This document shows, piece by piece, positions 1 through 64,000 of a stretch of 64,000 bases of DNA. The first letter of the stretch is position 1. The number at the start of each line of letters is the position of its first letter. The DNA is taken from IMG/VR virus record IMGVR_UViG_3300028584_001238; one strand, 5' to 3'. This stretch comes from a virus. The position numbers were made by a program, and so were the translations under genes. The notes beneath the pieces were generated by a model. The model was given only the letters and a program-made list of their open reading frames with translations, made no database searches and had not been told where the DNA came from.

Positions 1-180
1 AATCAGTAATGGCATAAGGAATAAAGCGAACATGAGGATGTGAGAATCCCCTTCAAACGCTTTCCAAACCATAAACCGACCTGTGGAAAGCATGTAACTA
101 TTCCAGAAGAAGAGTGAGAATGTCGCAGCTCCAAAGACACTGCATAATCCTGCTTTAAAGACTTGTTTTGAATTGATCAT
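1..180 (-). CDS. partial hypothetical membrane protein (runs off the window edge)
   Basis: ATG at 180-178 just after the stop of 183..662; reads MINSKQVFKAGLCSVFGAATFSLFFW..., hydrophobic and open to position 1. Confidence 0.5.
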   Translation of the reverse strand, partial: MINSKQVFKAGLCSVFGAATFSLFFWNSYMLSTGRFMVWKAFEGDSHILMFALFLMPLLI

Positions 181-182
181 AA

Positions 183-662
183 TTAAGCCCAAAGAATATT
201 TAAGTTTTTCTTGTATGCCTGATCAATGATTTCAAGCATATCACTGAGAGCACTCTGAATATAATCCATAGAGGCACCACCATCATAGAAGTTGCCATTT
301 TGAGATGGCTCAACGGCATGGCCTTCGTTGACCTTATTCAAGGCCATAAAGACTTTCTTACGAAATACTTGAATATCAGCATGATTGATAGCATAGTAGC
401 CACCATCGGCTTGTGTGGCAATACGAATATTACGATCTACGAGATCCAACACCAAGTAGAAATTAGCGTAGCTAAAATCACGACTTTGTTTGAAGTCAAT
501 GACACGCTCCATCTGGTAATGGCGTTGAGTTTCTTCATCGAATGGGCAAAAACCTTCAAGCTTGAAATACTCTTCATCCAAATCTGGATAACGATCAGCC
601 ATGAAAACCTTCTGCTGAGGGTAATCATCGTGATTGATTTGAGCTTGGAATGTAACACCCAT
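183..662 (-). CDS. hypothetical protein
   Basis: 159 aa ORF with GAGG RBS and an upstream sigma70 promoter. Confidence 0.8.
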   Translation of the reverse strand: MGVTFQAQINHDDYPQQKVFMADRYPDLDEEYFKLEGFCPFDEETQRHYQMERVIDFKQSRDFSYANFYLVLDLVDRNIRIATQADGGYYAINHADIQVFRKKVFMALNKVNEGHAVEPSQNGNFYDGGASMDYIQSALSDMLEIIDQAYKKNLNILWA

Positions 663-691
663 GATAATGACCTCTTTAAATTAAGAAGGTC

Positions 692-719
692 ATTATATCA
701 TGAAACAAGAAAAAATCAA
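692..719 (-). promoter_or_regulatory. sigma70-type promoter with extended -10
   Basis: Minus strand TTGATT-N16-TATAAT with TGA directly before the -10; representative of many similar promoters. Confidence 0.7.
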
Positions 720-836
720 CCACTACAGTATGAATTCGCCTTTTTTTCGTGGCGTTCTGTTTTGCACGTTTGGCATTTGTTTTGTAGACGATGAACCACT
801 CACACTTGTATAGTTTTCTAAATGATTAAAGATATA

Positions 837-1166
837 TTATTTTTTGAAAGAGTAAGCCGAAAAGCTGTCCCAATCACACGACGAACGTGTCAAAATGGAT
901 TTAAATTGATGATAGGCACAAGAAGCGGCGTCACTCATGTGCAAGAAATTAAAACGGTGAGCTGCATAAATAGTAACAGGATAATGATATTCCGCACCAG
1001 TATGCAAATCAGTCTTTATAGAAGACACTCCATTTTTAAGCGTCATGTTTTTGTTCACATAAGGTAAAATGGCATCATTATTGGTTACTTTTTCAAATGT
1101 GTCATAAATACTGATACTATGTTCATATTCCACAACAATCACTTTTTTGAACAGAAAATTAATCAT
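837..1166 (-). CDS. hypothetical protein
   Basis: ORF; start moved to the ATG (MINFLF) after a GGAG RBS. Confidence 0.6.
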   Translation of the reverse strand: MINFLFKKVIVVEYEHSISIYDTFEKVTNNDAILPYVNKNMTLKNGVSSIKTDLHTGAEYHYPVTIYAAHRFNFLHMSDAASCAYHQFKSILTRSSCDWDSFSAYSFKK

Positions 1167-1215
1167 TAGGTGGATCTCCGAAAGAAAAGGATGACCGAAG
1201 CCATCCATGATATTG

Positions 1216-1650
1216 TTATTTCCTTGATTTCAGCTTGTTGTCGAGAACTTCTTTTTTATAATTGTTCAATCCTACCACAACCCAACTGATCTTGTCATCA
1301 ATTGCGGAAATAATTTTGTCAGCTTGATCGTTGTAGAACTCAACACATTCATCTTTGTTGTCAAAAACGTGAAGTGGTGTGCCCGCAAAACTACGATAGC
1401 CTGTATTGTCAAAAATACCAATCATTTTACTACTTGGCTCACCATTTTTACCAATAGGTCTGAAATGAGTTTCTGAATAATAGATTCTTTTATTGGTTGT
1501 ATTTTCTGCATTTGATACAATAAATACTTCTGTTGGCGGAACATGACGGATAGCTTTCTTATCCAAGTCAGGTTGACGATAATCACAAATCCAAACTTTT
1601 TGGCCGACATGCGGGCCTAATTCTTTTACAACTGTAATATCTAACTCCAT
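1216..1650 (-). CDS. hypothetical protein
   Basis: ORF; start moved to the ATG (MELDIT) after a GAGG RBS. Confidence 0.75.
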   Translation of the reverse strand: MELDITVVKELGPHVGQKVWICDYRQPDLDKKAIRHVPPTEVFIVSNAENTTNKRIYYSETHFRPIGKNGEPSSKMIGIFDNTGYRSFAGTPLHVFDNKDECVEFYNDQADKIISAIDDKISWVVVGLNNYKKEVLDNKLKSRK

Positions 1651-1802
1651 AAAAATCACCTCTTCAAGAGCAAGTATTTTAACATATTTTAGAAATAAAA
1701 TCAATTAAATTATGTATTTTTGTCAATGTTTTTATGTTTTTTTGATGGACTAAAATTCTAAAATAAGGTATAATCAAAAGATATATAAATTGAGGATGTT
1801 AA

Positions 1803-2591
1803 ATGTATCTATCATTTCCAAATTACGATGAATTGTCAAACAACCCCAACCTTGCGAAAGACCAAGAAGGTAAAGTGTGGGAATTATTGTACGAAAAATT
1901 TGTAAAAATGAATAATAATCAAAATATCACAAACGAAGATATTCAAAGTAACCTTGGGATTTATGGAACAAATACAAAATTTTATAATACTAAGGATTAC
2001 TGTACAGTTAACTTTGCTGTTAATTTTTTCGATTGTTATATTGTAATACCTGTACATTTGTATTTTAATCAACATGGACAATATAATAGATGGCACTCAA
2101 CATATATGGGATCAAAAAATGATTTAAATTTAATGAATCTTTTAAATATTAATCATTTTAATGACGTTCTATCTAAATTAGAATTTTCATTAGATGATGA
2201 AAACAATAAAACGGTGTATGAAATTATCAAAGAAAATTACATTAAAACACCAGAATATCCAAAGATAAGAACTACTTTAAAATATCGTTTTGACACTGAA
2301 CATAAGGTTTATTTGCGTGGTTTTGAATCAAAAATAAACAACTCAAGTTCTAATTATTCAATGGAAGGTTTTGAGAAGTTTGAAACAGAACTCATGTTTT
2401 TAAAGTTCGTAAAACATGTCATAAATGAAAGAGACTCTGTTGATTCAGCCTTTATCAATTACAATGAAATAGATTTCACTCAATCAGAATGGATGCGGAA
2501 CGTGCATAAATACTTTTTCAGAAGCTTAACAGGTGACAAACGCATGGCATTCTTGGATTACATGAATGTAATAGACATGATAGCAATTTAA
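1803..2591 (+). CDS. hypothetical protein with C-terminal MxxI tag (NNN family)
   Basis: 262 aa; tandem paralog of 2610..3419; ends VIDMIAI. Confidence 0.85.
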   Translation: MYLSFPNYDELSNNPNLAKDQEGKVWELLYEKFVKMNNNQNITNEDIQSNLGIYGTNTKFYNTKDYCTVNFAVNFFDCYIVIPVHLYFNQHGQYNRWHSTYMGSKNDLNLMNLLNINHFNDVLSKLEFSLDDENNKTVYEIIKENYIKTPEYPKIRTTLKYRFDTEHKVYLRGFESKINNSSSNYSMEGFEKFETELMFLKFVKHVINERDSVDSAFINYNEIDFTQSEWMRNVHKYFFRSLTGDKRMAFLDYMNVIDMIAI

Positions 2592-2609
2592 CAAAATACA
2601 AGGTGCCTG

Positions 2610-3419
2610 ATGAAATTATATTTTCCACATTTTAAAGATTTATCTATGAATAATAAGCTCAAAGACAAACACTTTGAAATTATTCGGGCCATGATGTGTG
2701 AAAAATTAATAGCGATTAACAATAATCCAAATTTAACGAAAGAGTTAATTGAAGAACATCTTGATTTAGTAAAAGATGAAACCTCTTTTGATGTATGTGG
2801 AAAATCAAATGATTGTATTCTCATTACCTTTAAATTTAACCTATTTGAATTGTTTGAATGCGAGTTTGATTTGCCTATTTACGTTTATTATAATGAAAAA
2901 GGTCAACAAACTCATTACAATGCTCTGTATAAGGGGGACTCACTAGATTCAACATTAATCCATTATCTGAACTTAAATCATTTCAACAAAGATAATAATG
3001 AATTAGAGTTTTATTTACAAAAAGATTTTTACGGATCAGCCTATGCTATAAAGCAGAAACACTGGGTGATCTTGTTGCATTTAAGAAAAATATCAAATAT
3101 GACATATTTCTTTGATAAAGATCATAAAATTTGCCGTAAGACCTTTGTATTGAAAAATATAGTTAAATCTAATAGTATAAGTTACTCACTCCACTCTAAT
3201 GGTGATGTTGAATCAGAAATGATGTTGTTAAGATTTACTAACCACATTATGAAAGTAAAAAAAGATGTGGATTCAAGTTTTTTCGATTACGAAAATTTTA
3301 ATTTAGACGACAACAATTGGTTAAAAATAGTTAACAAGTCATTTTATGATAATTTTAATGGTGATAACAAAGTCGCTTTTATGGATTACTTAAAACTGAT
3401 TGAAATGATCGAAATCTAA
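2610..3419 (+). CDS. hypothetical protein with C-terminal MxxI tag (NNN family)
   Basis: 269 aa; paralog of 1803..2591; ends LIEMIEI. Confidence 0.85.
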   Translation: MKLYFPHFKDLSMNNKLKDKHFEIIRAMMCEKLIAINNNPNLTKELIEEHLDLVKDETSFDVCGKSNDCILITFKFNLFELFECEFDLPIYVYYNEKGQQTHYNALYKGDSLDSTLIHYLNLNHFNKDNNELEFYLQKDFYGSAYAIKQKHWVILLHLRKISNMTYFFDKDHKICRKTFVLKNIVKSNSISYSLHSNGDVESEMMLLRFTNHIMKVKKDVDSSFFDYENFNLDDNNWLKIVNKSFYDNFNGDNKVAFMDYLKLIEMIEI

Positions 3420-3527
3420 CAAAACTGCATTATATTGCATAAAAGGATAAAAAAAAGCACCTAAATCTGCAATATAATGCCGATTAGGTGCCATCTTTTA
3501 ATATTAAGCAGTATTATATTGCCGATT

Positions 3528-4157
3528 TCAAATATCAATCATTCTCATCAATGTCACTTGATCTGCAGTAAAGATGTTTTTACTAAGATCATAACAATCC
3601 TCAAATGTAATATCTTCAACAAAAGGAAATTGTTTTTTAATCTCTTTAAAATTCATGTTTTGTCCACGACGCCTAGCCAACATGTCCATGACACGCCATT
3701 CACCTTTCTTACGCTTGTCATAGATAATGTGAGACATCTCAAAGCAACCATCATCTGAGGTGGCATACTGAAACGTCCAGAAATCACCATCACGACGATC
3801 TACAACAACAGGTTGCATAGGATTGTCACGAACAGCAATACCATTCACATACCAGCTTGTAGTATTTAAATTACCATTTTTAAGATAAAATAGAGAGCAT
3901 GGAAGATTAGCTAGTCTATGAAAAATATGATGTTTTTCTGGCTTAATCTGAAACCCTTTGAAGACAATGAGATCTCCACTCAATTGGAAATAAATCGTAT
4001 GTAAATCGTCCAGAACATAAATATATTCATTTCGATTCTCTGGTTTAATAATTACTCCTGATTGAACAAACTCGTTAACAGGCGTGATAAAACGACCAGT
4101 TTGCTCTACTGAGAACAAGCATTCTTTTAACTGGTCAATGGTATTGATTAATAGCAT
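3528..4157 (-). CDS. hypothetical protein with C-terminal MxxI tag
   Basis: 209 aa; ends LMRMIDI. Confidence 0.8.
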   Translation of the reverse strand: MLLINTIDQLKECLFSVEQTGRFITPVNEFVQSGVIIKPENRNEYIYVLDDLHTIYFQLSGDLIVFKGFQIKPEKHHIFHRLANLPCSLFYLKNGNLNTTSWYVNGIAVRDNPMQPVVVDRRDGDFWTFQYATSDDGCFEMSHIIYDKRKKGEWRVMDMLARRRGQNMNFKEIKKQFPFVEDITFEDCYDLSKNIFTADQVTLMRMIDI

Positions 4158-4166
4158 GGTTATTCC

Positions 4167-4814
4167 TTAAATAAGAATCATATCAATAATAGGTAGATAA
4201 GATTTAATCAATTTGCTTTTGTTGGTAAGGTTTTCAATTGATCTAACTTTACCTCTCAAAGCAGATGCAATTTCTGGATAGTCTGCTGCCAGTTCGACCA
4301 ATGTTATTTCCCGCCCATTGCGTTTAAAGGTCATATCAATAAGGTATTGGGATTGATCAGTGACTCTAATTTGGCTCACATAGGTTTTATCATAAACATA
4401 GCGATACTTAGCAATAAAAGATCCATAATTGCGGACAACACTTTCAGGTTTATTTCCACGGTTATAAGTATAAAATTGTTTTTCTTCCCACTCGTGACTA
4501 CTTGAATCAAAACGAACAGATTGAATCACAAATTTTTTCAAATTAAGGATAGTTACATTATCAATGGCATATTTTTTCAATACAACAAAATGATCAATAA
4601 TTAAGAAGTAAACACGAAAACCTTCATGGACAAAAAAGAAAGCAATAGCATCTTTATGATAATTTTTCAAGTTAGCCAATAATTTATCACACTCATCATC
4701 AGTAGCAATAAAGTCACTGATAAGAATATCAGGATCAACAAAAACCGGAGCATTGTAGTCAAATGCCACCGATTTCAAATCATCTGGAGTAACAACTGTA
4801 ATTGATTTTCTCAT
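4167..4814 (-). CDS. hypothetical protein with C-terminal MxxI tag
   Basis: 215 aa; ends IIDMILI. Confidence 0.8.
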   Translation of the reverse strand: MRKSITVVTPDDLKSVAFDYNAPVFVDPDILISDFIATDDECDKLLANLKNYHKDAIAFFFVHEGFRVYFLIIDHFVVLKKYAIDNVTILNLKKFVIQSVRFDSSSHEWEEKQFYTYNRGNKPESVVRNYGSFIAKYRYVYDKTYVSQIRVTDQSQYLIDMTFKRNGREITLVELAADYPEIASALRGKVRSIENLTNKSKLIKSYLPIIDMILI

Positions 4815-4871
4815 AAAAAAAAAGCCCTCTAATGGGCCTATTTTATCACAAATGAATAAACAAAGAAAGTA

Positions 4872-5303
4872 TTATTTAGTCAAATCAATTACCAAAGAGC
4901 CAAAAACCATAGCTTCCGGGGCATAAACGACTGTGACGTAAATAGTTTGATTACCACCAGTAGAGGCATGCCCAGTAGAGACTTCATTCAAGAAATCGTC
5001 AGTCATAATAGAGGCCAAAAAATTATCTACCTTATAATTTTTGACGTTATCATGACCAAATTTAATACTCTTAATAGCTTCTTTGTAGACCTCAACAATA
5101 TCACGATCACCCAAATCAAATGTTTTAGAAAAATCAGATGAACCATCGACGGCAAAATCATCATCCGTATCAATTTCAATCAAGAGTTGACGAACACCCA
5201 CAAGGCTTTGTGTCTTTTTGATTTCACCAAGAATAAGCTGGCTGCTCATATCAGTGTTCAGGATAAGGTCATTAATGAGTTTGGACGCTACAATATTATG
5301 CAT
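4872..5303 (-). CDS. hypothetical protein
   Basis: ORF; start moved to the ATG (MHNIV) after GGAG. Confidence 0.7.
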   Translation of the reverse strand: MHNIVASKLINDLILNTDMSSQLILGEIKKTQSLVGVRQLLIEIDTDDDFAVDGSSDFSKTFDLGDRDIVEVYKEAIKSIKFGHDNVKNYKVDNFLASIMTDDFLNEVSTGHASTGGNQTIYVTVVYAPEAMVFGSLVIDLTK

Positions 5304-5403
5304 GGTGACACTCCGAATTAAGTAATGGTTTAGTATATCATGATAAGAAAATAAAGGCAAAAAAAAGATCAAGCGAACTTGACCTTTTCATTATTTTTAA
5401 GCT

Positions 5404-5739
5404 TTAAAGATATTTACGTTTTGTATCATAAGCCAACTGAGCAAACTCGTAAGCTTTTTTATCCGAGTTAAGGACAATAAAACCACGATGACGACGCAGT
5501 TTGGAGTAGGTGTCTTCTTCAATATAAGACCAGTTGAAGAAAGTGCAGTCCAGCCCTTTGTAAGTGCCAGCATAGATACCATCCGGTACTTCACGAAGAT
5601 CTACGGAAGCCGATGGAATATCAAATCCTACCATGTCTTCAAGTTCACCATGAAAATACCAACCCATTGCCGAAGCATAAAAACCTTCTGGTGGATTGTT
5701 CAGGTTGTCGAACTCAATTACCGCATTAACTTGTGACAT
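5404..5739 (-). CDS. hypothetical protein
   Basis: Start moved to MSQVNAV (AAGGA RBS); the longer start overlaps the small gene 5768..5893. Confidence 0.7.
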   Translation of the reverse strand: MSQVNAVIEFDNLNNPPEGFYASAMGWYFHGELEDMVGFDIPSASVDLREVPDGIYAGTYKGLDCTFFNWSYIEEDTYSKLRRHRGFIVLNSDKKAYEFAQLAYDTKRKYL

Positions 5740-5767
5740 TGTAAATCCTTTTGGAAAATGAAGGGAA

Positions 5768-5893
5768 TTAACGCTTACGTGCTTTTTCGTGTTGCGACCA
5801 CATTTTTTCTTCTTGACGACGCTTGGTTTCAGCAACCTGTGCGTAGGCTTGTTCGATTTCTTGTTCTTTTTTTGCTGAATTTACTGTTGCCAT
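5768..5893 (-). CDS. 41-aa charged helical peptide, paralog of 41881..42000
   Basis: Hand translation MATVNSAKKEQEIEQAYAQVAETKRRQEEKMWSQHEKARKR; AAGGA RBS, TGATATAAT promoter and A/T-rich upstream tract. Confidence 0.75.
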   Translation of the reverse strand: MATVNSAKKEQEIEQAYAQVAETKRRQEEKMWSQHEKARKR

Positions 5894-6001
5894 GATTGTG
5901 TTTCCTTATTTAGTTAGTGTGAGGTTATTATATCAACGTTTTTATTTTAAAACAACTACTTTTTTAACATTTTTAAATTTATTTTTGAAATTTTTTTTTA
6001 A

Positions 6002-6304
6002 TTAACGATACATGTAAATCGCTGGGTAAGAGCCTTTGGTGTTACTACCGTGGATACCAGCATAATAAAGTTTTACTGCATCGGATAAGGCTGGAAAGTT
6101 TTTCAACTTGATGTAACTTTCAAGTTCACGACGAACCTCATCAAGCACATTACCATTGCTATCAAACAAGAGTTCAAACAACTCAACATGTCTTTCATTA
6201 TCACTACTGCGATAAGGATCAAAATATTCGATTCCAAACTCTTTAAGGTTAAAGTTACCTTTCTTGTTAAATACGCGGTCAAAACGAACAGTCATACGGC
6301 TCAT
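6002..6304 (-). CDS. hypothetical protein
   Basis: 100 aa ORF at the end of a short operon. Confidence 0.7.
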   Translation of the reverse strand: MSRMTVRFDRVFNKKGNFNLKEFGIEYFDPYRSSDNERHVELFELLFDSNGNVLDEVRRELESYIKLKNFPALSDAVKLYYAGIHGSNTKGSYPAIYMYR

Positions 6305-6322
6305 AACCAGTTTCCTTATAGA

Positions 6323-6886
6323 TTAAAGATAGCGACTAAGATCAGCATCTTTTTTGATTTTAATGTAAGCGTAAGTCACACTATTGCCATAATAGTCATT
6401 ATGCCAATAAGTGTCATTCGCATGAATTTTAAGCATGTTGTCAACAAAAGCCTCAACATTTTCTACTTGTGGATAGTGTTCACGAATAAGCTCACGAATC
6501 TCGTAAAGTGGAACCTCAATGTCTACGTCAGTGGTAGACTTATGGCAATAACCACCGCATTCATCCCGATACGAATCGACAGGAGCCGTCTCAATGACTG
6601 GGTAATAAATCAACAAATAGTCTTCCACAATTTTATCGTGAAATTTAATTTTGTTAGCCACATGAACTTCTGCGTTGTAGGCGTCTTCTGGGGCATAATC
6701 CAGCATAGAACGAAGCTCAGGGAAAACTTCTTTAAGCATATAACTGATGTCTTCATGCAACAGCCCATTTTCAATTTGCCAAACGAAGGCTTCACCTTGA
6801 TCAGCATTGTGACCTGCAACGTAGTGGATAGACATATTAAATTCCTTCAACTTTAATGGCATAGGATTGAAGTGAGATACGCTCAC
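6323..6886 (-). CDS. hypothetical protein
   Basis: Acidic/aromatic ORF; true start may be the internal MSIHY. Confidence 0.7.
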   Translation of the reverse strand: MSVSHFNPMPLKLKEFNMSIHYVAGHNADQGEAFVWQIENGLLHEDISYMLKEVFPELRSMLDYAPEDAYNAEVHVANKIKFHDKIVEDYLLIYYPVIETAPVDSYRDECGGYCHKSTTDVDIEVPLYEIRELIREHYPQVENVEAFVDNMLKIHANDTYWHNDYYGNSVTYAYIKIKKDADLSRYL

Positions 6887-7271
6887 CGTAATAAAGGTTA
6901 ATATCGTGGTCAGTGATAACCGCGTCCTTTATCATTTTAGTGGCATCATTATAGCCCATTTCTGTCAATTGAGCAACCATTTCTTCCATAGGAACAGAAT
7001 AGGTGTTAGTTTCAGAGTCCGAATGAGTATAGTCACCATCGCTGTCATTGTAGTCTTTGACAGAATAGGTGTAAGAATCTACAAAGTAGAAAACAATGTA
7101 GTGCGATTCAACAAAATCTCGCATTTTTTTGACAACGGCGTCTGACAAATATTGTTTACGCTCCATAGTAGTAGGTGCCAACTTATCAAAACAATCAATC
7201 ATGACACCACGCTCATAGCTGGTTGGATGAAGTTTGAGTGTGTCAGGAGTTGTAATAAGTTTAAGCGACAT
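6837..7271 (-). CDS. hypothetical protein
   Basis: 144 aa ORF with its own TGGTATAAT promoter. Confidence 0.75.
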   Translation of the reverse strand: MSLKLITTPDTLKLHPTSYERGVMIDCFDKLAPTTMERKQYLSDAVVKKMRDFVESHYIVFYFVDSYTYSVKDYNDSDGDYTHSDSETNTYSVPMEEMVAQLTEMGYNDATKMIKDAVITDHDINLYYGERISLQSYAIKVEGI

Positions 7272-7340
7272 GATAAATTACCTTGTTATGAATTAAGAAG
7301 GCCCATTATACCAAATGAGCCACTTTTAATCAACTTATAT

Positions 7341-7640
7341 TTAAACGAACATGTAGAGGCAGTCGTTATAACCATCAAAAGACACGCCACAACGAACCAA
7401 TTCCAGAATCTGGTCTTTTGTAATAATTTTTGCCAGTTCTTCAATATCAACATCCAAATAAATTTCATCGTGTTCTGCGGCTGAAATAATAGTCTGACCA
7501 TCAGGCATAATTTTATCCAACAAAATGAAGGCATGAAGATCATCACGCTTACTAAATTTCACTGGAATCCTATCAAATTTATGGGGTTCATCAGTTTCGC
7601 CGTACTCGTAAAAAAACTTTTTTAAATCATCTACAGTCAT
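7341..7640 (-). CDS. hypothetical protein
   Basis: 99 aa; GGAGA RBS. Confidence 0.75.
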   Translation of the reverse strand: MTVDDLKKFFYEYGETDEPHKFDRIPVKFSKRDDLHAFILLDKIMPDGQTIISAAEHDEIYLDVDIEELAKIITKDQILELVRCGVSFDGYNDCLYMFV

Positions 7641-7707
7641 AGGTATTCTCCATTATTAAAATTTAAATTACAGTGTAACACAAACAAAGAAAAGCCCGTG
7701 AAGGCTT

Positions 7708-8298
7708 TTAAATATCATCAATAAGCAGTCTTGACGCTAAGTTTTCATAATGAAAAAGAGCATGAATGAAGGTCAATCGTTCAGAAGTAGTCGGGTTCTG
7801 AATCTTATTGCAAGAAAAATCTACTCGCAAAATATCTTCTCCTAGTTTAACAGCCCCTAACAGCGTGTCATAATCAGTAGCTGAACCATAACGAATAGGA
7901 TAGGTTCTAAAATTAATGTCAGCTTTGTATTTATCATTAAATCGTACTTTCAGGTCTTTAATAATATTGCTACACACTTCGCCAGTATCAGGATAAAGTT
8001 GATCAATAGTAATTTTAAGCGGATGTCCTTCATGGAAAGTCACTGTTTTCCCATTACGAGCTAATAACTCAGTAGAAAAAATTCCCGGTGACTTATATTT
8101 AAAAAATGCATCTCCCATGATACAAGTTTTCTCAACACAAGAAAAGCCCTTAGCTTTTAAGTCATCAATAGACGACGAAAAACTAATACCTTTGTAGGTG
8201 AAGTCTCGAATGCCTTTAAATTCGTCAGCAAAAGCAGAAGAAAATAAAAACAAACAGCCCAACAAAGTAAACATTATTTTACGCATAGCAATCTCCAT
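7708..8298 (-). CDS. predicted exported protein, paralog of 38185..38679
   Basis: Signal peptide MRKIMF...SSAFA; shares the F.GI.F......L.A.G.SC....C motif. Confidence 0.75.
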   Translation of the reverse strand: MEIAMRKIMFTLLGCLFLFSSAFADEFKGIRDFTYKGISFSSSIDDLKAKGFSCVEKTCIMGDAFFKYKSPGIFSTELLARNGKTVTFHEGHPLKITIDQLYPDTGEVCSNIIKDLKVRFNDKYKADINFRTYPIRYGSATDYDTLLGAVKLGEDILRVDFSCNKIQNPTTSERLTFIHALFHYENLASRLLIDDI

Positions 8299-8505
8299 TT
8301 ATTCTTCTGGTAAAAACTCAACATCAACATTGTTATTTGATAGAATAAACATGATATGAGAAGCATCAGATGCTTGGTTAGCTTCAATAAGATCATTCTC
8401 TTTTGCTATCGACAAAAGAACATCATAAAGATCGTTTTCTTCAAGATTGCTTTCAATTAGATAGACATTGTTTTTTTCATCAAACGTAGACGACATGTTA
8501 AGCAC
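8299..8505 (-). CDS. hypothetical protein
   Basis: Short acidic ORF. Confidence 0.55.
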   Translation of the reverse strand: MLNMSSTFDEKNNVYLIESNLEENDLYDVLLSIAKENDLIEANQASDASHIMFILSNNNVDVEFLPEE

Positions 8506-8534
8506 CTTATGTTAAGTGAACGGATTTGAATGTA

Positions 8535-8729
8535 TTATTCTAAAAATCCACCACGACCAGTTTGACCATAACGCTTACAAACAGCACTTACAGCCGCAGA
8601 GCGTTCCATTTCAAGATTACGTTTCTGACTGTCGGTTTTGGCAGATTTAATAGCCGCATCAAAACGTTTATGAACATCAGCCACATCGTCATGAATACGC
8701 GATTTGCCACCATCTTCAAAAAATGCCAT
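8535..8729 (-). CDS. small hypothetical protein
   Basis: 64 aa; GGAGA RBS and TGCTATAAT promoter. Confidence 0.7.
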   Translation of the reverse strand: MAFFEDGGKSRIHDDVADVHKRFDAAIKSAKTDSQKRNLEMERSAAVSAVCKRYGQTGRGGFLE

Positions 8730-8812
8730 TATAAAATCTCCACTAATTTATATAACAAAATTATAGCAAATTTTAAATTAATAATCAATGTTTATTAACA
8801 AAAGAAAATAAA

Positions 8813-8834
8813 AAAAGGCACCGAAGTGCCTTTT
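8813..8834. terminator. intrinsic terminator, AGGCAC-CGAA-GTGCCT hairpin
   Basis: GC hairpin flanked by A and T tracts; UUCG loop on the minus strand; same core at 10431-10452 and 39731-39752. Confidence 0.8.
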
Positions 8835-8851
8835 GTATTGTCTTCAAATAT

Positions 8852-9436
8852 TTAATGCATCATGTTACCAACAATAATAGCAATCAAGATGATAGGGACA
8901 GCGTTTACAAAAAATAGAGATCCTACACGTTCACCAGATAGGTCACCAAAATCAATGTAAACACGAGTGCGTTCTTCTTTTTGTGTGTTACCCCAACCGT
9001 CAACCATTTTAGTTTCAAATTTTTCTGTCATAACAGCACGCAACATGAAAATCCAAATGCCAATAGTAACGAGAATGAATAAAAGACCAAGAATATTCAT
9101 GGCAAACACTTTCCAAATAATCACACCAGCCGTCAACATACCAGCCGGTGAGTCCAAAAATTTATTTGCAGCCATACCCAGTTCATCGGCGGCGACACCA
9201 AGAGAACTTGCGAACTCCTTAGCAATGATTGCAAATTCGCCAAGGTTCTTGATGTTTTCAGAACCAGCAACTGATGCTTGTTTCTCTTTGTCTTTAACAC
9301 AAAGATCCATCATTTGCTTTACCACTTCCGGTGAAAGACCATCGGTTGAGATATTACAACCAGTATTAGATGGTGCTCCATAAGCCGCAAAACTCATACT
9401 GAGGAACAACATGAGTGTAAACATAATTCGCTTCAT
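8852..9436 (-). CDS. exported/membrane protein
   Basis: Signal peptide plus two or three hydrophobic segments. Confidence 0.8.
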   Translation of the reverse strand: MKRIMFTLMLFLSMSFAAYGAPSNTGCNISTDGLSPEVVKQMMDLCVKDKEKQASVAGSENIKNLGEFAIIAKEFASSLGVAADELGMAANKFLDSPAGMLTAGVIIWKVFAMNILGLLFILVTIGIWIFMLRAVMTEKFETKMVDGWGNTQKEERTRVYIDFGDLSGERVGSLFFVNAVPIILIAIIVGNMMH

Positions 9437-9488
9437 TGTAGAACTCCTAGTTTATTTTTGAGACATTATAATAACACAATGGTTTGAT

Positions 9489-9953
9489 TTAAGCAACTAT
9501 TTCAACATTGTTGTACACTTCAAAACCATTGATAACACTGTGAATAACCTTCTTGATGCCATAATGGTTAATACACGACGAACAGCCCTCACAAGGCTTA
9601 CTGGTAGCTAATGTGTGGTGCAAAAGGCGTTGACGATACTTACTCTTAACCGAAGACAATCGAACCACCAGCAGCGTAGCTTTACTGAGCTTATCTGCCC
9701 CAATGATTTTTAACGCTTTATGAATAGCACTGGTTTCCGCATGAAAAAAAATAGCATGTTCGTTTTTGGCAAAACGCTTTTGAAAGGTATGGCTTTTATC
9801 GACATTGTGTTCAAGACTGATGATTTTATTTTTATAAACAATCGCTGCAGCCACCTTGTGCTGAAAACCATTGTCATCAATATGTTTAGCAAAGTTTACG
9901 ACCTTATCAATCTGAAGTCGTTCTTTGTGAGTAATACCATCATTCATTGTCAA
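9489..9953 (-). CDS. Zn-dependent cytidine/dCMP deaminase-fold protein
   Basis: HAE (FFHAETSAI) and PCxxC (KPCEGC) deaminase motifs. Confidence 0.8.
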   Translation of the reverse strand: MTMNDGITHKERLQIDKVVNFAKHIDDNGFQHKVAAAIVYKNKIISLEHNVDKSHTFQKRFAKNEHAIFFHAETSAIHKALKIIGADKLSKATLLVVRLSSVKSKYRQRLLHHTLATSKPCEGCSSCINHYGIKKVIHSVINGFEVYNNVEIVA

Positions 9954-10043
9954 TAAGCCGTTTTAGAAATTGGAGAGTTTTATTATAACAAAAAAGACTT
10001 GATCGCTCAAGTCTTTAATTGTTAACGGTGTCGCAATAAGGTG

Positions 10044-10370
10044 TCAGACTTCTTTATGGATAAGCTCAGCAGATTGTTTTTCTTGATGCAGAGCCAAAGC
10101 CGTCTTATAGTTTTCCAGCATAGAGCAAGTTCCAGTCACCCAAATAGGGTCATAGTTGACAGGGAAGTTAGCCCAACCAGAAGCCGCACCATGTGGATTG
10201 ATTGTAAGGCCAAGAGCTTTTTCAATGGTGCTTAACTGACCTGACATAACCATCATTAAAAGCATCATTTGACGCTCACCATTAGCCACAGGATGACCAC
10301 ATGACACATGGCAATCACCGGCAATAGATTTCTTGAACGGACATTCAACACAAGGACTGGAATTGGACAT
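10044..10370 (-). CDS. Cys-rich hypothetical protein
   Basis: CxxC...CHxxC N-terminus, GWANFPVNYDPIW motif. Confidence 0.75.
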   Translation of the reverse strand: MSNSSPCVECPFKKSIAGDCHVSCGHPVANGERQMMLLMMVMSGQLSTIEKALGLTINPHGAASGWANFPVNYDPIWVTGTCSMLENYKTALALHQEKQSAELIHKEV

Positions 10371-10430
10371 GGTAGTCTCCTACGAAATTTGAGTTATTAT
10401 AGCATGATTTTTAAAATTTACAATAATAAC

Positions 10431-10452
10431 AAAAGGCACCGAAGTGCCCTTT
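10431..10452. terminator. intrinsic terminator
   Basis: AAAAGGCACCGAAGTGCCCTTT downstream of the KTSC gene. Confidence 0.75.
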
Positions 10453-10464
10453 GATAAACCTGAC

Positions 10465-10674
10465 TTAAATCTCAGTTTCTACATAAGAACCTTTGATTTC
10501 ACGGTTGAAGAATTCACCTTTCGATGGAGACTTCAAAAGTTGGTCATACTTTGCACGAGGAACCTTACGGAACTCATAAAGACGACCGGAATTGAACTGA
10601 ACTTGCAGAGTGCGACGACGATAGCCGACTTGAAAGATTGAGCTGGATTCTACAGTATTCATTTTGATAGTCAT
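10465..10674 (-). CDS. KTSC domain protein
   Basis: VESSSIFQVGY...LQVQFNSGRLYEF..VP...Y..LL.SPSKGEFFNREIKG fits the KTSC pattern. Confidence 0.9.
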   Translation of the reverse strand: MTIKMNTVESSSIFQVGYRRRTLQVQFNSGRLYEFRKVPRAKYDQLLKSPSKGEFFNREIKGSYVETEI

Positions 10675-10839
10675 ATTTGCTCTCCTGTTTGTGTGTGAGT
10701 ATTATACCAAGAAAATCATAAAAAAGCAAATTTCTCTAAAAATATATAATGTTTTAAAGTCTTTTAAATCAATCACTTACAAGCGATTATAATCTTTTTT
10801 CAATCTTTTTTAAGGTCTAAAAAACAACATAAAAATCAA

Positions 10840-11049
10840 CTATTTAAACTCGTTTTTTTCGAAGAAAAACAATAGAATTTTGAAAAATAATGGAATGACG
10901 ACGAATGGTATGCTAAAAATGCCAAAAAACATCAATACACTTTTCTCTGGCAAATTGTAAAAGACTGCAAGACAGAGGAAGAAGGCAATAAAAAAAATCC
11001 CAGCATGGGATTCAATGAGATTTAAATAATGTTTGATAAAATGTGCCAA
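10840..11049 (-). CDS. small membrane protein
   Basis: Two hydrophobic segments. Confidence 0.5.
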   Translation of the reverse strand: MAHFIKHYLNLIESHAGIFFIAFFLCLAVFYNLPEKSVLMFFGIFSIPFVVIPLFFKILLFFFEKNEFK

Positions 11050-11068
11050 TGGTTGATACCTAAAAATG

Positions 11069-11320
11069 TTAAGAGATAATAAGCTTCCAATCGTCGTCAG
11101 TCAGCTTCCCAGCATGGGTTAAAATAGGAAATCCAAACAGCTTATGCACAATCCCTTTTTCAATGTCAGTATAAGTGATCTTATCATCAATGATACGATA
11201 GGTGCCCAAAATTAAAGTTTTCTTGCTGTAATAAGACCCAAAAATCTTAACGAAAAGATTCTGTGGGTCTTTAAGCAATACTAACGAAAAAAAGCTATGG
11301 GTTGGTTGTGAAGATTTCAA
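11069..11320 (-). CDS. hypothetical protein
   Basis: TTG start after a GGAG RBS; TGGTATAAT promoter. Confidence 0.6.
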   Translation of the reverse strand: MKSSQPTHSFFSLVLLKDPQNLFVKIFGSYYSKKTLILGTYRIIDDKITYTDIEKGIVHKLFGFPILTHAGKLTDDDWKLIIS

Positions 11321-11378
11321 AACAGATGGCTCCTAAATATGGGAAAATTATACCATCAAATAAGCCCACAATCAATCA

Positions 11379-11810
11379 TTAAACGAATGAAATAGTGTGT
11401 TCTTGGCAAGTTCTTTCAATGACTTCATGGTGTTCAGTAAACGAGCCTGTGGGCTTACAAGCGATGTCACAAGCCGTCATGATAGGGATGACAACATGAA
11501 GGTAGAGATCCCTAATCTCATCTGTTGTAAAGCGTCGAGAACACGCAAAACCAATTTGAAATGAATCATCATCATGATCAATAATTCGTTCCAATCCTTC
11601 AATCGTCATGTAGGCATAATCATCTTCTACATGTTCTTTAAATAGAAGAATTGTTTCATAAACAGAGAATTGAGAGTCTGTCAGCAGCGATTGCAAATAA
11701 TCAACCGAATGCAGTTTTTCAAAAAAAGAATTAGAAATGTCCTGCATGGACAAAGCACCACTTAAATTGAATGAGAAGGTGTAAATACCACCATTATAGG
11801 TTTTAGACAT
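11379..11810 (-). CDS. hypothetical protein
   Basis: 143 aa ORF in an operon. Confidence 0.7.
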   Translation of the reverse strand: MSKTYNGGIYTFSFNLSGALSMQDISNSFFEKLHSVDYLQSLLTDSQFSVYETILLFKEHVEDDYAYMTIEGLERIIDHDDDSFQIGFACSRRFTTDEIRDLYLHVVIPIMTACDIACKPTGSFTEHHEVIERTCQEHTISFV

Positions 11811-11843
11811 GATGTTTTTCCTAAAATTAAAAATTTATGATAA

Positions 11844-13004
11844 TTAGTTGTAGTGATTAATAACAGTCAACAGCAAATCAAAATCGCTCATCAAATCACC
11901 TGAGTCATTGGAGTGAAGATTAAATCCGCGTGCAGAGTCATAAACCAGACCATTATCATCTTCAAAGTGATGCAGATAATATTGAGCCGATTTATCATAA
12001 CCATCGTGTTCAATCATCACTGGATAGGTGGTTGGTCCATAGGAACGCCCGATATAATACTGAGCCATTTCCAAATAATTCGTACAATCCTCAACCATTT
12101 CAGAATAGTAGAAATCATCATGGTCAGCTTTCACGTCTTGAGCAGCTTTCCACACTTTATAACGACCAGTTGCTTTCTCAAAGACATAAGCATACAGAGT
12201 ATTCTGACTGCGTTGAGACATCATCAGATGAGTGTCAGTTTCTTCAAGATACGCATAGTTATCAGAATCGTTGAAAGCGAACTGCTTGTCAGCAGTGGCC
12301 TTCTTTTTGCGAAGCAAGCTTTTCCATACTTTGAAAGCGTCTTCAAGTGTCTTTTGAGAACGATTAACTTTCTGAAAACTACTTTTTTTGTTATCATCAA
12401 TAAAGGTAAGCTGTTCTTCACTAAACGCTTCTGGAAATTTATCACACAGTCCAAGAAGGTCTTTTGAAACATAAGCCACTGGATAGTAAGTGCTAAGGCG
12501 AGCAATACCATACTCATTAAACTCATTAGAGCTATAACGATCTTTGTTGGTAAAGGTAATAAATGATTGTTGTGGATAAAGGCTGGTCAATTCAATGAAA
12601 CGCTCATGAATAAGATCCACATCATAAATAATAGGTTCTTTAAATTTCTCAGGAAGCGATGAAAAATCAGGAGCTTTATATTTTGAATAGACAGTGTAAT
12701 CATTAACCGATTGTTTCACATGATAGCGAAATCCATCAATGTTAAAAATAAGAGAATTAGTTGAATCTTCTTCTGAAACCTTACGAAGTGTTTGCATTGT
12801 CAACTTGTTGACCAATTCAAGTTGTTCAGGTGTTGCTGTTTTATCAATGACAGCTCGCATCAATTCCATTGTCATGACAACAGGTTCTTCGATGGGTGTA
12901 TATTTTTTGAACTCGACAATACTCTGATCGAGTTTATCCGAAAACAGATAATCGGTCAGAGCATTAACGATGGAAACAACTTGTTGGTTGGTGCTGGTAG
13001 TCAT
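11844..13004 (-). CDS. hypothetical protein
   Basis: 386 aa; start overlaps the stop of the upstream gene. Confidence 0.85.
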   Translation of the reverse strand: MTTSTNQQVVSIVNALTDYLFSDKLDQSIVEFKKYTPIEEPVVMTMELMRAVIDKTATPEQLELVNKLTMQTLRKVSEEDSTNSLIFNIDGFRYHVKQSVNDYTVYSKYKAPDFSSLPEKFKEPIIYDVDLIHERFIELTSLYPQQSFITFTNKDRYSSNEFNEYGIARLSTYYPVAYVSKDLLGLCDKFPEAFSEEQLTFIDDNKKSSFQKVNRSQKTLEDAFKVWKSLLRKKKATADKQFAFNDSDNYAYLEETDTHLMMSQRSQNTLYAYVFEKATGRYKVWKAAQDVKADHDDFYYSEMVEDCTNYLEMAQYYIGRSYGPTTYPVMIEHDGYDKSAQYYLHHFEDDNGLVYDSARGFNLHSNDSGDLMSDFDLLLTVINHYN

Positions 13005-13330
13005 TACACATTTCCTTGCTTAATATCGGATTCGGCTTGTTCTTGTTCATATTTTGCTTTCATTTTGTCATGATAAGCATCAACCTTTGCATCAAATTCA
13101 ACAAGGTCGCTGTCGTCAAGATTGCCTTTTTCTTCTTCACGATCCACCAAATGACCAACCGCTTCATCTGGATACCAACCGCTTGGAACAAGACCACTCA
13201 AAATACCAAACTCCATTGCCAAATCAAAAGCAATATTCTCTTTGGTTTCATCTTTGGAACAGGCATCAGGAATCAAGCTAACCACATGGGCCAGCCATTC
13301 ATCATGAGTCATAATATATTGAATAGTCAT
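13004..13330 (-). CDS. acidic hypothetical protein
   Basis: 108 aa; AAGGA RBS. Confidence 0.75.
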   Translation of the reverse strand: MTIQYIMTHDEWLAHVVSLIPDACSKDETKENIAFDLAMEFGILSGLVPSGWYPDEAVGHLVDREEEKGNLDDSDLVEFDAKVDAYHDKMKAKYEQEQAESDIKQGNV

Positions 13331-13342
13331 TGTTTGATATCC

Positions 13343-13522
13343 TTAATAATTTTGGCTAAATTTATAAGTGCATTGTTTGTGACACAAGTGTGTAACTTCA
13401 TTTTTCTCTAATGCCAACAGAGAAGCAAAGACAACTGAAAGAGTCGCAGCCCACATACTACCTGTAACAACAAGTGTTAAAACACTTACAACAATGAGAA
13501 CTTTCAACAGTAACATACGCAT
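13343..13522 (-). CDS. small membrane protein (59 aa, not in the ORF track)
   Basis: MRMLLLKVLIVVSVLTLVVTGSMWAATLSVVFASLLALEK...; GGAGG RBS and upstream TGGTATAAT. Confidence 0.55.
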   Translation of the reverse strand: MRMLLLKVLIVVSVLTLVVTGSMWAATLSVVFASLLALEKNEVTHLCHKQCTYKFSQNY

Positions 13523-13637
13523 TTTCCATCCTCCATACTACCTTATATGGTAGTTATTGGAAAGAATTATACCACTTTCATCAAAAATCGTCAATAAAAA
13601 AAGGCCCGCTAATGAGCCTTTTGTCGTATTTTAATAC

Positions 13638-14348
13638 TTATGAATTGTAGTATAGCAAGTCATTTTCAAGATCCATCTTCCAACCAAGACGTACAAAATC
13701 ATTTGCTTCCTTTTCGGTATGAAAGCGTTTTCCTAAAGAATAGTTGTCAACACCATAAATTAAGACAATCCACTCACCTTTTTCAAGAACATCCTGCTCT
13801 GTGTCAAATTCAAAAGTGCCACTTTTAAAAATATGAACAGAAACAAACTCCCTTTTATCAGGCATACTAAATGCAGCAGAATGCAACGTAATCAAATTAT
13901 TCAAAATAAAATGGTTTTCGTTAGGTATTTCAACAAAACCCACAAAACTTGTTTTACCAGCTTTGCGGTCATCTGCATCAAAATAGAATGAAGGCGTCAA
14001 ATAATCTTTGAAATGTTCAGGCATGTCAGGAATATTGGCAATTTGTTTCAATTCCAAAGAAATGGTTGAGCGAGCAATCGCATCATCAATATCTTGTTGA
14101 GCCATCAGCAACCTTGGACGTGTAATGACTTCTGAAATCCCTTCAGCATAGCGAAGTTTTTCAACAGACTTCCCAACACGAACTTCGGAGACAACACCTG
14201 TATAATCAACCAAACTGGCGACTTGTGCAACGGTGTGGTCAATAACATCAATGCCAGTCCGCTCTTTAAAGGCTTCTGGAGTTTCAGCATAGACTTCAAC
14301 AGCCATCACTTTATTACCATAACGGAAATATGCTTTTCTACCGATCAT
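13638..14348 (-). CDS. hypothetical protein
   Basis: 236 aa with its own promoter and terminator. Confidence 0.8.
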   Translation of the reverse strand: MIGRKAYFRYGNKVMAVEVYAETPEAFKERTGIDVIDHTVAQVASLVDYTGVVSEVRVGKSVEKLRYAEGISEVITRPRLLMAQQDIDDAIARSTISLELKQIANIPDMPEHFKDYLTPSFYFDADDRKAGKTSFVGFVEIPNENHFILNNLITLHSAAFSMPDKREFVSVHIFKSGTFEFDTEQDVLEKGEWIVLIYGVDNYSLGKRFHTEKEANDFVRLGWKMDLENDLLYYNS

Positions 14349-14448
14349 GTTGTCACCTGTTTGTTTAATTAAGATAGTGATTATACCATAGTATAAGAGT
14401 TCTGGAAAGAAAAAAGCAGCACGAAGACTGCTTTTTTAACTATCAATA

Positions 14449-15342
14449 TTAATTTTCGATGGCAGGTTCAACGAATTTTGCAAGGCGTTTACTTTCATCG
14501 TAGAAGTAAAGGTCAATATCCTCAACAGCACGACCTTCAAAGCGTTTAATGAACTCAGCCATGACAGCCGTTGGAACCATCTTAAACTCTACACTACCAT
14601 CATCCCTTTCCTTCACGTAGAAAGGCTTATCAAAGGGTTTACGAAGCGTGAAAGCTTCCAGACGAACATTATAACCAAGTGGTGAAATAGCGTCCAAAAT
14701 GACCTCTTTCTTGTAGTCGCCTTGTTCAAAGACAAGTTCATCAGAAGAAAGGCTATACACACACGAAACATCCACACCGGCTTTAATCAATTTATCAGCA
14801 ATCTGGTTCATCATGAAGTATTGAACCTTTTGTTGACGTTTAGGATTCAAGTTACCAAACAAGATTTGGCGAGTAATTTTACTGATGAGCATGTATTCAT
14901 TAAAACCACGGCTAATCGCAAATTCTGCATAATCGGTATGACCACCAAAAATGGTAGGTTCTACCAGCAACAGCGACTGAAAGTTGGCTTTAACCAAATC
15001 AATACTGTAAAACTTTTTATCAGCCTTATCCGACTTGTAAAGGTCTTTTGCACTGATTTTGATTTCTTTGTTGAACACACTCATGTCCATTGCGTTAAAA
15101 CGAGCGTATTCAGGCGAAGCCGAGATCATATCAAGGGTGCCATTCACTGTTTTACGGTTATGTTCAAAGAAGAATTGACTACCGAACGACTCAAAGTCAC
15201 GCTTAAAAGTTTCGTATTTTTCAACGGAACCATAGTAAGGGCTGGTCAGTTCAAGGTAATGTTCAAAGTAGGGAGACTTATCGACTGCAATCGGCAGTTT
15301 AAGGTCTTTGATGAAATTTTTGTTAAAGTCGGAAGCTTTCAT
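14449..15342 (-). CDS. hypothetical protein with polymerase-palm-like acidic motifs
   Basis: 297 aa; YSIDLVKANFQSL and SLSSDELVF resemble family A/B motifs A and C; function uncertain. Confidence 0.55.
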   Translation of the reverse strand: MKASDFNKNFIKDLKLPIAVDKSPYFEHYLELTSPYYGSVEKYETFKRDFESFGSQFFFEHNRKTVNGTLDMISASPEYARFNAMDMSVFNKEIKISAKDLYKSDKADKKFYSIDLVKANFQSLLLVEPTIFGGHTDYAEFAISRGFNEYMLISKITRQILFGNLNPKRQQKVQYFMMNQIADKLIKAGVDVSCVYSLSSDELVFEQGDYKKEVILDAISPLGYNVRLEAFTLRKPFDKPFYVKERDDGSVEFKMVPTAVMAEFIKRFEGRAVEDIDLYFYDESKRLAKFVEPAIEN

Positions 15343-15407
15343 GGTTATTCACTCTGCTTGAAATATGGAGCTATTATACCATGAATGAAGGCTTGCGTCT
15401 ACAGAGA

Positions 15408-15539
15408 CTACTTACTTTTACGGTTATTACTCCAGTCATCAATTTCTTTTTTATTGATGACTTTTTCATTAACGACTCTTCGAATAGGTGGGCCTTCTGG
15501 CCTGATAGGTGGTGTTGGTTTGGTTTTGTCATCGCTCAT
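15408..15539 (-). CDS. 43-aa Pro/Lys-rich peptide (not in the ORF track)
   Basis: MSDDKTKPTPPIRPEGPPIRRVVNEK...; AAGGAG RBS. Confidence 0.5.
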   Translation of the reverse strand: MSDDKTKPTPPIRPEGPPIRRVVNEKVINKKEIDDWSNNRKSK

Positions 15540-15584
15540 AGAAATCTCCTTATTACATTAAAGATAAGAGAAATCTATTAAATG

Positions 15585-15860
15585 TCAAAGAAAAAATTCT
15601 GACACTGGTTCATTCTTTTTATCAATAATGATTTGCATTTCATGCAAAGTCGTCAGCATTTCTTCTTCATTACCAAACACTTTAAGTCGAGCATACTGTT
15701 CAACCAGTAACCAGTAACTGACAAACTCTTTTTTGAAGTCGGCCATAGTCATTGAAAACAACTTATCTGTTCTCATAAGTTCTGGATCATCAAGTTCATT
15801 TAATGTTTTTTCATATTTGTCAACCAAGTTAACAAAGGCAATAAAAGTTTTATTGGACAT
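15585..15860 (-). CDS. hypothetical protein
   Basis: 91 aa; GGAG RBS and TGCTATAAT. Confidence 0.7.
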   Translation of the reverse strand: MSNKTFIAFVNLVDKYEKTLNELDDPELMRTDKLFSMTMADFKKEFVSYWLLVEQYARLKVFGNEEEMLTTLHEMQIIIDKKNEPVSEFFL

Positions 15861-15901
15861 AGAAAAGGCTCCGTTGTTGGAGCCAATTATAGCAGCTTTT
15901 A

Positions 15902-16483
15902 TTATTTTTGCAAATTGAGCTTTTCTTCGCCATGCTTTTCATGTTCTGCAGGCTTATCTGAATTAGGTAATATCTTATTCAAACTGAGCAATGTGGTGAC
16001 GTATTTCCCCACCAAGTTACTTTCTGGAACATATCCCCAGAAACGGCTGTCGTAAGAGTGATTAATGTTATCACCAATGGCAAAATAGTAACCAACTGGA
16101 ACAACAGCTTTTTTCATATCCGGCATATCAGTGGGCATTTCATTAATTTTAAATGAATGGTCATTGAAGTAAACGGTATCACCCGCTACTGCCACAATAC
16201 GTTTTACATAATTGGTGCTTTCATCCAGTGGCATTCTAAACACAGCAATATCACCACGTTCTGGATGGCCTGTTTTTAAAATCTCAATTTTAGTGAAAGG
16301 TATTTTTAGTCCATAACTATGAACATCAACCAGTATAAATGATTTTTCATCAATGGTCGGTATCATCGATCCAGTAGGCACATAAGATGGATTATAAGCA
16401 AAAGATTTGAAGGATAAGATAGCAACAAGTATAAGAATAGTTGTTTTGTCTAATTTTATATAATTAATAAATTTACTGAACAT
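15902..16483 (-). CDS. lepB: signal peptidase I (peptidase S26)
   Basis: TM anchor, VPTGSMIPT (catalytic Ser), RGDIAVF, YVKRIVAVAGD (catalytic Lys), GDN..HSYDSRFWG. Confidence 0.93.
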   Translation of the reverse strand: MFSKFINYIKLDKTTILILVAILSFKSFAYNPSYVPTGSMIPTIDEKSFILVDVHSYGLKIPFTKIEILKTGHPERGDIAVFRMPLDESTNYVKRIVAVAGDTVYFNDHSFKINEMPTDMPDMKKAVVPVGYYFAIGDNINHSYDSRFWGYVPESNLVGKYVTTLLSLNKILPNSDKPAEHEKHGEEKLNLQK

Positions 16484-16551
16484 GATGGCTCCATTAGTGT
16501 AAATAAAAGAGTATCACTCTTACAGAAAAAATCAAGTTAATAAAAATCCAT

Positions 16552-16575
16552 AAAAAAAGCCTCCGAAGAGGCTTT
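16552..16575. terminator. intrinsic terminator
   Basis: AAAAAAAGCCTC-CGAA-GAGGCTTT. Confidence 0.75.
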
Positions 16576-16593
16576 AGAGCTTACAAGTTGGTT

Positions 16594-17214
16594 TTAGGAC
16601 ATTTTACCTGTTACATTTTGAATGGCTTCTTCAATGTGTGTCATGAAAAAAGCACCTTCGTAGGTTGTGCGATAATGCTGGGTTTGTTGTTCAAGGTATT
16701 TAACAGGATCTACATCTCCCCATGCAGGATGTGGCACCAGCATTTTTGGAACATGCTCAATAACCCATTCATGAAAAGCTTGATCCAAACGAGAAAATTG
16801 TTCACCAAAAATAGTTTTAATGATTTCATTATTTTCTTCTGCGGTTAACTGACTTCCACTGTCCTTTGCATAAGAAAGGTAAAGCAAGTTTGCGGCCATA
16901 TCGTAGAAAACTTCTGACAAAGAGACACACATCAAATGACTTTGAGTGACTGTATTGGTCAATTTTTTAACTCGCATCATGTGGAGAATATCGTCATCAT
17001 TGAATACAGAACCCGCCACATCCCAACGATAAGTAGATTGACGCCGCATTTCAATTGGAACAGTTGCAGCAGAATCCCGTTCTACCCAACGAGAAGATGC
17101 TTCTTCATCAAGCACAGTAATAATGGCGTGAAGGCGTTGTTCTGGTGTTTTGAACTTTTTGCATTTAACTCGATCAAGGTTTTCAATCAAAGGATATTCG
17201 TTTGATGTGGTCAT
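16594..17214 (-). CDS. hypothetical protein
   Basis: 206 aa ORF. Confidence 0.8.
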   Translation of the reverse strand: MTTSNEYPLIENLDRVKCKKFKTPEQRLHAIITVLDEEASSRWVERDSAATVPIEMRRQSTYRWDVAGSVFNDDDILHMMRVKKLTNTVTQSHLMCVSLSEVFYDMAANLLYLSYAKDSGSQLTAEENNEIIKTIFGEQFSRLDQAFHEWVIEHVPKMLVPHPAWGDVDPVKYLEQQTQHYRTTYEGAFFMTHIEEAIQNVTGKMS

Positions 17215-17299
17215 ATTATTTACCTTTAAAATGGCATAATTGGAATAAGATAATTCGGTTCATTGAAGCTATTATATCACAATCATGCCATGTTAACTA

Positions 17300-17632
17300 T
17301 CACTCTTTAACAGAATCGACAGTTGAAGAATCTTCATCAGATTGTTCATGCTCATCGTCTTCTGCATTGGCTGCATTGGCGGATGAAGTGGCGTTCATAA
17401 CAGCAATCCCTGTCATAATAGGAATAAGACTATTTGCCGTATTCTCAGGCTGGCTAGCTTTAGGAGCTTGAACACGGGCTGGTGGTGGCGAAACCTTAAC
17501 AGCCGGTGCAACGGGAGCAACCCGAACAGGTGCCACATAGACTCTTGGCATCACAATCATAGGGCCAGCAATAGCAGCGGTTTGAAAAGCACACAGAGCA
17601 AGAGCAACAGCCGAAAACATAAGTTTAATCAT
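17300..17632 (-). CDS. exported low-complexity protein
   Basis: Signal peptide, Pro/Val/Ala-rich middle, acidic tail. Confidence 0.65.
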   Translation of the reverse strand: MIKLMFSAVALALCAFQTAAIAGPMIVMPRVYVAPVRVAPVAPAVKVSPPPARVQAPKASQPENTANSLIPIMTGIAVMNATSSANAANAEDDEHEQSDEDSSTVDSVKE

Positions 17633-17703
17633 TTTGATTTTTCCTTTAATGGTCTAGTTACATTTATTTATTAAACAATTTGTGTAGAATTTTGAATTAA
17701 CCT

Positions 17704-18204
17704 TTATTCTTTGATGAATACGTTTTTGTAGTTCGCTTTCAAAGGTTTCAATCCTTTGACTTCCTGTGAAGTAGCGGGCTGGCAATAACGCAAATAAGAC
17801 ATGATTGGGCACATCTTACTCATAAACCCACGATCTTTATCAGAAACACAGACTGTTTGCCATGCAAGGGCTGTCTGTGATTGTTCACGATTACAAATAG
17901 TCAACATATAGCTACCGGCTGGTTCTACATTGTATGACTTTTCTTTTGCTTCAATCTTTACGGATACAACAGGTTCCGCTACGTTTTCAGTCTCAGGATC
18001 ATCAATAATGCTTGATGCGGCAACTGTATTAATAATAGCCGTGCTAACCCCAGTATTAGCATAAGCACCAAAGCTCATTAAACACAACGACATCAGCATT
18101 AGACCAACAATTTTTTTCATCATTTTAAAGCTCCTAGTTAAATGGTTTTTGTATACAACATTCCACGAGATTTTTCTACTTTTACAGATTTGTTTAACAC
18201 CCAA
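17704..18204 (-). CDS. exported protein
   Basis: Likely start at MMKKIVG, with a signal peptide ending AYA. Confidence 0.65.
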   Translation of the reverse strand: MGVKQICKSRKISWNVVYKNHLTRSFKMMKKIVGLMLMSLCLMSFGAYANTGVSTAIINTVAASSIIDDPETENVAEPVVSVKIEAKEKSYNVEPAGSYMLTICNREQSQTALAWQTVCVSDKDRGFMSKMCPIMSYLRYCQPATSQEVKGLKPLKANYKNVFIKE

Positions 18205-18662
18205 GAAAAATGCTCTACAGCATGGTTATTAGGGCGAATAACAATCAAATTATCCGCTACCGTTGAAAGCCCATAAAGCATAGTATTCAAGTAAGACGAT
18301 TCAACAAGGTCAATGGCATAGCTAAAAACAATCACATCAACCTTGGGCATTTCAAAGTTGCCATTAGCAATATCTTCGAAAGAATATTGGAAACACTCAT
18401 TATGGGTTTCTTTTATATAACGGGAAAACATGAATTTGTCACACCCAACAATGCTATCTACGGATTGAGTTTTAGCAAGGTGCTTAGAGACAAGGCCATC
18501 ACCACAAGCAAAATCAAGCACGCTTTTAAAGTCTTTTTTCCAAAGTTGGTCAAGACAGTTCAACGCGAAGGCAGCATGAGGGTTATGATACGTTTCAGCA
18601 TGATCGCTGTAATAGGTATCAACCCCCAAGGTTTCGTATTCTTTGCGTATGGATAAAGTCAT
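18138..18662 (-). CDS. class I SAM-dependent methyltransferase-like protein
   Basis: Motif I VLDFACGDG, then IVGCD and DVIVFSYA. Confidence 0.8.
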   Translation of the reverse strand: MTLSIRKEYETLGVDTYYSDHAETYHNPHAAFALNCLDQLWKKDFKSVLDFACGDGLVSKHLAKTQSVDSIVGCDKFMFSRYIKETHNECFQYSFEDIANGNFEMPKVDVIVFSYAIDLVESSYLNTMLYGLSTVADNLIVIRPNNHAVEHFSWVLNKSVKVEKSRGMLYTKTI

Positions 18663-18706
18663 GATTAGCCTCTACTCTCATGTGTGGCCTGTATTATATC
18701 ACAAGG

Positions 18707-19198
18707 CTACCAATTACTAAAGACATCATTGAATTTATTGCTATAAAAATTGATAAAATCATTCGCACTGTCATCAAATTCAGTCGGTCTATCAATGGCG
18801 GCAATCTTTTTTCTAATTTTATTCAATTCATCATGTTTTAACTTTTCAACTCCATAAAAATCACGTTGTTCGGCAATAAACATAACCATATCAGACAAAG
18901 CTTTTAAATCAAAAACTCTGGATGCATAGCTATCTTGACCTTCTCGCCCAGCCGCATAACAAGCCATAACAATTTTATCTTTAAATGTAACATAAAAAAG
19001 TTGCCATACTCGACGGCCATCATAACAAAAGTCTTCAAAAATATGAATTTTGATGTTTTCATTATTTTTAAAATCCATTGGGAAATCAACCAGCTCACCG
19101 ATTTGAATAGACAAATAGTCTTCAACTTCATAATCGCCTGAAACGATAGATTGAATGGGGTGTTCTAGAAGTTCTTTGTATGAAATGTAACTATGCAT
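18707..19198 (-). CDS. hypothetical protein
   Basis: 163 aa ORF. Confidence 0.75.
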   Translation of the reverse strand: MHSYISYKELLEHPIQSIVSGDYEVEDYLSIQIGELVDFPMDFKNNENIKIHIFEDFCYDGRRVWQLFYVTFKDKIVMACYAAGREGQDSYASRVFDLKALSDMVMFIAEQRDFYGVEKLKHDELNKIRKKIAAIDRPTEFDDSANDFINFYSNKFNDVFSNW

Positions 19199-19348
19199 TT
19201 AGATCTCACATTTTTTCAATTGTGGTGCAGGCTTGAGAACAGGAGTACAGACAGTTAATGGAATAAAAATATCCAAAACGATACGTTCAGAAGCCTGCAC
19301 TTGGGTCATACCAAACATAAGGCAAAGAGCCAACATTGATTTTTTCAT
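19199..19348 (-). CDS. 49-aa exported peptide (not in the ORF track)
   Basis: MKKSMLALCLMFGMTQVQA signal-like N-terminus; GGAGA RBS; stop abuts the next ATG. Confidence 0.55.
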   Translation of the reverse strand: MKKSMLALCLMFGMTQVQASERIVLDIFIPLTVCTPVLKPAPQLKKCEI

Positions 19349-19401
19349 GATAGATCTCCAATAAGGTGCCTGAGTATAACAGAAACATGTAAATGAAGCA
19401 A

Positions 19402-20079
19402 TTAAATATTTAACATGTCCGTTAATAAACCTAATTTTTTATAATCATCATGTGTTGCCGATTCATTAATTTTCCATATCTCAAAGATCTTTTCCCGGTA
19501 GGAATAAAAATCACTACTTAAAAAATCACCTTGACCATTATAATTAAAAACCAATTGAATAAAATGAAATTGATCAAGGCTAGTCTCCTTTGTAATCAAC
19601 TGAGCCATTGGATTAGTGTCACCATTATCCTTAAAAGATGGTATTCTAAGTTCAATAGAAATTAAAAACTTATCTTCTTTCGTTAAATGAGTAAATGATA
19701 TAACTGCATATATTCGACTTAGTAAAGTGGAAAGCACATATTTACCATCAATAAGCGACCTAAAACGACAAGCATTAAAAATAGATAATAGATTATTAAT
19801 ATTTTTCATAACTTTACAAATTATAGGATCTTTAAATTTTGAGCATAATGTATTGTTTTCAACATAAAGCATGTCATAGAATGTTGTAACAACGCCATAA
19901 TCCATACCATATACATCTTGCATATGAACACTTGGATTAAATGGGCCTTTTACATTACATTTATGTTTAGATTCATATTTAGGATTTTTTAGTTCTATAC
20001 CAAAATTATCTAAAAAAGATTTATTAGATAAAATTATTTCTTTTTCATATAGAATTTCTTTTGAACGTGTTCTTTTCAT
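19402..20079 (-). CDS. hypothetical protein with C-terminal MxxI tag
   Basis: Ends DYKKLGLLTDMLNI; paralog of the next two genes. Confidence 0.8.
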   Translation of the reverse strand: MKRTRSKEILYEKEIILSNKSFLDNFGIELKNPKYESKHKCNVKGPFNPSVHMQDVYGMDYGVVTTFYDMLYVENNTLCSKFKDPIICKVMKNINNLLSIFNACRFRSLIDGKYVLSTLLSRIYAVISFTHLTKEDKFLISIELRIPSFKDNGDTNPMAQLITKETSLDQFHFIQLVFNYNGQGDFLSSDFYSYREKIFEIWKINESATHDDYKKLGLLTDMLNI

Positions 20080-20093
20080 GTTTATACCTTTGT

Positions 20094-20816
20094 TTAAATG
20101 GAAATCATATCCGACAGTAAACCAAGTCTTTTATAGTCAATCTCTTGGCAGTCTTCGGTAATTTCCCATACATTTATCATGCGTTTCTTATATCGTTGAA
20201 TATCATTGATAATACTGTCACCTGTGATTGAGTAAATACAATTAAAACCCGATGGGTCATAAAAATGTTGAATGGCTGTCTGTTTAGTCGTTAAATAATA
20301 AGCATCACCTGTTGTTCTAAGAGAAATTTTAAAACTAACCTGAATAGTAATGCTATCAGTTTCTTTAATGTATTTGAACACAAGCCAAGGTTTAACATTG
20401 GGTAAAACTGGCAAATATTCAATGTAATCGTTAGTCAGACGAAAACTTTCAGTAATGCCTAGATATTGATTAACATCGTTTAACATAGTCTGAATGATAG
20501 GCGATTTTAAGGCGGATGAAACGATTCCATTATCAAGCGTAATGATGTTTTCAAATGAAAAACAAACATCACCAAACCCAGATAAATAGATATTAACATC
20601 ATGCCCATCATCTGATTTTGCGGTGTATTCGCCAAATAAAGATGGCTCCATATCATGAATAGAGATATTCAGATGCTCAAAAATCAATTGTTTAACATCA
20701 ATAATCTTTTCAAGTGTTGATTTCTGAGGTGCAATAGGATAAACCATTTGTCTTAACGCTCGGCCATATGACGATTCTTCTGTTTCTTCGTTAGAGTTAA
20801 TATCATCATTCATCAT
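20094..20816 (-). CDS. hypothetical protein with C-terminal MxxI tag
   Basis: Ends DYKRLGLLSDMISI. Confidence 0.85.
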   Translation of the reverse strand: MMNDDINSNEETEESSYGRALRQMVYPIAPQKSTLEKIIDVKQLIFEHLNISIHDMEPSLFGEYTAKSDDGHDVNIYLSGFGDVCFSFENIITLDNGIVSSALKSPIIQTMLNDVNQYLGITESFRLTNDYIEYLPVLPNVKPWLVFKYIKETDSITIQVSFKISLRTTGDAYYLTTKQTAIQHFYDPSGFNCIYSITGDSIINDIQRYKKRMINVWEITEDCQEIDYKRLGLLSDMISI

Positions 20817-20823
20817 TAACTCC

Positions 20824-21471
20824 TTAAATATTAATCATGTCAGTTAAATCACCAAGACGTTTGTAGTCAATATCACTACTATTTTCATCAATATTCCAAA
20901 CCTTTAAAAGTCTGGTCTTATAAGTTAACAAATCACTAAAATAGTTTGAACCATTTGCATGATAGACGGCTTTAAATCCAGACGGTTCATAACCATGTTG
21001 AATAATGACATCTTTTGTTGTGATGTAAATAGACTCTTCTGATTCAATAGTGGGATTTAAGTCAAGATGAATCATCATATTATCACACTCAACATTATAT
21101 TTGAAAATAATAGAAGGTTTGATATTGTCTAAAATAGGATAGAATACGTCTAGATCCCATGTTGTAAAACGTAAGGCGTCGAAAATATAAAAGAAAGAAT
21201 TCATCTCTTTTACAAACTCATTAATCATCGGATCATTGAGTTTGGAAACTAAAAGACCATTTTCAAGATGCAATAAATTTTTAATACCAATGTAGAGATC
21301 GGTTTGGTTTAAAGCATAAATATCGACTGGATAATCCCCAGAAGCCACATAGTCTCCGTGGCTTTCACGAGTGACATTAGTAAAGTCAATACCAAATTTA
21401 GCGACCATAATTTTCCGTGCAGACTCAATACTGGTAAGATGGATGGGATCAGATTCGTGATAGCTTCTCAT
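20824..21471 (-). CDS. hypothetical protein with C-terminal MxxI tag
   Basis: Ends DYKRLGDLTDMINI. Confidence 0.85.
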   Translation of the reverse strand: MRSYHESDPIHLTSIESARKIMVAKFGIDFTNVTRESHGDYVASGDYPVDIYALNQTDLYIGIKNLLHLENGLLVSKLNDPMINEFVKEMNSFFYIFDALRFTTWDLDVFYPILDNIKPSIIFKYNVECDNMMIHLDLNPTIESEESIYITTKDVIIQHGYEPSGFKAVYHANGSNYFSDLLTYKTRLLKVWNIDENSSDIDYKRLGDLTDMINI

Positions 21472-22094
21472 ATCATCACCATATCATTAAGTGCAGTTAA
21501 TCTGACAACATCGTCCATTGTCATCTTTTTAGATTTACAGTAATCATGCACAAAATGGAACGCTTTATCAATTCCATATATTGATTGAAAAGCATCACCA
21601 ATATAGGAGATTTGGAATTCCTTTTGACACCCCGGCAAATCAATCTCATCCAGAAACACAAACTTTGCATAATGGGGGTAAGGAATAGCCTTAAAAATAA
21701 TTTGTGGGTTCTTGATTGTATAGGTGACAACAAATTTAAGTGTGAACTTAGTATCTTCGAAGAAATGGATATGTTTACCACCCATTGTCTTCAATTTAAC
21801 CACATTAAGCACCATAGCTCGCTCATTTATGTCATCAACAATGGGCTGAAGGTTAGAGCCAGCTTTCTTTAAAGTGAGATTTTGACCATCAAAGCCTATG
21901 CTTGATGTGAAAGTGATATTGGCACACTTATTAAAGATATAGATGCGAGCTGGGCCAAGCGATGTCTTGGCTGTATAAATAGTATGTTGATTTTTAACCA
22001 AACACATACTGGTAATATCAATGTCATAGACAGATTTCATACGGTCCACAACTGTCTTCAATTGTTCTTCATGTGCCATGCAATAACACTCCAA
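21468..22094 (-). CDS. hypothetical protein with C-terminal MxxI tag
   Basis: Ends LTALNDMVMI; ATGA overlap with the next gene. Confidence 0.8.
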   Translation of the reverse strand: MECYCMAHEEQLKTVVDRMKSVYDIDITSMCLVKNQHTIYTAKTSLGPARIYIFNKCANITFTSSIGFDGQNLTLKKAGSNLQPIVDDINERAMVLNVVKLKTMGGKHIHFFEDTKFTLKFVVTYTIKNPQIIFKAIPYPHYAKFVFLDEIDLPGCQKEFQISYIGDAFQSIYGIDKAFHFVHDYCKSKKMTMDDVVRLTALNDMVMI

Positions 22095-22133
22095 AAAGTT
22101 TAGTTGATTATAGCATAAAACTAAATTAAAGAC

Positions 22134-22173
22134 AATAAAAATGCCAACGTCACATCACTATGAGTTGGCATTT
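22134..22173 (-). terminator. intrinsic terminator of the ncRNA unit
   Basis: Stem AAATGCCAAC...GTTGGCATTT followed by a T-rich tract on the minus strand. Confidence 0.7.
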
Positions 22174-22183
22174 ATTTAAAAGT

Positions 22184-22252
22184 TGGCCCACCACAACGGA
22201 GTCGAACCGTTCCCTTTAGCTTTTAGAGGGCCAAGGTCAGCCTTAGTGGCAG
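22184..22252 (-). ncRNA. D-arm-less tRNA-like element with CUA anticodon-like loop and encoded CCA
   Basis: Acceptor CTGCCAC/GTGGTGG-G-CCA, T arm AACGG-TTCGACT-CCGTT, stem TTGGC/GCTAA around C-CTCTAAA-A; only 11 nt where the D arm should be. Confidence 0.7.
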
Positions 22253-22257
22253 ATTTT

Positions 22258-22612
22258 GTTGCGAAAACAATCATAATCATGGTGTGCTATTACGCCAAAA
22301 GAGAATTCAGCCTTACCATTTCTGGGGTGCCTCCTTACTTGACCAAGACCACAACCACGGCAAATTCTTACATTATTGCAAGAACTGGGCGTTTTTGGCT
22401 GAGACGTTTTGATCTGCAAAATCTACTTTAATGTGGATTCGATTTCGACAAACCGTGGCTCACTTGTCACCGATACCTTTAAATGACCGCTAAATCATTT
22501 AAACCCGATGCTTACCATCACTGTATCCCAAACACCTGTGGCAACCGCTCTACTCATTAAAAGATGGCTGCTTTTAAGCCCACTTTCCAAGATTACATCA
22601 TTGCTTTACAAC
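22258..22612 (-). ncRNA. large structured RNA containing a 23S rRNA GTPase-associated-centre (H43/H44) mimic
   Basis: ~25-bp 5'/3' closing stem; GTGGGCTTAAAAGCAGCCATCTTTTAATGA and GCGTAATAGCACAC match 23S H43/H44; internal helices; own promoter and terminator. Confidence 0.8.
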
Positions 22613-22647
22613 GAGGCCATTATACGACAATTCATGGCCTTTGGCAA
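22613..22647 (-). promoter_or_regulatory. sigma70 promoter of the ncRNA
   Basis: TTGCCA-N17-TATAAT-GGCCTC (GC-rich discriminator); predicted +1 at 22612 is the first base of the closing stem. Confidence 0.8.
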
Positions 22648-22666
22648 CACCTTTTTCATCAAAAAA

Positions 22667-23224
22667 TCATTTATTTTCGTAGGAATCGACAACATCTTTA
22701 TGATTTTTAGCAATCGTATCAAAATTGAATGTCTTTTCGTCTTCGACATACTTTCTGATGGCATTAATGAATTCTACCGGAATCATCTGACCATTAATAA
22801 AGTTTTCTGTTGGCATGTTTTCATAAAAACCACCCAAATAAAATTCAATCCCTTCTGTTTGAATTTCAAGTAAACGAGCCAAGGGCTGACCTAATTGACC
22901 TGAGAACTTGTAAGTGTAGAATGCGTCAGGTTCTGGAATAATTTCACTCAGGAAAAGCGATTCTTTCTCTGGATGATTGAATATGTAATAGATGAAAGAA
23001 AACACGAGAGAAGGATACTGCCGACGAAATTCTTGGTCATCATTCTCATAAGCTTTAATCTCTTTCAGTACAAGTTGTTTGATGTCACCATTACGAACAA
23101 ATACAGAAGCCTTACGCAATGCTTTACGAGCATCACGGTAATTTAGATAAAATGTTTCTGCTTTATCAACATATTCATTGATCACTTTAATGGATTCAAT
23201 AACTGACATGTCTTTTGTAATCAT
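22667..23224 (-). CDS. hypothetical protein
   Basis: 185 aa; GAGGA RBS. Confidence 0.8.
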   Translation of the reverse strand: MITKDMSVIESIKVINEYVDKAETFYLNYRDARKALRKASVFVRNGDIKQLVLKEIKAYENDDQEFRRQYPSLVFSFIYYIFNHPEKESLFLSEIIPEPDAFYTYKFSGQLGQPLARLLEIQTEGIEFYLGGFYENMPTENFINGQMIPVEFINAIRKYVEDEKTFNFDTIAKNHKDVVDSYENK

Positions 23225-23286
23225 TAATAAGTCCTCTTTTAATATGCAGAGTGTATCACAAGTGGACCGTTTTTGTCATCAAATGG

Positions 23287-24252
23287 TTAACACTTTGCCA
23301 TTTCAATGACAGGTTTAATATTGGCTTTAAAATATTCATAATATTCTTTTGTTAACGCCACCGGAACATTATCAATAATTTCATAATTTGATTTAAAGTC
23401 TTCAATAAATGGTAGTAAATATGAGACAATCGTTTTTTTAACATCATTATTAAAACGAGAATATTCATTAAAAATAATAACGTCATTGTGAATTAATCTA
23501 GTATTTAAAACAAAACCACAATAAAATTGAATATTCTCACTAATAATTTGTTCTTCATCATTTGAATTAATTAAACTCTCTGCAACATTGATTTCATGAA
23601 CTTTATATTGTTCTGATGTAAGTAGTCTAACTTGTAATTCAAGCTTTTTACTTTGATTTTGTTCAAATTGTTTAGAGTGAATGGTAGCCGTTGCCTTGTC
23701 AAATGACAGCAAAAAAGAAACAAAAGGAAAAATGCCCTTCATGCTTGAACTTTCATAACCAATTGATTTAATAATACTGTTCACATCATAATTAGACTCA
23801 TTGATAAGAAGATAACTAGGAAGATGATTTAACATATTTTTGTTGTGAGACAAATCAAGGGTAGTTTTGGATGAATCGATCAGCAACATATCAGCATGTT
23901 CTTTAAAAAATAACATAGATGTTTCGGTTAATGACGAATAAATATGTTCAAAAACAATCATAGAAATTGGAAGAATATTATGAAGGTCATCATAATACTG
24001 ATTTACATCTTTAATAAGTTCTTTTATTGTATCTTTTCCAATTATTCCACGACTTTTTCTTAAATGAACATTAATGCTCGAAATTATAATATCTTTATAC
24101 TCATCAACATTACTATGTGTTAAATGATAGATTTGAGCATTATCAAAACCTAATCGTTGGTTTGTTTCATCAATAAAAGACAAAAGGTTAGCAGACAAGG
24201 TTCTTTTAGACGCCTTCTTGAGAAATTGTTTGTTATGTTGAATGATTTGCAT
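23287..24252 (-). CDS. hypothetical protein with C-terminal MxxC variant tag
   Basis: 321 aa; ends PVIEMAKC. Confidence 0.8.
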   Translation of the reverse strand: MQIIQHNKQFLKKASKRTLSANLLSFIDETNQRLGFDNAQIYHLTHSNVDEYKDIIISSINVHLRKSRGIIGKDTIKELIKDVNQYYDDLHNILPISMIVFEHIYSSLTETSMLFFKEHADMLLIDSSKTTLDLSHNKNMLNHLPSYLLINESNYDVNSIIKSIGYESSSMKGIFPFVSFLLSFDKATATIHSKQFEQNQSKKLELQVRLLTSEQYKVHEINVAESLINSNDEEQIISENIQFYCGFVLNTRLIHNDVIIFNEYSRFNNDVKKTIVSYLLPFIEDFKSNYEIIDNVPVALTKEYYEYFKANIKPVIEMAKC

Positions 24253-24374
24253 TAATGTGACCTCTTAGAACATTCGATAAATATTTTGAAAGAATACCAT
24301 ATTTATAACAAAAAATAAACTAAAATTTTAATATTTTCATAATTGTTGACATTTAATAGGATAGTGGTCTAATT

Positions 24375-25433
24375 ATGCAAAGGGGAAAAATAATGCAAGA
24401 AGAAAAAATAGAAAAAAAACTATTATTTGGCTGTTTTATAGGAATATTTTTATACACTTGTTTAATGAGTTTAGGCATGGGTTTAACAAATGGGATCATG
24501 GAAATAATCACCTTGTTTTATAATTCTGAGAGTTACACCAAATATTTAAGATTAACGACTGGTTCTGGAATGGATCTGTTTAGAAGTCAACTTAATTTGG
24601 TTTATGCAACTGTGTTTATATTTTTAATTGCATTCAAATATTATGCTTTAGGCAGACATTATAAAACGGCATACTTACAATTAACATCTAAATCAATATT
24701 GTTATGTCTTATAACATATTCAGTAGGCAAAATAGTAACAGATGTGAATCCAGAAAAAACAGAAACAATACTCACAGCAACCTACATAATATATGCCTTA
24801 ATTATTCTTTTGACATTGTTTTGTGCCAAAAAGTTTTTTCATGATGAAATGAGTGTTAACAAAGGCTTCTTGAAACTAGCTGTCTCATTTTTTGTTATTG
24901 TGGCACTCATTGTTGCAACAGAACAACAAATTGAAAATGACAAAATAAACAAAAGACATGAACTTTCTGCAAGCTTATGTGGTGCTCCAAGTTATAATAA
25001 GATATCAGGTGTTCTGGGTATTGAAGTGACTGAAGTGGTTGTTAATGATTACATTGAAAAATTAGACAGTTTAGGAGAAATTATCTATTTTAAAACCAAT
25101 TATGAAAAATTTACTAACGAAGAATTGATTGGTTTGAAAAAAGAATTTTTAAATTACTACACCACCAATAAATCAGACTATATGAAAACAAAATATCCAG
25201 AAGAGTTTAAGAAATCCATACTGGAAATTAGAAGAGAGATAACTGATAGTCAACTTAGCCGAGATATGGCAACTATCAATGCTTTTGATAAAGGTGGTAT
25301 CAATGCGGTTGCTGAACTGATTAATAATCAGACAGAAGGATTAACTAACTTACAACAAATATTAATATTGAAAAATAAAGACAGTGTTAAATTCAATAAA
25401 GATCATGGTTTATTGATCACAACCTGCAATTAA
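24375..25433 (+). CDS. multi-pass membrane protein
   Basis: About five N-terminal hydrophobic segments followed by a soluble domain. Confidence 0.8.
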   Translation: MQRGKIMQEEKIEKKLLFGCFIGIFLYTCLMSLGMGLTNGIMEIITLFYNSESYTKYLRLTTGSGMDLFRSQLNLVYATVFIFLIAFKYYALGRHYKTAYLQLTSKSILLCLITYSVGKIVTDVNPEKTETILTATYIIYALIILLTLFCAKKFFHDEMSVNKGFLKLAVSFFVIVALIVATEQQIENDKINKRHELSASLCGAPSYNKISGVLGIEVTEVVVNDYIEKLDSLGEIIYFKTNYEKFTNEELIGLKKEFLNYYTTNKSDYMKTKYPEEFKKSILEIRREITDSQLSRDMATINAFDKGGINAVAELINNQTEGLTNLQQILILKNKDSVKFNKDHGLLITTCN

Positions 25434-25478
25434 CAAGATTTAAAAGCCATCAGAAGATGGCTTTTTTGTTAACACAAT

Positions 25479-25901
25479 TTAAACTTTGTAACAAGTGACA
25501 GTAACTTTTGAATCTTCATAAAACATATCATCAATCGCTGCATCTAACAGAGACTGTGCTTCATCTGATAAACTACCATCAGGAAGAACACCAAGTCGAT
25601 CTTTAACTTTTTCAGAGAACTCTTCCAACATCTGCTCTTTACCAGCTTCAGTCGGTTTATAGGTGCGAATAGTATCCGTCACACCTTGCCACATATAAAC
25701 CAAGACATAGCTGGGTTGATAGTTGTTATCCAAAGCGGCTTCCAGAGCATGAATATCATCATGACCTAGCAATTTAGCCACTGTATTACGGTAAGATTCC
25801 AAACTTGGTTTCTCATTAGCAGTAGCTACCATAGACGCATGTGATTCTTCTGTTTTCTTGATGAAGTCTTGAAATGATTGATACATAGTGTATGTCTCCA
25901 A
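25479..25901 (-). CDS. hypothetical protein
   Basis: ORF with GGAGA RBS before MYQSF. Confidence 0.7.
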   Translation of the reverse strand: METYTMYQSFQDFIKKTEESHASMVATANEKPSLESYRNTVAKLLGHDDIHALEAALDNNYQPSYVLVYMWQGVTDTIRTYKPTEAGKEQMLEEFSEKVKDRLGVLPDGSLSDEAQSLLDAAIDDMFYEDSKVTVTCYKV

Positions 25902-26226
25902 ATAAGTTAAGTTTATATTTTAAAGTTGTCAAGATCAGCTTTAATTTTAGAAATAAGCCTGTTTTTTTACATCAATAACCTCACGCTCAATTCTGTTTGA
26001 ATTATAGTTGAAATGCAGTGAAATAGCAAGGTTTAAGATCACTCCAACGGTCGGATATTCAGGAAAAATAAGACTGACCACAGTATAGCTCAAAGATTGC
26101 CATACAATAGATTTATTTTAAATATAGGCTTGATTTAATAAGGTTAACATGCTAGAATGGCGACATTCAATAGTAATGAATGACTCTTATGAACTGGTAA
26201 GGATTTTACCAATAGGAGAATTACTA

Positions 26227-26619
26227 ATGAATATGCAAAACGAAGTAAATGCAACATTGAACAGAATGGTGGGTGAAACTATCGAGTCTGTGAGTGGTAA
26301 CCGTAACGATTCTGAGTTTGTAGTACGTACAACAAGTGGTTTAGTGTTTACGTTCTTACATCATCAAGATTGCTGTGAAGACGTGTATTTGGAAGAGATC
26401 ATTGGCGACATTGATGACTTAATCGGACACACTGTTGTTATGGCTGAGGAAACTTCTAACAGCGATTTGATTGTGGGATCGCCATGTTATCAAGGAGAAT
26501 CATTTACTTGGACTTATTATCGAATGGCGACTGAAAGAGGATTGGTGGTATTACGATTCTTCGGGTCTTCAAATGGTTATTACGCCGAGTCAGTGTCTGT
26601 ATCAGTAACACAACAATAG
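26227..26619 (+). CDS. phage-type hypothetical protein (HxQDCCE motif)
   Basis: HHQDCCEDVYLE...TWTYY...SNGYYAESV, a pattern I recognise from phage proteins; start moved after AGGAG. Confidence 0.75.
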   Translation: MNMQNEVNATLNRMVGETIESVSGNRNDSEFVVRTTSGLVFTFLHHQDCCEDVYLEEIIGDIDDLIGHTVVMAEETSNSDLIVGSPCYQGESFTWTYYRMATERGLVVLRFFGSSNGYYAESVSVSVTQQ

Positions 26620-26742
26620 GAACTTGAAAGAGTTCCTTTTTTTTCGCCTAAATAAATTAAAATCAATTTTTTTTGATGGTTGTTAATCAAAAATAAGACA
26701 ATAAAAAACCATCCTAGGATGGTTTTCTTACACTTAAATTAA

Positions 26743-27084
26743 TTATTTCTTCAAATCTTCTGCAATTGCACCAACCCAGCGATCAGCTCGACTAGAAAGA
26801 GTAGTAGCCAATTGCACTTGATCCAGTGCTTTAATATTATCCGTATACATTTTTCGATTGATTTCAATTGCACTATTCAACTGAGTTACCAATTTATTAT
26901 TTGCCTTACTTTCTTCATCTGTCTTTCCTTGTAAAGAATTGACCAGACTATTCAAAATCCGGCATTCTGCTTGAAGGCTTCTCATCGTCGCCTCAATAGA
27001 GTTTTTAACCTGATAAAGATTAATATTGGACTGTGAGAGGCATTCTTCTGCGTCTTTTAAAGCGAGATCGGTCAATCGAGACAT
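26743..27084 (-). CDS. coiled-coil hypothetical protein
   Basis: 113 aa, heptad-like; GAGGA RBS. Confidence 0.75.
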   Translation of the reverse strand: MSRLTDLALKDAEECLSQSNINLYQVKNSIEATMRSLQAECRILNSLVNSLQGKTDEESKANNKLVTQLNSAIEINRKMYTDNIKALDQVQLATTLSSRADRWVGAIAEDLKK

Positions 27085-27210
27085 AATGATTTATCCTCAT
27101 GAGTAATGGCCTATATTTTATCAAAATAATGAGTGCCTGACAAGTCTTTTTTTCGTTGTCAATCCTCATGGAATGTGCTATAATCCTTGAAATTATTTAG
27201 GAGATACACC

Positions 27211-27693
27211 ATGACTACTAATGAAAAGAGCTTCGAAGATTTGAAAGAATTTCTGGATGGTCTTTATGATACTACCCTCATCAAACGTAATTTGAAAAAA
27301 TATGGAGATGCTTTCATTCAAGAAGTCTTAGCTTTGGTAACATCTGAAAAAGATAAAAGTGAGATTTCCATGCTTTATTCTTACTACGTCGAAAATGGTA
27401 GCGAGCTTGTGATTAGATCTATTAATGAATTCGCTCACTCTAACAAACTGCATGATGCATTGGCAGTATTTCCACTCACTGATGATGATATTACAGGATT
27501 GGTTGATCAAGCAGTTTCCAACATTTTGTTTTATGACCGTAAAGGTGATGAAGAAATCAATATGGAACGTATCGAAGCCCATTTCAAAAATAACCCTGAT
27601 GCTATTGATGTGATGGTGGCAAAATTTCGTCAATCGCTGGAAGAAAGTCTCAATGATAAATCTGAGATTGAAGCTCTGAATGATGAATCTTAA
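27211..27693 (+). CDS. hypothetical protein
   Basis: AGGAG RBS; promoter TTGTCA...TGCTATAAT at about 27156-27184. Confidence 0.8.
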   Translation: MTTNEKSFEDLKEFLDGLYDTTLIKRNLKKYGDAFIQEVLALVTSEKDKSEISMLYSYYVENGSELVIRSINEFAHSNKLHDALAVFPLTDDDITGLVDQAVSNILFYDRKGDEEINMERIEAHFKNNPDAIDVMVAKFRQSLEESLNDKSEIEALNDES

Positions 27694-27731
27694 TCAATTG
27701 CCATCAGCTCATGCATTAAAGGACTTTCATC

Positions 27732-28424
27732 ATGAAATATGATTACCGACATCCAGAAACACCAGAAGAAATTAAAAACGTGAAATCCAAGCTTTCTGTT
27801 GCAACGTATGAACAAAAAAACCTATTTGCCCGTTTCATGGCGGGTGATTATGAATGGGCAGAGTTTCAAGCTGATAATGGCTGTAAAACATTGGTTGAGT
27901 TGGGGTATTACATTTCTACTCGACCTCCAATTGAAGACATTATTGCAGCTTACTCTGATTTTGGGATTATTGCCGAACCCGTCAAAGGGTCTGCATGGCA
28001 TACTCAATCAATGGTAGCGGTCAATCATGATGGTATTCAATATGGACTGGATGATCGTGGTCGATATGCTGCTGAGAAGGATAAAAACAGTATTGAACAT
28101 GCTATCAAGCATTTTAAATTGATGAGCACTCACTACCATAACCGCATTAAGACAATTCATAACCATCTGGTATCTAAATCAAATGAGCCTATTTGGGTGT
28201 TAGCGGGTGGTGGTTATCAAATCCAAGCTTCATTTGGTAACAAGAATGGTTATATTGCTACGCTTGATTTGGATATGAATAGCTTTGTAAAAGTAGGTGT
28301 TGAAAATTCACAAAGGGCAAAAGTTATTAAAATTAAAAAATATGAATTATCTATGGAAGCTAAAAATTTGGAAGGGTTTTTTAGCGATTTTAAAGAAAAT
28401 AACTTTGTTTTAAAGGTTAGATAA
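27732..28424 (+). CDS. hypothetical protein
   Basis: 230 aa ORF. Confidence 0.8.
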   Translation: MKYDYRHPETPEEIKNVKSKLSVATYEQKNLFARFMAGDYEWAEFQADNGCKTLVELGYYISTRPPIEDIIAAYSDFGIIAEPVKGSAWHTQSMVAVNHDGIQYGLDDRGRYAAEKDKNSIEHAIKHFKLMSTHYHNRIKTIHNHLVSKSNEPIWVLAGGGYQIQASFGNKNGYIATLDLDMNSFVKVGVENSQRAKVIKIKKYELSMEAKNLEGFFSDFKENNFVLKVR

Positions 28425-29224
28425 TGAATGAATTAGAAATGAAAGAAAATTTTACATTTGACTTCTTTAATCCTGATTTCATCAGCGGGGGTAAAAAAGC
28501 CTTATCATTTTTGGTGCCAAATGAATTCAAGTTCTTTTTGAGTCATAAAATTATTAGTTGGCTAAATGTAGTTAATGAGTCAATAGATTGTGAATTTATT
28601 TTTGAAAGAGTGATGCCAGATGACTTTACATTACAAGGACAATCTCATTTTTCATTAAATATTAATACACATAATGGAGATGGGACTATTTATTTATATT
28701 ATGACAAAAACAATCAATTTACTCATGCCTGTTTATTATTTTTACAGAATGTGTATAAAAATGAAAATAAATTCCCTAAAAATAATAATCTATTTGAAAT
28801 AGAAATAAACATAAATAATAATATGGAAGTCGATAATTATATATTAACAAGGAAGGTGTCTTCATCAAATATACTGGGTTTGCAAATATCATATAAATTT
28901 GATTGTTTAGGTAAAAAATTGAAAGATTTTTTACTTTTAGATACTTATGAAAAAAACCAGAAATATGATCCGTACTTGTTGAGTTTTACAAAAGAAAATT
29001 TGAATGAACTAGATTTTTTTGATGACTTTTTTAACGAAATCATTGAGACTATTCTCTTGTCACCTAATGATTTTTTAGAATTAACAACACAATTTACAAT
29101 AAATAAAATAAATAGCAAAGAAGAATTTGAAATATTTTATGATGAATTAAGAGATTATTATAAGACTAAAAATTTATCTTATTTAGAAAATGCTTTGGAA
29201 GTTGTTGAAATGATAACTATTTAA
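28424..29224 (+). CDS. hypothetical protein with C-terminal MxxI tag
   Basis: First of three tandem paralogs (TFD...PDF...H.I..WLN); ends VVEMITI. Confidence 0.85.
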   Translation: MNELEMKENFTFDFFNPDFISGGKKALSFLVPNEFKFFLSHKIISWLNVVNESIDCEFIFERVMPDDFTLQGQSHFSLNINTHNGDGTIYLYYDKNNQFTHACLLFLQNVYKNENKFPKNNNLFEIEININNNMEVDNYILTRKVSSSNILGLQISYKFDCLGKKLKDFLLLDTYEKNQKYDPYLLSFTKENLNELDFFDDFFNEIIETILLSPNDFLELTTQFTINKINSKEEFEIFYDELRDYYKTKNLSYLENALEVVEMITI

Positions 29225-29242
29225 TTAAACAGGATTATTAAA

Positions 29243-30031
29243 ATGAAAACTGATGAAACGGTAACATTCGATTATTTGAAACCAGACTTTTCTATTTTAA
29301 AAGGTAGAAGAATCGTTATGGTTAATCTTCAACCTGAATATCAATTTTATTTTAAACATAGGATTGTTCATTGGCTTAATCAAATGAATCAATCGTTTGA
29401 CCCAGAAACAAGTTTTGACGCGGTAAAAATTGAACGTTATATGGTAGGTGACAAAGGGACAGCCCTAATCGTCTATGGTTTTAAAAATCTTGCTGGCACT
29501 CTTCACTTTAATTATGACAAAGTTGGAAATTTTAAAAATATAAGTTTTTCAACTGAGGTTGGGATTTATAACAATCAGTTAAAGTTCCCATCTACCAGTC
29601 AATTTTTTACTGTGACTGCCGATATGAATACACACAATGAAATGCTCGATTATGTTGTAGAGCGTTCACTAGACATGTCAGATACCTCATATGACGATTT
29701 CATGGTAAAGTATTCGTTTACTGCTGATGGACAGAAAACAAAAGATTTATTAATTCTGTATGATTACAAATCGAAAGATGAGAACATGATTATTAATGCT
29801 GATGTTGAAAGTGTAGAAAACTTTGATGATTTTTTCAATAAAAATATAAATGTTATTTTACAATCATTAGAGACATTCATCGACATGTATCCACAATTTA
29901 GTATGGGTCTTGTAAACAACAATGAAACGCTTGACCTTTTTTATGCCGAAATGAAAAAAATGTATAAAGATGGTGTATTTAATAAAGGCTTCGATGAAAA
30001 TATTACGATTATCAAGATGATGACTATTTAA
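29243..30031 (+). CDS. hypothetical protein with C-terminal MxxI tag
   Basis: Tandem paralog; ends IIKMMTI. Confidence 0.85.
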   Translation: MKTDETVTFDYLKPDFSILKGRRIVMVNLQPEYQFYFKHRIVHWLNQMNQSFDPETSFDAVKIERYMVGDKGTALIVYGFKNLAGTLHFNYDKVGNFKNISFSTEVGIYNNQLKFPSTSQFFTVTADMNTHNEMLDYVVERSLDMSDTSYDDFMVKYSFTADGQKTKDLLILYDYKSKDENMIINADVESVENFDDFFNKNINVILQSLETFIDMYPQFSMGLVNNNETLDLFYAEMKKMYKDGVFNKGFDENITIIKMMTI

Positions 30032-30054
30032 CTAGAAATGAAAAGGAATACAGA

Positions 30055-30849
30055 ATGACAATTAATGAAAGTGTTACATTTGATTATTTAAAACCAGACT
30101 TTTCTATTTTAAAAGATAAACGTCGAACAGATGCAGATATGTTACCAGAGCATATCTTCTATTTTAAACATAGAATTATTCATTGGCTTAATGAAGTTAA
30201 TGAAAAAAATGATCCAACTATTAATTTTGAAAACATCAAAATCGATCAATATGTTATTGGAAAAAATAAACAAGTAAATGCAAAATATAAATTAAAAGAT
30301 ATTGATGGACATATAATGTTCTTATATGATTATGATGATAATAATAATTTTATTGAAGTTGATCTTGAATTAAAAATAAAATCGGGTGTTTTTGATCATC
30401 TAAAATTTCCAAATTCAAGTCATTTTTTTGATCTTCAATTTGTATTAGATGAGAAAAATGAAATTGATTGTTATTTTATAAATCGACGCATTGATGTTTA
30501 TAAAAATGATACATTAGGCTATCTAATTCGATATGTATTTTACAAGGATACTCAAAAGAAAGATCACTTAGCCTTATTCGACTGTGTAAATCAAGAATCA
30601 TTAATACTAGACATTGATAATGGCTTTGAACTTTCTGAATTTGATGATTTTTTCAATGTTCACATCAACGATATCCTAAAATCCCCAGAAGCATTCGTGA
30701 CGATATATCCCTATTTCAGTGTGAAACAAGTAAACAGTAACGAAACACTAGAGGTTTTTTACAAAGAGTTGAAAGAAGCCTATAACAAGGGCATATTTGA
30801 TAATGGATTATCTGAAAACCTTCATGTTGTAAAGATGGCAGGTATTTAG
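30055..30849 (+). CDS. hypothetical protein with C-terminal MxxI tag
   Basis: Tandem paralog; ends VVKMAGI. Confidence 0.85.
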   Translation: MTINESVTFDYLKPDFSILKDKRRTDADMLPEHIFYFKHRIIHWLNEVNEKNDPTINFENIKIDQYVIGKNKQVNAKYKLKDIDGHIMFLYDYDDNNNFIEVDLELKIKSGVFDHLKFPNSSHFFDLQFVLDEKNEIDCYFINRRIDVYKNDTLGYLIRYVFYKDTQKKDHLALFDCVNQESLILDIDNGFELSEFDDFFNVHINDILKSPEAFVTIYPYFSVKQVNSNETLEVFYKELKEAYNKGIFDNGLSENLHVVKMAGI

Positions 30850-30892
30850 AAAGAATAAAAGCACCTGATGGTGCTTTATTTTTAATTGACAG

Positions 30893-31237
30893 TTAAGCCA
30901 TCTGATATAGACCATCTGATAACTCATGAATGTTCTTTGCAAAATCATTATTAATCGTAAAACCATTTGATTCAAGGTCATTCACAAGAGTGTGAGCATC
31001 TTTAGCGGTTAACGGCATTCCATTTTTTTCAATAATATCAAGCAGTGAGTAATCCATTCCACTGGACTCCATAAAATAGCCATTTACACTAATACGAGAA
31101 ACAATATCTTCAATATCATTAGGATCATCATACATTTTATGAGTGTCCCAAGTATCTTTTGTGACGGCTGCAACACAAACAACGTCTTGTGATGTATCAA
31201 TAATAACTGCAAGGTATAGATATTTCTGAATACTCAT
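30893..31237 (-). CDS. hypothetical protein
   Basis: 114 aa directly downstream of the tRNA; AGGAG RBS. Confidence 0.7.
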   Translation of the reverse strand: MSIQKYLYLAVIIDTSQDVVCVAAVTKDTWDTHKMYDDPNDIEDIVSRISVNGYFMESSGMDYSLLDIIEKNGMPLTAKDAHTLVNDLESNGFTINNDFAKNIHELSDGLYQMA

Positions 31238-31258
31238 AAATAGTCTCCTATATTTAGA

Positions 31259-31335
31259 TGGCCTCTACGGTTGGATTCGAACCAACGACCGTTCGCTTCG
31301 GAAGCGAGCACTCTATCCAACTGAGCTACGCAGAG
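31259..31335 (-). tRNA. tRNA-Arg(CCG)
   Basis: Cloverleaf: acceptor CTCTGCG/CGTAGAG, D arm GCTC-AGTTGGATA-GAGT, loop TT-CCG-AA, T arm GTTGG-TTCGAAT-CCAAC, G-CCA end. Confidence 0.93.
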
Positions 31336-31429
31336 ATATTTGAAAAAGTATCTGACAATATAACCAATTAACAAGCTGTCGTCAATATTGAATTAGTATT
31401 ATACAGTTATCAAATCCGTCAATAACCAC

Positions 31430-31951
31430 TTATCGCATGTAGGTTGTGCTATGAATTATTTTATCAGTATCTAATAAGTCAGTGCAAGCTGTAATAAAGA
31501 TGTAATTTTTCAGTACACCATCGAAGTGATATCCTTTATCATTGACATCAGGGCGTTTTTCAAGTGGGAAAAATTCTTTAGTTTCATTGTAGATTTGTTC
31601 TGCTGCAGCATTACAGCTTCTGAAATGGGGGTATTGGTATCGGCTTTCTACTGAATAGATTTTATCATTGCGGACACTGACAACAATTGAGATCTGTCTT
31701 GGGTCATTATTTTTGTTTTTAACGGTGTAATAAGTCACATCGTCTTCTTTTTTCAAGAATGTATAATTAGGATCTTTTGAAATGTTTTCCATCTTGTCAT
31801 ATAACTTATAACCCAACATCGTCCTATTTTCTGGATCAAACATTGCTTTACCTTGTGGCTCAAGGTTTTCAGTTAAATGACCATTAGGGCTACATCCAGA
31901 AATAATGGCATAAAAGCTGACTAATATAAGTTTAATAAATAATGATAACAT
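31430..31951 (-). CDS. putative lipoprotein
   Basis: Hydrophobic N-terminus with lipobox-like ISGC. Confidence 0.65.
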   Translation of the reverse strand: MLSLFIKLILVSFYAIISGCSPNGHLTENLEPQGKAMFDPENRTMLGYKLYDKMENISKDPNYTFLKKEDDVTYYTVKNKNNDPRQISIVVSVRNDKIYSVESRYQYPHFRSCNAAAEQIYNETKEFFPLEKRPDVNDKGYHFDGVLKNYIFITACTDLLDTDKIIHSTTYMR

Positions 31952-32043
31952 TAAATAAAAGTCTCTTGTTAATACCTAAATTTTAAGCCAATAAAGCTTT
32001 AAGTCAATAAGTTTTTAACAAAAGACTACTCTATGTCATGGAA

Positions 32044-32598
32044 TTAATGTTGGAGTTGCACACAATCTCGTTGATAGAGGTATTTGTATTGCATATGTGT
32101 CATACCTAAAGCATCATAAATATTATCGGTGGAACTCATAATGTCTTCTGTTTGAAGAAGTTTCTGAGCAGCAACTTCATCCAATGAATCAAAATCAATA
32201 TCACGTTTATCTTTGAAGAAGGTAACAATACGTTCACGGTAATCAGCAAACGTCACACTTCTGATATTGTGTTCGTTATTCAGTGCTTTTTGGCGTTCTT
32301 TGATTAGTTCAAGTGTTTCTTCAGTATTAACATCAATAGTTGGGAGCTTGTCAAAATCTTTCAATTCACCATTAGAAATGGCATCAGACATCAACTTAAA
32401 ATTAAAATCTTGAAGTTTAGTTACGATGCCAGATTGCCAAAAAAGCTCCCATGCAAATCCTGACCGTTGGTCTTTAAGGGAAGCTTCAAAAGCAGCATCA
32501 ATCACTTGTATGGTCTGTTCTTTTTTACTCAAAGTCATTTGAAATCTCCAAGGTAATGATATCCAGCATTTGCATGGATTAGATGCTTTATTATACAT
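32044..32598 (-). CDS. hypothetical protein
   Basis: Likely start at MTLSKK after GGAGA. Confidence 0.75.
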   Translation of the reverse strand: MYNKASNPCKCWISLPWRFQMTLSKKEQTIQVIDAAFEASLKDQRSGFAWELFWQSGIVTKLQDFNFKLMSDAISNGELKDFDKLPTIDVNTEETLELIKERQKALNNEHNIRSVTFADYRERIVTFFKDKRDIDFDSLDEVAAQKLLQTEDIMSSTDNIYDALGMTHMQYKYLYQRDCVQLQH

Positions 32599-32670
32599 TA
32601 TTTCTCAAAAAATATCAATTTATTTAGAAAATATACGGGTTTACAATGGTTTAAAAAATGATAAGGTTAT

Positions 32671-33135
32671 ATGAAAAACAACGGAGTCATTATGAAAGTT
32701 AAGCCTATGCTTTCTAAATATACAAACATGCAAGATACAGAAGATGACCAGATGATTAATGATCTCTATATTCAACTTAAATTAAACTATTATGAAAAAA
32801 TTCTAGATCTATCAAGAGTTGAAATGCATGAAGACTTAGAATTATTTCATTATTTTGGAATACATATATTTAAAGAAAATGATGGTTATCGTGTTATCAC
32901 TGGACGTGGACATCTTCACGAAATATATAAGGGAACTGTTCATTATGGAGATGCTTTCATTATCGACCAAAATAAAGAACAGATAAACCCTAGAATGAAC
33001 CTATCTTGTTATGAAAAAATGGGAATGGACAAAATATATAAAACTATCGACATACCTAAAATAGTATTTGATTTCAATCAACTATTCAAAGATGTTGAGA
33101 ATGAAAAACTGTCACTTGAAATCATTCTAACTTGA
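32671..33135 (+). CDS. hypothetical protein
   Basis: 154 aa; C-terminus LSLEIILT loosely resembles the MxxI tag. Confidence 0.7.
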   Translation: MKNNGVIMKVKPMLSKYTNMQDTEDDQMINDLYIQLKLNYYEKILDLSRVEMHEDLELFHYFGIHIFKENDGYRVITGRGHLHEIYKGTVHYGDAFIIDQNKEQINPRMNLSCYEKMGMDKIYKTIDIPKIVFDFNQLFKDVENEKLSLEIILT

Positions 33136-33526
33136 GGATCTTATTCAATATTTTATCAGCCAGTTGAATAGTGTTTTGTTGGCTTTCAACATAAGCATCA
33201 ATCACTGGTTGCGTAACCATGCGAGCGGCTAAATCTAATTTTGACTCTTCAATGCTTTTTTTGTAAAATTTGATAGCTCCATCAAAAATAGAATACTCTA
33301 GACTGGTTAATGGTTCATATTCTGTTTTGAAGATAAATCCTTTAATTTTACTAAACAATCCATCAAAAGCTCGATCTTCAACTAGCAAAGCTTCATAAGC
33401 CATCTGCTGGGCTACTTTTGGGGCAAAATCATGAGCTTCACGAAGGTTGTTGAACAATCTTTCATTATGGTTATGATAAGGCCGTAAAACCTTCAAATTA
33501 ATACGTTCCGCATGTGAGTTATTCAA
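33122..33526 (-). CDS. hypothetical protein
   Basis: 134 aa in an operon. Confidence 0.7.
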   Translation of the reverse strand: MNNSHAERINLKVLRPYHNHNERLFNNLREAHDFAPKVAQQMAYEALLVEDRAFDGLFSKIKGFIFKTEYEPLTSLEYSIFDGAIKFYKKSIEESKLDLAARMVTQPVIDAYVESQQNTIQLADKILNKILKLE

Positions 33527-33873
33527 TACAAAGACTCCTGTATTTTAGTTTTGTATGTAGCTTTGAAATGATGAAACGCAACCAACCACAACTTAATGAG
33601 TTTATACGGTGATCGTGATGTATAGACATCATTTTTAATAATCGGATTGTGTTGATGTATCTGGGTCGAATAAAGACCAGTAGGGTCAATAGAAATACTC
33701 AGAAAAGGATAGTTGTCATACGAACCTGATTTCTGGTTGTAGTCATTGTTCAAAGTATAACTCAACACCTTATTATCGGAATCCACCACCCGAACTTCAA
33801 CGACTTTAAACCCCATGAATTTGAGCATAAATTTTAACCAAAGAAACTTTAATCTCATGTCGTCACCTATCAA
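33523..33873 (-). CDS. hypothetical protein
   Basis: 116 aa in an operon. Confidence 0.65.
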   Translation of the reverse strand: MIGDDMRLKFLWLKFMLKFMGFKVVEVRVVDSDNKVLSYTLNNDYNQKSGSYDNYPFLSISIDPTGLYSTQIHQHNPIIKNDVYTSRSPYKLIKLWLVAFHHFKATYKTKIQESLY

Positions 33874-33878
33874 TAATA

Positions 33879-34136
33879 TTAACTAATGTGGTAGATCTTG
33901 GGAACCATGTCTTTTGCTTGATCCCAGAAACTAACAAGGCAAGCAAGATTCAAGGTAACAATTGTAAAACCAACAAACTTCCAGAAAGGAGCTTTTCCCT
34001 GTTTAAGTTTATGCTTACCATTGTAGTATATGTGGTAAAAGAAATTTTGAACAAACAAGAAAACCATAGCACAAAATCCCCAAAATATAAATCGAACTAA
34101 ATTTTTAGGTTTGTGAGTGGTTGTGTTAATTGACAT
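33879..34136 (-). CDS. small membrane protein
   Basis: Two hydrophobic segments; GGAGA RBS. Confidence 0.65.
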   Translation of the reverse strand: MSINTTTHKPKNLVRFIFWGFCAMVFLFVQNFFYHIYYNGKHKLKQGKAPFWKFVGFTIVTLNLACLVSFWDQAKDMVPKIYHIS

Positions 34137-34277
34137 AAGTTATCTCCATTTTGTGAATTTTAGACTTTTGATTATATATCATTTTCATTATAAATTCAAC
34201 AAAAATATAAGACTATTGGTTGTTTTTTGTACATATTGATGTATAATAATATTACAAAAACAACAATTAAATAAGAT

Positions 34278-36644
34278 ATGAACAAAAAGATAATATTACT
34301 GTCCGCATTGGCAGTATCAATCACATCAGCTAGCTACATGGTACAGTTCAGATTAGACCAAAAATATATCAATATAGATACACCTGATGAAATTACAGGC
34401 GTTATTGAATTAGCACCTGCAACCATCAATCGTGGTGAATCAACAGCTTTGAACTGGAATTATAATTATATAAAGAGTTTAAAAGTTGTATCATCCGATC
34501 AAAACTTTAATGAAACCGCTTCTTTTGGTTCGTATCCTTTATCGCCATTGAAGACGACTAATTACGATATCACATTAGACAATAATAAAAAAATTGAAGA
34601 AAAAACTCTAAAACTTACAGTGATACAACCTAATCCAGTGGTGAACTTTACAGCGGATAAAACAAAAATTGGTGAAGGTCAGTCTTCTAAGCTTACGTGG
34701 AATGTCTCAGATGCTGAATCAGCCTTACTTGAAAATACAAGCATCAGTGGGTTAAATAGTTCATATACCGTCTCGCCGGTTAATGATACAACCTATACTC
34801 TTAATGTAACAGGTTACAACAATGAGAATAATACCAGCAAATCTATTGCAATTGATGTGGTGAAGGATTCTGCAATAGGCAGTTTTCAATCTGACAAGAC
34901 GAAAGTAAGTATTGGTGACGATATCACCTTTAACTGGACAACTAATGACAGTGAAGGATTAGAGTTGATCCCATTCGGCACCGTCGATAAAACATCAACC
35001 AGTAAAGCAGTCACAATGGGGACAGTAGGTGACTTTACCTATTCATTGAAAACAACAAGTTTTAGTGGAATGACAAAAACATCAAACCCTATTGCTGTGA
35101 GTGTTTATGGTCTTCCAACTATCACTTCATATAAAGTTAACAACAGTGACACATCAGTAACAGTTGAAGCCAATGATCCATTAGCTTTCACATGGGCAGG
35201 TGCAAACAATGTTAGTTATGACATCAATGGAGTAACTGTTTCAAATGGAACTTACAATGTGAATGCAGACGCATCAACAGGGACTAAGAGCTATGTCTTA
35301 ACAGGTGTGAATGGAGCCGGGAAAACAATAAATAAATCAGTCAGTGTCAATGTCGTTGGTGCAGGTAACATTCCATCGTTCTCAACAGTGCCAACAACAT
35401 TTGCCAATGCACCTATTGTTTTAAACTGGACAGGCACTAATATTAACAACTATAAATTATCAGGTGTTGCAGGGTCAGGAGTAACAGGTTTACAAGATTT
35501 AGGAACTGCTTTAACCTATACAGCCACACCAACATCAGTAGGTAGTTTAGAATACACATTAACAGGAACAAACGCTGCAAGCAAAACAACAGTGAAGAAA
35601 ACCAGTGTTGTAGTCGAAGCTGATCCAACAATGTCCGGTATGACTGTGAATGGTCAATCATCTATAACTGTATCTCCAAATCAAGCATTATCATTTACAG
35701 GAACAGGTTTAAGCAGTGGAGCTACAATGGTGGGCAAAACTTCTGGTGGTGCAACAACTTCATTGCCATCAACTGCGTCTAGTTCAGCAGGCGTTTCAAC
35801 TTATTACGGTGCTGGAACTAAAACTATCAATGGTGTAACTAGAAACAGTGCGTTAAAATCAGTAACAGTTTCAGTTATCAATGCACCAACGATTGGAGCC
35901 ATATCAACGCCAACCGTCATCAACTATGGTTCAGGTTTTACATTATCATGGAGTGGGACTGATGTTGCAAGTTATACAGTTAAAGGAAACGTAGCAGCTT
36001 CTGGTGTAGCAGTAGGTGGAGTTTCAACTGGAGCCGGGGCAGCATTGGGTGTGACACCACAAGCAGCAGGAACCTATAATTACACAGTAACCGCAACAAA
36101 TGCCGCTGGTATATCAACGGCAAGAACATCTGGAAATGTTAAGGTTGAGCAGTGGGTAGCAATTGCACCTACTTACACTGGTTGGGTAAATAGTAGTGGG
36201 TTTTACAGTTGTAGTGCATTCTCACCAGATGCCAGCACTGTTGATGCGGGGACTGGTTTCTATCAAACTCAATACTGTTACTTGAATCAAACAAGAACAC
36301 GTCAAGATCGTATACAAGAAGTGGCTACTGGTGAAGTAAGAAACACTACGTCAGCGACTGAATCACAAACGTTAACTAACCAGCCAAATACACAGTATGC
36401 TATTGGCACAAAACCAACAATAGTATGTAGATACGATTCAGGTAACCAATGGCAAATAGTTGTTGTAGGTGGTGCTCAATCTTTAGTAAACGTAGTCTGG
36501 AATGGCGGAACAAAGGCAACTTCACCACAATACGCGGGTTCAGGTGCAATAAACATAACCCAAATTACTGGTTGGGATGGTAAGTCATACACAAGAGGTC
36601 CAAAAGTTACGGGACAATTCTACCAAGCATGTAGTACACCTTGA
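34278..36644 (+). CDS. secreted Ig-like (PKD-type) repeat protein, putative adhesin or surface protein
   Basis: Signal peptide; Thr/Ser/Gly-rich; about seven ~85-90 aa repeats (I..G....L.W...Y.LT..N); Trp/Cys-rich C-terminal module. Confidence 0.8.
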   Translation: MNKKIILLSALAVSITSASYMVQFRLDQKYINIDTPDEITGVIELAPATINRGESTALNWNYNYIKSLKVVSSDQNFNETASFGSYPLSPLKTTNYDITLDNNKKIEEKTLKLTVIQPNPVVNFTADKTKIGEGQSSKLTWNVSDAESALLENTSISGLNSSYTVSPVNDTTYTLNVTGYNNENNTSKSIAIDVVKDSAIGSFQSDKTKVSIGDDITFNWTTNDSEGLELIPFGTVDKTSTSKAVTMGTVGDFTYSLKTTSFSGMTKTSNPIAVSVYGLPTITSYKVNNSDTSVTVEANDPLAFTWAGANNVSYDINGVTVSNGTYNVNADASTGTKSYVLTGVNGAGKTINKSVSVNVVGAGNIPSFSTVPTTFANAPIVLNWTGTNINNYKLSGVAGSGVTGLQDLGTALTYTATPTSVGSLEYTLTGTNAASKTTVKKTSVVVEADPTMSGMTVNGQSSITVSPNQALSFTGTGLSSGATMVGKTSGGATTSLPSTASSSAGVSTYYGAGTKTINGVTRNSALKSVTVSVINAPTIGAISTPTVINYGSGFTLSWSGTDVASYTVKGNVAASGVAVGGVSTGAGAALGVTPQAAGTYNYTVTATNAAGISTARTSGNVKVEQWVAIAPTYTGWVNSSGFYSCSAFSPDASTVDAGTGFYQTQYCYLNQTRTRQDRIQEVATGEVRNTTSATESQTLTNQPNTQYAIGTKPTIVCRYDSGNQWQIVVVGGAQSLVNVVWNGGTKATSPQYAGSGAINITQITGWDGKSYTRGPKVTGQFYQACSTP

Positions 36645-36726
36645 TTTAAAAAGATAAAAAAAGAGACTTGGCAAAGTCTCTTTTTTATACATAATGATCA
36701 GTGTAGATGACAATATTATGGTGTTT

Positions 36727-36933
36727 TCAATTAGTTTTTTCAAAATCTTCTTTAACAAAAGCATGATGAACACGAAGTTCTCCAATGACGGCTTCGTTAC
36801 GATACACATCAAAGATAGTCTTTTCTTCAGTGACATCAGTAACAATAAGCGTATCTGTGGTGACAACAAATTCACCATTCGGAACCTTCCACCAATCATC
36901 ACCTAACACTTTGTAAGTTTCTTTAATTTTCAT
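36727..36933 (-). CDS. hypothetical protein
   Basis: 68 aa; AAGGA RBS and promoter. Confidence 0.65.
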   Translation of the reverse strand: MKIKETYKVLGDDWWKVPNGEFVVTTDTLIVTDVTEEKTIFDVYRNEAVIGELRVHHAFVKEDFEKTN

Positions 36934-37056
36934 GATGCGTCCTTATTGAGTGGTTGACTTATTAAGAGGCATTATAATATCATTTATTTGTTTACAAGTC
37001 AATAAAAAAGACCCTTCGAAAAAGGTCTTTTGGTATACAATAAAAGAACAACAATC

Positions 37057-37308
37057 TCAATAAAGAGAAGATTGAGCTGTCAATTTTTGAAGTTTTGAAT
37101 TCAATTTATCAAGCGTTCCAGTTTTGTAGATAGGTCTGAATACTTTGTATGGCCCACTGATAATGTTTTTGGAAACTGAATGAACATCTTGATAAACTTC
37201 CCAGAAACCAAGTTCATACTTCTTACGAAAATTCTTTTCGTTGTAGTTCATTTCAAGACGGCCAGTCTTCAAAAGTTGTTTAGTTATACTGATAGTATTT
37301 AAGAACAT
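37057..37308 (-). CDS. hypothetical protein
   Basis: 83 aa; AAGGTG RBS. Confidence 0.55.
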   Translation of the reverse strand: MFLNTISITKQLLKTGRLEMNYNEKNFRKKYELGFWEVYQDVHSVSKNIISGPYKVFRPIYKTGTLDKLNSKLQKLTAQSSLY

Positions 37309-37678
37309 TTTATATCACCTTTATTTTTTAGTTTAGTTAATCAAGCAGAACTATGGTTATACCAACAGCTCAATAAATTATATTAAATAGTTACATTTTT
37401 CGATAGAAATTAGAAATTTGCTAATTTGTAACCACATTATATCAAGTATTTCAGGGAAATCAACTACCAAAATGTGTCATATAGTTACACAATTCAGACA
37501 TGTAACACTATTTTAGTGCTTTTCATGGCAAAGTAACACATTGTCGAGAGTTTTACTCGTCGTAACTCAAAGTAACAGGATAATAAGATTAAAATATATT
37601 AAAATAAAATTTGTTAAAATGAAAAAACAAAAAAGACCTCACATGAAGTCTTTTTTTTGATTCAAAAATAATCGTTAA

Positions 37679-38182
37679 CTAGCGAGCAATGTCTTCTTCA
37701 ATGTAAATAAGTGCATGATTGCTCCAGAATTCAACACATCGTTCATACTCTTCATCTGTTCGAATGTTGGTGTCATCGGGTTCTCGTTCTGATTGTCCAC
37801 CCACATAAGCTGTCAATAAACGATAAATGTTATGCTTACATCGTTTAACAACAAAGGTCAACTCATTAGAAGGCGTAGGTGTTCTGTTTTTGACCATTCT
37901 AGACTTCCATTTACGGCCCTTCCTCTTTGCATACACAATTTCATCTTCTGGCGTTGTTTCCACACAAATAGTGGAGCCTATGATACGATCAAACGTAATC
38001 ACAGGTTTCTGAATGGTTTCTTTTGTCGGTGTAAACATAGATAAGGCTTCTTCAAGCAATGGATAAACATCCATATGAACCTGCATATGCTTGTTACTCA
38101 GAATAAGCACGTTATCATCACCAAAAAGTAAACGATTAAATTTAGGAGACTTACTTACACTGATGTTATCCATAATAGTCAT
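37679..38182 (-). CDS. phage-type hypothetical protein
   Basis: IG.T.CVET...DEIVYAKRKGR...LTAYVG...EP.D...FW..HAL pattern. Confidence 0.75.
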   Translation of the reverse strand: MTIMDNISVSKSPKFNRLLFGDDNVLILSNKHMQVHMDVYPLLEEALSMFTPTKETIQKPVITFDRIIGSTICVETTPEDEIVYAKRKGRKWKSRMVKNRTPTPSNELTFVVKRCKHNIYRLLTAYVGGQSEREPDDTNIRTDEEYERCVEFWSNHALIYIEEDIAR

Positions 38183-38184
38183 CC

Positions 38185-38679
38185 TTATTTAAGCGAAGCG
38201 GCAAAGATATTGACTGGAAGATCTGTAAAATACATCTCAGTAGTAATGGTAGACACACCCGCATAGCGTTTACCAACTGAACACTCAACATTCATTGTAA
38301 TTTTACCACCATCACTGTTGATGATACGGGATGTCTTACTAGGGTCATCACGCCCCGGCCCAGTAGGATTGTAATTCTGTTCCACTAAATAACGTTTGAA
38401 AATAGAATCGTTGATGCCTACAATCATTTTTTCACAATCCAAATCTGAACGATACTCAACGTTACTGACCATTCGTTTCATTTTTTCATGCTCAAAAGTA
38501 ACAGAAAGGTCATCTTTATGGCATTCTTCACCCATGCAAGAATAACCACGGGCGGTCAGAGCACTTTTTCCCATTGAAAAGTCAATCCCATTAAAGGATA
38601 CCTTGTTCATTGGAATGCTGGCTGCAGATACGATGGCAGAAAAAAGCATTGCAACAAAAATAAAGAGAGATTTAAACAT
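38185..38679 (-). CDS. predicted exported protein, paralog of 7708..8298
   Basis: Signal peptide; FNGIDFSMGKSALTARGYSCMGEEC. Confidence 0.75.
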   Translation of the reverse strand: MFKSLFIFVAMLFSAIVSAASIPMNKVSFNGIDFSMGKSALTARGYSCMGEECHKDDLSVTFEHEKMKRMVSNVEYRSDLDCEKMIVGINDSIFKRYLVEQNYNPTGPGRDDPSKTSRIINSDGGKITMNVECSVGKRYAGVSTITTEMYFTDLPVNIFAASLK

Positions 38680-38811
38680 ATGAACTCCGATGAGTGCTAT
38701 TTATGAAGATAAATTATAGCACAATACTGCTATACCATCAATCACTTTATCATTGACTTAAAAGAAAAAATTGATATGATAATTTGAAAAAATAAGCATA
38801 AAGAGGTCTAA

Positions 38812-39390
38812 ATGATGAAAATGAGTAAACTTATATTACTGAGTGCATTAGCAGTGCTGGTGTCAGCCTGTTCAACGCATAAGGATTCAAAAGATAATGA
38901 AAACAATGCTGAACCAGAGTATAAAATCTATTCATTGGAATCGGGATCAACCGCTATCGAAATACCTGAAAACAAGAAAACTATCAATGTCAGTTTAAAC
39001 ACAAAAATGTACAGTCCATCTATTAGCACAAGAGAGAGATCGATCACTGATGTTTATGAGCAGATCTGTCTTTCAAAGAAAAATAAAAATGACCAAGATA
39101 TCACTTTAATTGCGTGCTTTAACGAAAAAGGATTTCAACAAGAATCAATGAATACAGAAGAAAATATATTTACCAAAGAAGAAGTGTCAAAAGGTATTGA
39201 ACGAATTTCAATTCCACAAGGTTTAAAAATTGATACATTTTCTTTTGATTTAGACACTGACAAACAACCACAATATACAACTCGTAAAATGGAGTCCTAT
39301 GATCAGCCAGAAACATACACAGTTATTAGACTACTCGCAAACAAAAATGTATGGTCTGGAAAAAGGATGTTGTATATACAGGAAAATTAA
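38812..39390 (+). CDS. lipoprotein
   Basis: Lipobox LVSAC after a hydrophobic stretch; promoter TTGACT...TATGAT. Confidence 0.8.
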   Translation: MMKMSKLILLSALAVLVSACSTHKDSKDNENNAEPEYKIYSLESGSTAIEIPENKKTINVSLNTKMYSPSISTRERSITDVYEQICLSKKNKNDQDITLIACFNEKGFQQESMNTEENIFTKEEVSKGIERISIPQGLKIDTFSFDLDTDKQPQYTTRKMESYDQPETYTVIRLLANKNVWSGKRMLYIQEN

Positions 39391-39662
39391 TCAACAATAA
39401 GGCGAGATGTCTTATTAGTCCTAGCGTCAAGAACATTGCGAACAACAGCGAGGTTAGCAACAGGCACTGAACGAACACCAGACGCTGTTCGAACATCTGC
39501 AGTGTTACCAACGATTTTTGTAACAACGCCTTTGAAGTGTTTTGCAAAGTCTGAATGATGAGTGCGTTTAATCACACTTGCTTTCATAACAACTTCGTCT
39601 TTAACGTTAATTCTCATTTCGATAACTCCGTTCTGTTTAAGATGACTAATGATACCACACAT
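39387..39662 (-). CDS. small beta-rich (SH3/KOW-like) protein
   Basis: Likely start MRINVKD; FKGVVTKIVGNTADV pattern; fold is inferred. Confidence 0.6.
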   Translation of the reverse strand: MCGIISHLKQNGVIEMRINVKDEVVMKASVIKRTHHSDFAKHFKGVVTKIVGNTADVRTASGVRSVPVANLAVVRNVLDARTNKTSRLIVD

Positions 39663-39730
39663 AAGAATCTATCGCAATTTTTTACAGAAAAACATAACAA
39701 CAACCAGATGTTTTTGATGTATTAACAAAG

Positions 39731-39752
39731 AAGGCACCGAAGTGCCTTTTTT
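39731..39752. terminator. intrinsic terminator
   Basis: AAGGCACCGAAGTGCCTTTTTT. Confidence 0.75.
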
Positions 39753-41217
39753 ATAATTTGTAGTTTTGTTTGTTAACATACGTTTGAGATTCCTTTGCAA
39801 TCTGCTGTAAACGAATATCGTTCACTTTTGACAAATCGTATTCTAAACCATCTATATGAACTTTTTGTTTAATAGGATCAATGACTGTTCTTGAAATAAT
39901 TGGATTTTTTTCAACACTGTCATGAATATTTTTAGTTGTTTTAGCAACATCTCCACCATTATCTCTAAACATTAAAGTACTTACTGCGTCAAATTGCATA
40001 TGATCTTTCATTTCTTTTTCTATCTTTTTAGCAAAACTTTCAATACGGGAATCAATATTATCAGCCGTTATTATTTTACTATTAAACATATAGCGACCAG
40101 TAATTTTAACAGCTACAGCATCATATAAATCCAAGTTTCTATCGGCTTTTAAATCGTTAAATATGCTTTTTTTGTCAAGTGTTATTCCCATCTTATCTAA
40201 CAAAGCCTGATGATTTTGTTTAACATTTTCTTTGAATAAAGTATCTGTCAAAATATAAGAAAATTCAGAAATGTCATCGACTTTCATTTTTAATAAATCG
40301 GGGTTGTCGTTAATGACTTTCTTTAACTCAGTAATAGCATATGAGTCATTATGTCCATAATCTCTATCTTTCAAAGACATCACTCGCACTTTTATAAGCA
40401 TGTCAGCAGCCTCGTTAAATTCTTGAAGACTTTTTGATTCAACACCGATCATGGTCAATGAAGTAATATCAGAATGAACTTCAGCTTGTAAAACATCTAA
40501 AGTGCCACCCAATCGGTCAGCTTGTCTAAAAGCTCCGTGTGCAAATTCATGATACACAATATATTTAGTCATTAATTCCTTATTAGCAATATTTCCGTAG
40601 AGTGCAAAATCTTGAGAATCCGCTTCGTTAAAATACATTTTCTGTGGACTGTTATCAACCAATAACATAGCATTTTCATGAGTTGCTTGAAATGAATATG
40701 GATTGGGGAAAAAAAATCTATTACTGTGTTCGTTTGTTACATTTACTTCGACATAATTACCTTTCCAGAAAGGGTTTTCAAAGACTTTAACAGTTCCACT
40801 GGCTTCTTTGGCTAACTCTTTAATACTAGCAGCATTTATTTTGTGAATTTCATGACCTATATAACTATGGTTCTGAATAGTATTACCTAGTTTAACATTC
40901 TCTTTAAAACTTTGTATTTTAGAATACATGTCCATGCCACGGTTATTGATCAAATTGGAATCAAGCTTATTTTTCATTTGTTCTATAACGACAGGATTAT
41001 TAAAGGTGGGTGCAGTAGCTATATCATTGACTGAAATGGAATTGGCAGCAATGTTAAAAATAGACGCTCCTAATAAGCCATACAAAATACCCTTGTTTTG
41101 CTCAAGATAAGAACCAAAATCATAAAGTAAGCCTTTAGTGATTTTAAAGTCTTCTGTTTGATAAAGTCTGTCATCGAAGTCTTCTTTTATATTATTAAGT
41201 TTTTGAAAGTTGTCCAT
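39751..41217 (-). CDS. HExxH zinc metallopeptidase-like protein
   Basis: YIVYHEFAHG plus downstream AEVHSD; N-terminal hydrophobic segment; basic tail. Confidence 0.65.
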   Translation of the reverse strand: MDNFQKLNNIKEDFDDRLYQTEDFKITKGLLYDFGSYLEQNKGILYGLLGASIFNIAANSISVNDIATAPTFNNPVVIEQMKNKLDSNLINNRGMDMYSKIQSFKENVKLGNTIQNHSYIGHEIHKINAASIKELAKEASGTVKVFENPFWKGNYVEVNVTNEHSNRFFFPNPYSFQATHENAMLLVDNSPQKMYFNEADSQDFALYGNIANKELMTKYIVYHEFAHGAFRQADRLGGTLDVLQAEVHSDITSLTMIGVESKSLQEFNEAADMLIKVRVMSLKDRDYGHNDSYAITELKKVINDNPDLLKMKVDDISEFSYILTDTLFKENVKQNHQALLDKMGITLDKKSIFNDLKADRNLDLYDAVAVKITGRYMFNSKIITADNIDSRIESFAKKIEKEMKDHMQFDAVSTLMFRDNGGDVAKTTKNIHDSVEKNPIISRTVIDPIKQKVHIDGLEYDLSKVNDIRLQQIAKESQTYVNKQNYKL

Positions 41218-41390
41218 TGATAATAAATTATTGTTATTTATTTATATTATATCATATAATTTAAATATTTACTTTTATCAGTGTAAATTAAATATAGAGT
41301 GTTTAAAAATAGGATAATATAATAAATAAAAATTGAATTGGTCGTTTTAAATGGTAAGCTTTTTTAATCAATAATTAAAAAGGAGTTTAC

Positions 41391-41810
41391 ATGTTTCACT
41401 TGGTTATCGCAGTTATGGCAATTATTATGGTTCTTGTTTTGTCTTTTGCAACACTTTACCATGCAGCTCCAGATAGGTTACCTGAATTTATAGCTTTACT
41501 TGTGGGATTCATTATACTTTCTAGCATTTCTTCTTTTTGTCAGAATAAGTTCAATGCAAGAAAATATAAAAAAGTAATTGAATTAAAAAAGAAAAAAATA
41601 AAAATGTTAAGAAATGATGAAATTCAAAATTATGTTGTGGACGCTCTTGTTAAACATGAATTAGATGCCAGCCATGTCAGAGAGTTGTTAAGTGTATTAA
41701 CAATAGGAAAGATTAAGAAAGCAGAATTAGAAAAAGAGATCATAATTGCATACAGAAAAAAATTAGGTTATGAAACAAATGAAATATTAGTAACAAGTCA
41801 CAAACACTAA
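41391..41810 (+). CDS. membrane protein with a pilin-like N-terminal helix
   Basis: MFHLVIAVMAIIMVLVLSFATLY followed by a second TM segment. Confidence 0.6.
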   Translation: MFHLVIAVMAIIMVLVLSFATLYHAAPDRLPEFIALLVGFIILSSISSFCQNKFNARKYKKVIELKKKKIKMLRNDEIQNYVVDALVKHELDASHVRELLSVLTIGKIKKAELEKEIIIAYRKKLGYETNEILVTSHKH

Positions 41811-41880
41811 TTAAAAAAAAATAGAGTACAAAAGAAAAAACCCCAAGAAGGGGTTTTTTTGTTTATGACTCAATCAAGAC

Positions 41881-42000
41881 TTACTTGCGAGATTTTTTCT
41901 CATGACGTGCCCATTCACGCTCGATCTGGGCTGCAACTTCCGAATCACGCTTACGGTAAGCCAGTTCAATTTCACGTTTTACTTTTTCGCTTTGTGCCAT
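41881..42000 (-). CDS. 39-aa charged helical peptide, paralog of 5768..5893
   Basis: MAQSEKVKREIELAYRKRDSEVAAQIEREWARHEKKSRK; GGAGA RBS, TTGACA...CATAAT promoter, terminator at about 41835-41860. Confidence 0.75.
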   Translation of the reverse strand: MAQSEKVKREIELAYRKRDSEVAAQIEREWARHEKKSRK

Positions 42001-42370
42001 GTTGTAGATCTCCAATTCTATTTAAGTTTGTTTGTTGCGGGTTAAGTCTATCTCTATTATGCTTTTTTGTCAATATTATTTTAAAAATTTACATCTCTAA
42101 ATACTCCAATATCAAGTTAATAAATAGTTCAAGATGTCGTAAAGTGTTCTATTGAACTGCTTGCCTACAAGCTGGTTTGTGGCGACTAGCATTTACGACC
42201 TTCGGTGTTTTCAACCTTTATTTAGTGCCTTTGTTTAAGTGTTTGTATTCTATCAATGTTTTTTGAAATTGGCAACAACTTTTTTTGATTTTTTAATGCT
42301 TTTTAGTATAAAGAAAAAGCTGGATTTTAAAATAAATTTGTGATAATGTATAAGGTCTTTGGAGAACATT

Positions 42371-43225
42371 ATGTCAAGACATAAAATAACAATAAATTTC
42401 ATTAGTGGCCTTAACTGGGGTGAAGAAGATCTTTTGTTTGGGATGCCGTCACCTTCACATTTTTGGAATAATACAAAACAAAGTTTAAGCCAAATTGTCA
42501 ACCAAAATGGTGTGCAGCCAAGAGCTAAATCAACATTTTCATTACCTATACTAAATATGCCACCTATGCAGTCAATGAACATGACGCTATTTGATTCTTG
42601 GATTGATTCCTTTCCTAAATTCAATAGCTATCCAAAAAATGAAAAAAAATATAAACATCTAACGGATCTCAATCTTACAAATTTTAAAGAATTTTTGTAC
42701 AACAACGAGTTTGTTGTCATCACCGAAGATGAGGCTACGATTATTGAACTGTTAGACAGTTCAGTTGACAATGAAGATATGACAGTCCATTTAAGTTTTG
42801 TAAACGATAAAGAAAAGCTTTTTGCGAACAAGAAAACATTCGTAAAAAATATTAATAATGAATTGGTTTACTACTTCGATAATTTAAAACCAAGCGTTAT
42901 CGAATGTAAAAATTCTGATATTATCATTAGTAATAATGTGTTTAATTATGAAACAAAACAGAGCTATATGGAACTCCATTATTACAAAGAACTTGGTGTA
43001 TGGGTCAGACTAATCAAAAACCCAGTGGCTGAAAGAATCGTACCAGCTATTGTAGTAACTGATCTTGATGACCATCCACTTGAAGTCCACTGTTATTATA
43101 AAAATAAGTATATTTCAAATGATCTATTAAATGAATTGAAACCAAACATATTAAAAGAAGATTTTAGATCTACAGATTATTTTACAGTGAGAGATATTGA
43201 ATTTTTAGATATGATCTTAATTTAG
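42371..43225 (+). CDS. hypothetical protein with C-terminal MxxI tag (RIVPAI family)
   Basis: Paralog of 43238, 47201 and 59532; ends FLDMILI. Confidence 0.85.
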   Translation: MSRHKITINFISGLNWGEEDLLFGMPSPSHFWNNTKQSLSQIVNQNGVQPRAKSTFSLPILNMPPMQSMNMTLFDSWIDSFPKFNSYPKNEKKYKHLTDLNLTNFKEFLYNNEFVVITEDEATIIELLDSSVDNEDMTVHLSFVNDKEKLFANKKTFVKNINNELVYYFDNLKPSVIECKNSDIIISNNVFNYETKQSYMELHYYKELGVWVRLIKNPVAERIVPAIVVTDLDDHPLEVHCYYKNKYISNDLLNELKPNILKEDFRSTDYFTVRDIEFLDMILI

Positions 43226-43237
43226 AAGGAAATAAAA

Positions 43238-44143
43238 ATGACACGACATACAATCAGAGTTAAAAATATCTTCAAGACCGATTGGGAAAGTGATGTAGAT
43301 CTTTTACAACTCCATCAAATTGCTGACAAATTTATAAACAGCTCTATCAGTAGTAACATCGGCAACAATATAAATGCTTTAAACATAGGAAATGTAGCTA
43401 ATGTATTTGCTCAAAACAATCCATTAAAATCATTGTTAGGGCCAATTTACTACCAAAACACAAGCTTGTTTAAAAGAAACGCGGATAAAAAACCAGAATA
43501 TAAACACTATCCTGAAATTGAGCCAAGCGTCAAATACATTAAAGATGTCATGGTTGACGATCTACAAGAGATTTTGTTCAGTCGTAACTTCATTAGTTTA
43601 AATAGCGAGAAGTACGAGGCATTGAATTCTTGCATAGATAATATTATTGATGACAATACAATGATAGTAAACATTGATATCGACAACATAGATAAATATG
43701 ACAAAGAATGTGAAGAAAAAGAACATCATTATATCTTGTCTAAAAAAGTATTCCTGAAACAAGTTGATAACAAGATTGATTACTACTTTGATGAAAACAC
43801 ACCTAGCATTATTGAATTCAAAGATTCTAACGTTATTTTGGCTCATGAAGAAGATATAAAAGATACTGGTTCAAAAAAATCCTATATGGCACTGTATCAT
43901 TACACGAAATTAAATGTAATAGTCCACTTGACGGTTAATCCAGACGAATCAAGAATAGTGCCTGCAATTATTATTTATGATATGGATAACAAACCACTAG
44001 AAGTGCATTGCTATTACAAAAATGAATACATTACACCTGACTTAATGGAATTATTAAAACCAAATATATTGATGGAAGATTTTAAAAATAAAGATTATTT
44101 CAGTAAAAAAGAAATGGATTTCTTAGATATGTTAAACATTTAA
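43238..44143 (+). CDS. hypothetical protein with C-terminal MxxI tag (RIVPAI family)
   Basis: Ends FLDMLNI. Confidence 0.85.
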   Translation: MTRHTIRVKNIFKTDWESDVDLLQLHQIADKFINSSISSNIGNNINALNIGNVANVFAQNNPLKSLLGPIYYQNTSLFKRNADKKPEYKHYPEIEPSVKYIKDVMVDDLQEILFSRNFISLNSEKYEALNSCIDNIIDDNTMIVNIDIDNIDKYDKECEEKEHHYILSKKVFLKQVDNKIDYYFDENTPSIIEFKDSNVILAHEEDIKDTGSKKSYMALYHYTKLNVIVHLTVNPDESRIVPAIIIYDMDNKPLEVHCYYKNEYITPDLMELLKPNILMEDFKNKDYFSKKEMDFLDMLNI

Positions 44144-44193
44144 AAAAAGAAGCCTGAAATCAATCAGGCTTTTTTGTATCTGCTTTTTAATGA

Positions 44194-45012
44194 TTAAGAC
44201 AGTGCTTCAATGGATTTTTTAAAATGCTCAATGTCCTTATTGATTTTTGCAATGGCAAATCGCTTGCACTCATCTTTATCAATAAAGACAAAAGTATCAC
44301 TGTAACCTGTTTCAAAATACTGATTAACATTAGTCTCATCATTGTATTGTTTAAAATCACGAGTAGAAATCATGCCATCTACCTTATCACCAGAAAGGTT
44401 TCTAAAAGCTACCTCCATAGAAATAACATTGTCTTTATCAACAGAAACCTCGATACTAGATGGTATAACTTCAATCACTTCACTGTGTTTATTAACGCTA
44501 TTAGAATGTTTAAATTGATAATAGACTTTATCATTTTCAAAATAAGTCACAGGCAAATGAAACTGCTCAGGAAGATACTTAGTGTAAAGGTTAAAATCAA
44601 TCTCAGAATTCAGATTGTTACGAACCAATTCTAAATTACTACGAGCAAGATCATTTTTTACAAGAAAATCGTAAACATTTTGACTCGCCTCTGGTTTAAG
44701 CCATCCTTTACGATAAAAGAAAAGCTCCCATTTGCTAGCGAATTTTTTCGACATCAAATCACTGTTGATAATAGTTTTATGCGAATTAATAGTCACTTTG
44801 GCTTGGAGTGAACCACAGGCTTCTTCAAAATCCATACTTTCATCATCATCAAAAATAGAATGATATTGACCAAGTTTTTCAACAATCTCATACCCAAAAC
44901 GATTATTAGAGCTTTCTAAAATAAAATAGTGTCCAAACTTAGCAATAGCTTCTTGTTTAGAAATGGATGTGTAATTTTGCATGAAGGAAATCTCCTGTTT
45001 TAATAATGGCAT
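44194..45012 (-). CDS. hypothetical protein
   Basis: Likely start MQNYTS after AGGAG. Confidence 0.8.
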   Translation of the reverse strand: MPLLKQEISFMQNYTSISKQEAIAKFGHYFILESSNNRFGYEIVEKLGQYHSIFDDDESMDFEEACGSLQAKVTINSHKTIINSDLMSKKFASKWELFFYRKGWLKPEASQNVYDFLVKNDLARSNLELVRNNLNSEIDFNLYTKYLPEQFHLPVTYFENDKVYYQFKHSNSVNKHSEVIEVIPSSIEVSVDKDNVISMEVAFRNLSGDKVDGMISTRDFKQYNDETNVNQYFETGYSDTFVFIDKDECKRFAIAKINKDIEHFKKSIEALS

Positions 45013-45069
45013 TATACCACAAAAACAATAAAAACAAAAGATGTTTTCAAGAACAACGAAGTGTAATGA

Positions 45070-45333
45070 TTACTTATATTGACGTGTTACATTTTTATCA
45101 TAAAAGCGGATGTGTTTGCTGTCATAGCAATCAAGGTGCTGATAACCTAAGAAGGCACTGCAAGATGGGCATTTAAAGTCCATATAGCTATTACCACAAC
45201 AACCCCAGCCAGAAACAAATGCCAACTGAGCTTGGTCGATGATATCTTCTGGAGAGACAAAAATGTTATTTTTGGAATTTCGATATTGATTGAACTGCAG
45301 CATATAAGGGTTTCTAACTGTCCATTCATTCTC
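45070..45333 (-). pseudogene. 3' part of a Cys-rich gene interrupted by the IS element
   Basis: Frame open up to the IS boundary (ENEWTVRNPYMLQF...GCCG...CPSC...DC); 5' part at 46642..46850. Confidence 0.6.
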
Positions 45334-45334
45334 T

Positions 45335-46641
45335 GTTCAAACCTGATCATTTACTTTTTTTGCTCTTGACTTTATTCTATTTAGTTCTATAATTATCTGA
45401 ATTAAATAGGGTTATTGATGATTAAATCTCATAAAATTGAACTGAAGCCAAATAAGTCTCAACTGACTTATTTAAGCCAATCTGCTGGTACAGCTAGATT
45501 TGCTTATAATTGGGCTTTGTCTCAATGGATAGATGATTATGAATATTATCAAAAACATCCTTTTTCTTGTTCCATTTCTCCCGCTTCAACTCGTTATGAA
45601 GGTGAATTAAGAAAACGTCTAAACTCCATTAAAAAGAAAGAATTTCCTTGGATGTACAACGTTTCCAAATACGCACCACAACAAGCTATAAAAAATTTAG
45701 GTGCTGCGTTTGTCAATTTCTTTGCTAAACGTGCTCAATTTCCTAAATTTAAAAATAAATATCATCACGATTCTTTTGAAATTGGCAATGATCAATTAAA
45801 AGTTGATGGTCGGTATTTAATCATTCCTAAGTTAAAACCGATTAAAATGAAAGAATCATTACGATTTAATGGTTCTATCAAAATTGCTGTTCTGTCCAGA
45901 ACGGCAGGTAAATGGTTCGTGTCTCTTTCTATTGAAGTTGATGACGAATCCATTGTTCATAGCAAAAACCACGCTATTGGTATAGATCTTGGTATTAAAG
46001 CATTTGCAACGTACTTTGATGGTGTTAAGCATTGGAATTCTCCAACGCTTAAACCTTATCGAATATTGCAAAATAGAATTAAAGTCCTTTCAAGACAACT
46101 TTCAAGAAAGGAAAAAGGTTCTAACAATCGTTATAAAGCAAGAGTTAAATTGGCTAAATTACATTCACGTATTGCCAATATTCGTAAAGACTATTTACAT
46201 AAACTCACTCACTTTTTAACGAACAACTACTCTATTATTGGTATTGAAACACTTGACGTAAAAACTATGTCTAAGAATAGACTTCTCTCAAAGTCTATTC
46301 TTGATGCAGGATTTTATGAATTTTCAAGACAATTACAATATAAGTCTAATTTATATGGATCAACAATAATTAAAGCCGATAAGTTTTATCCATCGACAAA
46401 ACTCTGTTCAAAATGTAATTATAAATTAGCCACACTAAGTTTAAGTGTTAGAGCTTGGACATGTCCAAGCTGTAATACTTACCATGATAGAGATGAAAAT
46501 GCTTCCACGAATTTATATAATTATGCTGTTAGTTCAACAGTGAAAGTTTGTGGAGAGATGGTATAAATAAGCGATTATTTATACCACTTATTGAAGCAAG
46601 AAATTAATGATGATCAGATTTGATCAGATTTTTTAGAACGG
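45335..46641 (+). mobile_element. non-autonomous IS607-like element (tnpB only); boundaries approximate to a few bp
   Basis: Left end TCAAACCTGATCA is the inverse of the right-end TGATCAGATT repeats; right end ...AGAACGG; no tnpA; splits a gene. Confidence 0.7.
45415..46566 (+). CDS. tnpB: TnpB RNA-guided endonuclease (IS200/IS605/IS607 family)
   Basis: N-terminal ARFAYNWAL, RuvC-I GIDLG, RuvC-II IETL, Zn ribbon CSKC/CPSC, RuvC-III HDRDENA. Confidence 0.95.
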   Translation: MMIKSHKIELKPNKSQLTYLSQSAGTARFAYNWALSQWIDDYEYYQKHPFSCSISPASTRYEGELRKRLNSIKKKEFPWMYNVSKYAPQQAIKNLGAAFVNFFAKRAQFPKFKNKYHHDSFEIGNDQLKVDGRYLIIPKLKPIKMKESLRFNGSIKIAVLSRTAGKWFVSLSIEVDDESIVHSKNHAIGIDLGIKAFATYFDGVKHWNSPTLKPYRILQNRIKVLSRQLSRKEKGSNNRYKARVKLAKLHSRIANIRKDYLHKLTHFLTNNYSIIGIETLDVKTMSKNRLLSKSILDAGFYEFSRQLQYKSNLYGSTIIKADKFYPSTKLCSKCNYKLATLSLSVRAWTCPSCNTYHDRDENASTNLYNYAVSSTVKVCGEMV

Positions 46642-46850
46642 TTCGCATGTTTCAATAACGCAAATGTTCCTTTCTTGATCGAATAAGTTGGATTGGGATC
46701 ATATTCACAGCCTTCTTCAAAACGTGCAGCTACAATAACAGAACCATCAACAGGAATTTCATTGACGATAACTGGATCTTTTACAAAGTCTTTAACTGGA
46801 TAAAGATCGTTGGTCAGAATAGTGTTACATTTTTTACAAGCCAAACGCAT
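46642..46850 (-). pseudogene. 5' part of the Cys-rich gene interrupted by the IS element
   Basis: MRLACKKC...; reads into the IS right end and stops there. Confidence 0.6.
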
Positions 46851-46879
46851 TAGTGTTAATCCTCATTTTCAATACAACC

Positions 46880-47140
46880 TTACCAACCAGTATTATCTTT
46901 ATCAAAAGTATTAGCTTCACGCCGCTTAGTCTCTGTTCTGGACTCTTCCAGATTGATTTCAGCGATAGTAGCATAAATGTTTTCTCCACATTCAAGACAG
47001 ATTTCGGTAAAGTCTTGAACTTTCTTGTGTTTACAATTAGCAAATCTCTCAGCTCTTGTAGACATTTTAAATGCTCCTGTATTGGATAATTGCCTAATTA
47101 TAACATTTTTAATAATTTGCGTCAAGATTAAGATAAACAA
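46880..47140 (-). CDS. small CxxC protein
   Basis: Likely start MSTRAE after AGGAG; CKH...CLECG. Confidence 0.6.
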   Translation of the reverse strand: MFILILTQIIKNVIIRQLSNTGAFKMSTRAERFANCKHKKVQDFTEICLECGENIYATIAEINLEESRTETKRREANTFDKDNTGW

Positions 47141-47200
47141 TGATACTAATGGACTTTATTTTTGAATTATGATATTATTTAAAATATTTTGGAGATATTC

Positions 47201-48097
47201 ATGTCTAAACACACTGTCATTAAAAATATTTCGCTAGTCACTTATGAATCTCCTATTGAATTCATAGCTGACGATGGGACAGTAACAATACCAATACAGC
47301 CAAGCGAACCGTCTGAAAGAGAAATATATGTTTCATCTGAGAACAAATATGAAGAACTTAAAGAAAATCATGAAATAAGATTACCCTTGGTAATGAATGA
47401 AGATATTAATATTGAAGATGAATTAAACAATATCATACCAAGATATAAGCAATATATTCCTGTAAACAGAAAAATTAAATATAAAGAAAATATTGATGCC
47501 TTTGCATTTAAAGATCTGTTGTTTGGTGACAGTCTAACAGCCGTCAATCATGAATACTATGATCATATTAATCAACTTCTAGAGTTGGTAGTAGACAACG
47601 AAGCAATGATGGTGAGACTGAAATTTAATGATGTTCTTGTCAACAACAAGAATGGTATATTATTGTCTGAAAAAACATTCACAAAATTAGAGGATGGTAA
47701 AGTATCCTATTACTACGATGAAAACACACCCAGTATTATCGAATATAAAAATGCTACGTTCATTCCCATGCATAGTCATTTTTTCATGAGAGCCTTTCAT
47801 GAAGATTTAAGCGACAATAAAAATAAAGAACATTATTTGAAGTGCTATCATTATTTTAATTTAAACATCATTGTCTACATACATGTCAACTTTAGCCAAA
47901 AAAAGATAACACCCGCCATTATAATAACGGATGAAAATCACAAGCCAACAGAAATTCATTATTTTTACAAAAAAAAGTATGTGCCTGCTGCATTAATAGA
48001 TCAGATAAAACCTAATTTACTGAACGAAAATTTTAAAGAAGACGGGTATTTTGATCAGAGAGATATTGATTTCTTAGACATGGTAATGTTTAAATAG
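47201..48097 (+). CDS. hypothetical protein (RIVPAI family), variant tag
   Basis: Paralog of 42371 and 43238; ends FLDMVMFK. Confidence 0.85.
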   Translation: MSKHTVIKNISLVTYESPIEFIADDGTVTIPIQPSEPSEREIYVSSENKYEELKENHEIRLPLVMNEDINIEDELNNIIPRYKQYIPVNRKIKYKENIDAFAFKDLLFGDSLTAVNHEYYDHINQLLELVVDNEAMMVRLKFNDVLVNNKNGILLSEKTFTKLEDGKVSYYYDENTPSIIEYKNATFIPMHSHFFMRAFHEDLSDNKNKEHYLKCYHYFNLNIIVYIHVNFSQKKITPAIIITDENHKPTEIHYFYKKKYVPAALIDQIKPNLLNENFKEDGYFDQRDIDFLDMVMFK

Positions 48098-48144
48098 AAA
48101 AGCCAAACTTTAAGGTCTGGCTAGTTTAGTGGTTGACATAATGG

Positions 48145-48603
48145 TTAGTCACCATATTTTTTATCAATATATTCCTCTAGGTGTTTACGATCAAGTGATA
48201 GTTTTTCCAAATATTTACTATCAACAATACCTTTTTCAATATCTGATTTAATGCAACGTGCGTCAGCCTTAATAGCTTCATCATCACCTGAAATTACACA
48301 ATCACAGACATGATTAAGGTGATTAACTCGATAATTCAAGTTAAAGAACTTAATGAATGTTAAATGTTGTTTGGCGAAGTTAAAAAGAATGAAGAGAGCG
48401 AGAAGTCCCAGTGCTATCCAGAGATATGGAAATGGGTTTCCGAAGACAGAACGTTGAATGAGATATCCAAAAATAACGAAGAAGAAGATACCTGCTTGCC
48501 ATCTTAATCTTGTCTTGTTGTGACAAGCTACCAGTTTAAAGAACTCTTTGTTGTCACTTTCTAGAACGTCCTCAATAAGCAATTGATTAAAAGTCTTAGA
48601 CAT
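48145..48603 (-). CDS. membrane protein
   Basis: Two TM segments; GGAGG RBS. Confidence 0.75.
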   Translation of the reverse strand: MSKTFNQLLIEDVLESDNKEFFKLVACHNKTRLRWQAGIFFFVIFGYLIQRSVFGNPFPYLWIALGLLALFILFNFAKQHLTFIKFFNLNYRVNHLNHVCDCVISGDDEAIKADARCIKSDIEKGIVDSKYLEKLSLDRKHLEEYIDKKYGD

Positions 48604-48720
48604 ATTGTGCCTCCATAGGAGTAGTTATCCTTAATTACATTTTATGCCTCTGGATAGCATTGTCAAATTTAAAGGGAAACAAAAAAGCCTCTGAAGAGGC
48701 TTTTTCTAGCATTTAATGAA

Positions 48721-48909
48721 TTAACCGAGAGCAACACGCTGCAGGTCTTTCTCTGCAACAGTCTTCGACTCACCTGTATTAATCTCGCTGAGCATATACT
48801 GAACCACACCATCTTCTTTATAAGAAGCCGACACACGACCAGTCCAACCATCACGAGTTTTTACAAGTTCTTTCGGGCCAAATTTACGAGCATTAGGGGT
48901 AGTTGTCAT
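48721..48909 (-). CDS. small SH3-like hypothetical protein
   Basis: 62 aa with its own promoter and terminator (48681-48705). Confidence 0.65.
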   Translation of the reverse strand: MTTTPNARKFGPKELVKTRDGWTGRVSASYKEDGVVQYMLSEINTGESKTVAEKDLQRVALG

Positions 48910-49038
48910 TGTTTAAAACTCCAAGTGTTATTTGATTTGAGATTGAATTATAGCAAATTTTAGACAGCAGGTAAAGCTTTTTTTGTGTGTTGTTTTTTAA
49001 CTGAGTCATTATACGATACACAACCATTAAAAAAAAAT

Positions 49039-49857
49039 TTAAATATCAACCATCTGAAAGACTAGCAGTTCATCAATAAGACGCTGACGTTGTTCACCTG
49101 TGTAGATGTCTAAAAACATCTTTTTTAATTGAGCAAAACACTTCATGTCTTTAAAATTAACACTGTCTCGAACAAAAGAGTTTACAAATTCAGATTCTTT
49201 GGTATAGGCCGCATTCGCAAAATGGATAAACAATGTTTCATCACTGGCTGAAAGTATTTTATTATCAAATTTCAAGTAGTCATCATTCTCATCATCAATA
49301 ATTTGACTGGATTCAACTTTATTTTTCTTTATCGTGTATTCGATGTGAAACCTGTTACGAGTTGTTTTAACAAAATAATGCTGAAATTTAAAAACATTTT
49401 TTGTGAACACTGTGTAAGTAGTCTCATCTCGAGATGTTCTCAAATAAAAAGAACTTATTCCAATGCTAGGTTTATACATATTTAATAAAGCAAACAAACT
49501 AGAATTCTCTGTTTTTTGAAATGTGATTTCATATGTGTTGTAAGATAAAGGCCACCTAGAATATTCACTATAAAATTCAGCAGAAATTCTAACGGGTATC
49601 AATGTATCACCCAACATAAACGCCGTATCAATAAAAATAAAAGGACGTGAAGGATTATCATTCTTACTAAATTTATTTTCTGTTTCTACGATTTTTAAAT
49701 TGTTAACCAAATAGTCCATCGTAATTTCACTATTGTTATTAAGTTTAAGTAGCATCACGATCAATTTTTTAGTGAAAGATACTACCTGTTTTTCAGTTAA
49801 TGAAGTTTTCAAAGAACTAATATTAAATTTTTCAAAAAGAAACATGTCGCTAATCAT
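49039..49857 (-). CDS. hypothetical protein with C-terminal MxxI tag (NNN family)
   Basis: LLKLNNNSEITMDYL; ends VFQMVDI. Confidence 0.8.
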   Translation of the reverse strand: MISDMFLFEKFNISSLKTSLTEKQVVSFTKKLIVMLLKLNNNSEITMDYLVNNLKIVETENKFSKNDNPSRPFIFIDTAFMLGDTLIPVRISAEFYSEYSRWPLSYNTYEITFQKTENSSLFALLNMYKPSIGISSFYLRTSRDETTYTVFTKNVFKFQHYFVKTTRNRFHIEYTIKKNKVESSQIIDDENDDYLKFDNKILSASDETLFIHFANAAYTKESEFVNSFVRDSVNFKDMKCFAQLKKMFLDIYTGEQRQRLIDELLVFQMVDI

Positions 49858-49866
49858 AATAATCTC

Positions 49867-51072
49867 CTAATAATTAGACATTTCAAGTGTTTTAAAATGA
49901 AGATCAGTCACATCTTCTGGTTTGATGTCTAATGTCTTGCTCACATGAGTAATAAACTTATCATAACAAACTTCATAAGCCGCTTCAAAAGAAGGTAGAT
50001 TCAATGAAGTGTATTCGTCTTCAATATAAATCCCTACGGAAATATAAGCACCAATCGTAATACTGTGTCGTCCAGTTATAAAAGTGAAAGGGCAACGCTC
50101 TGTAATCAAATTAAAAATAGTTTTCTTACTGTTGTTTGAACGAACAATCTGAATTTTTGTATCCTTTTGATTAGGATAGCAACTGTCAGACAGACGCATC
50201 AATTCTAGTATTTTTTTCAAATAATCAAGTTCTGATGGTCTTAGAGCAACTTTAAATAAATGGTCTAACAAATAAACCGATTCATTGTGAATAGTAATCT
50301 GAGTTTCGGATAGTTTTGCAACACTCATAATATTCTTTTCAACAGTAAAATTACCAATCACACACAATTCATCTTTATTAAAGACATGTTCGTTACTTAT
50401 GCGATCTTCAAACACCCTAAATTTATTATATTTTTTAATGTGCATGGCAAAGTCCATATCACTTTCATGCGTAAAGGTATGATTATAACGCATTGTTGAG
50501 AAAGCAAAGTTGGTTTGATTGGCAGCCACTGCATTAACAATATTATTATCAACAATCAATGAATGATTCATGAAGATGTCCTTAAACATAGCATCAAACG
50601 CACTCAGTATAGCCATATGAAGCTCATCGTAAGTCATTGCTAACATACATCTATCTTTATTAAACTTGTCATTAATCTGGAAGATCCATTCATTATAGCG
50701 ATAGGCAATAGAGAAGCATTTAAACTTCATCAGAAATGAATCGTCTCGTTTGTGCATAGAGACTGTTGTGACAGGATCTTTCATAGCGTCCAATAAAGGG
50801 TCATAAGGGAATAATCGAAGATAAAATTGAAGAGCCGAATCAATCATTTTAATTTCTGAATCCGTAAAGTCAGAAAACATAAACCGTAAGCTTTCTTGAA
50901 AGCTTGGAAAAATAATAGATAAGGTATCATAACGTGAGCTAGCAAAATATTGAGTTGAAAAACTCATATCACCAACATCACGCACTGGTTCCATTCGTTT
51001 GAAGTTAAATGAATCAATATAGGGAGCCAAATGGATAACATTAGCCAACGTATCAATGCGTGAATGGGACAT
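49867..51072 (-). CDS. hypothetical protein with C-terminal MxxY tag
   Basis: 401 aa; ends TLEMSNY. Confidence 0.8.
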   Translation of the reverse strand: MSHSRIDTLANVIHLAPYIDSFNFKRMEPVRDVGDMSFSTQYFASSRYDTLSIIFPSFQESLRFMFSDFTDSEIKMIDSALQFYLRLFPYDPLLDAMKDPVTTVSMHKRDDSFLMKFKCFSIAYRYNEWIFQINDKFNKDRCMLAMTYDELHMAILSAFDAMFKDIFMNHSLIVDNNIVNAVAANQTNFAFSTMRYNHTFTHESDMDFAMHIKKYNKFRVFEDRISNEHVFNKDELCVIGNFTVEKNIMSVAKLSETQITIHNESVYLLDHLFKVALRPSELDYLKKILELMRLSDSCYPNQKDTKIQIVRSNNSKKTIFNLITERCPFTFITGRHSITIGAYISVGIYIEDEYTSLNLPSFEAAYEVCYDKFITHVSKTLDIKPEDVTDLHFKTLEMSNY

Positions 51073-51135
51073 ATTGAAAAACCTTCCTTAAAATTTATCG
51101 TTAATTATAGCATAAAAAAGGACTCATTTCAATAA

Positions 51136-51912
51136 TTAATAAATTTCCATCTCATAGACTTTCAATTCATCCAAAAAAACTTCTTTGTGTGGACTGTTCA
51201 AAATCATATCAAATAAGTGGCGGCTTTTTTTAAATAATTTAAGTGATGAAAAATTGATGGGTATCTTGACAAAAGAATTTAAAAAATAGGATTTACCTGA
51301 ATATAATAAATTAACAAAATCAATATACAAATATTCGAATTCAATATCATCAAAGGTATCTACTGTTAATTTAATTGTTCCTCTATTACAATATCTAACA
51401 TAATGTTGATTAGTTATTAAATGATCCGAGAAATAATAAAATAAATCTAATTTAAAATTGAACTTATGATCAAACAAAAAAACACCTGACATATCAATAA
51501 TATAATCAGAATTTGATTCTGATGGATTAAAAGTCAAAGCTATTCCGTTGTAGTTTGACTTAAATAAATGTAAAAAGGTGATAATATTTTTATCAACTAT
51601 TCGCATTGTTGGATAAGAAAGACTATTAAAAACACCATCGTCATCAAAATTAACATAAACGTACATTGAAACATTAATATCATCAAGACGATAATATAAT
51701 GCAATACCTAATTTTTGTTTTTCTGTAAAATCGTAGATAGTCGTTCTATGATCAGAAAAATGAAGACAATTATTAAGATGTTCAAATGTTATCAACGAAT
51801 TATTGTTGATTAGTGATAGTTTTTTTACAATAACATTTTTAAAGTACATGCATTGCTCCGCACTTAGCGAAACCATGCTTTTGCTTTTTTCATAAGTTTC
51901 AAACAGTGACAT
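51136..51912 (-). CDS. hypothetical protein with C-terminal MxxY tag (NNN family)
   Basis: KLSLINNNSLITFEHL; ends VYEMEIY. Confidence 0.8.
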   Translation of the reverse strand: MSLFETYEKSKSMVSLSAEQCMYFKNVIVKKLSLINNNSLITFEHLNNCLHFSDHRTTIYDFTEKQKLGIALYYRLDDINVSMYVYVNFDDDGVFNSLSYPTMRIVDKNIITFLHLFKSNYNGIALTFNPSESNSDYIIDMSGVFLFDHKFNFKLDLFYYFSDHLITNQHYVRYCNRGTIKLTVDTFDDIEFEYLYIDFVNLLYSGKSYFLNSFVKIPINFSSLKLFKKSRHLFDMILNSPHKEVFLDELKVYEMEIY

Positions 51913-51915
51913 AAG

Positions 51916-52116
51916 TTAAGCGGCAGCTTCTGTTTTTTGAAGGATTTTTTGAAGTTTTTTCATTTCTTTGAAAGCGATTTTACGAGCGACTTTGAAAGTC
52001 TCAATGCAGCTTTCTTTCTTTTCACGAGCAATCAGTTCGTCAATCTTAGTGATCTCGACTGTTTTTTCGTCAAGTTGGCAGGTGATTTTGGACACATCAA
52101 TGGTTTGCTTTGGCAT
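51916..52116 (-). CDS. small coiled-coil protein
   Basis: 66 aa; GAGG RBS and TGGTATAAT. Confidence 0.65.
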   Translation of the reverse strand: MPKQTIDVSKITCQLDEKTVEITKIDELIAREKKESCIETFKVARKIAFKEMKKLQKILQKTEAAA

Positions 52117-52295
52117 GGTTAAACCCTCGTTGTTTTCGATAAGTCCATTATACCATAAAAATATTGAGTGTAAAAGAAAAAATCAATGCAAAACAGATAA
52201 AAAAGACATGATTTTGTTATAAAAATACTTTGACTTATATACTTATTTTGAGTATGATTAGGAGCTAACTATTTTTATTCAACAGGAGAATCCTT

Positions 52296-52682
52296 ATGAG
52301 CGTAAACAAAACCGATATTTTAATCCTAGGTGTTCCACTCACCCATGCACAAGCGACGGCTTTGTATAAAGACATTTATGGAAATGACAACTATGATGAA
52401 GAGAATGAAGACAATGAGGTCTTTATGTTTACAGACAGTCAGAACATGTATAGAGAAGTGGGTTATGTCTACGATGAAGATAAATCAATCCCACATTTTC
52501 TGGGTGTGGCGATTACCGAAGATCGAAACGAAATTAAGCAGTATCTCAACAAATCATCAGATACCACAGAGACATTGATGGAAACATTGGAAATCTACAA
52601 GGAGTTTGCTATCCCATTGCTTGAAAAATATGGTGTGGTCAGTAAAGAACCGACGCTGACGATTGTGTCTCAAATCGGGTAA
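52296..52682 (+). CDS. acidic hypothetical protein
   Basis: AGGAG RBS; promoter TTGACT-N17-TATGAT. Confidence 0.8.
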   Translation: MSVNKTDILILGVPLTHAQATALYKDIYGNDNYDEENEDNEVFMFTDSQNMYREVGYVYDEDKSIPHFLGVAITEDRNEIKQYLNKSSDTTETLMETLEIYKEFAIPLLEKYGVVSKEPTLTIVSQIG

Positions 52683-52735
52683 TTCTAGATAGAGATCTAA
52701 AAAGAGAACTCAGTGTTCTCTTTTTTTTGTATCAA

Positions 52736-54454
52736 TTAAATGGAGGCTTTATTGTCTGATTTTAATTTGTTACGTTCTTTTGCAATGAGTTCGTCCATTT
52801 TTAATTCTAGCTGTAAATCATCAAGGTCAGAATTATTATCAATAAACGTTTTCAATTTATCAAATAATTTTGGTAAATCTTCATATTTCATACCATCCAT
52901 GTTAACTAGGTAATTACAAGCATAGTGATGTCTATCTTTTTCTATACCAAAGTTACAAAGGAAAGGAACATTGTCAATAGACTTGTCAACAACAGCATTT
53001 ACAATATTTATTAAACGTGTTTTGTCGATACCGCCCCAAGGGGAGTCTTTATCATATGTAAACATAATAATGCTTTTATTCTTTTGTGCATAATCTACAA
53101 CAGATTGCAAAAGCTCCGTAATATGTATATCAGATAGTTGAGGATTAATAGCAACAGAATCAACCAATATTTCATTATGAATACCTTCATCAAAATAAAA
53201 ACTAGCTGACAATACAGCATCAGCAGCAAACTGATTACTAGAAATAAAACGCATTCTGTATTCACCTTCTTTTAAAATATCTGAACCATACAATTTAAAC
53301 TTTGATAAGAAGTCACGTCTATCATTGTGACTTGGCCCAAGATCGCTAATTTCTCTGACTGATTCATACATATGGAATTTATCAACTTGATGTTCTATCA
53401 CTTCCTTACGATTGACTATCTCTTTATCAGTAATGATGGATATGTCTTGAATAGAATAATTTATTTCTGGATGTTTTGCATAAACTTCCATCAACATGTC
53501 ATCGACATTAGCAAATTTTTCATCATGTTCTATAAGCTGTTCAATGGTTGGATTAGAGAGAAAACGGTCAGCCATCAAACTAAATTCAAATTTAAGATCA
53601 TCTAATTCATTATAGTCATAATAAGAAATAATTACATCACGAAGTGAATCCATTGTAAATAAAGATCCAACAAACGAATCTGTAATAAAAGGAGAATCAC
53701 TGTCTATCAAATCTTGAAAAACTTCTTCAATAAAAGTAATATGACCAAAGCCAGAAATATCAATAATTTTTGCTTGGGCTGTAGAGTTAAGTTGTTGAAA
53801 AAAATCATCAGGTGTAAAAGGGAACTCTTTTTTTGCATGAAGCAATTCATAAAGTGGATCTTGTGAGAAAAAATCAAATTTTTGACTTTTGCCATAATTT
53901 ACAGACTCAACCAGAGAAATTTGATGATGATATGAATTTTGACTGGCATTATATTTACCAGTTTCAAATGATTCATTATTTTGAGAGATTAATTCTAATG
54001 CAAGCCCTGTTGAAAGAGACGCTGAAGTTAAATGTTTAATACGGGTTATTTCATCAAAGGTATAGACATCTTTTAGATCAAATAAGCTCTCCACATTTTG
54101 TAAGTCATCATTAAATCGTCTAACCAAATCATGATCATGTTCATGTCCAAAAAAAACATCACGTATATTATTGTTTTTATCTCTATCAACAGAATAACTG
54201 GTCGTTCCATTTTTTCCTGATGGGTCAGTAATAATACGTGTCACTGTTTGAACACCATGTGTAATTGGGTGACTTTGTGATGTTGTTAAACCAAATGAAT
54301 TATCACCATACTGACTTAATAAACTGTGAGCGTAAACACGGTTTAAATCAGTTTCTTGAATAAGTTTATAAAGCCCCATTACAATAAAGTCATCAGTTTT
54401 ATTATGTTTCATTGCATATTCATTGGCTATTTTTAAATAATCATTAATTTCCAT
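52736..54454 (-). CDS. large acidic hypothetical protein with a basic C-terminal tail
   Basis: 572 aa; ends KERNKLKSDNKASI. Confidence 0.85.
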   Translation of the reverse strand: MEINDYLKIANEYAMKHNKTDDFIVMGLYKLIQETDLNRVYAHSLLSQYGDNSFGLTTSQSHPITHGVQTVTRIITDPSGKNGTTSYSVDRDKNNNIRDVFFGHEHDHDLVRRFNDDLQNVESLFDLKDVYTFDEITRIKHLTSASLSTGLALELISQNNESFETGKYNASQNSYHHQISLVESVNYGKSQKFDFFSQDPLYELLHAKKEFPFTPDDFFQQLNSTAQAKIIDISGFGHITFIEEVFQDLIDSDSPFITDSFVGSLFTMDSLRDVIISYYDYNELDDLKFEFSLMADRFLSNPTIEQLIEHDEKFANVDDMLMEVYAKHPEINYSIQDISIITDKEIVNRKEVIEHQVDKFHMYESVREISDLGPSHNDRRDFLSKFKLYGSDILKEGEYRMRFISSNQFAADAVLSASFYFDEGIHNEILVDSVAINPQLSDIHITELLQSVVDYAQKNKSIIMFTYDKDSPWGGIDKTRLINIVNAVVDKSIDNVPFLCNFGIEKDRHHYACNYLVNMDGMKYEDLPKLFDKLKTFIDNNSDLDDLQLELKMDELIAKERNKLKSDNKASI

Positions 54455-54465
54455 ATATTCCTCAG

Positions 54466-56298
54466 TTAGATACTATTATTTTTAAGTGATTTTGTTTTCT
54501 TACGTTCAATTTGTTGTAACTCAGCTTCAACTTCTTTTTTGAGGTAAATGTCTAAGTTATCTTTATAGAAATCATAATCCAAACAAATAATTTTTAATCT
54601 TAAATCTTGCATTGAAGCATGATTTATAACGGAATCATCATTCTTTTTATGAGCAGCATGAATAAGGCCATCGTCTTTTAATGTAATACCAATCATAGAC
54701 ATAGTATCACTAGATTCTTTAGTATAATCAAAAAAGAAGTATTGTCTTCTATTAGATTTAACGTAATCATCAAAATAGCTACGTTCACGAGAAATACACC
54801 AGTTATTGGTGCCTAATTTTTTACTCTCTGCGAATGTCTCAATATGAACAATACATTCATTATCAGTTAATGAGAGAGCTTTCTTATCAATAGAATCAAG
54901 TAAACTAATGGTAGAATACTTTCCAAAATCAAAAAACTTGTCATGAACATCCTTAACAAAAGCTGTAAACTCTTCTGGGGTAGTAAGCATTGCTAACTTT
55001 TTACCAATGTAATCTTGTAAAAAATCTTCTTTAAGTTTTTCATCATAAAATTTTTCAAAAAAAGGATAGGCACTATCCGTCATCAAGTGTTTATTTTTAG
55101 AACTTAATATACTGTTGGCGTATTTATAAACTTTATAGGTTTTAACAGAGTTTTCAATATAGTCGTTAATCTGCTCAAAGCCTTTATCCAGAATGCTTTT
55201 ATCAAACTTAATTTGTTTTAAGATATCATAATTGAGCAAGAATGAATTAGCTGTGGATAAAGTAATGTTAATATTATCTTGATCTTCAAGAAACTTATTT
55301 TTGAATATTTTACCAAATACAGGTTGTTTTCTAAATTTAAAATCAATTAAGTCTAAATTGAATTTAGTAATATATTGATTAAGTTCTTTACTGTTTTCTG
55401 GAATAATATGTTGGTCATTTTTATCTATGAATAAGATACTTCCATCCACAAACAATGACGCTCTTTTAATAGATTGGGATTTACTTAATTCAAGATTATA
55501 TTCCATAGCACTATCAAGCTTAGTTGTAAAGAAAGCTGTAAGTGGGCCTGTTCCATTTTTAAGAAACTGAGAATAGGTTTCTGCAAGTGAGCCATAAGCA
55601 TAAGGTTGTTCTTGACGAATCTTTTGAACAATTGACATAGTTATATCATTGAAGTCATTTTTAAGGTCAAGTAATCCATAACCACCTGTGCTGGCTAATT
55701 TGGAAAGAGAGTCAACCGTCAAATAATCCATGTTGTCAGAGTAATGTTTCATAATGTTAATCATTCTAATATTATCATTAGCTCTTGAATCAAAAGTTTG
55801 ATGAAGATCAAAAGTTTTGAAAATAGCTGTATCAATTACTCGTTTATGTTGCTCCACTTTTTTAATGGATTCAAATGCTTTCTTCTGTAGGGCTATAAAA
55901 CGATTGTGTTCTTCGGTGATGTCAACACCATGTTTTTTAGCTTCCATTAGCCATTGGTGAAAAATAATATCTGTACCTGTTTTAAACTTATTTTTGTCAA
56001 ATGGAGTGAAAACCTGCAACAAGTTTAATTTTTTTAGATCGTGAGTTAGATCATTTTTATTGAATCGGTCTGGATCATCAACAAAATCGTGAAATATCTT
56101 CATTTTTTTGACACGATGACTGATAATTCCATGACTTAAATCATCAAGATAACCATTTTGATTACCATAATTTTTTTCAAAGAATTCTTCAAAACCACCT
56201 AACGCAAAGATTTCGGAATGAAAGGCTTCTAAACTATAAATACTGTGACCTAGAGAATAAGATCTCAATCTATCGGCTAATAATATATCCATGAACAC
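54466..56298 (-). CDS. large hypothetical protein with a PcfJ-like C-terminal motif and basic tail
   Basis: SKKLGTNNWCISR...F..Y...YFFFD...IGIT; ends RKKTKSLKNNSI. Confidence 0.7.
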   Translation of the reverse strand: MFMDILLADRLRSYSLGHSIYSLEAFHSEIFALGGFEEFFEKNYGNQNGYLDDLSHGIISHRVKKMKIFHDFVDDPDRFNKNDLTHDLKKLNLLQVFTPFDKNKFKTGTDIIFHQWLMEAKKHGVDITEEHNRFIALQKKAFESIKKVEQHKRVIDTAIFKTFDLHQTFDSRANDNIRMINIMKHYSDNMDYLTVDSLSKLASTGGYGLLDLKNDFNDITMSIVQKIRQEQPYAYGSLAETYSQFLKNGTGPLTAFFTTKLDSAMEYNLELSKSQSIKRASLFVDGSILFIDKNDQHIIPENSKELNQYITKFNLDLIDFKFRKQPVFGKIFKNKFLEDQDNINITLSTANSFLLNYDILKQIKFDKSILDKGFEQINDYIENSVKTYKVYKYANSILSSKNKHLMTDSAYPFFEKFYDEKLKEDFLQDYIGKKLAMLTTPEEFTAFVKDVHDKFFDFGKYSTISLLDSIDKKALSLTDNECIVHIETFAESKKLGTNNWCISRERSYFDDYVKSNRRQYFFFDYTKESSDTMSMIGITLKDDGLIHAAHKKNDDSVINHASMQDLRLKIICLDYDFYKDNLDIYLKKEVEAELQQIERKKTKSLKNNSI

Positions 56299-56422
56299 TT
56301 TTTTTTGTTAATAATATAATTATAGCATAATTAAATAGTTTTAAAAGAAAAAAGACACCCAAGTGCCTTTTTTTATTGATTCAAAAATCAACTATAATAG
56401 CAGAGTTTTAATAAAGTTGTTT

Positions 56423-57196
56423 TCAAATTTCAATCATATTGATAACTGTATAAAAATCTTTTACATATTCAATATTATCGTATGAAATAAGATCGTATTT
56501 CAAACTATGAAAAAAGTCAGCGATATCCAGATCGCTAAAATTGTCACTGTTAAGGTGAATGGATAAGTCATAAGAAACAATAATTTTTAAGATGTAGTCA
56601 TCTAATGCCAATTGTTCATCTTTTTTTAGGTTAAACGAAAAATCTGTCAAATAATGATTGGAAACAATAGATTTTGCTCTATCAAATATTTTAAATTGGC
56701 AATCAAAGTTTTGTATCGAAAGTTCAGCAATTTCTATTTTGTTAGGGTTTGTAGTTTCAAACAAAATAAATCCATTTTCTTTCGAGTAAGGAATTGTGTA
56801 GGTAATATTCAAATAACTACGCCCCATAGAGCAACCGCCAGAAAGAAGGACATAGTTTACGGTATTGCTATCTAATTTAAAAGAGGTAATTCTTGTTGAT
56901 TTCACAGATTTTAAAAAATCCAAAGCTTTATTAATAGCTGTTTGAATTTTATCAATCCTGAACAGTTTTCGATTAATGATGTCATAAGCATCAATATAGA
57001 CCTTAAAAAGTGATGGATTGGAATGATCAAATTCATTTCCATAAAGCTCCAGCGTCAAATAAAGTGGCTGCCCTACTGTATCTCTCGCGTTTATATAGTA
57101 ACAATCATTAGAAGAAGTGATAATTTTATCACATTGAATATTGTAATAAAGATAGAGTAATTCTTTAACTTTATCTTTGAAACCTTTACTGATCAT
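56423..57196 (-). CDS. hypothetical protein with C-terminal MxxI tag
   Basis: 257 aa; ends VINMIEI. Confidence 0.8.
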   Translation of the reverse strand: MISKGFKDKVKELLYLYYNIQCDKIITSSNDCYYINARDTVGQPLYLTLELYGNEFDHSNPSLFKVYIDAYDIINRKLFRIDKIQTAINKALDFLKSVKSTRITSFKLDSNTVNYVLLSGGCSMGRSYLNITYTIPYSKENGFILFETTNPNKIEIAELSIQNFDCQFKIFDRAKSIVSNHYLTDFSFNLKKDEQLALDDYILKIIVSYDLSIHLNSDNFSDLDIADFFHSLKYDLISYDNIEYVKDFYTVINMIEI

Positions 57197-57204
57197 AATT
57201 ATCC

Positions 57205-57567
57205 TTAAGACTGTTGCTTTGTTATGTTAGGTGTGGCAGTAGTTGGTTTTTCATTATGTTTAGCAATTATCTCATCTGCTTCAGCCATTTCTTCATTGAA
57301 TTTATCATCAAGTTTTTTAATAGCAGCGTCGATGCGAGCAGTATCACCTGAATGAAAATCATCATAACATCCAGCCAAAGTCTCCTTATGTTCTTCCGAT
57401 ACCTTCTTGAAACCTTTTGCCAATGTGACAGTCATTTTGTCAATAACAGACTTAGGAACACCACCAGATGATAAAAGTTTATAAATCAAATAAGCAATAA
57501 AGCAAATAACAAAAGCTTGTAGTAAACTCATAATGTGAACTCCTAAATATGTGGATAATGTAAGCAT
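57205..57567 (-). CDS. membrane-anchored protein
   Basis: N-terminal TM segment; likely start MSLLQA after AGGAG. Confidence 0.7.
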   Translation of the reverse strand: MLTLSTYLGVHIMSLLQAFVICFIAYLIYKLLSSGGVPKSVIDKMTVTLAKGFKKVSEEHKETLAGCYDDFHSGDTARIDAAIKKLDDKFNEEMAEADEIIAKHNEKPTTATPNITKQQS

Positions 57568-57653
57568 TATATATTATCTTAAAGATTAAATCAAATTGAC
57601 AAAATCTATCTGCATAGGTAAAATGAAGGGATAATTAAAAGAGGTTAGCCATA

Positions 57654-57866
57654 ATGGAATCCATCAAGAATGCCTTCAAAGATAAGATGTTTAGAATATA
57701 TTTTGCCATCTGTTTTTTATTGTCAACGCCGTTATTCATTAAAATAGGGTTAGAAGATTTCGAAACGGGTAAAATGACATTATTGCATGGCACTGTGATG
57801 ACATTACAATATTTATTTTGCGTTTCATCACTGCCTAGTTTTTTTAGCAAACAAAGAAGTTCATAG
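57654..57866 (+). CDS. small membrane protein, tandem paralog
   Basis: SI..AFK.K.F...F..CF.LSTP.F...GKM.L.H....LQYLFC shared with the next gene. Confidence 0.8.
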   Translation: MESIKNAFKDKMFRIYFAICFLLSTPLFIKIGLEDFETGKMTLLHGTVMTLQYLFCVSSLPSFFSKQRSS

Positions 57867-57876
57867 GAGATAAAGA

Positions 57877-58095
57877 ATGTTTACATCAATCAGACAAGCC
57901 TTTAAAAGTAAAGTATTCACAGTGGCTTTTTTATTTTGTTTTGTGTTGTCAACACCTATTTTTTATAAAGTGTTGGTAGATGATATTACAGCGGGCAAAA
58001 TGGATCTTATTCATTTCATCGCCTTATCGTTACAATATTTATTCTGCATTGTAGTCATGCCAAACAAGATGGCAGAAGGCTATATGAAAGAATAA
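57877..58095 (+). CDS. small membrane protein, tandem paralog
   Basis: Paralog of 57654..57866; AGGAG RBS. Confidence 0.8.
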   Translation: MFTSIRQAFKSKVFTVAFLFCFVLSTPIFYKVLVDDITAGKMDLIHFIALSLQYLFCIVVMPNKMAEGYMKE

Positions 58096-58145
58096 TGAGA
58101 TCAAAAAAAGTGGCCTAAGCCACTTTTTTATTGTCTACAATTTAA

Positions 58146-58733
58146 TCAAAGCAGATGACCATACTTCTTCTCAGTCCAATAAGACATCACACCTTCTCGG
58201 ACACGTTCACTGGTTTCTTCAACACTGACATCAATCACATAGAATTTTGCTGCAATCTCATCCCACATAGTCTGGAATGCATTAACTTCACATTCAAACG
58301 AATGGTAAACAATAGGATAGTTGTAATGCATTTCTTTACCATCCCAACTGGGACTACCATAACTGGCTTCTGCATGGGCAACAATACGACGAACACCTTT
58401 TGGATAAATTTTCAACATGAAGCGTATTTGAACGCTCTCACATTCCAGTTGCTTGCCATTTAAAGGTTTTTTGTGGGTAAGGTTTTTGAAAACAAGACCA
58501 CGAACAGATGTTCTAGAAGCATAATCCAATTGAGAACCAACGACTGCAGACATATAAGCAAGCAGCTCATCGAAGAAATCAATGCAATCGCCATCTTTAC
58601 TAATTTTTTTAACTGCTGCTTTTTTTACTGTGTTTTTTGATTTGAAGACACCTTCATGCTTCATGATAAACAGGATTGGCAAGATAACCATAAGAGCAAA
58701 AAAAACTCCGGCTTTGACGTATGAAATTTCCAC
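58146..58733 (-). CDS. membrane-anchored hypothetical protein
   Basis: GTG start after AGGAG; N-terminal TM segment. Confidence 0.75.
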   Translation of the reverse strand: MEISYVKAGVFFALMVILPILFIMKHEGVFKSKNTVKKAAVKKISKDGDCIDFFDELLAYMSAVVGSQLDYASRTSVRGLVFKNLTHKKPLNGKQLECESVQIRFMLKIYPKGVRRIVAHAEASYGSPSWDGKEMHYNYPIVYHSFECEVNAFQTMWDEIAAKFYVIDVSVEETSERVREGVMSYWTEKKYGHLL

Positions 58734-58872
58734 TAGGATACTCCTGATTTTTTAATAGATTGATTATACCATAACAGGTTAATAATGTCATTTCTTATTT
58801 TTTTATGCTGCTGTGCATATCTTTGTAATCCGTTTCATGCTATATTATAATAAACAAATAAAGAGAATATAT

Positions 58873-59430
58873 ATGAATTCACTATTTAAAGTAAAAACGG
58901 CTGATGAAGTAGAAGATAAACTATTAAAAGTGATTGAGAAGTATGCCAAGGTTCTACAAAAAGAAGAAGCTGATCGTGGAAACATGGTTGGGCTTAATGG
59001 CATGTTATTTGCTAAAAGAGCACAAGAAAAAATAGAATCAATGGGCATTGCAATATCATCTACACAAATAGATATGTTGAGAGATTCAATAGCAACAAAA
59101 CAAACCGATAGAATGAATGAGATCGTTCAACTTATCAGTAAAAAAAGCGGATTGCCAGACAGCCCAACTGCGGGGCGTTTTAAAGAGTTGAATTTAGGTG
59201 TAAAAGGTGATTCAAGAATGCAAGATTTAGCTAATACAGCAACTAAAGGTAATTTAATGACAGAATTCCCAGCGATTGGTATACCATTAGCAATCGGATA
59301 CGCCGCCTACAAAGGTATTGCAGCACTTGTAAACAAAGCGTCTGATATGGCATATAAATCAAGTATTAATAAAGACGTATTAGCCTTGCCAGTAGCAGAA
59401 CCAAGAAAAAATAGAAACAATATTTCTTAA
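58873..59430 (+). CDS. hypothetical protein with a basic C-terminal tail
   Basis: Start moved to MNSLFK; hydrophobic Gly/Ala segment; ends PRKNRNNIS. Confidence 0.75.
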   Translation: MNSLFKVKTADEVEDKLLKVIEKYAKVLQKEEADRGNMVGLNGMLFAKRAQEKIESMGIAISSTQIDMLRDSIATKQTDRMNEIVQLISKKSGLPDSPTAGRFKELNLGVKGDSRMQDLANTATKGNLMTEFPAIGIPLAIGYAAYKGIAALVNKASDMAYKSSINKDVLALPVAEPRKNRNNIS

Positions 59431-59531
59431 TTTTAAATTCAACAACATAAAAAAGTAGCCTGTACGGGCTACTTTCGCTAGAGTAGCCTAATTAGGTTAC
59501 ATTTTGAAAAGTAACGTAAACAGGTTAAATT

Positions 59532-60284
59532 TTAAATCAATAACATTTTGAACGCATCTATCTCATCTTGCGAAAAATAATCAAAATCAATCACACGTTC
59601 ATCAAATTCTGGTTTTATTGAAGACAATATTTCCTTAGAAATGATTTTATTACCATAAAAGAAATCAGCATAGACAACTCCAAATTCATCATAAGCTATG
59701 ACAAGAGGTAAAATGCGATGTTCTTCTGGATGATTAATGTTGACATTCACGTAAAGACGCTCATGAAAGCGATAAAAAGTTTCTTTATAGGTTACTAAGT
59801 TTGCCGTTCCATCACTAATGTCATCGTATGACAGTCCGGGTTTTTTTGAAAGGTTAACATTAAGCGTAGATGACAAACCATTCTCAAATACATACGGATA
59901 ACGATTGCTTGCATAAAAAAATTTGTCAACCAATAGAAAAGTGCCATCAGGCTCTATTTGAAAATTGAGATAAACCATCAAATCACTCAGTCCTGATTCT
60001 AACACAGCCCCCTTAACAAGCTCTAAAATATAAGATTTGTCAAAACTATCCAGAAAGAAAGCTTCATTTGAAAATAACAATGAATAGAACGTGTCCAGTG
60101 TAAAATCTTTCAAATTAAATAGTTTTAAAGCTTGTCTGCGGTCGTCTATATTCAATTCTTCTCGACAAAGTGGGCGACGTTTCCTAATGACCGGGACAGA
60201 GGTGGCACCTCTAATAATATATTCAGGTGGATCTGTTGAGTTGCGGTCATTAAGAACTTGAACCATGTGTTCTATTTTATACAT
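59532..60284 (-). CDS. hypothetical protein with C-terminal MxxI tag (distant RIVPAI family)
   Basis: HRILPLVIAYD...FFYGNKII...IKP...DYFSQDEIDAFKMLLI. Confidence 0.8.
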   Translation of the reverse strand: MYKIEHMVQVLNDRNSTDPPEYIIRGATSVPVIRKRRPLCREELNIDDRRQALKLFNLKDFTLDTFYSLLFSNEAFFLDSFDKSYILELVKGAVLESGLSDLMVYLNFQIEPDGTFLLVDKFFYASNRYPYVFENGLSSTLNVNLSKKPGLSYDDISDGTANLVTYKETFYRFHERLYVNVNINHPEEHRILPLVIAYDEFGVVYADFFYGNKIISKEILSSIKPEFDERVIDFDYFSQDEIDAFKMLLI

Positions 60285-60377
60285 TATAAGTACCTTTTAA
60301 AAGACATATCATACGGCTTATTAAAAAAAAAGCAATAAAAAAGCGACCCGAAGGCCGCTTGATAAATTAAACAATCT

Positions 60378-60887
60378 TTAAACGTTATGTCCACCCGCCC
60401 GAACTGCTTGAAGATGTTCTTCCAACATGGTGTAAGCACGAGCATATTTAACCATACGCTTCTGATCTTTTTCACGAAGACCTTTCAAACGAGTCACTTG
60501 ACTGTTATCACGAATATCAGACATCTTAACCAAGACGGCATCAATGTTTTCAAACATGCGACGAATATAGTTGTAGTAGCCTTCATCGCCAGCTTTCAAG
60601 TCATCTTCGGTCTTACTCATATACGACAAACCAATCAGAACACGTTCCGAGAAGCCATCACCACGAAGACGTTCAATAGTCCACTCTGGACAATCTTCAA
60701 TCACGTCATGAAGCACAGCAATCTGCATCACTTCTGGATCTTTACTTTCAAGACCATTCATAACACTAAGTGGGTGAAGGATATAGGCATTGTCGCCTTT
60801 GTCAAAATGACCAACATGAGCTGTCGCTGCAATCTGGATTGCTTTTGCAAGTTGCTGTTGCTGGAGTTTCTTAGTCTGGCCGCTCAT
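60378..60887 (-). CDS. HD-domain (p)ppGpp hydrolase-like protein (SpoT/Mesh1-like small alarmone hydrolase)
   Basis: AIQIAATAH.G..DK...YILHP, AVLHDVIED, VKMSD..DN. Confidence 0.8.
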   Translation of the reverse strand: MSGQTKKLQQQQLAKAIQIAATAHVGHFDKGDNAYILHPLSVMNGLESKDPEVMQIAVLHDVIEDCPEWTIERLRGDGFSERVLIGLSYMSKTEDDLKAGDEGYYNYIRRMFENIDAVLVKMSDIRDNSQVTRLKGLREKDQKRMVKYARAYTMLEEHLQAVRAGGHNV

Positions 60888-60995
60888 AATTGTATCCTCT
60901 ATTCCTGTTTAATGTGGGTTTAGTATAGCAAAGTAGTGGCTATATGGCAATATATTTTTTGTTATAACAAAACAGAATATACTAACAAAAAGGTA

Positions 60996-61316
60996 TTAAT
61001 CATCAATAACATTAAAGTCCATATTACGAATTTCAACCAAGGATTTTTGACGTGCCGAACGTTTTTCAATACGACGATTACGCACTTTTAATTTCGCCTT
61101 AGAGTAACGACGATATCCTTCTCGGATAACAACTTTGCAAACATCTTCTTTTGTAAAGTGTTCGTCTGCCAGCATTTTATTCAAATCTTCTTGATACAAT
61201 CGAATGGCATCAGTGCCTAACACTGGATCAGCCCGATAGATCTTGAAGTTAGCAGCAGCCTTTTTGAAAAGGCTATGATATTTCCAGTTGCGTTGGTTTT
61301 TAATTGTTTTAGACAT
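60996..61316 (-). CDS. basic hypothetical protein
   Basis: 106 aa, K/R-rich. Confidence 0.7.
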   Translation of the reverse strand: MSKTIKNQRNWKYHSLFKKAAANFKIYRADPVLGTDAIRLYQEDLNKMLADEHFTKEDVCKVVIREGYRRYSKAKLKVRNRRIEKRSARQKSLVEIRNMDFNVIDD

Positions 61317-61326
61317 TTTAAAACTC

Positions 61327-61722
61327 CTAGCAATCCAAGTCAGTGAATGTGAGTGGCATTATATCAGAAAATTTGTAAACTTTAAAGTCCCCATCCTTAT
61401 TAGACAAAATAACTTCGGTATCCGGCAGCAAGAACTCACTCATAATTTGACGGCAAGCCCCACAAGGTGGAAGTGGTTGGTTGGTGTCACCATTGATGGC
61501 GATACTGATGTAATCACCCTTACGGCAACCTTGCATATGAGCTACGCAAAAAGCAGTTCGCTCTGCACAGCAAGTCATCGAATAAGAAGCATTTTCAATG
61601 TTTGCACCCAAGAATACCCCTTTAGTAGTAAGCAATGCCACACCGACTGGAAATTTAGAGTAAGGGACATATGCCGATTGCTTGGCTTCCATAGATTTTT
61701 GTACAAGTTCCTTGTTATTCAT
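61327..61722 (-). CDS. cdd: cytidine deaminase (homotetrameric type)
   Basis: AYVPYSKFPVG, GANIENASY, CAERTA, PCGACRQ. Confidence 0.93.
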   Translation of the reverse strand: MNNKELVQKSMEAKQSAYVPYSKFPVGVALLTTKGVFLGANIENASYSMTCCAERTAFCVAHMQGCRKGDYISIAINGDTNQPLPPCGACRQIMSEFLLPDTEVILSNKDGDFKVYKFSDIMPLTFTDLDC

Positions 61723-61784
61723 TTTAATTCTCTCTGTTTTTGTTCAATATATCATAAAATTATGATTTGACAATATGGGTTTAA

Positions 61785-62531
61785 TTAGTAGCAAATCATT
61801 TCTTTTTTAAGTGTTTCAAAGAAATATTTACGAGCGTCTGCAGGCATATTTTTAAAATCATGTTTTACAATTCTAACCATGTCAGCATTAGCCGTTTTGA
61901 TCATTTCTTTCAACTCATTAAGACGTTGAATATAAATCACTTTTTCTTCTTCTGTTTTAGCATCACGAATACTTTGATTAATTGTAACTTTCTTCTTCTC
62001 TGCATTACGGATGGCATCACGAAGGCCAGTCACTTGCTTCACATAAGCAACCTTAATCTGGTTGATTTCAGTGCGTGAGAAAGAAGAACTCACCACAATA
62101 CCAAATGTAGCAATAAAGTTTTCCATCAGCGTGTAATGGTCAGGACACTCTTTGTTTTGTTCAACAAAAGCTTTCAACAAAACCTTAAAGTCTGGAACGG
62201 TGTATTCTCTCGAATATTCAACCTGTCCTTCTTTACTGAGCACTACACTCGCTCGAACAGTTTCTTCTTTCTTATAGTTAAAGCACAAGGCCATACTACG
62301 AGTGTGACGAACATGGCCTTTCTCATTATGACAAACTTCACCCAGAATGCCATAAACGGCCATGTAATCAAAAGTAACTGGATTAACAACAATCACTTCA
62401 CGATTATCTTCACTGCCCAAAGCAATAAAGTTTTTTGGACGGCCATTAAGACCAAAGAACGACAGCAAAGGAAATTCCTTCAATTTGTCGATTTCTGATT
62501 TCATGACGCTCATCGGTGTTTTAGCTTTCAT
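61785..62531 (-). CDS. hypothetical protein with a C-terminal coiled coil
   Basis: 248 aa; ends KKEMICY (possible MxxY tag). Confidence 0.8.
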   Translation of the reverse strand: MKAKTPMSVMKSEIDKLKEFPLLSFFGLNGRPKNFIALGSEDNREVIVVNPVTFDYMAVYGILGEVCHNEKGHVRHTRSMALCFNYKKEETVRASVVLSKEGQVEYSREYTVPDFKVLLKAFVEQNKECPDHYTLMENFIATFGIVVSSSFSRTEINQIKVAYVKQVTGLRDAIRNAEKKKVTINQSIRDAKTEEEKVIYIQRLNELKEMIKTANADMVRIVKHDFKNMPADARKYFFETLKKEMICY

Positions 62532-62640
62532 TTAATTTCGCTCTTGTTTAATATGGCATTATTATACCATAAAAAAACAACAAAAAAAAGAGGGCCAAAG
62601 CCCTCATTTATATTAAAATGCTTAAAATAGTGGTTATTTT

Positions 62641-63105
62641 TTATTCTTCGGTGTAGAAGTGAAAATACCAAACAGGGTAGCCGTTGCCCACATTACAACC
62701 TTTAAGAATTCGATACAGTTTCAATTTTGGATTTGAGTAGATGAGTTGAAGCATTTTCTCAACATCCTTGGGACGGCGTGAGTCAAAATACTGACCTTCA
62801 TTACCCCATACAGAGCGACAAGCCATGTTGTAGGCCAATGAATCGGCTTGAAACAAGCGATCACTATAAACACCACTCAGTGTATCCAGTTTTTCAATTT
62901 CTTTACGCTTCTCACCAAGAATGGCCCAAGTGCAACGAGTCGAAAACGAATAAGGATGATCATATTCAGTTCGCTCAATGACATTATTTTCAAAATCAAG
63001 TGAAATGAGTTTACCATCACTACCATAATTGGTATATGGGTTAATATAGTCATCGTTACTCATTTTGGACGCTGTGCGTTTCGTGGTCATCGAAAATAAC
63101 TCCAT
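62641..63105 (-). CDS. phage-type hypothetical protein
   Basis: YSDRLFQ...GCNVGNGYPVWYF. Confidence 0.75.
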   Translation of the reverse strand: MELFSMTTKRTASKMSNDDYINPYTNYGSDGKLISLDFENNVIERTEYDHPYSFSTRCTWAILGEKRKEIEKLDTLSGVYSDRLFQADSLAYNMACRSVWGNEGQYFDSRRPKDVEKMLQLIYSNPKLKLYRILKGCNVGNGYPVWYFHFYTEE

Positions 63106-63154
63106 TGATTTAAGTTAGGTCTATTGTAACATAAAATAAAGACTTGTGCAGCCT

Positions 63155-63526
63155 TTATTTTATCATGCTACGCAAAGAAGACAACAGAATGACAGCCGCC
63201 GAACCAGTGACAAATACATGCTGGTCATCCACGGAACTGATTTCCAAAGGGCTTTCACAAATCATTTCATAACCATGCTTCAAAAGCACTTCTTCGTCAG
63301 AAAGACGGGGTTTAACAGGCTCTTTGTCTTCATCTTCTTCACGAAGAGTTTCATAAAGGAATTGAAGGGCTTGGTAAGAATCAACAATGCTACACCCATC
63401 CAGTTGATGACGGAGATTAAAATGAAAACCATCAGTTTTCACATAAGTTTCTGAAAACCAATGTTTGGAGCGAAAATATTCGTCATGTTCTTCAAGTAGA
63501 TTTTTTGCTTTGTTCGCGTCAATCAT
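63155..63526 (-). CDS. hypothetical protein
   Basis: 123 aa; AGGAG RBS; ICESPLEI motif. Confidence 0.75.
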   Translation of the reverse strand: MIDANKAKNLLEEHDEYFRSKHWFSETYVKTDGFHFNLRHQLDGCSIVDSYQALQFLYETLREEDEDKEPVKPRLSDEEVLLKHGYEMICESPLEISSVDDQHVFVTGSAAVILLSSLRSMIK

Positions 63527-63534
63527 AGCATCTC

Positions 63535-63975
63535 CTAAATGTTTATCATTTTACGGATTAAGATATAATCATTAAGGTGCTGGATAGCTTCCTTCGTAGA
63601 TTTACAATTATACTCGGATTCATTGACAAAATCAAGAATGAATTTATCTATATTGTAAGAGCTGATGGGGTAACATTTTCGAAATTTAAATTCTGGAAAG
63701 TTAAACTCAACCAAAACACCTGATGAGGCTGAAAACGTTGAGAATGAGAACTTATGTCCAAGATAAGTTAATTCACAGACAAAATTACGGTTCAAAGAAC
63801 CACCAGACAAGATTTTACGCTCATTAAAAGCTTTATTTGTAAAAAAATCAATAAATATACTTTTGAAAACATGCTTAGAAACATTGTGTTCTTTTGACAT
63901 GTAAAGGTTGATGTAAGCTGCTTTTAACATGTTGTCTACATGCTTGGTTTGATTTTCATAATCGTTTACCAACAT
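63535..63975 (-). CDS. hypothetical protein with C-terminal MxxI tag (start uncertain, near window edge)
   Basis: Ends LIRKMINI. Confidence 0.65.
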   Translation of the reverse strand: MLVNDYENQTKHVDNMLKAAYINLYMSKEHNVSKHVFKSIFIDFFTNKAFNERKILSGGSLNRNFVCELTYLGHKFSFSTFSASSGVLVEFNFPEFKFRKCYPISSYNIDKFILDFVNESEYNCKSTKEAIQHLNDYILIRKMINI

Positions 63976-64000
63976 TTTATGAAGACTGAAACCATAGTCC

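Follow-up and report, generated by a model that had tools for sequence, protein, structure and literature searches.

What would make two dozen or so otherwise dissimilar proteins end in the same few residues? The question arises from a 64,000-nucleotide stretch filed as a virus (IMG/VR IMGVR_UViG_3300028584_001238; hereafter the window), in which 22 proteins encoded on both strands carry a shared C-terminal tail or a near variant of it. A preliminary description of the sequence had listed 17 proteins ending MxxI, three ending MxxY (49867, 51136 and 61785), one ending MxxC (23287) and one near variant with a one-residue extension (47201, DMVMFK), and all 22 proved to lie where it had placed them. 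These genes and an untagged lineage marker are as follows, with the basis of each assignment in brackets.

1803..2591, + strand: tagged, family 2, 262 aa, ends IDMIAI (sequence, clustering, model)
2610..3419, + strand: tagged, family 2, 269 aa, ends IEMIEI (sequence, clustering)
3528..4157, - strand: tagged, family 11, 209 aa, ends MRMIDI (sequence, clustering)
4167..4814, - strand: tagged, family 12, 215 aa, ends IDMILI (sequence, clustering)
14449..15342, - strand: untagged conserved gene, 297 aa, lineage marker (90% cluster on contigs up to 1,917,244 bp)
19402..20079, - strand: tagged, family 3, 225 aa, ends TDMLNI (sequence, clustering)
20094..20816, - strand: tagged, family 3, 240 aa, ends SDMISI (sequence, clustering)
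20824..21471, - strand: tagged, family 3, 215 aa, ends TDMINI (sequence, clustering)
21468..22079, - strand: tagged, family 3 (distant), 203 aa, ends NDMVMI (sequence, clustering)
23287..24252, - strand: tagged, family 14, 321 aa, ends IEMAKC (sequence, clustering)
28424..29224, + strand: tagged, family 7, 266 aa, ends VEMITI (sequence, clustering)
29243..30031, + strand: tagged, family 7, 262 aa, ends IKMMTI (sequence, clustering)
30055..30849, + strand: tagged, family 7, 264 aa, ends VKMAGI (sequence, clustering)
42371..43225, + strand: tagged, family 4, 284 aa, ends LDMILI (sequence, model)
43238..44143, + strand: tagged, family 4, 301 aa, ends LDMLNI (sequence, homologs)
47201..48097, + strand: family 4, one-residue extension, 298 aa, ends DMVMFK (sequence)
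49039..49857, - strand: tagged, family 2, 272 aa, ends FQMVDI (sequence)
49867..51072, - strand: tagged, family 15, 401 aa, ends LEMSNY (sequence, clustering)
51136..51912, - strand: tagged, family 2, 258 aa, ends YEMEIY (sequence)
56423..57196, - strand: tagged, family 19, 257 aa, ends INMIEI (sequence, clustering)
59532..60284, - strand: tagged, family 4 (distant), 250 aa, ends FKMLLI (sequence)
61785..62531, - strand: tagged, family 20, 248 aa, ends KEMICY; Met-less orthologues in G004, G005 and G008 (sequence, clustering)
63535..63975, - strand: tagged, family 16, ends RKMINI; probably incomplete (sequence, clustering)

The last ORF is probably cut by the window edge, with its 5' part outside, since its orthologue in fragment G001 has 262 aa. 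Two earlier groupings are corrected here: 21468 belongs with 19402, 20094 and 20824, and 1803 and 2610 are homologous to 49039 and 51136.

The enrichment of the tail is real. Among the 60 non-overlapping ATG ORFs of at least 140 aa in the window, 17 end in MxxI against 0.12 expected (binomial p 8e-32) and 21 have Met at -4 against 1.5 expected (p 1e-18), p-values that count paralogs as independent, though the 22 proteins form 11–12 sequence clusters. Inside the window ORFs, MxxI occupies 28 of 14,607 positions. Codons and stop codons differ among the tails of the tagged window ORFs, so what recurs is a pattern in the protein sequence, not a repeat in the DNA.

Its register is sharp. Across 1,147 ORFs of at least 140 aa from the window and fragments G001–G005, Met stands at -4 in 315, at -3 in 49 and at -5 in 21, where 26.9 would be expected at any one position. 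The motif extends over about 13 residues, more than first described: φ(-13), D/N/E(-11), φ(-9), L/V/I/T(-7), φ(-6), E/K/D(-5), M(-4), φ(-3), I/Y(-1). This extended form is terminal in 211 of the same ORFs, one residue from the end in 6, and found in at most 4 at any other position; the tail is strictly fixed relative to the stop codon, as the preliminary description had proposed. Between family members less than 40% identical, the terminal Met is conserved in 1,369 of 1,413 comparisons and other Met residues in 604 of 6,249, and homologs of 43238 retain the tail down to 36% identity. Some single orthologues lack the Met, namely those of family 20 in G004, G005 and G008 and two family-1 members, an observation that sits uneasily with a docking role.

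A count beyond the window, along the lines suggested in the preliminary description, found the tag in 97 of 404 ORFs of G002, a 437-kb relative, and in 17–31% of ORFs in six further fragments; roughly a quarter of the element's larger proteins are tagged. The tag is absent from the sister-lineage fragments G006 and G007, and G006, a fragment of a 1.3–1.37-Mb lineage, also lacks homologs of the tagged proteins. Phage GAP32 has MxxI ends in 0 of 282 proteins. The tail motif is restricted by lineage, and we found no description of it in print.

The element itself is likely a giant bacterial plasmid of about 1.9 million bases and not a phage. Members of the 90% cluster of marker 14449 lie on contigs of 1,917,244, 1,859,102 and 1,843,594 bp, suggesting a replicon of 1.84–1.92 Mb, and a cluster from 1.30–1.37-Mb contigs shares 54% identity with the marker. 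GC content is 33.3% in the window, 32.2% in G008 and 31.2% in G009. G002 encodes DnaK, eight DEDDh_C matches, TnpB (also in the window), ThrRS-type, SerRS and TyrRS proteins, GatA/B-type proteins, TilS, Thg1, NAPRTase and NAD synthase; G008 has a Shufflon_N match just above cut-off. A ribosome recycling factor in G001 is 44–49% identical to gammaproteobacterial and Ralstonia copies in a plasmid collection, and a host search gave no match in GTDB or E. coli. No Dot/Icm, coupling-protein, relaxase, Rep or partition gene was seen in the tag-positive fragments scanned, the core region lying outside them.

That the element is instead a giant phage, its tail loading proteins into virions or a phage compartment as the preliminary description had entertained, we regard as highly improbable. 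IMG/VR does file its relatives as viruses, window ORF 34278 matches a PHROG "virion structural protein" over 137 residues (E 9.5e-20), G002 matches a PHROG "DNA polymerase" and, weakly, tape-measure proteins, and some accessory genes also occur in GAP32-like phages. Set against this, searches of the G002 fragment (278 of 307 untagged ORFs of at least 140 aa in Pfam, 95 in PHROGs) returned no capsid, portal, terminase, sheath or ribosomal-protein match, and marker homologs sit on 1.3–1.9-Mb contigs. Only 13 of 286 G001 proteins match GAP32, itself free of MxxI ends, and none of the 13 is a virion gene by its Pfam label; in these searches neither G001 nor G002 showed the core virion and replication genes of GAP32/RaK2-like jumbo phages.

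In many respects the element resembles the pMEGA megaplasmids of Enterobacteriaceae (Guitor et al., bioRxiv 10.1101/2025.09.30.679422, PMC12633466). Shared features include low GC, a gene content that is largely hypothetical and, as far as the G002 fragment shows, few core cell genes and none for virions; tRNA synthetases, DnaK, signal peptidase I, NAD enzymes, and chemotaxis and efflux genes; and multicopy RNase H-like, TnpB and shufflon-like genes. Its size would probably be in the megabase range too. In both, a single non-enzymatic protein class accounts for roughly one-fifth to one-quarter of all proteins; in pMEGA4 this class consists of alpha-solenoids (PMC12633466), whereas the tagged proteins here are predicted to be strand-rich. 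The GC content of 33% lies outside the 26–30% of pMEGA clades 1 and 2 (Table 1, PMC12633466), so the element is treated as a relative and not a member. It also differs in its probable size (1.84–1.92 Mb versus up to 1.58 Mb) and in the food, groundwater and freshwater samples that yielded the lineage. The word "C-terminal" is absent from the main text of the pMEGA paper (PMC12633466).

What, then, might the tail do? It is predicted to form a C-terminal helix of about 13 residues. When the tail is drawn as an ideal helix, the median angle to the hydrophobic moment is 127 degrees for Met-4 and 153 degrees for residue -1, and it exceeds 90 degrees in 82 and 88, respectively, of 99 family representatives. 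This places both residues on the polar face and makes Met likely exposed. That so strict an ending recurs on a quarter of the larger proteins implies a single interaction in heavy use. We lean, by a little, towards a docking helix that couples a large library of non-enzymatic binding modules to one hub, for which the element's own Clp/FtsH-type machine is the leading candidate. The face formed by -13, -9, -7, -6 and -3 would pack against the body of the same protein, leaving Met-4, Ile/Tyr-1 and the free carboxyl end to point outward into a pocket on a partner common to some hundred kinds of proteins. The varied bodies would then act as interchangeable target-binding adaptors, perhaps to eliminate or inhibit cytoplasmic proteins of host defence, phages or rival plasmids.

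The bodies bear directly on this model, as the tagged proteins may alternatively be one or a few extremely diverged superfamilies whose last helix is structural or a shared oligomer interface, a reading we hold unlikely though worth weighing. None of the 22 window proteins scores above cut-off in Pfam or PHROGs (29243 has one sub-threshold Pfam match), nor do the tagged G001 proteins that were scanned in Pfam. The claim that the proteins are otherwise diverse holds insofar as 108 tag-bearing clusters persist once the 20 C-terminal residues are trimmed, and fails insofar as families 0/1/8/30/36 and 6/14 merge by profile and weak cross-family matches (E<0.05, tails trimmed) involve 91 tagged and 21 untagged proteins, tagged ones being 23% of the total. 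Given this enrichment, and the end-to-end alignment of several of the best profile pairs (families 2/7, 0/7, 0/2 and 3/18), a single diverged superfamily may account for many of the bodies. Tag–tag profile scores slightly exceed tag–untagged ones (p 0.017), sizes are narrow (170–322 aa, 5–95% range), and tandem arrays of tagged genes point to ongoing duplication. Only 2 of 276 profile pairs are significant and scores do not exceed those against reversed profiles (p 0.35), but the profiles are shallow, so absent homology is weak evidence. Structure prediction, also suggested at the outset, gave one member each of families 2 and 4 different topologies, neither clearly matching a known fold. The 1803 model has three helices, a five-strand meander, a helix, six strands and three helices, the last at 247–261; the 42371 model is disordered at 12–71, strand-rich in its body and ends in a helix at 273–283, so the order of secondary structure differs. 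Foldseek against viral structures found no match at E<=0.001 with these models, and the best VIA fold-search results were Z 5.0 (rmsd 4.0, 79 aligned, a cystatin) and Z 2.6 (rmsd 6.0, 119 aligned). In both families the last helix is modelled with high pLDDT in single chains, as a structural helix would be. A core helix, however, would not need a fixed distance from the stop codon; here it is Met, not just any aliphatic residue, that is conserved, and Met-4 and residue -1 lie on the polar face. The two families also differ in fold-search behaviour.

Export through a type IV Dot/Icm system is a further reading, and to us a rather improbable one. pMEGAs encode Dot/Icm parts, IcmW, DotN and a coupling protein (PMC12633466). 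Consistent with the earlier remark that tagged proteins lack signal peptides, N-terminal hydrophobic (signal-like or membrane) segments occur in 23 of 315 tagged versus 191 of 832 untagged proteins. Legionella signals include a RalF-type hydrophobic end, an E-block and a C-terminal helix motif, FxxxLxxxK, read by LvgA (PMC7251119); as there, a short C-terminal feature is common to hundreds of unrelated proteins, and one such signal lies on a helix from which a residue inserts into an adaptor pocket. The hydrophobic extreme C-terminus is also shared, a weak criterion (hydrophobic fraction 0.84 at -1 and 0.69 at -3 in 99 family representatives, with Met at -4). As to the E-block (EExxE), the tails here have D/E fractions of 0.34 at -15 and 0.37 at -11 with Asp as frequent as Glu. 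Type IV signals are usually looser than this tail, in which Met is nearly invariant and its spacing to the stop codon fixed, and unlike Dot/Icm substrates the tagged proteins show no enzyme domains. No secretion gene was seen in the tag-positive fragments (core region missing), the sister-lineage fragments lack the tag, and the conflict enzymes expected to be delivered (ART-PolyVal, PBECR5, DEDDh) bear lysine-rich tails instead. A degron setting a short half-life through a protease for non-polar C-termini (Tsp/Prc, FtsH, ClpXP/AP) would suit the fixed free C-terminus, the hydrophobic residues at -1 and -3 and the Clp and FtsH proteins of related elements; yet the tails of known degrons lack structure, and the one here is predicted to fold as an amphipathic helix whose packing face is conserved. 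We think the degron reading very unlikely.

For the docking helix, the identity of the hub as a Clp/FtsH-type machine is itself doubtful. Candidates are a 758-aa ClpA/B-type ATPase in tag-positive G009 and DnaK in G002; all 20 pMEGAs carry one copy each of ClpX and ClpP, and pMEGA4 has three FtsH-like proteins (PMC12633466). Clp presence does not predict the tag: pMEGAs carry Clp proteins, yet the tag is missing from G006 and G007. Libraries of adaptors built around an invariant hub-binding module are familiar from F-box and poxvirus ankyrin/PRANC proteins, and bacterial adaptors have docking tails, as in SspB–ClpX. The tagged proteins would resemble these in pairing a variable target-binding body with a constant terminal docking motif and in their large lineage-specific expansion, but sequence or fold matches are absent; to our knowledge bacterial adaptors number a few per genome, not hundreds.

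The finding also suggests that a lineage of very large plasmids has gone undescribed, its fragments being listed in IMG/VR as nearly complete viruses. Tentatively, this lineage of about 1.9 Mb, larger than published pMEGAs, may give over about one in four of its larger genes, or several hundred in each element at the sampled rate, to a plug-in adaptor library. Unrelated new folds bearing the same Met-containing helix would link their targets to a single hub, such as an unfoldase encoded by the element, and would be the bacterial equivalent of F-box substrate receptors. The tail offers a handle on hundreds of otherwise unannotatable genes. Should its partner be the coupling complex of a secretion system, the tail would rank as a type IV export signal of unusual sharpness; if a protease or unfoldase, it would mean programmable protein removal, on a scale we know of nowhere else in bacteria, and a compact engineering tag.

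Many proteins of the window end in a shared tail with Met at position -4, mostly MxxI before the stop codon. This motif is real, lineage-specific and proteome-scale. Every tagged ORF that the preliminary description had listed is present in the window, with its tail. Among 60 non-overlapping, ATG-started ORFs of at least 140 aa, 17 end in MxxI and 21 carry Met at -4, against expectations of 0.12 and 1.5; within the window proteins, MxxI is seen at only 28 out of 14,607 positions. The tagged set comprises 22 proteins, including the extended 47201 (ORFs are named by their start), in 11-12 clusters, which roughly halves the number of independent cases. Even after this halving, the enrichment is far above chance. 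Codons and stop codons vary between tails, which indicates selection on the protein and rules out a DNA-repeat artefact.

The enrichment extends beyond the window, as the preliminary description had proposed checking: fragment-wide counts of Met at -4 are raised in all seven tag-positive relatives (G001-G005, G008 and G009). In G001 (193 kb), which runs colinear with the window at 80-92% nucleotide identity in most blocks, 56 of 193 ORFs of at least 140 aa carry Met-4, among them some 14 tagged paralogs arrayed at 169-181 kb. The gene for ribosome recycling factor immediately precedes this array (167984-180847), which a Sir2 gene breaks up. Counts for G003, G004 and G005 were 40/155, 55/179 and 46/156, in regions that overlap and are not independent samples. 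The more distant fragments are G002 (437 kb; 97 of 404 versus 9.1 expected, with tags in every 20-kb bin), G008 (42/245, none in the first 40 kb) and G009 (41/170); proteins that G008 and G009 share with the others have a median identity of 36-37%. A 16.5-kb piece of a 520-kb metagenome contig, also colinear with the window, has tags on 5 of 15 ORFs. Met-4 is at chance in the jumbo phage GAP32 (4/282 ORFs, 6.6 expected) and in the sister-lineage fragments G006 (6/268, 6.2 expected) and G007 (2/191, 4.7 expected), which excludes a composition artefact; for GAP32 the raw DNA pattern count (68 versus 77 in the control) was uninformative, and the ORF count was used instead. Orthologues of window 61785 in G004, G005 and G008 are of similar length and have lost the Met, with endings RIYN and QIRY; they can serve as natural tag-less controls.

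A set of 99 cluster representatives, one per cluster, which was chosen for having Met-4 and includes a few chance cases, yields the consensus phi(-13), D/N/E(-11), phi(-9), L/V/I/T(-7), phi(-6), E/K/D(-5), M(-4), phi(-3), I/Y(-1). Pro and Gly are nearly missing from -14 onward. The register is strict: of 1,147 ORFs, 315 have Met at -4, 21 at -5 and 49 at -3 (26.9 expected per position), and the extended pattern closes 211 proteins but lies one residue further in for just 6. Among within-family pairs below 40% identity, the terminal Met is conserved in 1,369 of 1,413 comparisons, against 604 of 6,249 for Met at other positions; these figures are biased toward retention because the families, of at least five members, were picked as mostly tagged. 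On an ideal helix, the hydrophobic face is made up of -7, -3, -6, -13 and -9; Met-4 and residue -1 fall on the polar side among -5, -8, -11 and -12, at median angles of 127 and 153 degrees from the hydrophobic moment. By this geometry, two conserved hydrophobic residues on the polar side, adjacent to a free carboxyl terminus at a fixed position, would resemble a pocket-binding epitope. Upstream 6-mers in G002 reached a best p of 1e-4 among 400 tested, which we do not accept as a shared promoter.

The bodies that carry the tail are fairly read as lying between the extremes, as several superfamilies rather than a single one or a hundred. Clustering of 345 proteins after trimming 20 residues gave 108 clusters that bear the tag; 70 are singletons, mostly from G002. 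Profile-profile comparison of 24 families, run without context pseudocounts, gave 2 significant pairs of 276; family profile scores were not above reversed controls (p 0.35) and slightly above untagged controls (p 0.017). Cross-family matches at E<0.05 fell on 91 tagged versus 21 untagged proteins, many of them within a real superfamily (families 0, 1, 8, 30 and 36), and four family pairs (2 with 7, 0 with 7, 0 with 2, and 3 with 18) aligned over their whole length, at low scores. Both results speak against full independence of the tagged families. AlphaFold models 1803 (mean pLDDT 86.9) as three helices, a five-strand meander, a helix, six strands and three helices, the last at 247-261, and 42371 (mean pLDDT 74.2, low at 12-71) as a strand-rich body with one short helix and a final helix at 273-283. 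The diversity of bodies claimed earlier holds in part: these two predicted topologies appear to differ, as judged by secondary-structure order rather than superposition, while families 0, 1, 8, 30 and 36 are one superfamily. Viral models offered no clear match to either one, nor did solved chains, against which the best Z scores of the two were 5.0 and 2.6; this does not make the folds new.

None of the 22 window tagged proteins had an above-cut-off match in Pfam or PHROGs, window 49039-57196 had no DNA match in phage and plasmid collections, and tblastn of 43238 against phages found none. ESM Atlas leads for 1803 were all under 0.9 and 20824 had none; an exhaustive HMMER search with 49039 returned 4 proteins. 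We found no description of the tail motif in open-licence papers (PMC, bioRxiv). The term "C-terminal" does not occur in the main text on pMEGAs, megaplasmids of Enterobacteriaceae, and of its 41 matches in the supplementary spreadsheet, the 21 listed are structure, family or domain labels (PMC12633466); the available portion of the CBB phage paper does not mention the motif (PMC5259590).

The element most likely belongs to a larger, 33%-GC sister lineage of the pMEGAs. Our first reading, a GAP32-like jumbo phage based on a few accessory-gene matches, failed: 13 of 286 G001 proteins match GAP32. No capsid, portal, terminase or sheath was found by Pfam in 278 of 307 untagged G002 ORFs of at least 140 aa (outside the scan fell 18 others, 14 of them because of a residue cap, and the 11 shortest) or in PHROGs among 95 G002 ORFs. 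The longest G002 ORF is 778 aa. G002 encodes several tRNA synthetases, GatA/B-type genes, TilS and Thg1, along with DnaK, NAD enzymes, RNA ligases, a chemoreceptor, efflux parts, ART-PolyVal, PBECR5 and eight DEDDh_C proteins. Counter to a plasmid, G002 has a PHROG "DNA polymerase" match and weak tape-measure matches, and window 34278 has a partial PHROG "virion structural protein" match. The latter (34278-36644) is a 788-aa exported protein with two copies in G001; a Shufflon_N match falls on a different, 511-aa G008 protein. IMG/VR files G002, G006, G007 and G008 as viruses of 91-98% completeness; G002 is the one scanned in depth, with no virion genes seen.

An untagged conserved marker gene (window 14449-15342) has 68 homologs. 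Its own 90% cluster has members on contigs of 1,917,244, 1,859,102, 1,843,594 and 773,483 bp; a second cluster, with 54% identity to it, is found on contigs of 1.30-1.37 Mb and counts a Shigella flexneri record among its members, and another includes a Serratia record. Marker homologs on megabase contigs, with no virion genes seen in G002, are in keeping with the pMEGAs. The pMEGA report (PMC12633466) gives 1.3-1.58 Mb, 26-30% GC, about 80% hypothetical genes, Dot/Icm parts, and ClpX and ClpP in all 20, whereas the window lineage has 33% GC and marker contigs of 1.84-1.92 Mb. Judging by its size and host, the cluster on the 1.30-1.37-Mb contigs presumably represents clade 2 of the pMEGAs. G006 (30.5% GC) has a marker 97% identical to that cluster, and neither the tag nor a homolog of any tagged protein, which most likely places the window in a sister lineage. 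The near-identical marker homologs on 1.84-1.92-Mb contigs possibly represent an undescribed lineage of very large plasmids. Metagenomes that contain window DNA come from food production, groundwater, freshwater and food; 7 runs share at least half the words, one of which is a possible source, and no RNA data set was among those listed. The plasmid collection gave two 29% matches to 14449 and no tblastn match to 54466; E. coli blastn gave no match, and GTDB scans with 14449 and ribosome recycling factor found nothing.

Other genes, and other tails, accompany the tagged set.

Features in the window and in G002
Window 9489-9947 and 61327-61722: two cytidine/dCMP deaminase-family genes
Window 15902-16483: signal peptidase I
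Window 31259-31335: tRNA-Arg(CCG)
Window 60378-60887: HD hydrolase
G002 20688-24188, 53903-57360, 70264-73787 and 326356-329947: lysine-tailed protein pairs

Pairs of uncharacterized proteins of about 600 and 550 aa with lysine-rich ends recur in the window (52736-56292), G002, G008 and G009; similar-sized pairs in G006 and G007 end RPKIR, RPKL or RPRMR. The lysine-rich ends constitute a second tail class, which resembles a type IV transfer signal and may be one. Two proteins of about 175 aa in G001 (104644-105162, 105287-105820), with orthologues in G003-G005, end QLDLF/QLELF, which we take to resemble a sliding-clamp-binding motif. A DEDDh_C exonuclease-like family is multicopy in G002 (eight Pfam matches), G001, G008 and G009; its members share an HNSGNDA motif, and most have lysine-rich tails. 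It is possibly the counterpart of the RNase H-like families that pMEGA clade 2 carries in several copies. G009 also encodes a 2,309-aa protein with an Mbeg1-like domain (67179) and a lysine-tailed, 476-aa HipA_C/LepB_N kinase-like protein (161567). Window 41391-41810, without a Pfam match, has an N-terminus that resembles a type IV pilin leader. An IS605 TnpB gene (window 45418-46566) is missing at the same place in G001, an alignment gap that indicates recent insertion in the window.

What might the tail do? The preliminary description had considered loading into a virion; with no virion genes seen in G002 and few G001 proteins matching GAP32, the phage framing falls away, and a mark for virion cargo is scarcely credible. 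A degron is highly improbable. Export has a precedent in the Dot/Icm C-terminal signals of Legionella substrates, as described in PMC7251119; no secretion gene was found in the fragments scanned, and we regard an export signal as improbable. That the tail is a structural helix seems unlikely. We lean, by a little, toward docking on a non-secretion hub, a common partner that the tails would bind. The tag is absent from G006 and G007 and hence is not required by all such plasmids.

Adaptors dock on unfoldase N-domains, and such elements encode machines of their own, so a Clp/FtsH-type machine is the favoured candidate hub, a tentative choice that takes a little under half of the docking reading. 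The pMEGA report lists ClpX, ClpP, ClpB and FtsH (PMC12633466), and tag-positive G009 encodes a candidate, a 758-aa ClpA/B-type AAA+ ATPase (121545-123821; L163:7545-9821, minus strand). Tagged proteins are 170-322 aa long, seldom have signal-like or membrane segments, in line with the earlier view that they lack signal peptides, and have no recognised enzyme domain. The same element's conflict enzymes have lysine-rich tails instead, which bears out the remark that recognisable enzymes lack the tag. Taken together, these features suggest that the tagged proteins may be cytoplasmic binding modules sharing a common plug.

Follow-up and report, generated by a model that had tools for sequence, protein, structure and literature searches.

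A Phage RNA Gene Carrying a Split Copy of the 23S rRNA GTPase-Associated Center

Results

A Stand-Alone RNA Gene on the Minus Strand

The window analyzed here is the whole 64,000-nucleotide stretch of the IMG/VR virus record IMGVR_UViG_3300028584_001238. Positions 22612 to 22258 of its minus strand hold a near-exact copy of nucleotides 1054–1105 of 23S rRNA (the tip of H42, H43, and H44), which is closed by a helix of its own and split between U1090 and G1091 by a domain of 256 nt. The features of the gene are listed below; numbers preceded by nt are positions in the RNA, nt 1 being 22612.

22619..22647, minus strand: sigma-70-type promoter TTGCCA-17-TATAAT, matching 11 of 12 consensus positions; the predicted +1 is the G at 22612.
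22266..22612, minus strand: RNA, 347 nt, with the ends given by the head-to-tail joint (joints in RNA runs X15 and X19).
22587..22606, minus strand: 5′ strand of the closing helix, nt 7–26, in place of H42; only the last two pairs (G1054, G1055) are rRNA-like.
22552..22588, minus strand: H43-like half, 23S 1054–1090, with the A1067 loop (GGCUUAAAAGCAGCC) and the UUUAAU junction.
22296..22551, minus strand: inserted domain, 256 nt, nt 62–317, between U1090 and G1091; it opens with AGAG/CUCU and ends in an invariant UUUG.
22307..22332, minus strand: hairpin module AGGC-A-CC-CCA-GAAA-UGG-UAA-GG-CUGA, with a GNRA or UAAC loop, found in 31/116 elements.
22281..22295, minus strand: H44-like half, 23S 1091–1105 (GCGUAAUAGCACACC), with the A1095 loop.
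22262..22279, minus strand: 3′ strand of the closing helix, nt 334–351, from RNAalifold pairs, with the 3′ end at nt 347/348 according to the joint.
22184..22252, minus strand: tRNA-like module, 69 nt, with a 7-bp acceptor stem containing G3·U70, a canonical T arm, and a reduced D arm.
22136..22171, minus strand: terminator-like hairpin (AUGCCAAC...GUUGGCAU) with a T-run behind it, also present in the relatives L049 and L310.

The initial annotation had placed the start of transcription at 22612 on the basis of the promoter sequence. This assignment was strengthened by the conservation of the promoter in L049 and L310 and by a contig from RNA run X15 whose joint begins exactly at the predicted +1. 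The other sequence elements that had been described on the minus strand were also located where they had been reported. The 3′ boundary had to be changed: the RNA was thought to end at 22258, but the joints in the RNA contigs put its ends at 22612 and 22266/22265. Nor is the unit predicted to stop at 22258: the tRNA-like module and the terminator-like hairpin lie further downstream; both of them, together with the link to tRNA arrays, had been overlooked. The hairpin is absent from the list produced by the terminator scan because its loop exceeds the length that the scan allows.

Neither local alignment nor the Rfam LSU models (E up to 10) found further 23S sequence flanking the two segments. 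There is no ribosomal-protein gene beside the RNA gene, and the downstream ORFs have no Pfam family. The view that this is a stand-alone RNA of a mobile element and not a piece of an rRNA operon is supported. A short ORF preceded by a Shine-Dalgarno-like AAGGAGG (about 22333–22292, minus strand) was considered and rejected, as relatives have kept neither the AAGGAGG nor the ATG.

The rRNA-Like Core and Its Closing Helix

The two halves were compared with the E. coli 23S rRNA (L007) by local alignment. Nucleotides 30–59 of the RNA are identical to 23S 1059–1088 at 26/30 positions, with A1067 present, and nt 318–331 are identical to 1091–1104 at 13/14 positions. The H43 match reached a score of 40, compared with 21.9 ± 2.4 and a maximum of 33 in 200 shuffles, and the window holds one occurrence of an 18-nt H43 motif where 0.05 would be expected (≤3 mismatches). 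The H44 half scores 23 (shuffle maximum, 30), which is not significant by itself; it was accepted because of its collinear position and its conservation throughout the family. The 5′ half is identical, letter for letter, to many real 23S rRNAs. Its 29-nt pattern was found at no fewer than 120 genome loci, and all those listed are true 23S genes, with no stand-alone copy among them. With blastn, no match to E. coli genomes was obtained at the size of the database searched.

The split falls exactly between U1090 and G1091, where many real 23S rRNAs read GAGU and then, across the split point, GCGUAAUAGC. The copy extends to the tip of H42, including G1054/G1055 and C1104/C1105, and contains the H44 hairpin GCGUAAUAGC with A1095. 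Position 1101 is A in the window's copy and U in rRNA, and the 1082:1086 combination is U·U, which is not Watson-Crick; the latter is A-U in L310 and in the variants from RNA runs X16 and X20. A passage of PMC6689051 describes a Watson-Crick 1082:1086 pair that closes the UUAAA loop and stabilizes the GTPase-associated center in the crystal structure.

RNAalifold analysis of four relatives gave a closing helix of 16 pairs that abuts G1055:C1104, so the earlier suggestion that the 5′ and 3′ ends pair into a stem describes a real helix. The alignments and the family also bear out that the uL11/thiostrepton site (H43/H44 with the A1067 and A1095 loops) is copied inside this stem. When the sequence was folded alone, it had no unusual stability compared with shuffles (z = −1.1).

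The Inserted Domain

Local alignment of the insert with 23S rRNA yielded no further rRNA-like piece, and short runs such as TCATTTAAAG are at chance level. The domain is also found in L049, L310, and L056, and the window's version is conserved with a 437-kb phage, with blocks of invariant sequence. The helix that opens it covaries at 4/4 pairs in an alignment of 16 family members and is fully paired in 56/87 members. An RNAalifold-type comparison of four relatives showed four internal helices kept through compensatory changes. Two of the four insert helices drawn in the initial annotation, TTTAAATGAT/GTCATTTAAA and TTCTTGCA/TGTAAGAA, survived this comparison with compensatory changes, and the other two, AGCCACGG/CCGTGGTT and GATAC/GTATC, are not kept. 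The closing pair of the hairpin module and the pair flanking it covary. The sequence AGUAAGGAGGCACC was evaluated as a mimic of the sarcin-ricin loop and discarded; it is not conserved in relatives and is part of the insert hairpin module.

A Phage Family with a Nearly Fixed Core

The RNA belongs to a large family, from which 116 distinct elements of 95–441 nt were collected. The 5′-half pattern was found at 50 IMG/VR loci and the 3′-half pattern at 120 or more, with an estimated total of 320. Carriers include five cultured phages and one megaplasmid; among the cultured carriers are Pseudomonas putida phage pf16, P. fluorescens phage UNO-G1W1, Pseudomonas phage Astolliot, and Aeromonas phage 4_4572. 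Covariation was evaluated in the 16-member alignment, in which 89.7% of the cells are paired, and base frequencies in a set of 87 members collected through the 3′ half only. The covariation score of the 16 members was 0.482, compared with 0.150 in shuffles, and was reached by 0/500 shuffles. Covarying parts are the closing helix, the insert-opening helix, the 1058:1080 pair, and the tertiary pair 1082:1086, while the rRNA-like loops are nearly fixed.

Closing helices vary from 6 to 24 pairs with sequences unrelated between members, and 11/13 closing pairs are changed on both sides in the 16-member alignment. Only 1054:1105 and 1055:1104 are rRNA-like; otherwise these helices have no sequence in common with H42. 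Four Watson-Crick types occur at 1058:1080 among the 87 members, and the 1082:1086 pair is U-A in 48, C-G in 25, and A-U in 11. Positions G1055, G1059, U1060, G1063, C1072, C1075, A1085, G1087, and U1090 are invariant, and A1088 is present in 86/87 members. In the second half, G1091, C1092, G1093, A1098, G1099, and C1100 are invariant in 16/16 members and A1095 is found in at least 90%; position 1101, U in rRNA, is a purine in 16/16. A1067 is substituted in 13/87 members. The invariant positions of the core point to rRNA-like constraints and not to a mere scaffold.

The insertion site is fixed, and the size of the insert goes from a few tens of nucleotides to about 360 nt. Inserts of separate clades have no common sequence, and the members of 95–105 nt are nearly insert-free. 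The window's copy shows the traits of the family: a closing helix at G1055:C1104 and an insert between U1090 and G1091 with a covarying opening helix, followed by UUUR. Homologues that lacked the H43/H44 motifs or the closing stem would have spoken against the initial annotation; those found keep both.

No Rfam model matched at its gathering score, and relaxing the threshold to E ≤ 10 brought only five chance-level matches (E 5–8.4). The covariance models of GOLLD, ROOL, and the L10 leader (RF00557) did not match either. The initial annotation had recognized no described RNA family, in agreement with these searches, which did not return even the partial LSU rRNA match that it had expected. An RNA of this kind did not turn up in a literature search that was thin on subscription journals and covered main texts. 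In the literature covered, no functional center of rRNA is described as a conserved, free-standing copy.

RNA-Library Contigs and Head-to-Tail Joints

Contigs from six RNA runs of four studies (X15–X20) fall on 22212–22612; they attest to the RNA in these libraries, not to its level. The X15 contig joins 22266 to 22612. The loose end of the X19 contig is 22265–22280, and it joins 22265/22266 to 22606. Thus, in two studies nt 347/348 is connected head-to-tail to nt 1/7, each time in one contig of one run. The contig from DNA run X1 is linear across the gene; its samples differ from those of the RNA runs. These joints mean either a circular RNA or a reverse-transcription artefact; template switching or tandem DNA in the samples concerned could have produced them. 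Contigs from three studies end at 22264–22270, where the X1 contig continues, which is at most a weak hint at the 3′ end. The flanks (20500–22211 and 22613–24500) have no RNA contigs, a lack of cover that carries no evidential weight. A 45-nt loose end of the X16 contig beyond 22236 has no match within the window.

tRNA-Like Module, tRNA Context, and Ligase Genes

The tRNA-like module begins 5 nt past the closing stem as it was initially drawn. In addition to its acceptor stem and arms, it has a CUCUAAA-type loop and an encoded CCA, and in L049 and L056 both the acceptor stem and the T arm show covarying pairs. ARAGORN and Rfam RF00005 made no tRNA call on it, and there is no true tRNA at the window's copy. 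The module is predicted to be a cutting signal for RNase P. True tRNAs occur around other members: they lie within 600 nt of 62/110 elements and 0–18 nt downstream in 23/110, and 48/110 elements have none in the flanks examined. All 143 tRNAs found near the 110 elements (143/143) are on the element's own strand.

The records of five carriers were inspected for ligase and uL11 genes. RNA_ligase (PF09414) is present in 5/5, a T4 Rnl1-type ligase (PF09511) in 3/5, including both closest relatives, and RtcB in only 1/5; these frequencies describe the five carrier records alone. None of the five (0/5) has a uL11 gene. The window contains no ligase gene, and the Rfam search found neither a bulge-helix-bulge motif nor a ribozyme at the RNA gene.

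Discussion

Comparison with Known Systems

The closest known structure is the GTPase-associated center of 23S rRNA itself (E. coli 1051–1108), with which the phage RNA shares the 1054–1090 and 1091–1105 sequences and the loops of the two hairpins; the 1058:1080 and 1082:1086 pairs recur as well, and in each case a helix closes the fold. The phage RNA differs in being free-standing, in having an arbitrary helix in place of H42 and an insert at 1090/1091 followed by UUUR, in its purine at 1101, and, in the window's copy, in the U·U at 1082:1086. The leaders through which ribosomal proteins regulate their own synthesis, such as the L10 leader (RF00557), also imitate a protein site of rRNA outside the ribosome. 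However, they are cis-acting, loose mimics located before ribosomal-protein genes, whereas the phage RNA is a separate gene with a near-identical sequence. A viral RNA with a junction motif like U1082–A1086 resembles the center locally, in one loop, in contrast to the copy of a whole domain sequence found here.

Other parallels concern processing and genomic context. In MALAT1/mascRNA, which is eukaryotic and nuclear, a structured long RNA is followed by a tRNA-like module for RNase P. The phage RNA likewise directly precedes a tRNA-like module, and its cleavage would be expected from this layout and from the tRNAs of relatives. Phage T4 species 1 and 2 are small stable RNAs of unknown function that are transcribed together with tRNAs in a tRNA cluster; we know of no rRNA-like sequence in them, which sets them apart by description. 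Archaeal circular noncoding RNAs and rRNA intermediates are generated by the splicing endonuclease and RtcB at bulge-helix-bulge motifs. They resemble the phage RNA in that the ends are united by a helix and joined head-to-tail, but the phage RNA has no such motif and is a candidate circle only. Viral genomes have so far been known to encode tRNAs, a handful of ribosomal proteins, and translation factors.

A Candidate Decoy for uL11

We propose that the phage gene encodes a stable noncoding RNA whose two ends rebuild the uL11-binding GTPase-associated center and that may act off the ribosome as a decoy for host uL11. This is a tentative reading of the sequence, to which we assign a probability of about 0.4. 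Transcription would start at 22612 and proceed through the tRNA-like module to the terminator. RNase P would cut before the module, after which the 3′ tail would be shortened by exonucleases as far as the closing helix, and the ends may be joined into a circle by an Rnl1-type ligase of the phage. Like the 58-nt rRNA domain, the folded core would then bind uL11 and draw it, or any other molecule that depends on the uL11–RNA surface, away from ribosomes. A possible result is weaker uL11-dependent RelA signaling.

A section of PMC1635324 states that uL11 and thiostrepton contact H43 and that the uL10 site is helix 42 "almost completely". Titration of uL10, also envisaged in the initial annotation, appears unlikely: the RNA has no copy of H42, and only two pairs of the family's closing helices match that helix in sequence. 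The replacement of A1067 in some members weakens factor or thiostrepton contact as the common purpose. Several observations count against a uL11 decoy: the U1082·U1086 of the window's copy in place of a Watson-Crick pair, the purine at 1101 together with the A1067 substitutions, the ordinary stability of the single-sequence fold, and the lack of a ligase gene in the window. The tertiary fold could be disturbed if the insert and its invariant UUU paired with A1088 and G1089. Besides, most cellular uL11 sits in ribosomes. We give a low chance to the fuller version in which giant phages make a circular copy of the uL11/GTPase-docking center that is freed by RNase P, trimmed, and sealed by Rnl1, and would serve as an exonuclease-proof sink that removes uL11 from host ribosomes, or keeps it from them, and thereby silences uL11-dependent stringent signaling during infection.

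The kept A1067 and A1095 loops, at which factors and thiostrepton act, are present here and in most members, and the family lies beside phage tRNA arrays in carriers with RNA-repair ligases, as would a component of a translation-protection tool kit. Both facts would suit a decoy for another reader of the center that protects or retunes ribosomes. Candidate targets are RelA, a translational GTPase, a thiopeptide-type inhibitor, and a host defense enzyme, either a nuclease or one that modifies RNA or ribosomes; decoying of GTPases or RelA and absorption of defense enzymes had also been put forward in the initial annotation. Such a target seems unlikely, though it is the strongest competitor of uL11: A1067 varies in 13/87 members, we know of no toxin that attacks H43/H44, and factors bind the center weakly without the rest of the ribosome. 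The rRNA-like core could also be a sturdy, protein-clad scaffold with the function residing in the inserted domain. The constant insertion site with inserts of such different sizes, the conservation of the 256-nt insert with the 437-kb phage, including invariant blocks and four compensated helices, and the recurrence of the hairpin module would be explained in this way. However, the core is the only part common to all members, the shortest members (95–105 nt) are nearly insert-free, and no sequence is common to the inserts of different clades, which makes a mere scaffold rather improbable.

The proximity of tRNAs, always on the same strand and in 23/110 cases immediately downstream, invites the explanation that the element is a cis-acting spacer for the processing or stability of tRNA-array transcripts, without a partner of its own. 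We consider this quite improbable: the window's copy comes with a promoter and a terminator of its own and lacks a true tRNA, the 48/110 elements mentioned above have no tRNA in the flanks examined, and a spacer would not need invariant rRNA loops. Finally, identity to rRNA over about 50 nt and the presence of overlapping short ORFs could indicate a dead, captured fragment of an rRNA gene or part of a protein-coding gene. This is hardly credible in view of the strong covariation, the architecture conserved in 116 elements, the indels between relatives that break the reading frames, and the RNA contigs that fall on the gene.

Significance

The family, with more than 100 natural variants and a tolerated insertion site, lends itself to testing how the GTPase-associated center folds. 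Circular RNAs are rare in bacterial viruses, and the RNA would be one of them if the joints are real. If uL11, or another reader of the uL11–RNA surface, is bound by the core, phages would have a means, external to the ribosome, of acting on the factor-binding stalk base or the stringent response, a question that is directly testable because cultured carriers exist.

Similarity of the RNA to 23S rRNA

The minus-strand gene encodes a conserved, expressed RNA in which the uL11-binding domain is kept both in sequence and in its covarying architecture. In a scripted local alignment with E. coli rrlH as the reference, RNA nucleotides (nt) 30-59, counted from window position 22612, were identical to 23S residues 1059-1088 at 26 of 30 positions, and nt 318-331 were identical to residues 1091-1104 at 13 of 14. 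The first match scored 40, against 21.9 +/- 2.4 and a maximum of 33 in 200 shuffles. The second is in the chance range when taken alone; it lies in the same order as in 23S relative to the first match, and it does not vary across the family. Alignment by hand showed that the copy reaches G1054/G1055 and C1104/C1105, and alignment to E. coli 23S found no further 23S-like sequence elsewhere in the RNA. When the 29-nt pattern of the 5' half was searched in one genome per prokaryotic species, all 120 loci among the matches listed were true 23S genes, in which AAAGAGU is directly followed by GCGUAAUAGCUCAC. The phage 5' half is thus letter for letter that of many real ribosomes, and the phage insert sits exactly between U1090 and G1091. 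Residues A1067 and A1095 of this region contact uL11, thiostrepton, EF-G and tRNA. The initial annotation had recognized no described RNA family, and an Rfam search up to E = 10, which matched none, agrees with it; the partial LSU rRNA match that it expected was absent even at that threshold.

Fold and covariation of the core

Sixteen short members were aligned with MAFFT, and the structure was written from the rRNA model. Paired cells amounted to 89.7%, compared with 37-57% when the partners were shifted by 1-3 columns, and the covariation score of 0.482 (0.150 in shuffled alignments) was reached by none of 500 shuffles. Changes on both sides were found in 11 of the 13 closing-helix pairs and in all four pairs of the insert-opening helix.

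The 87 members gathered through the 3' half are an unbiased sample for the 5' half. Among them, pair 1058:1080 was U-A in 38, A-U in 21, G-C in 20 and C-G in 4; 1057:1081 was A-U in 77 and C-G in 9; and 1064:1074 was C-G in 81 and A-U in 5. For the lone pair 1082:1086 the counts were U-A 48, C-G 25 and A-U 11. In the crystal structure (PMC6689051) this Watson-Crick pair closes the UUAAA loop and stabilizes the centre, so that a tertiary feature of the centre is kept in the family along with the helices. Residues G1055, G1059, U1060, G1063, C1072, C1075, A1085, G1087 and U1090 were invariant, and A1088 and G1089 were each present in 86 of the 87 members. While this conservation pattern is rRNA-like, the family differs from rRNA in several respects. 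A1067 is substituted in 13 of the 87 members, all 16 aligned members have a purine at position 1101, a U in rRNA, G1091 follows an invariant UUU plus R, and the closing helices have no likeness to H42. The window copy has U.U at 1082:1086, a position that is A-U in the relative L310 and in the variants from RNA sequencing runs X16 and X20.

The insert of the window copy

The 256-nt insert is shared with the relatives L049 (identity of 88.7% across 976 nt in the region of the gene) and L310 and, more distantly, with L056, which comes from a 437-kb contig. RNAalifold on the four sequences found four helices kept by compensatory changes.

Insert helices from RNAalifold (alignment columns, close to nt)
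103-108/140-145
110-119/126-135
159-172/190-203
229-236/245-252

Two helices of the initial annotation fared worse: AGCCACGG/CCGTGGTT is disrupted in L056, whose GCCACAGG makes a better partner, and GATAC/GTATC is not kept in the relatives. RNAalifold also paired AGA with a UCU at another place and not with the CUCU before UUUG. We trust the family-wide covariation over this four-sequence prediction, so that CUCU would pair in the insert-opening helix. In 31 of 116 elements the 3' strand is immediately preceded by a conserved hairpin module, xGyC-A-CC-CCN-loop-N'GG-UAA-GG (in the window copy at 22307-22332, minus strand). Its loop is GNRA or UAAC, its flanks covary, and its internal loop (CCA / UAAG) measures 3 nt by 4 nt; we recognized no likeness to a familiar motif.

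Family and genomic setting

Partial blastn matches were obtained in Pseudomonas phages UNO-G1W1, Astolliot and pf16, Aeromonas phage 4_4572, Vibrio phage 2.275.O and a 910-kb Pseudomonas megaplasmid. All six records have tRNA genes around or beside the element (those of the megaplasmid were read from the sequence), and in five a tRNA lies within about 35 nt downstream; in Vibrio phage 2.275.O an HNH nuclease gene follows instead. In this last phage (3005-3230) the H44 loop of the member seems to be replaced or expanded (TTTGGCGACATCC...AATCGCACAC). The intergenic stretch that contains the member of phage Astolliot also has, some 300 nt farther upstream, a more diverged H43-like sequence (GGGCTTAGAAGTAGCCATATTAAG..., 2570-2620), possibly a second copy.

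Exact-pattern scans of IMG/VR yielded 50 loci with the 5' half and 120 loci, of an estimated 320, with the phage-specific 3' half. Left out were 20 matches to the 3' half for which the preceding 560 nt contained no H43-like sequence (up to seven substitutions allowed) and three matches of the first set with no H44 by the pattern used. De-duplication gave 116 distinct elements, 95-441 nt in length. Of 110 IMG/VR elements, 62 had one or more ARAGORN tRNAs in their 600-nt flanks, all 143 flanking tRNAs were on the strand of the element, and in 23 elements the tRNA starts 0-18 nt past the closing helix. The gene in the window is a typical family member, though one with a large insert, and has its own promoter. 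Its predicted transcription unit, from promoter to terminator-like hairpin, spans 22647-22136 on the minus strand.

Features of the transcription unit
22647-22619, minus: promoter TTGCCA-17-TATAAT, 11 of 12 consensus positions matched
22612, minus: predicted +1, a G
From the G at 22612, minus: 355-nt segment with mutually pairing ends, by sequence reading
Between this segment and the next module, minus: five unpaired bases
22252-22184, minus: 69-nt tRNA-like module
22171-22136, minus: 8-bp hairpin, then a T-run

The tRNA-like module encodes a CCA and contains G3.U70; its D arm is reduced, and one loop is readable as a CUA (amber) anticodon. It was called neither by ARAGORN nor by the Rfam tRNA model; L049, L310 and L056 conserve it, and pairs of its acceptor stem and T arm covary.

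The window is giant-phage DNA, mostly without annotation: a Pfam family was found in 7 of its 97 ORFs, and 10 of the 59 longer ORFs scanned matched PHROGs, including a virion structural protein. The relatives nearest to it are three IMG/VR contigs, 152, 179 and 437 kb long. Other genes observed were the following.

Other genes in the window
15902-16483, minus: signal peptidase I carried by the phage (Peptidase_S26, E = 3.3e-35)
18138-18662, minus: PHROG 19153 "tRNA methyltransferase" (E = 1.2e-47; Pfam methyltransferase matches weak), 3.6 kb downstream of the RNA gene
19402-22094, minus: tandem paralogous array without Pfam family; the four genes that follow the RNA directly end in D-YKRLG-L-DM-I
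28424-30849, plus: tandem paralogous array without Pfam family; three genes ending ...MITI or MAGI
45415-46563, plus: full-length IS605 OrfB/TnpB-type gene (Pfam OrfB_IS605, Cas12f1-like TNB domain)

Expression and ends of the RNA

Each of six RNA sequencing runs from four studies contained one contig on the gene (284-403 nt, within 22212-22612); these are assembled contigs, which give neither level, strand nor true ends. A second contig of run X15, 126 nt long at a depth of 18.5, aligns solely with the conserved H43 stretch 22557-22589 and diverges on both sides; it is either another family member or real 23S rRNA of that sample.

The main X15 contig, which shows 4 differences to the window over 350 nt, runs from nt 293 to 347 and then from nt 1 to 295. 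This head-to-tail joint connects 22266 to 22612, its shorter side has 55 letters, none ambiguous, and its 5' partner is exactly the predicted +1. In the X19 contig, from another study and with 12 differences, 16 letters beyond 22606 match 22265-22280 with one mismatch. Molecules or cDNAs therefore exist in which nt 347/348 is joined to nt 1 or nt 7. In DNA run X1 the contig is linear, from 22092 to 22749. Three readings of the joints remain, namely a circular RNA, template switching by reverse transcriptase between copies of an abundant RNA, and tandem DNA in those samples. With either of the first two, the RNA would end at the joint positions. Such ends would leave the closing helix with a 7-nt 5' overhang beside a recessed 3' end, an arrangement shaped like a broken hairpin loop. 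Broken hairpin loops in tRNA are sealed by T4 Rnl1-type ligases. The family of this type, PF09511, was found in three of five carrier records, including both close relatives, PF09414 in all five and RtcB in one; no ligase gene was found within the window. These counts, all from carriers, indicate a capacity for sealing and are not proof of it.

Proposed mechanism

The closest known system is the ribosomal GTPase-associated domain itself, followed by cis-acting leaders that mimic the ribosomal-protein binding sites of rRNA. Unlike such leaders, the phage RNA has neither an Rfam match nor a downstream ribosomal-protein gene. A full-text literature search, with most subscription journals outside it, returned no description of a free-standing phage copy of this centre, and we therefore rate this kind of RNA as new.

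We propose that transcription proceeds from 22612 to the terminator and that RNase P would cut before the tRNA-like module, a place occupied by real tRNAs in relatives. The 3' tail would then be trimmed by 12-13 nt, back to the closing helix, and ligation of the trimmed ends may follow. The best candidate partner is uL11, because the copied part, H43/H44, is its site. The initial annotation had also suggested titration of uL10; the uL10 site, helix 42 "almost completely" in one study (PMC1635324), is not copied by the RNA. A uL11 gene was found in none of the five carrier records, so the partner would be the host protein, bound by the folded core. That the RNA acts as a uL11 decoy is a tentative reading, to which we give a probability of about 0.4. 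Binding of uL11 might result in fewer uL11-bearing ribosomes and weaker RelA activation, in trapping something that recognizes the uL11-RNA surface, or in protection against some attack on the centre.
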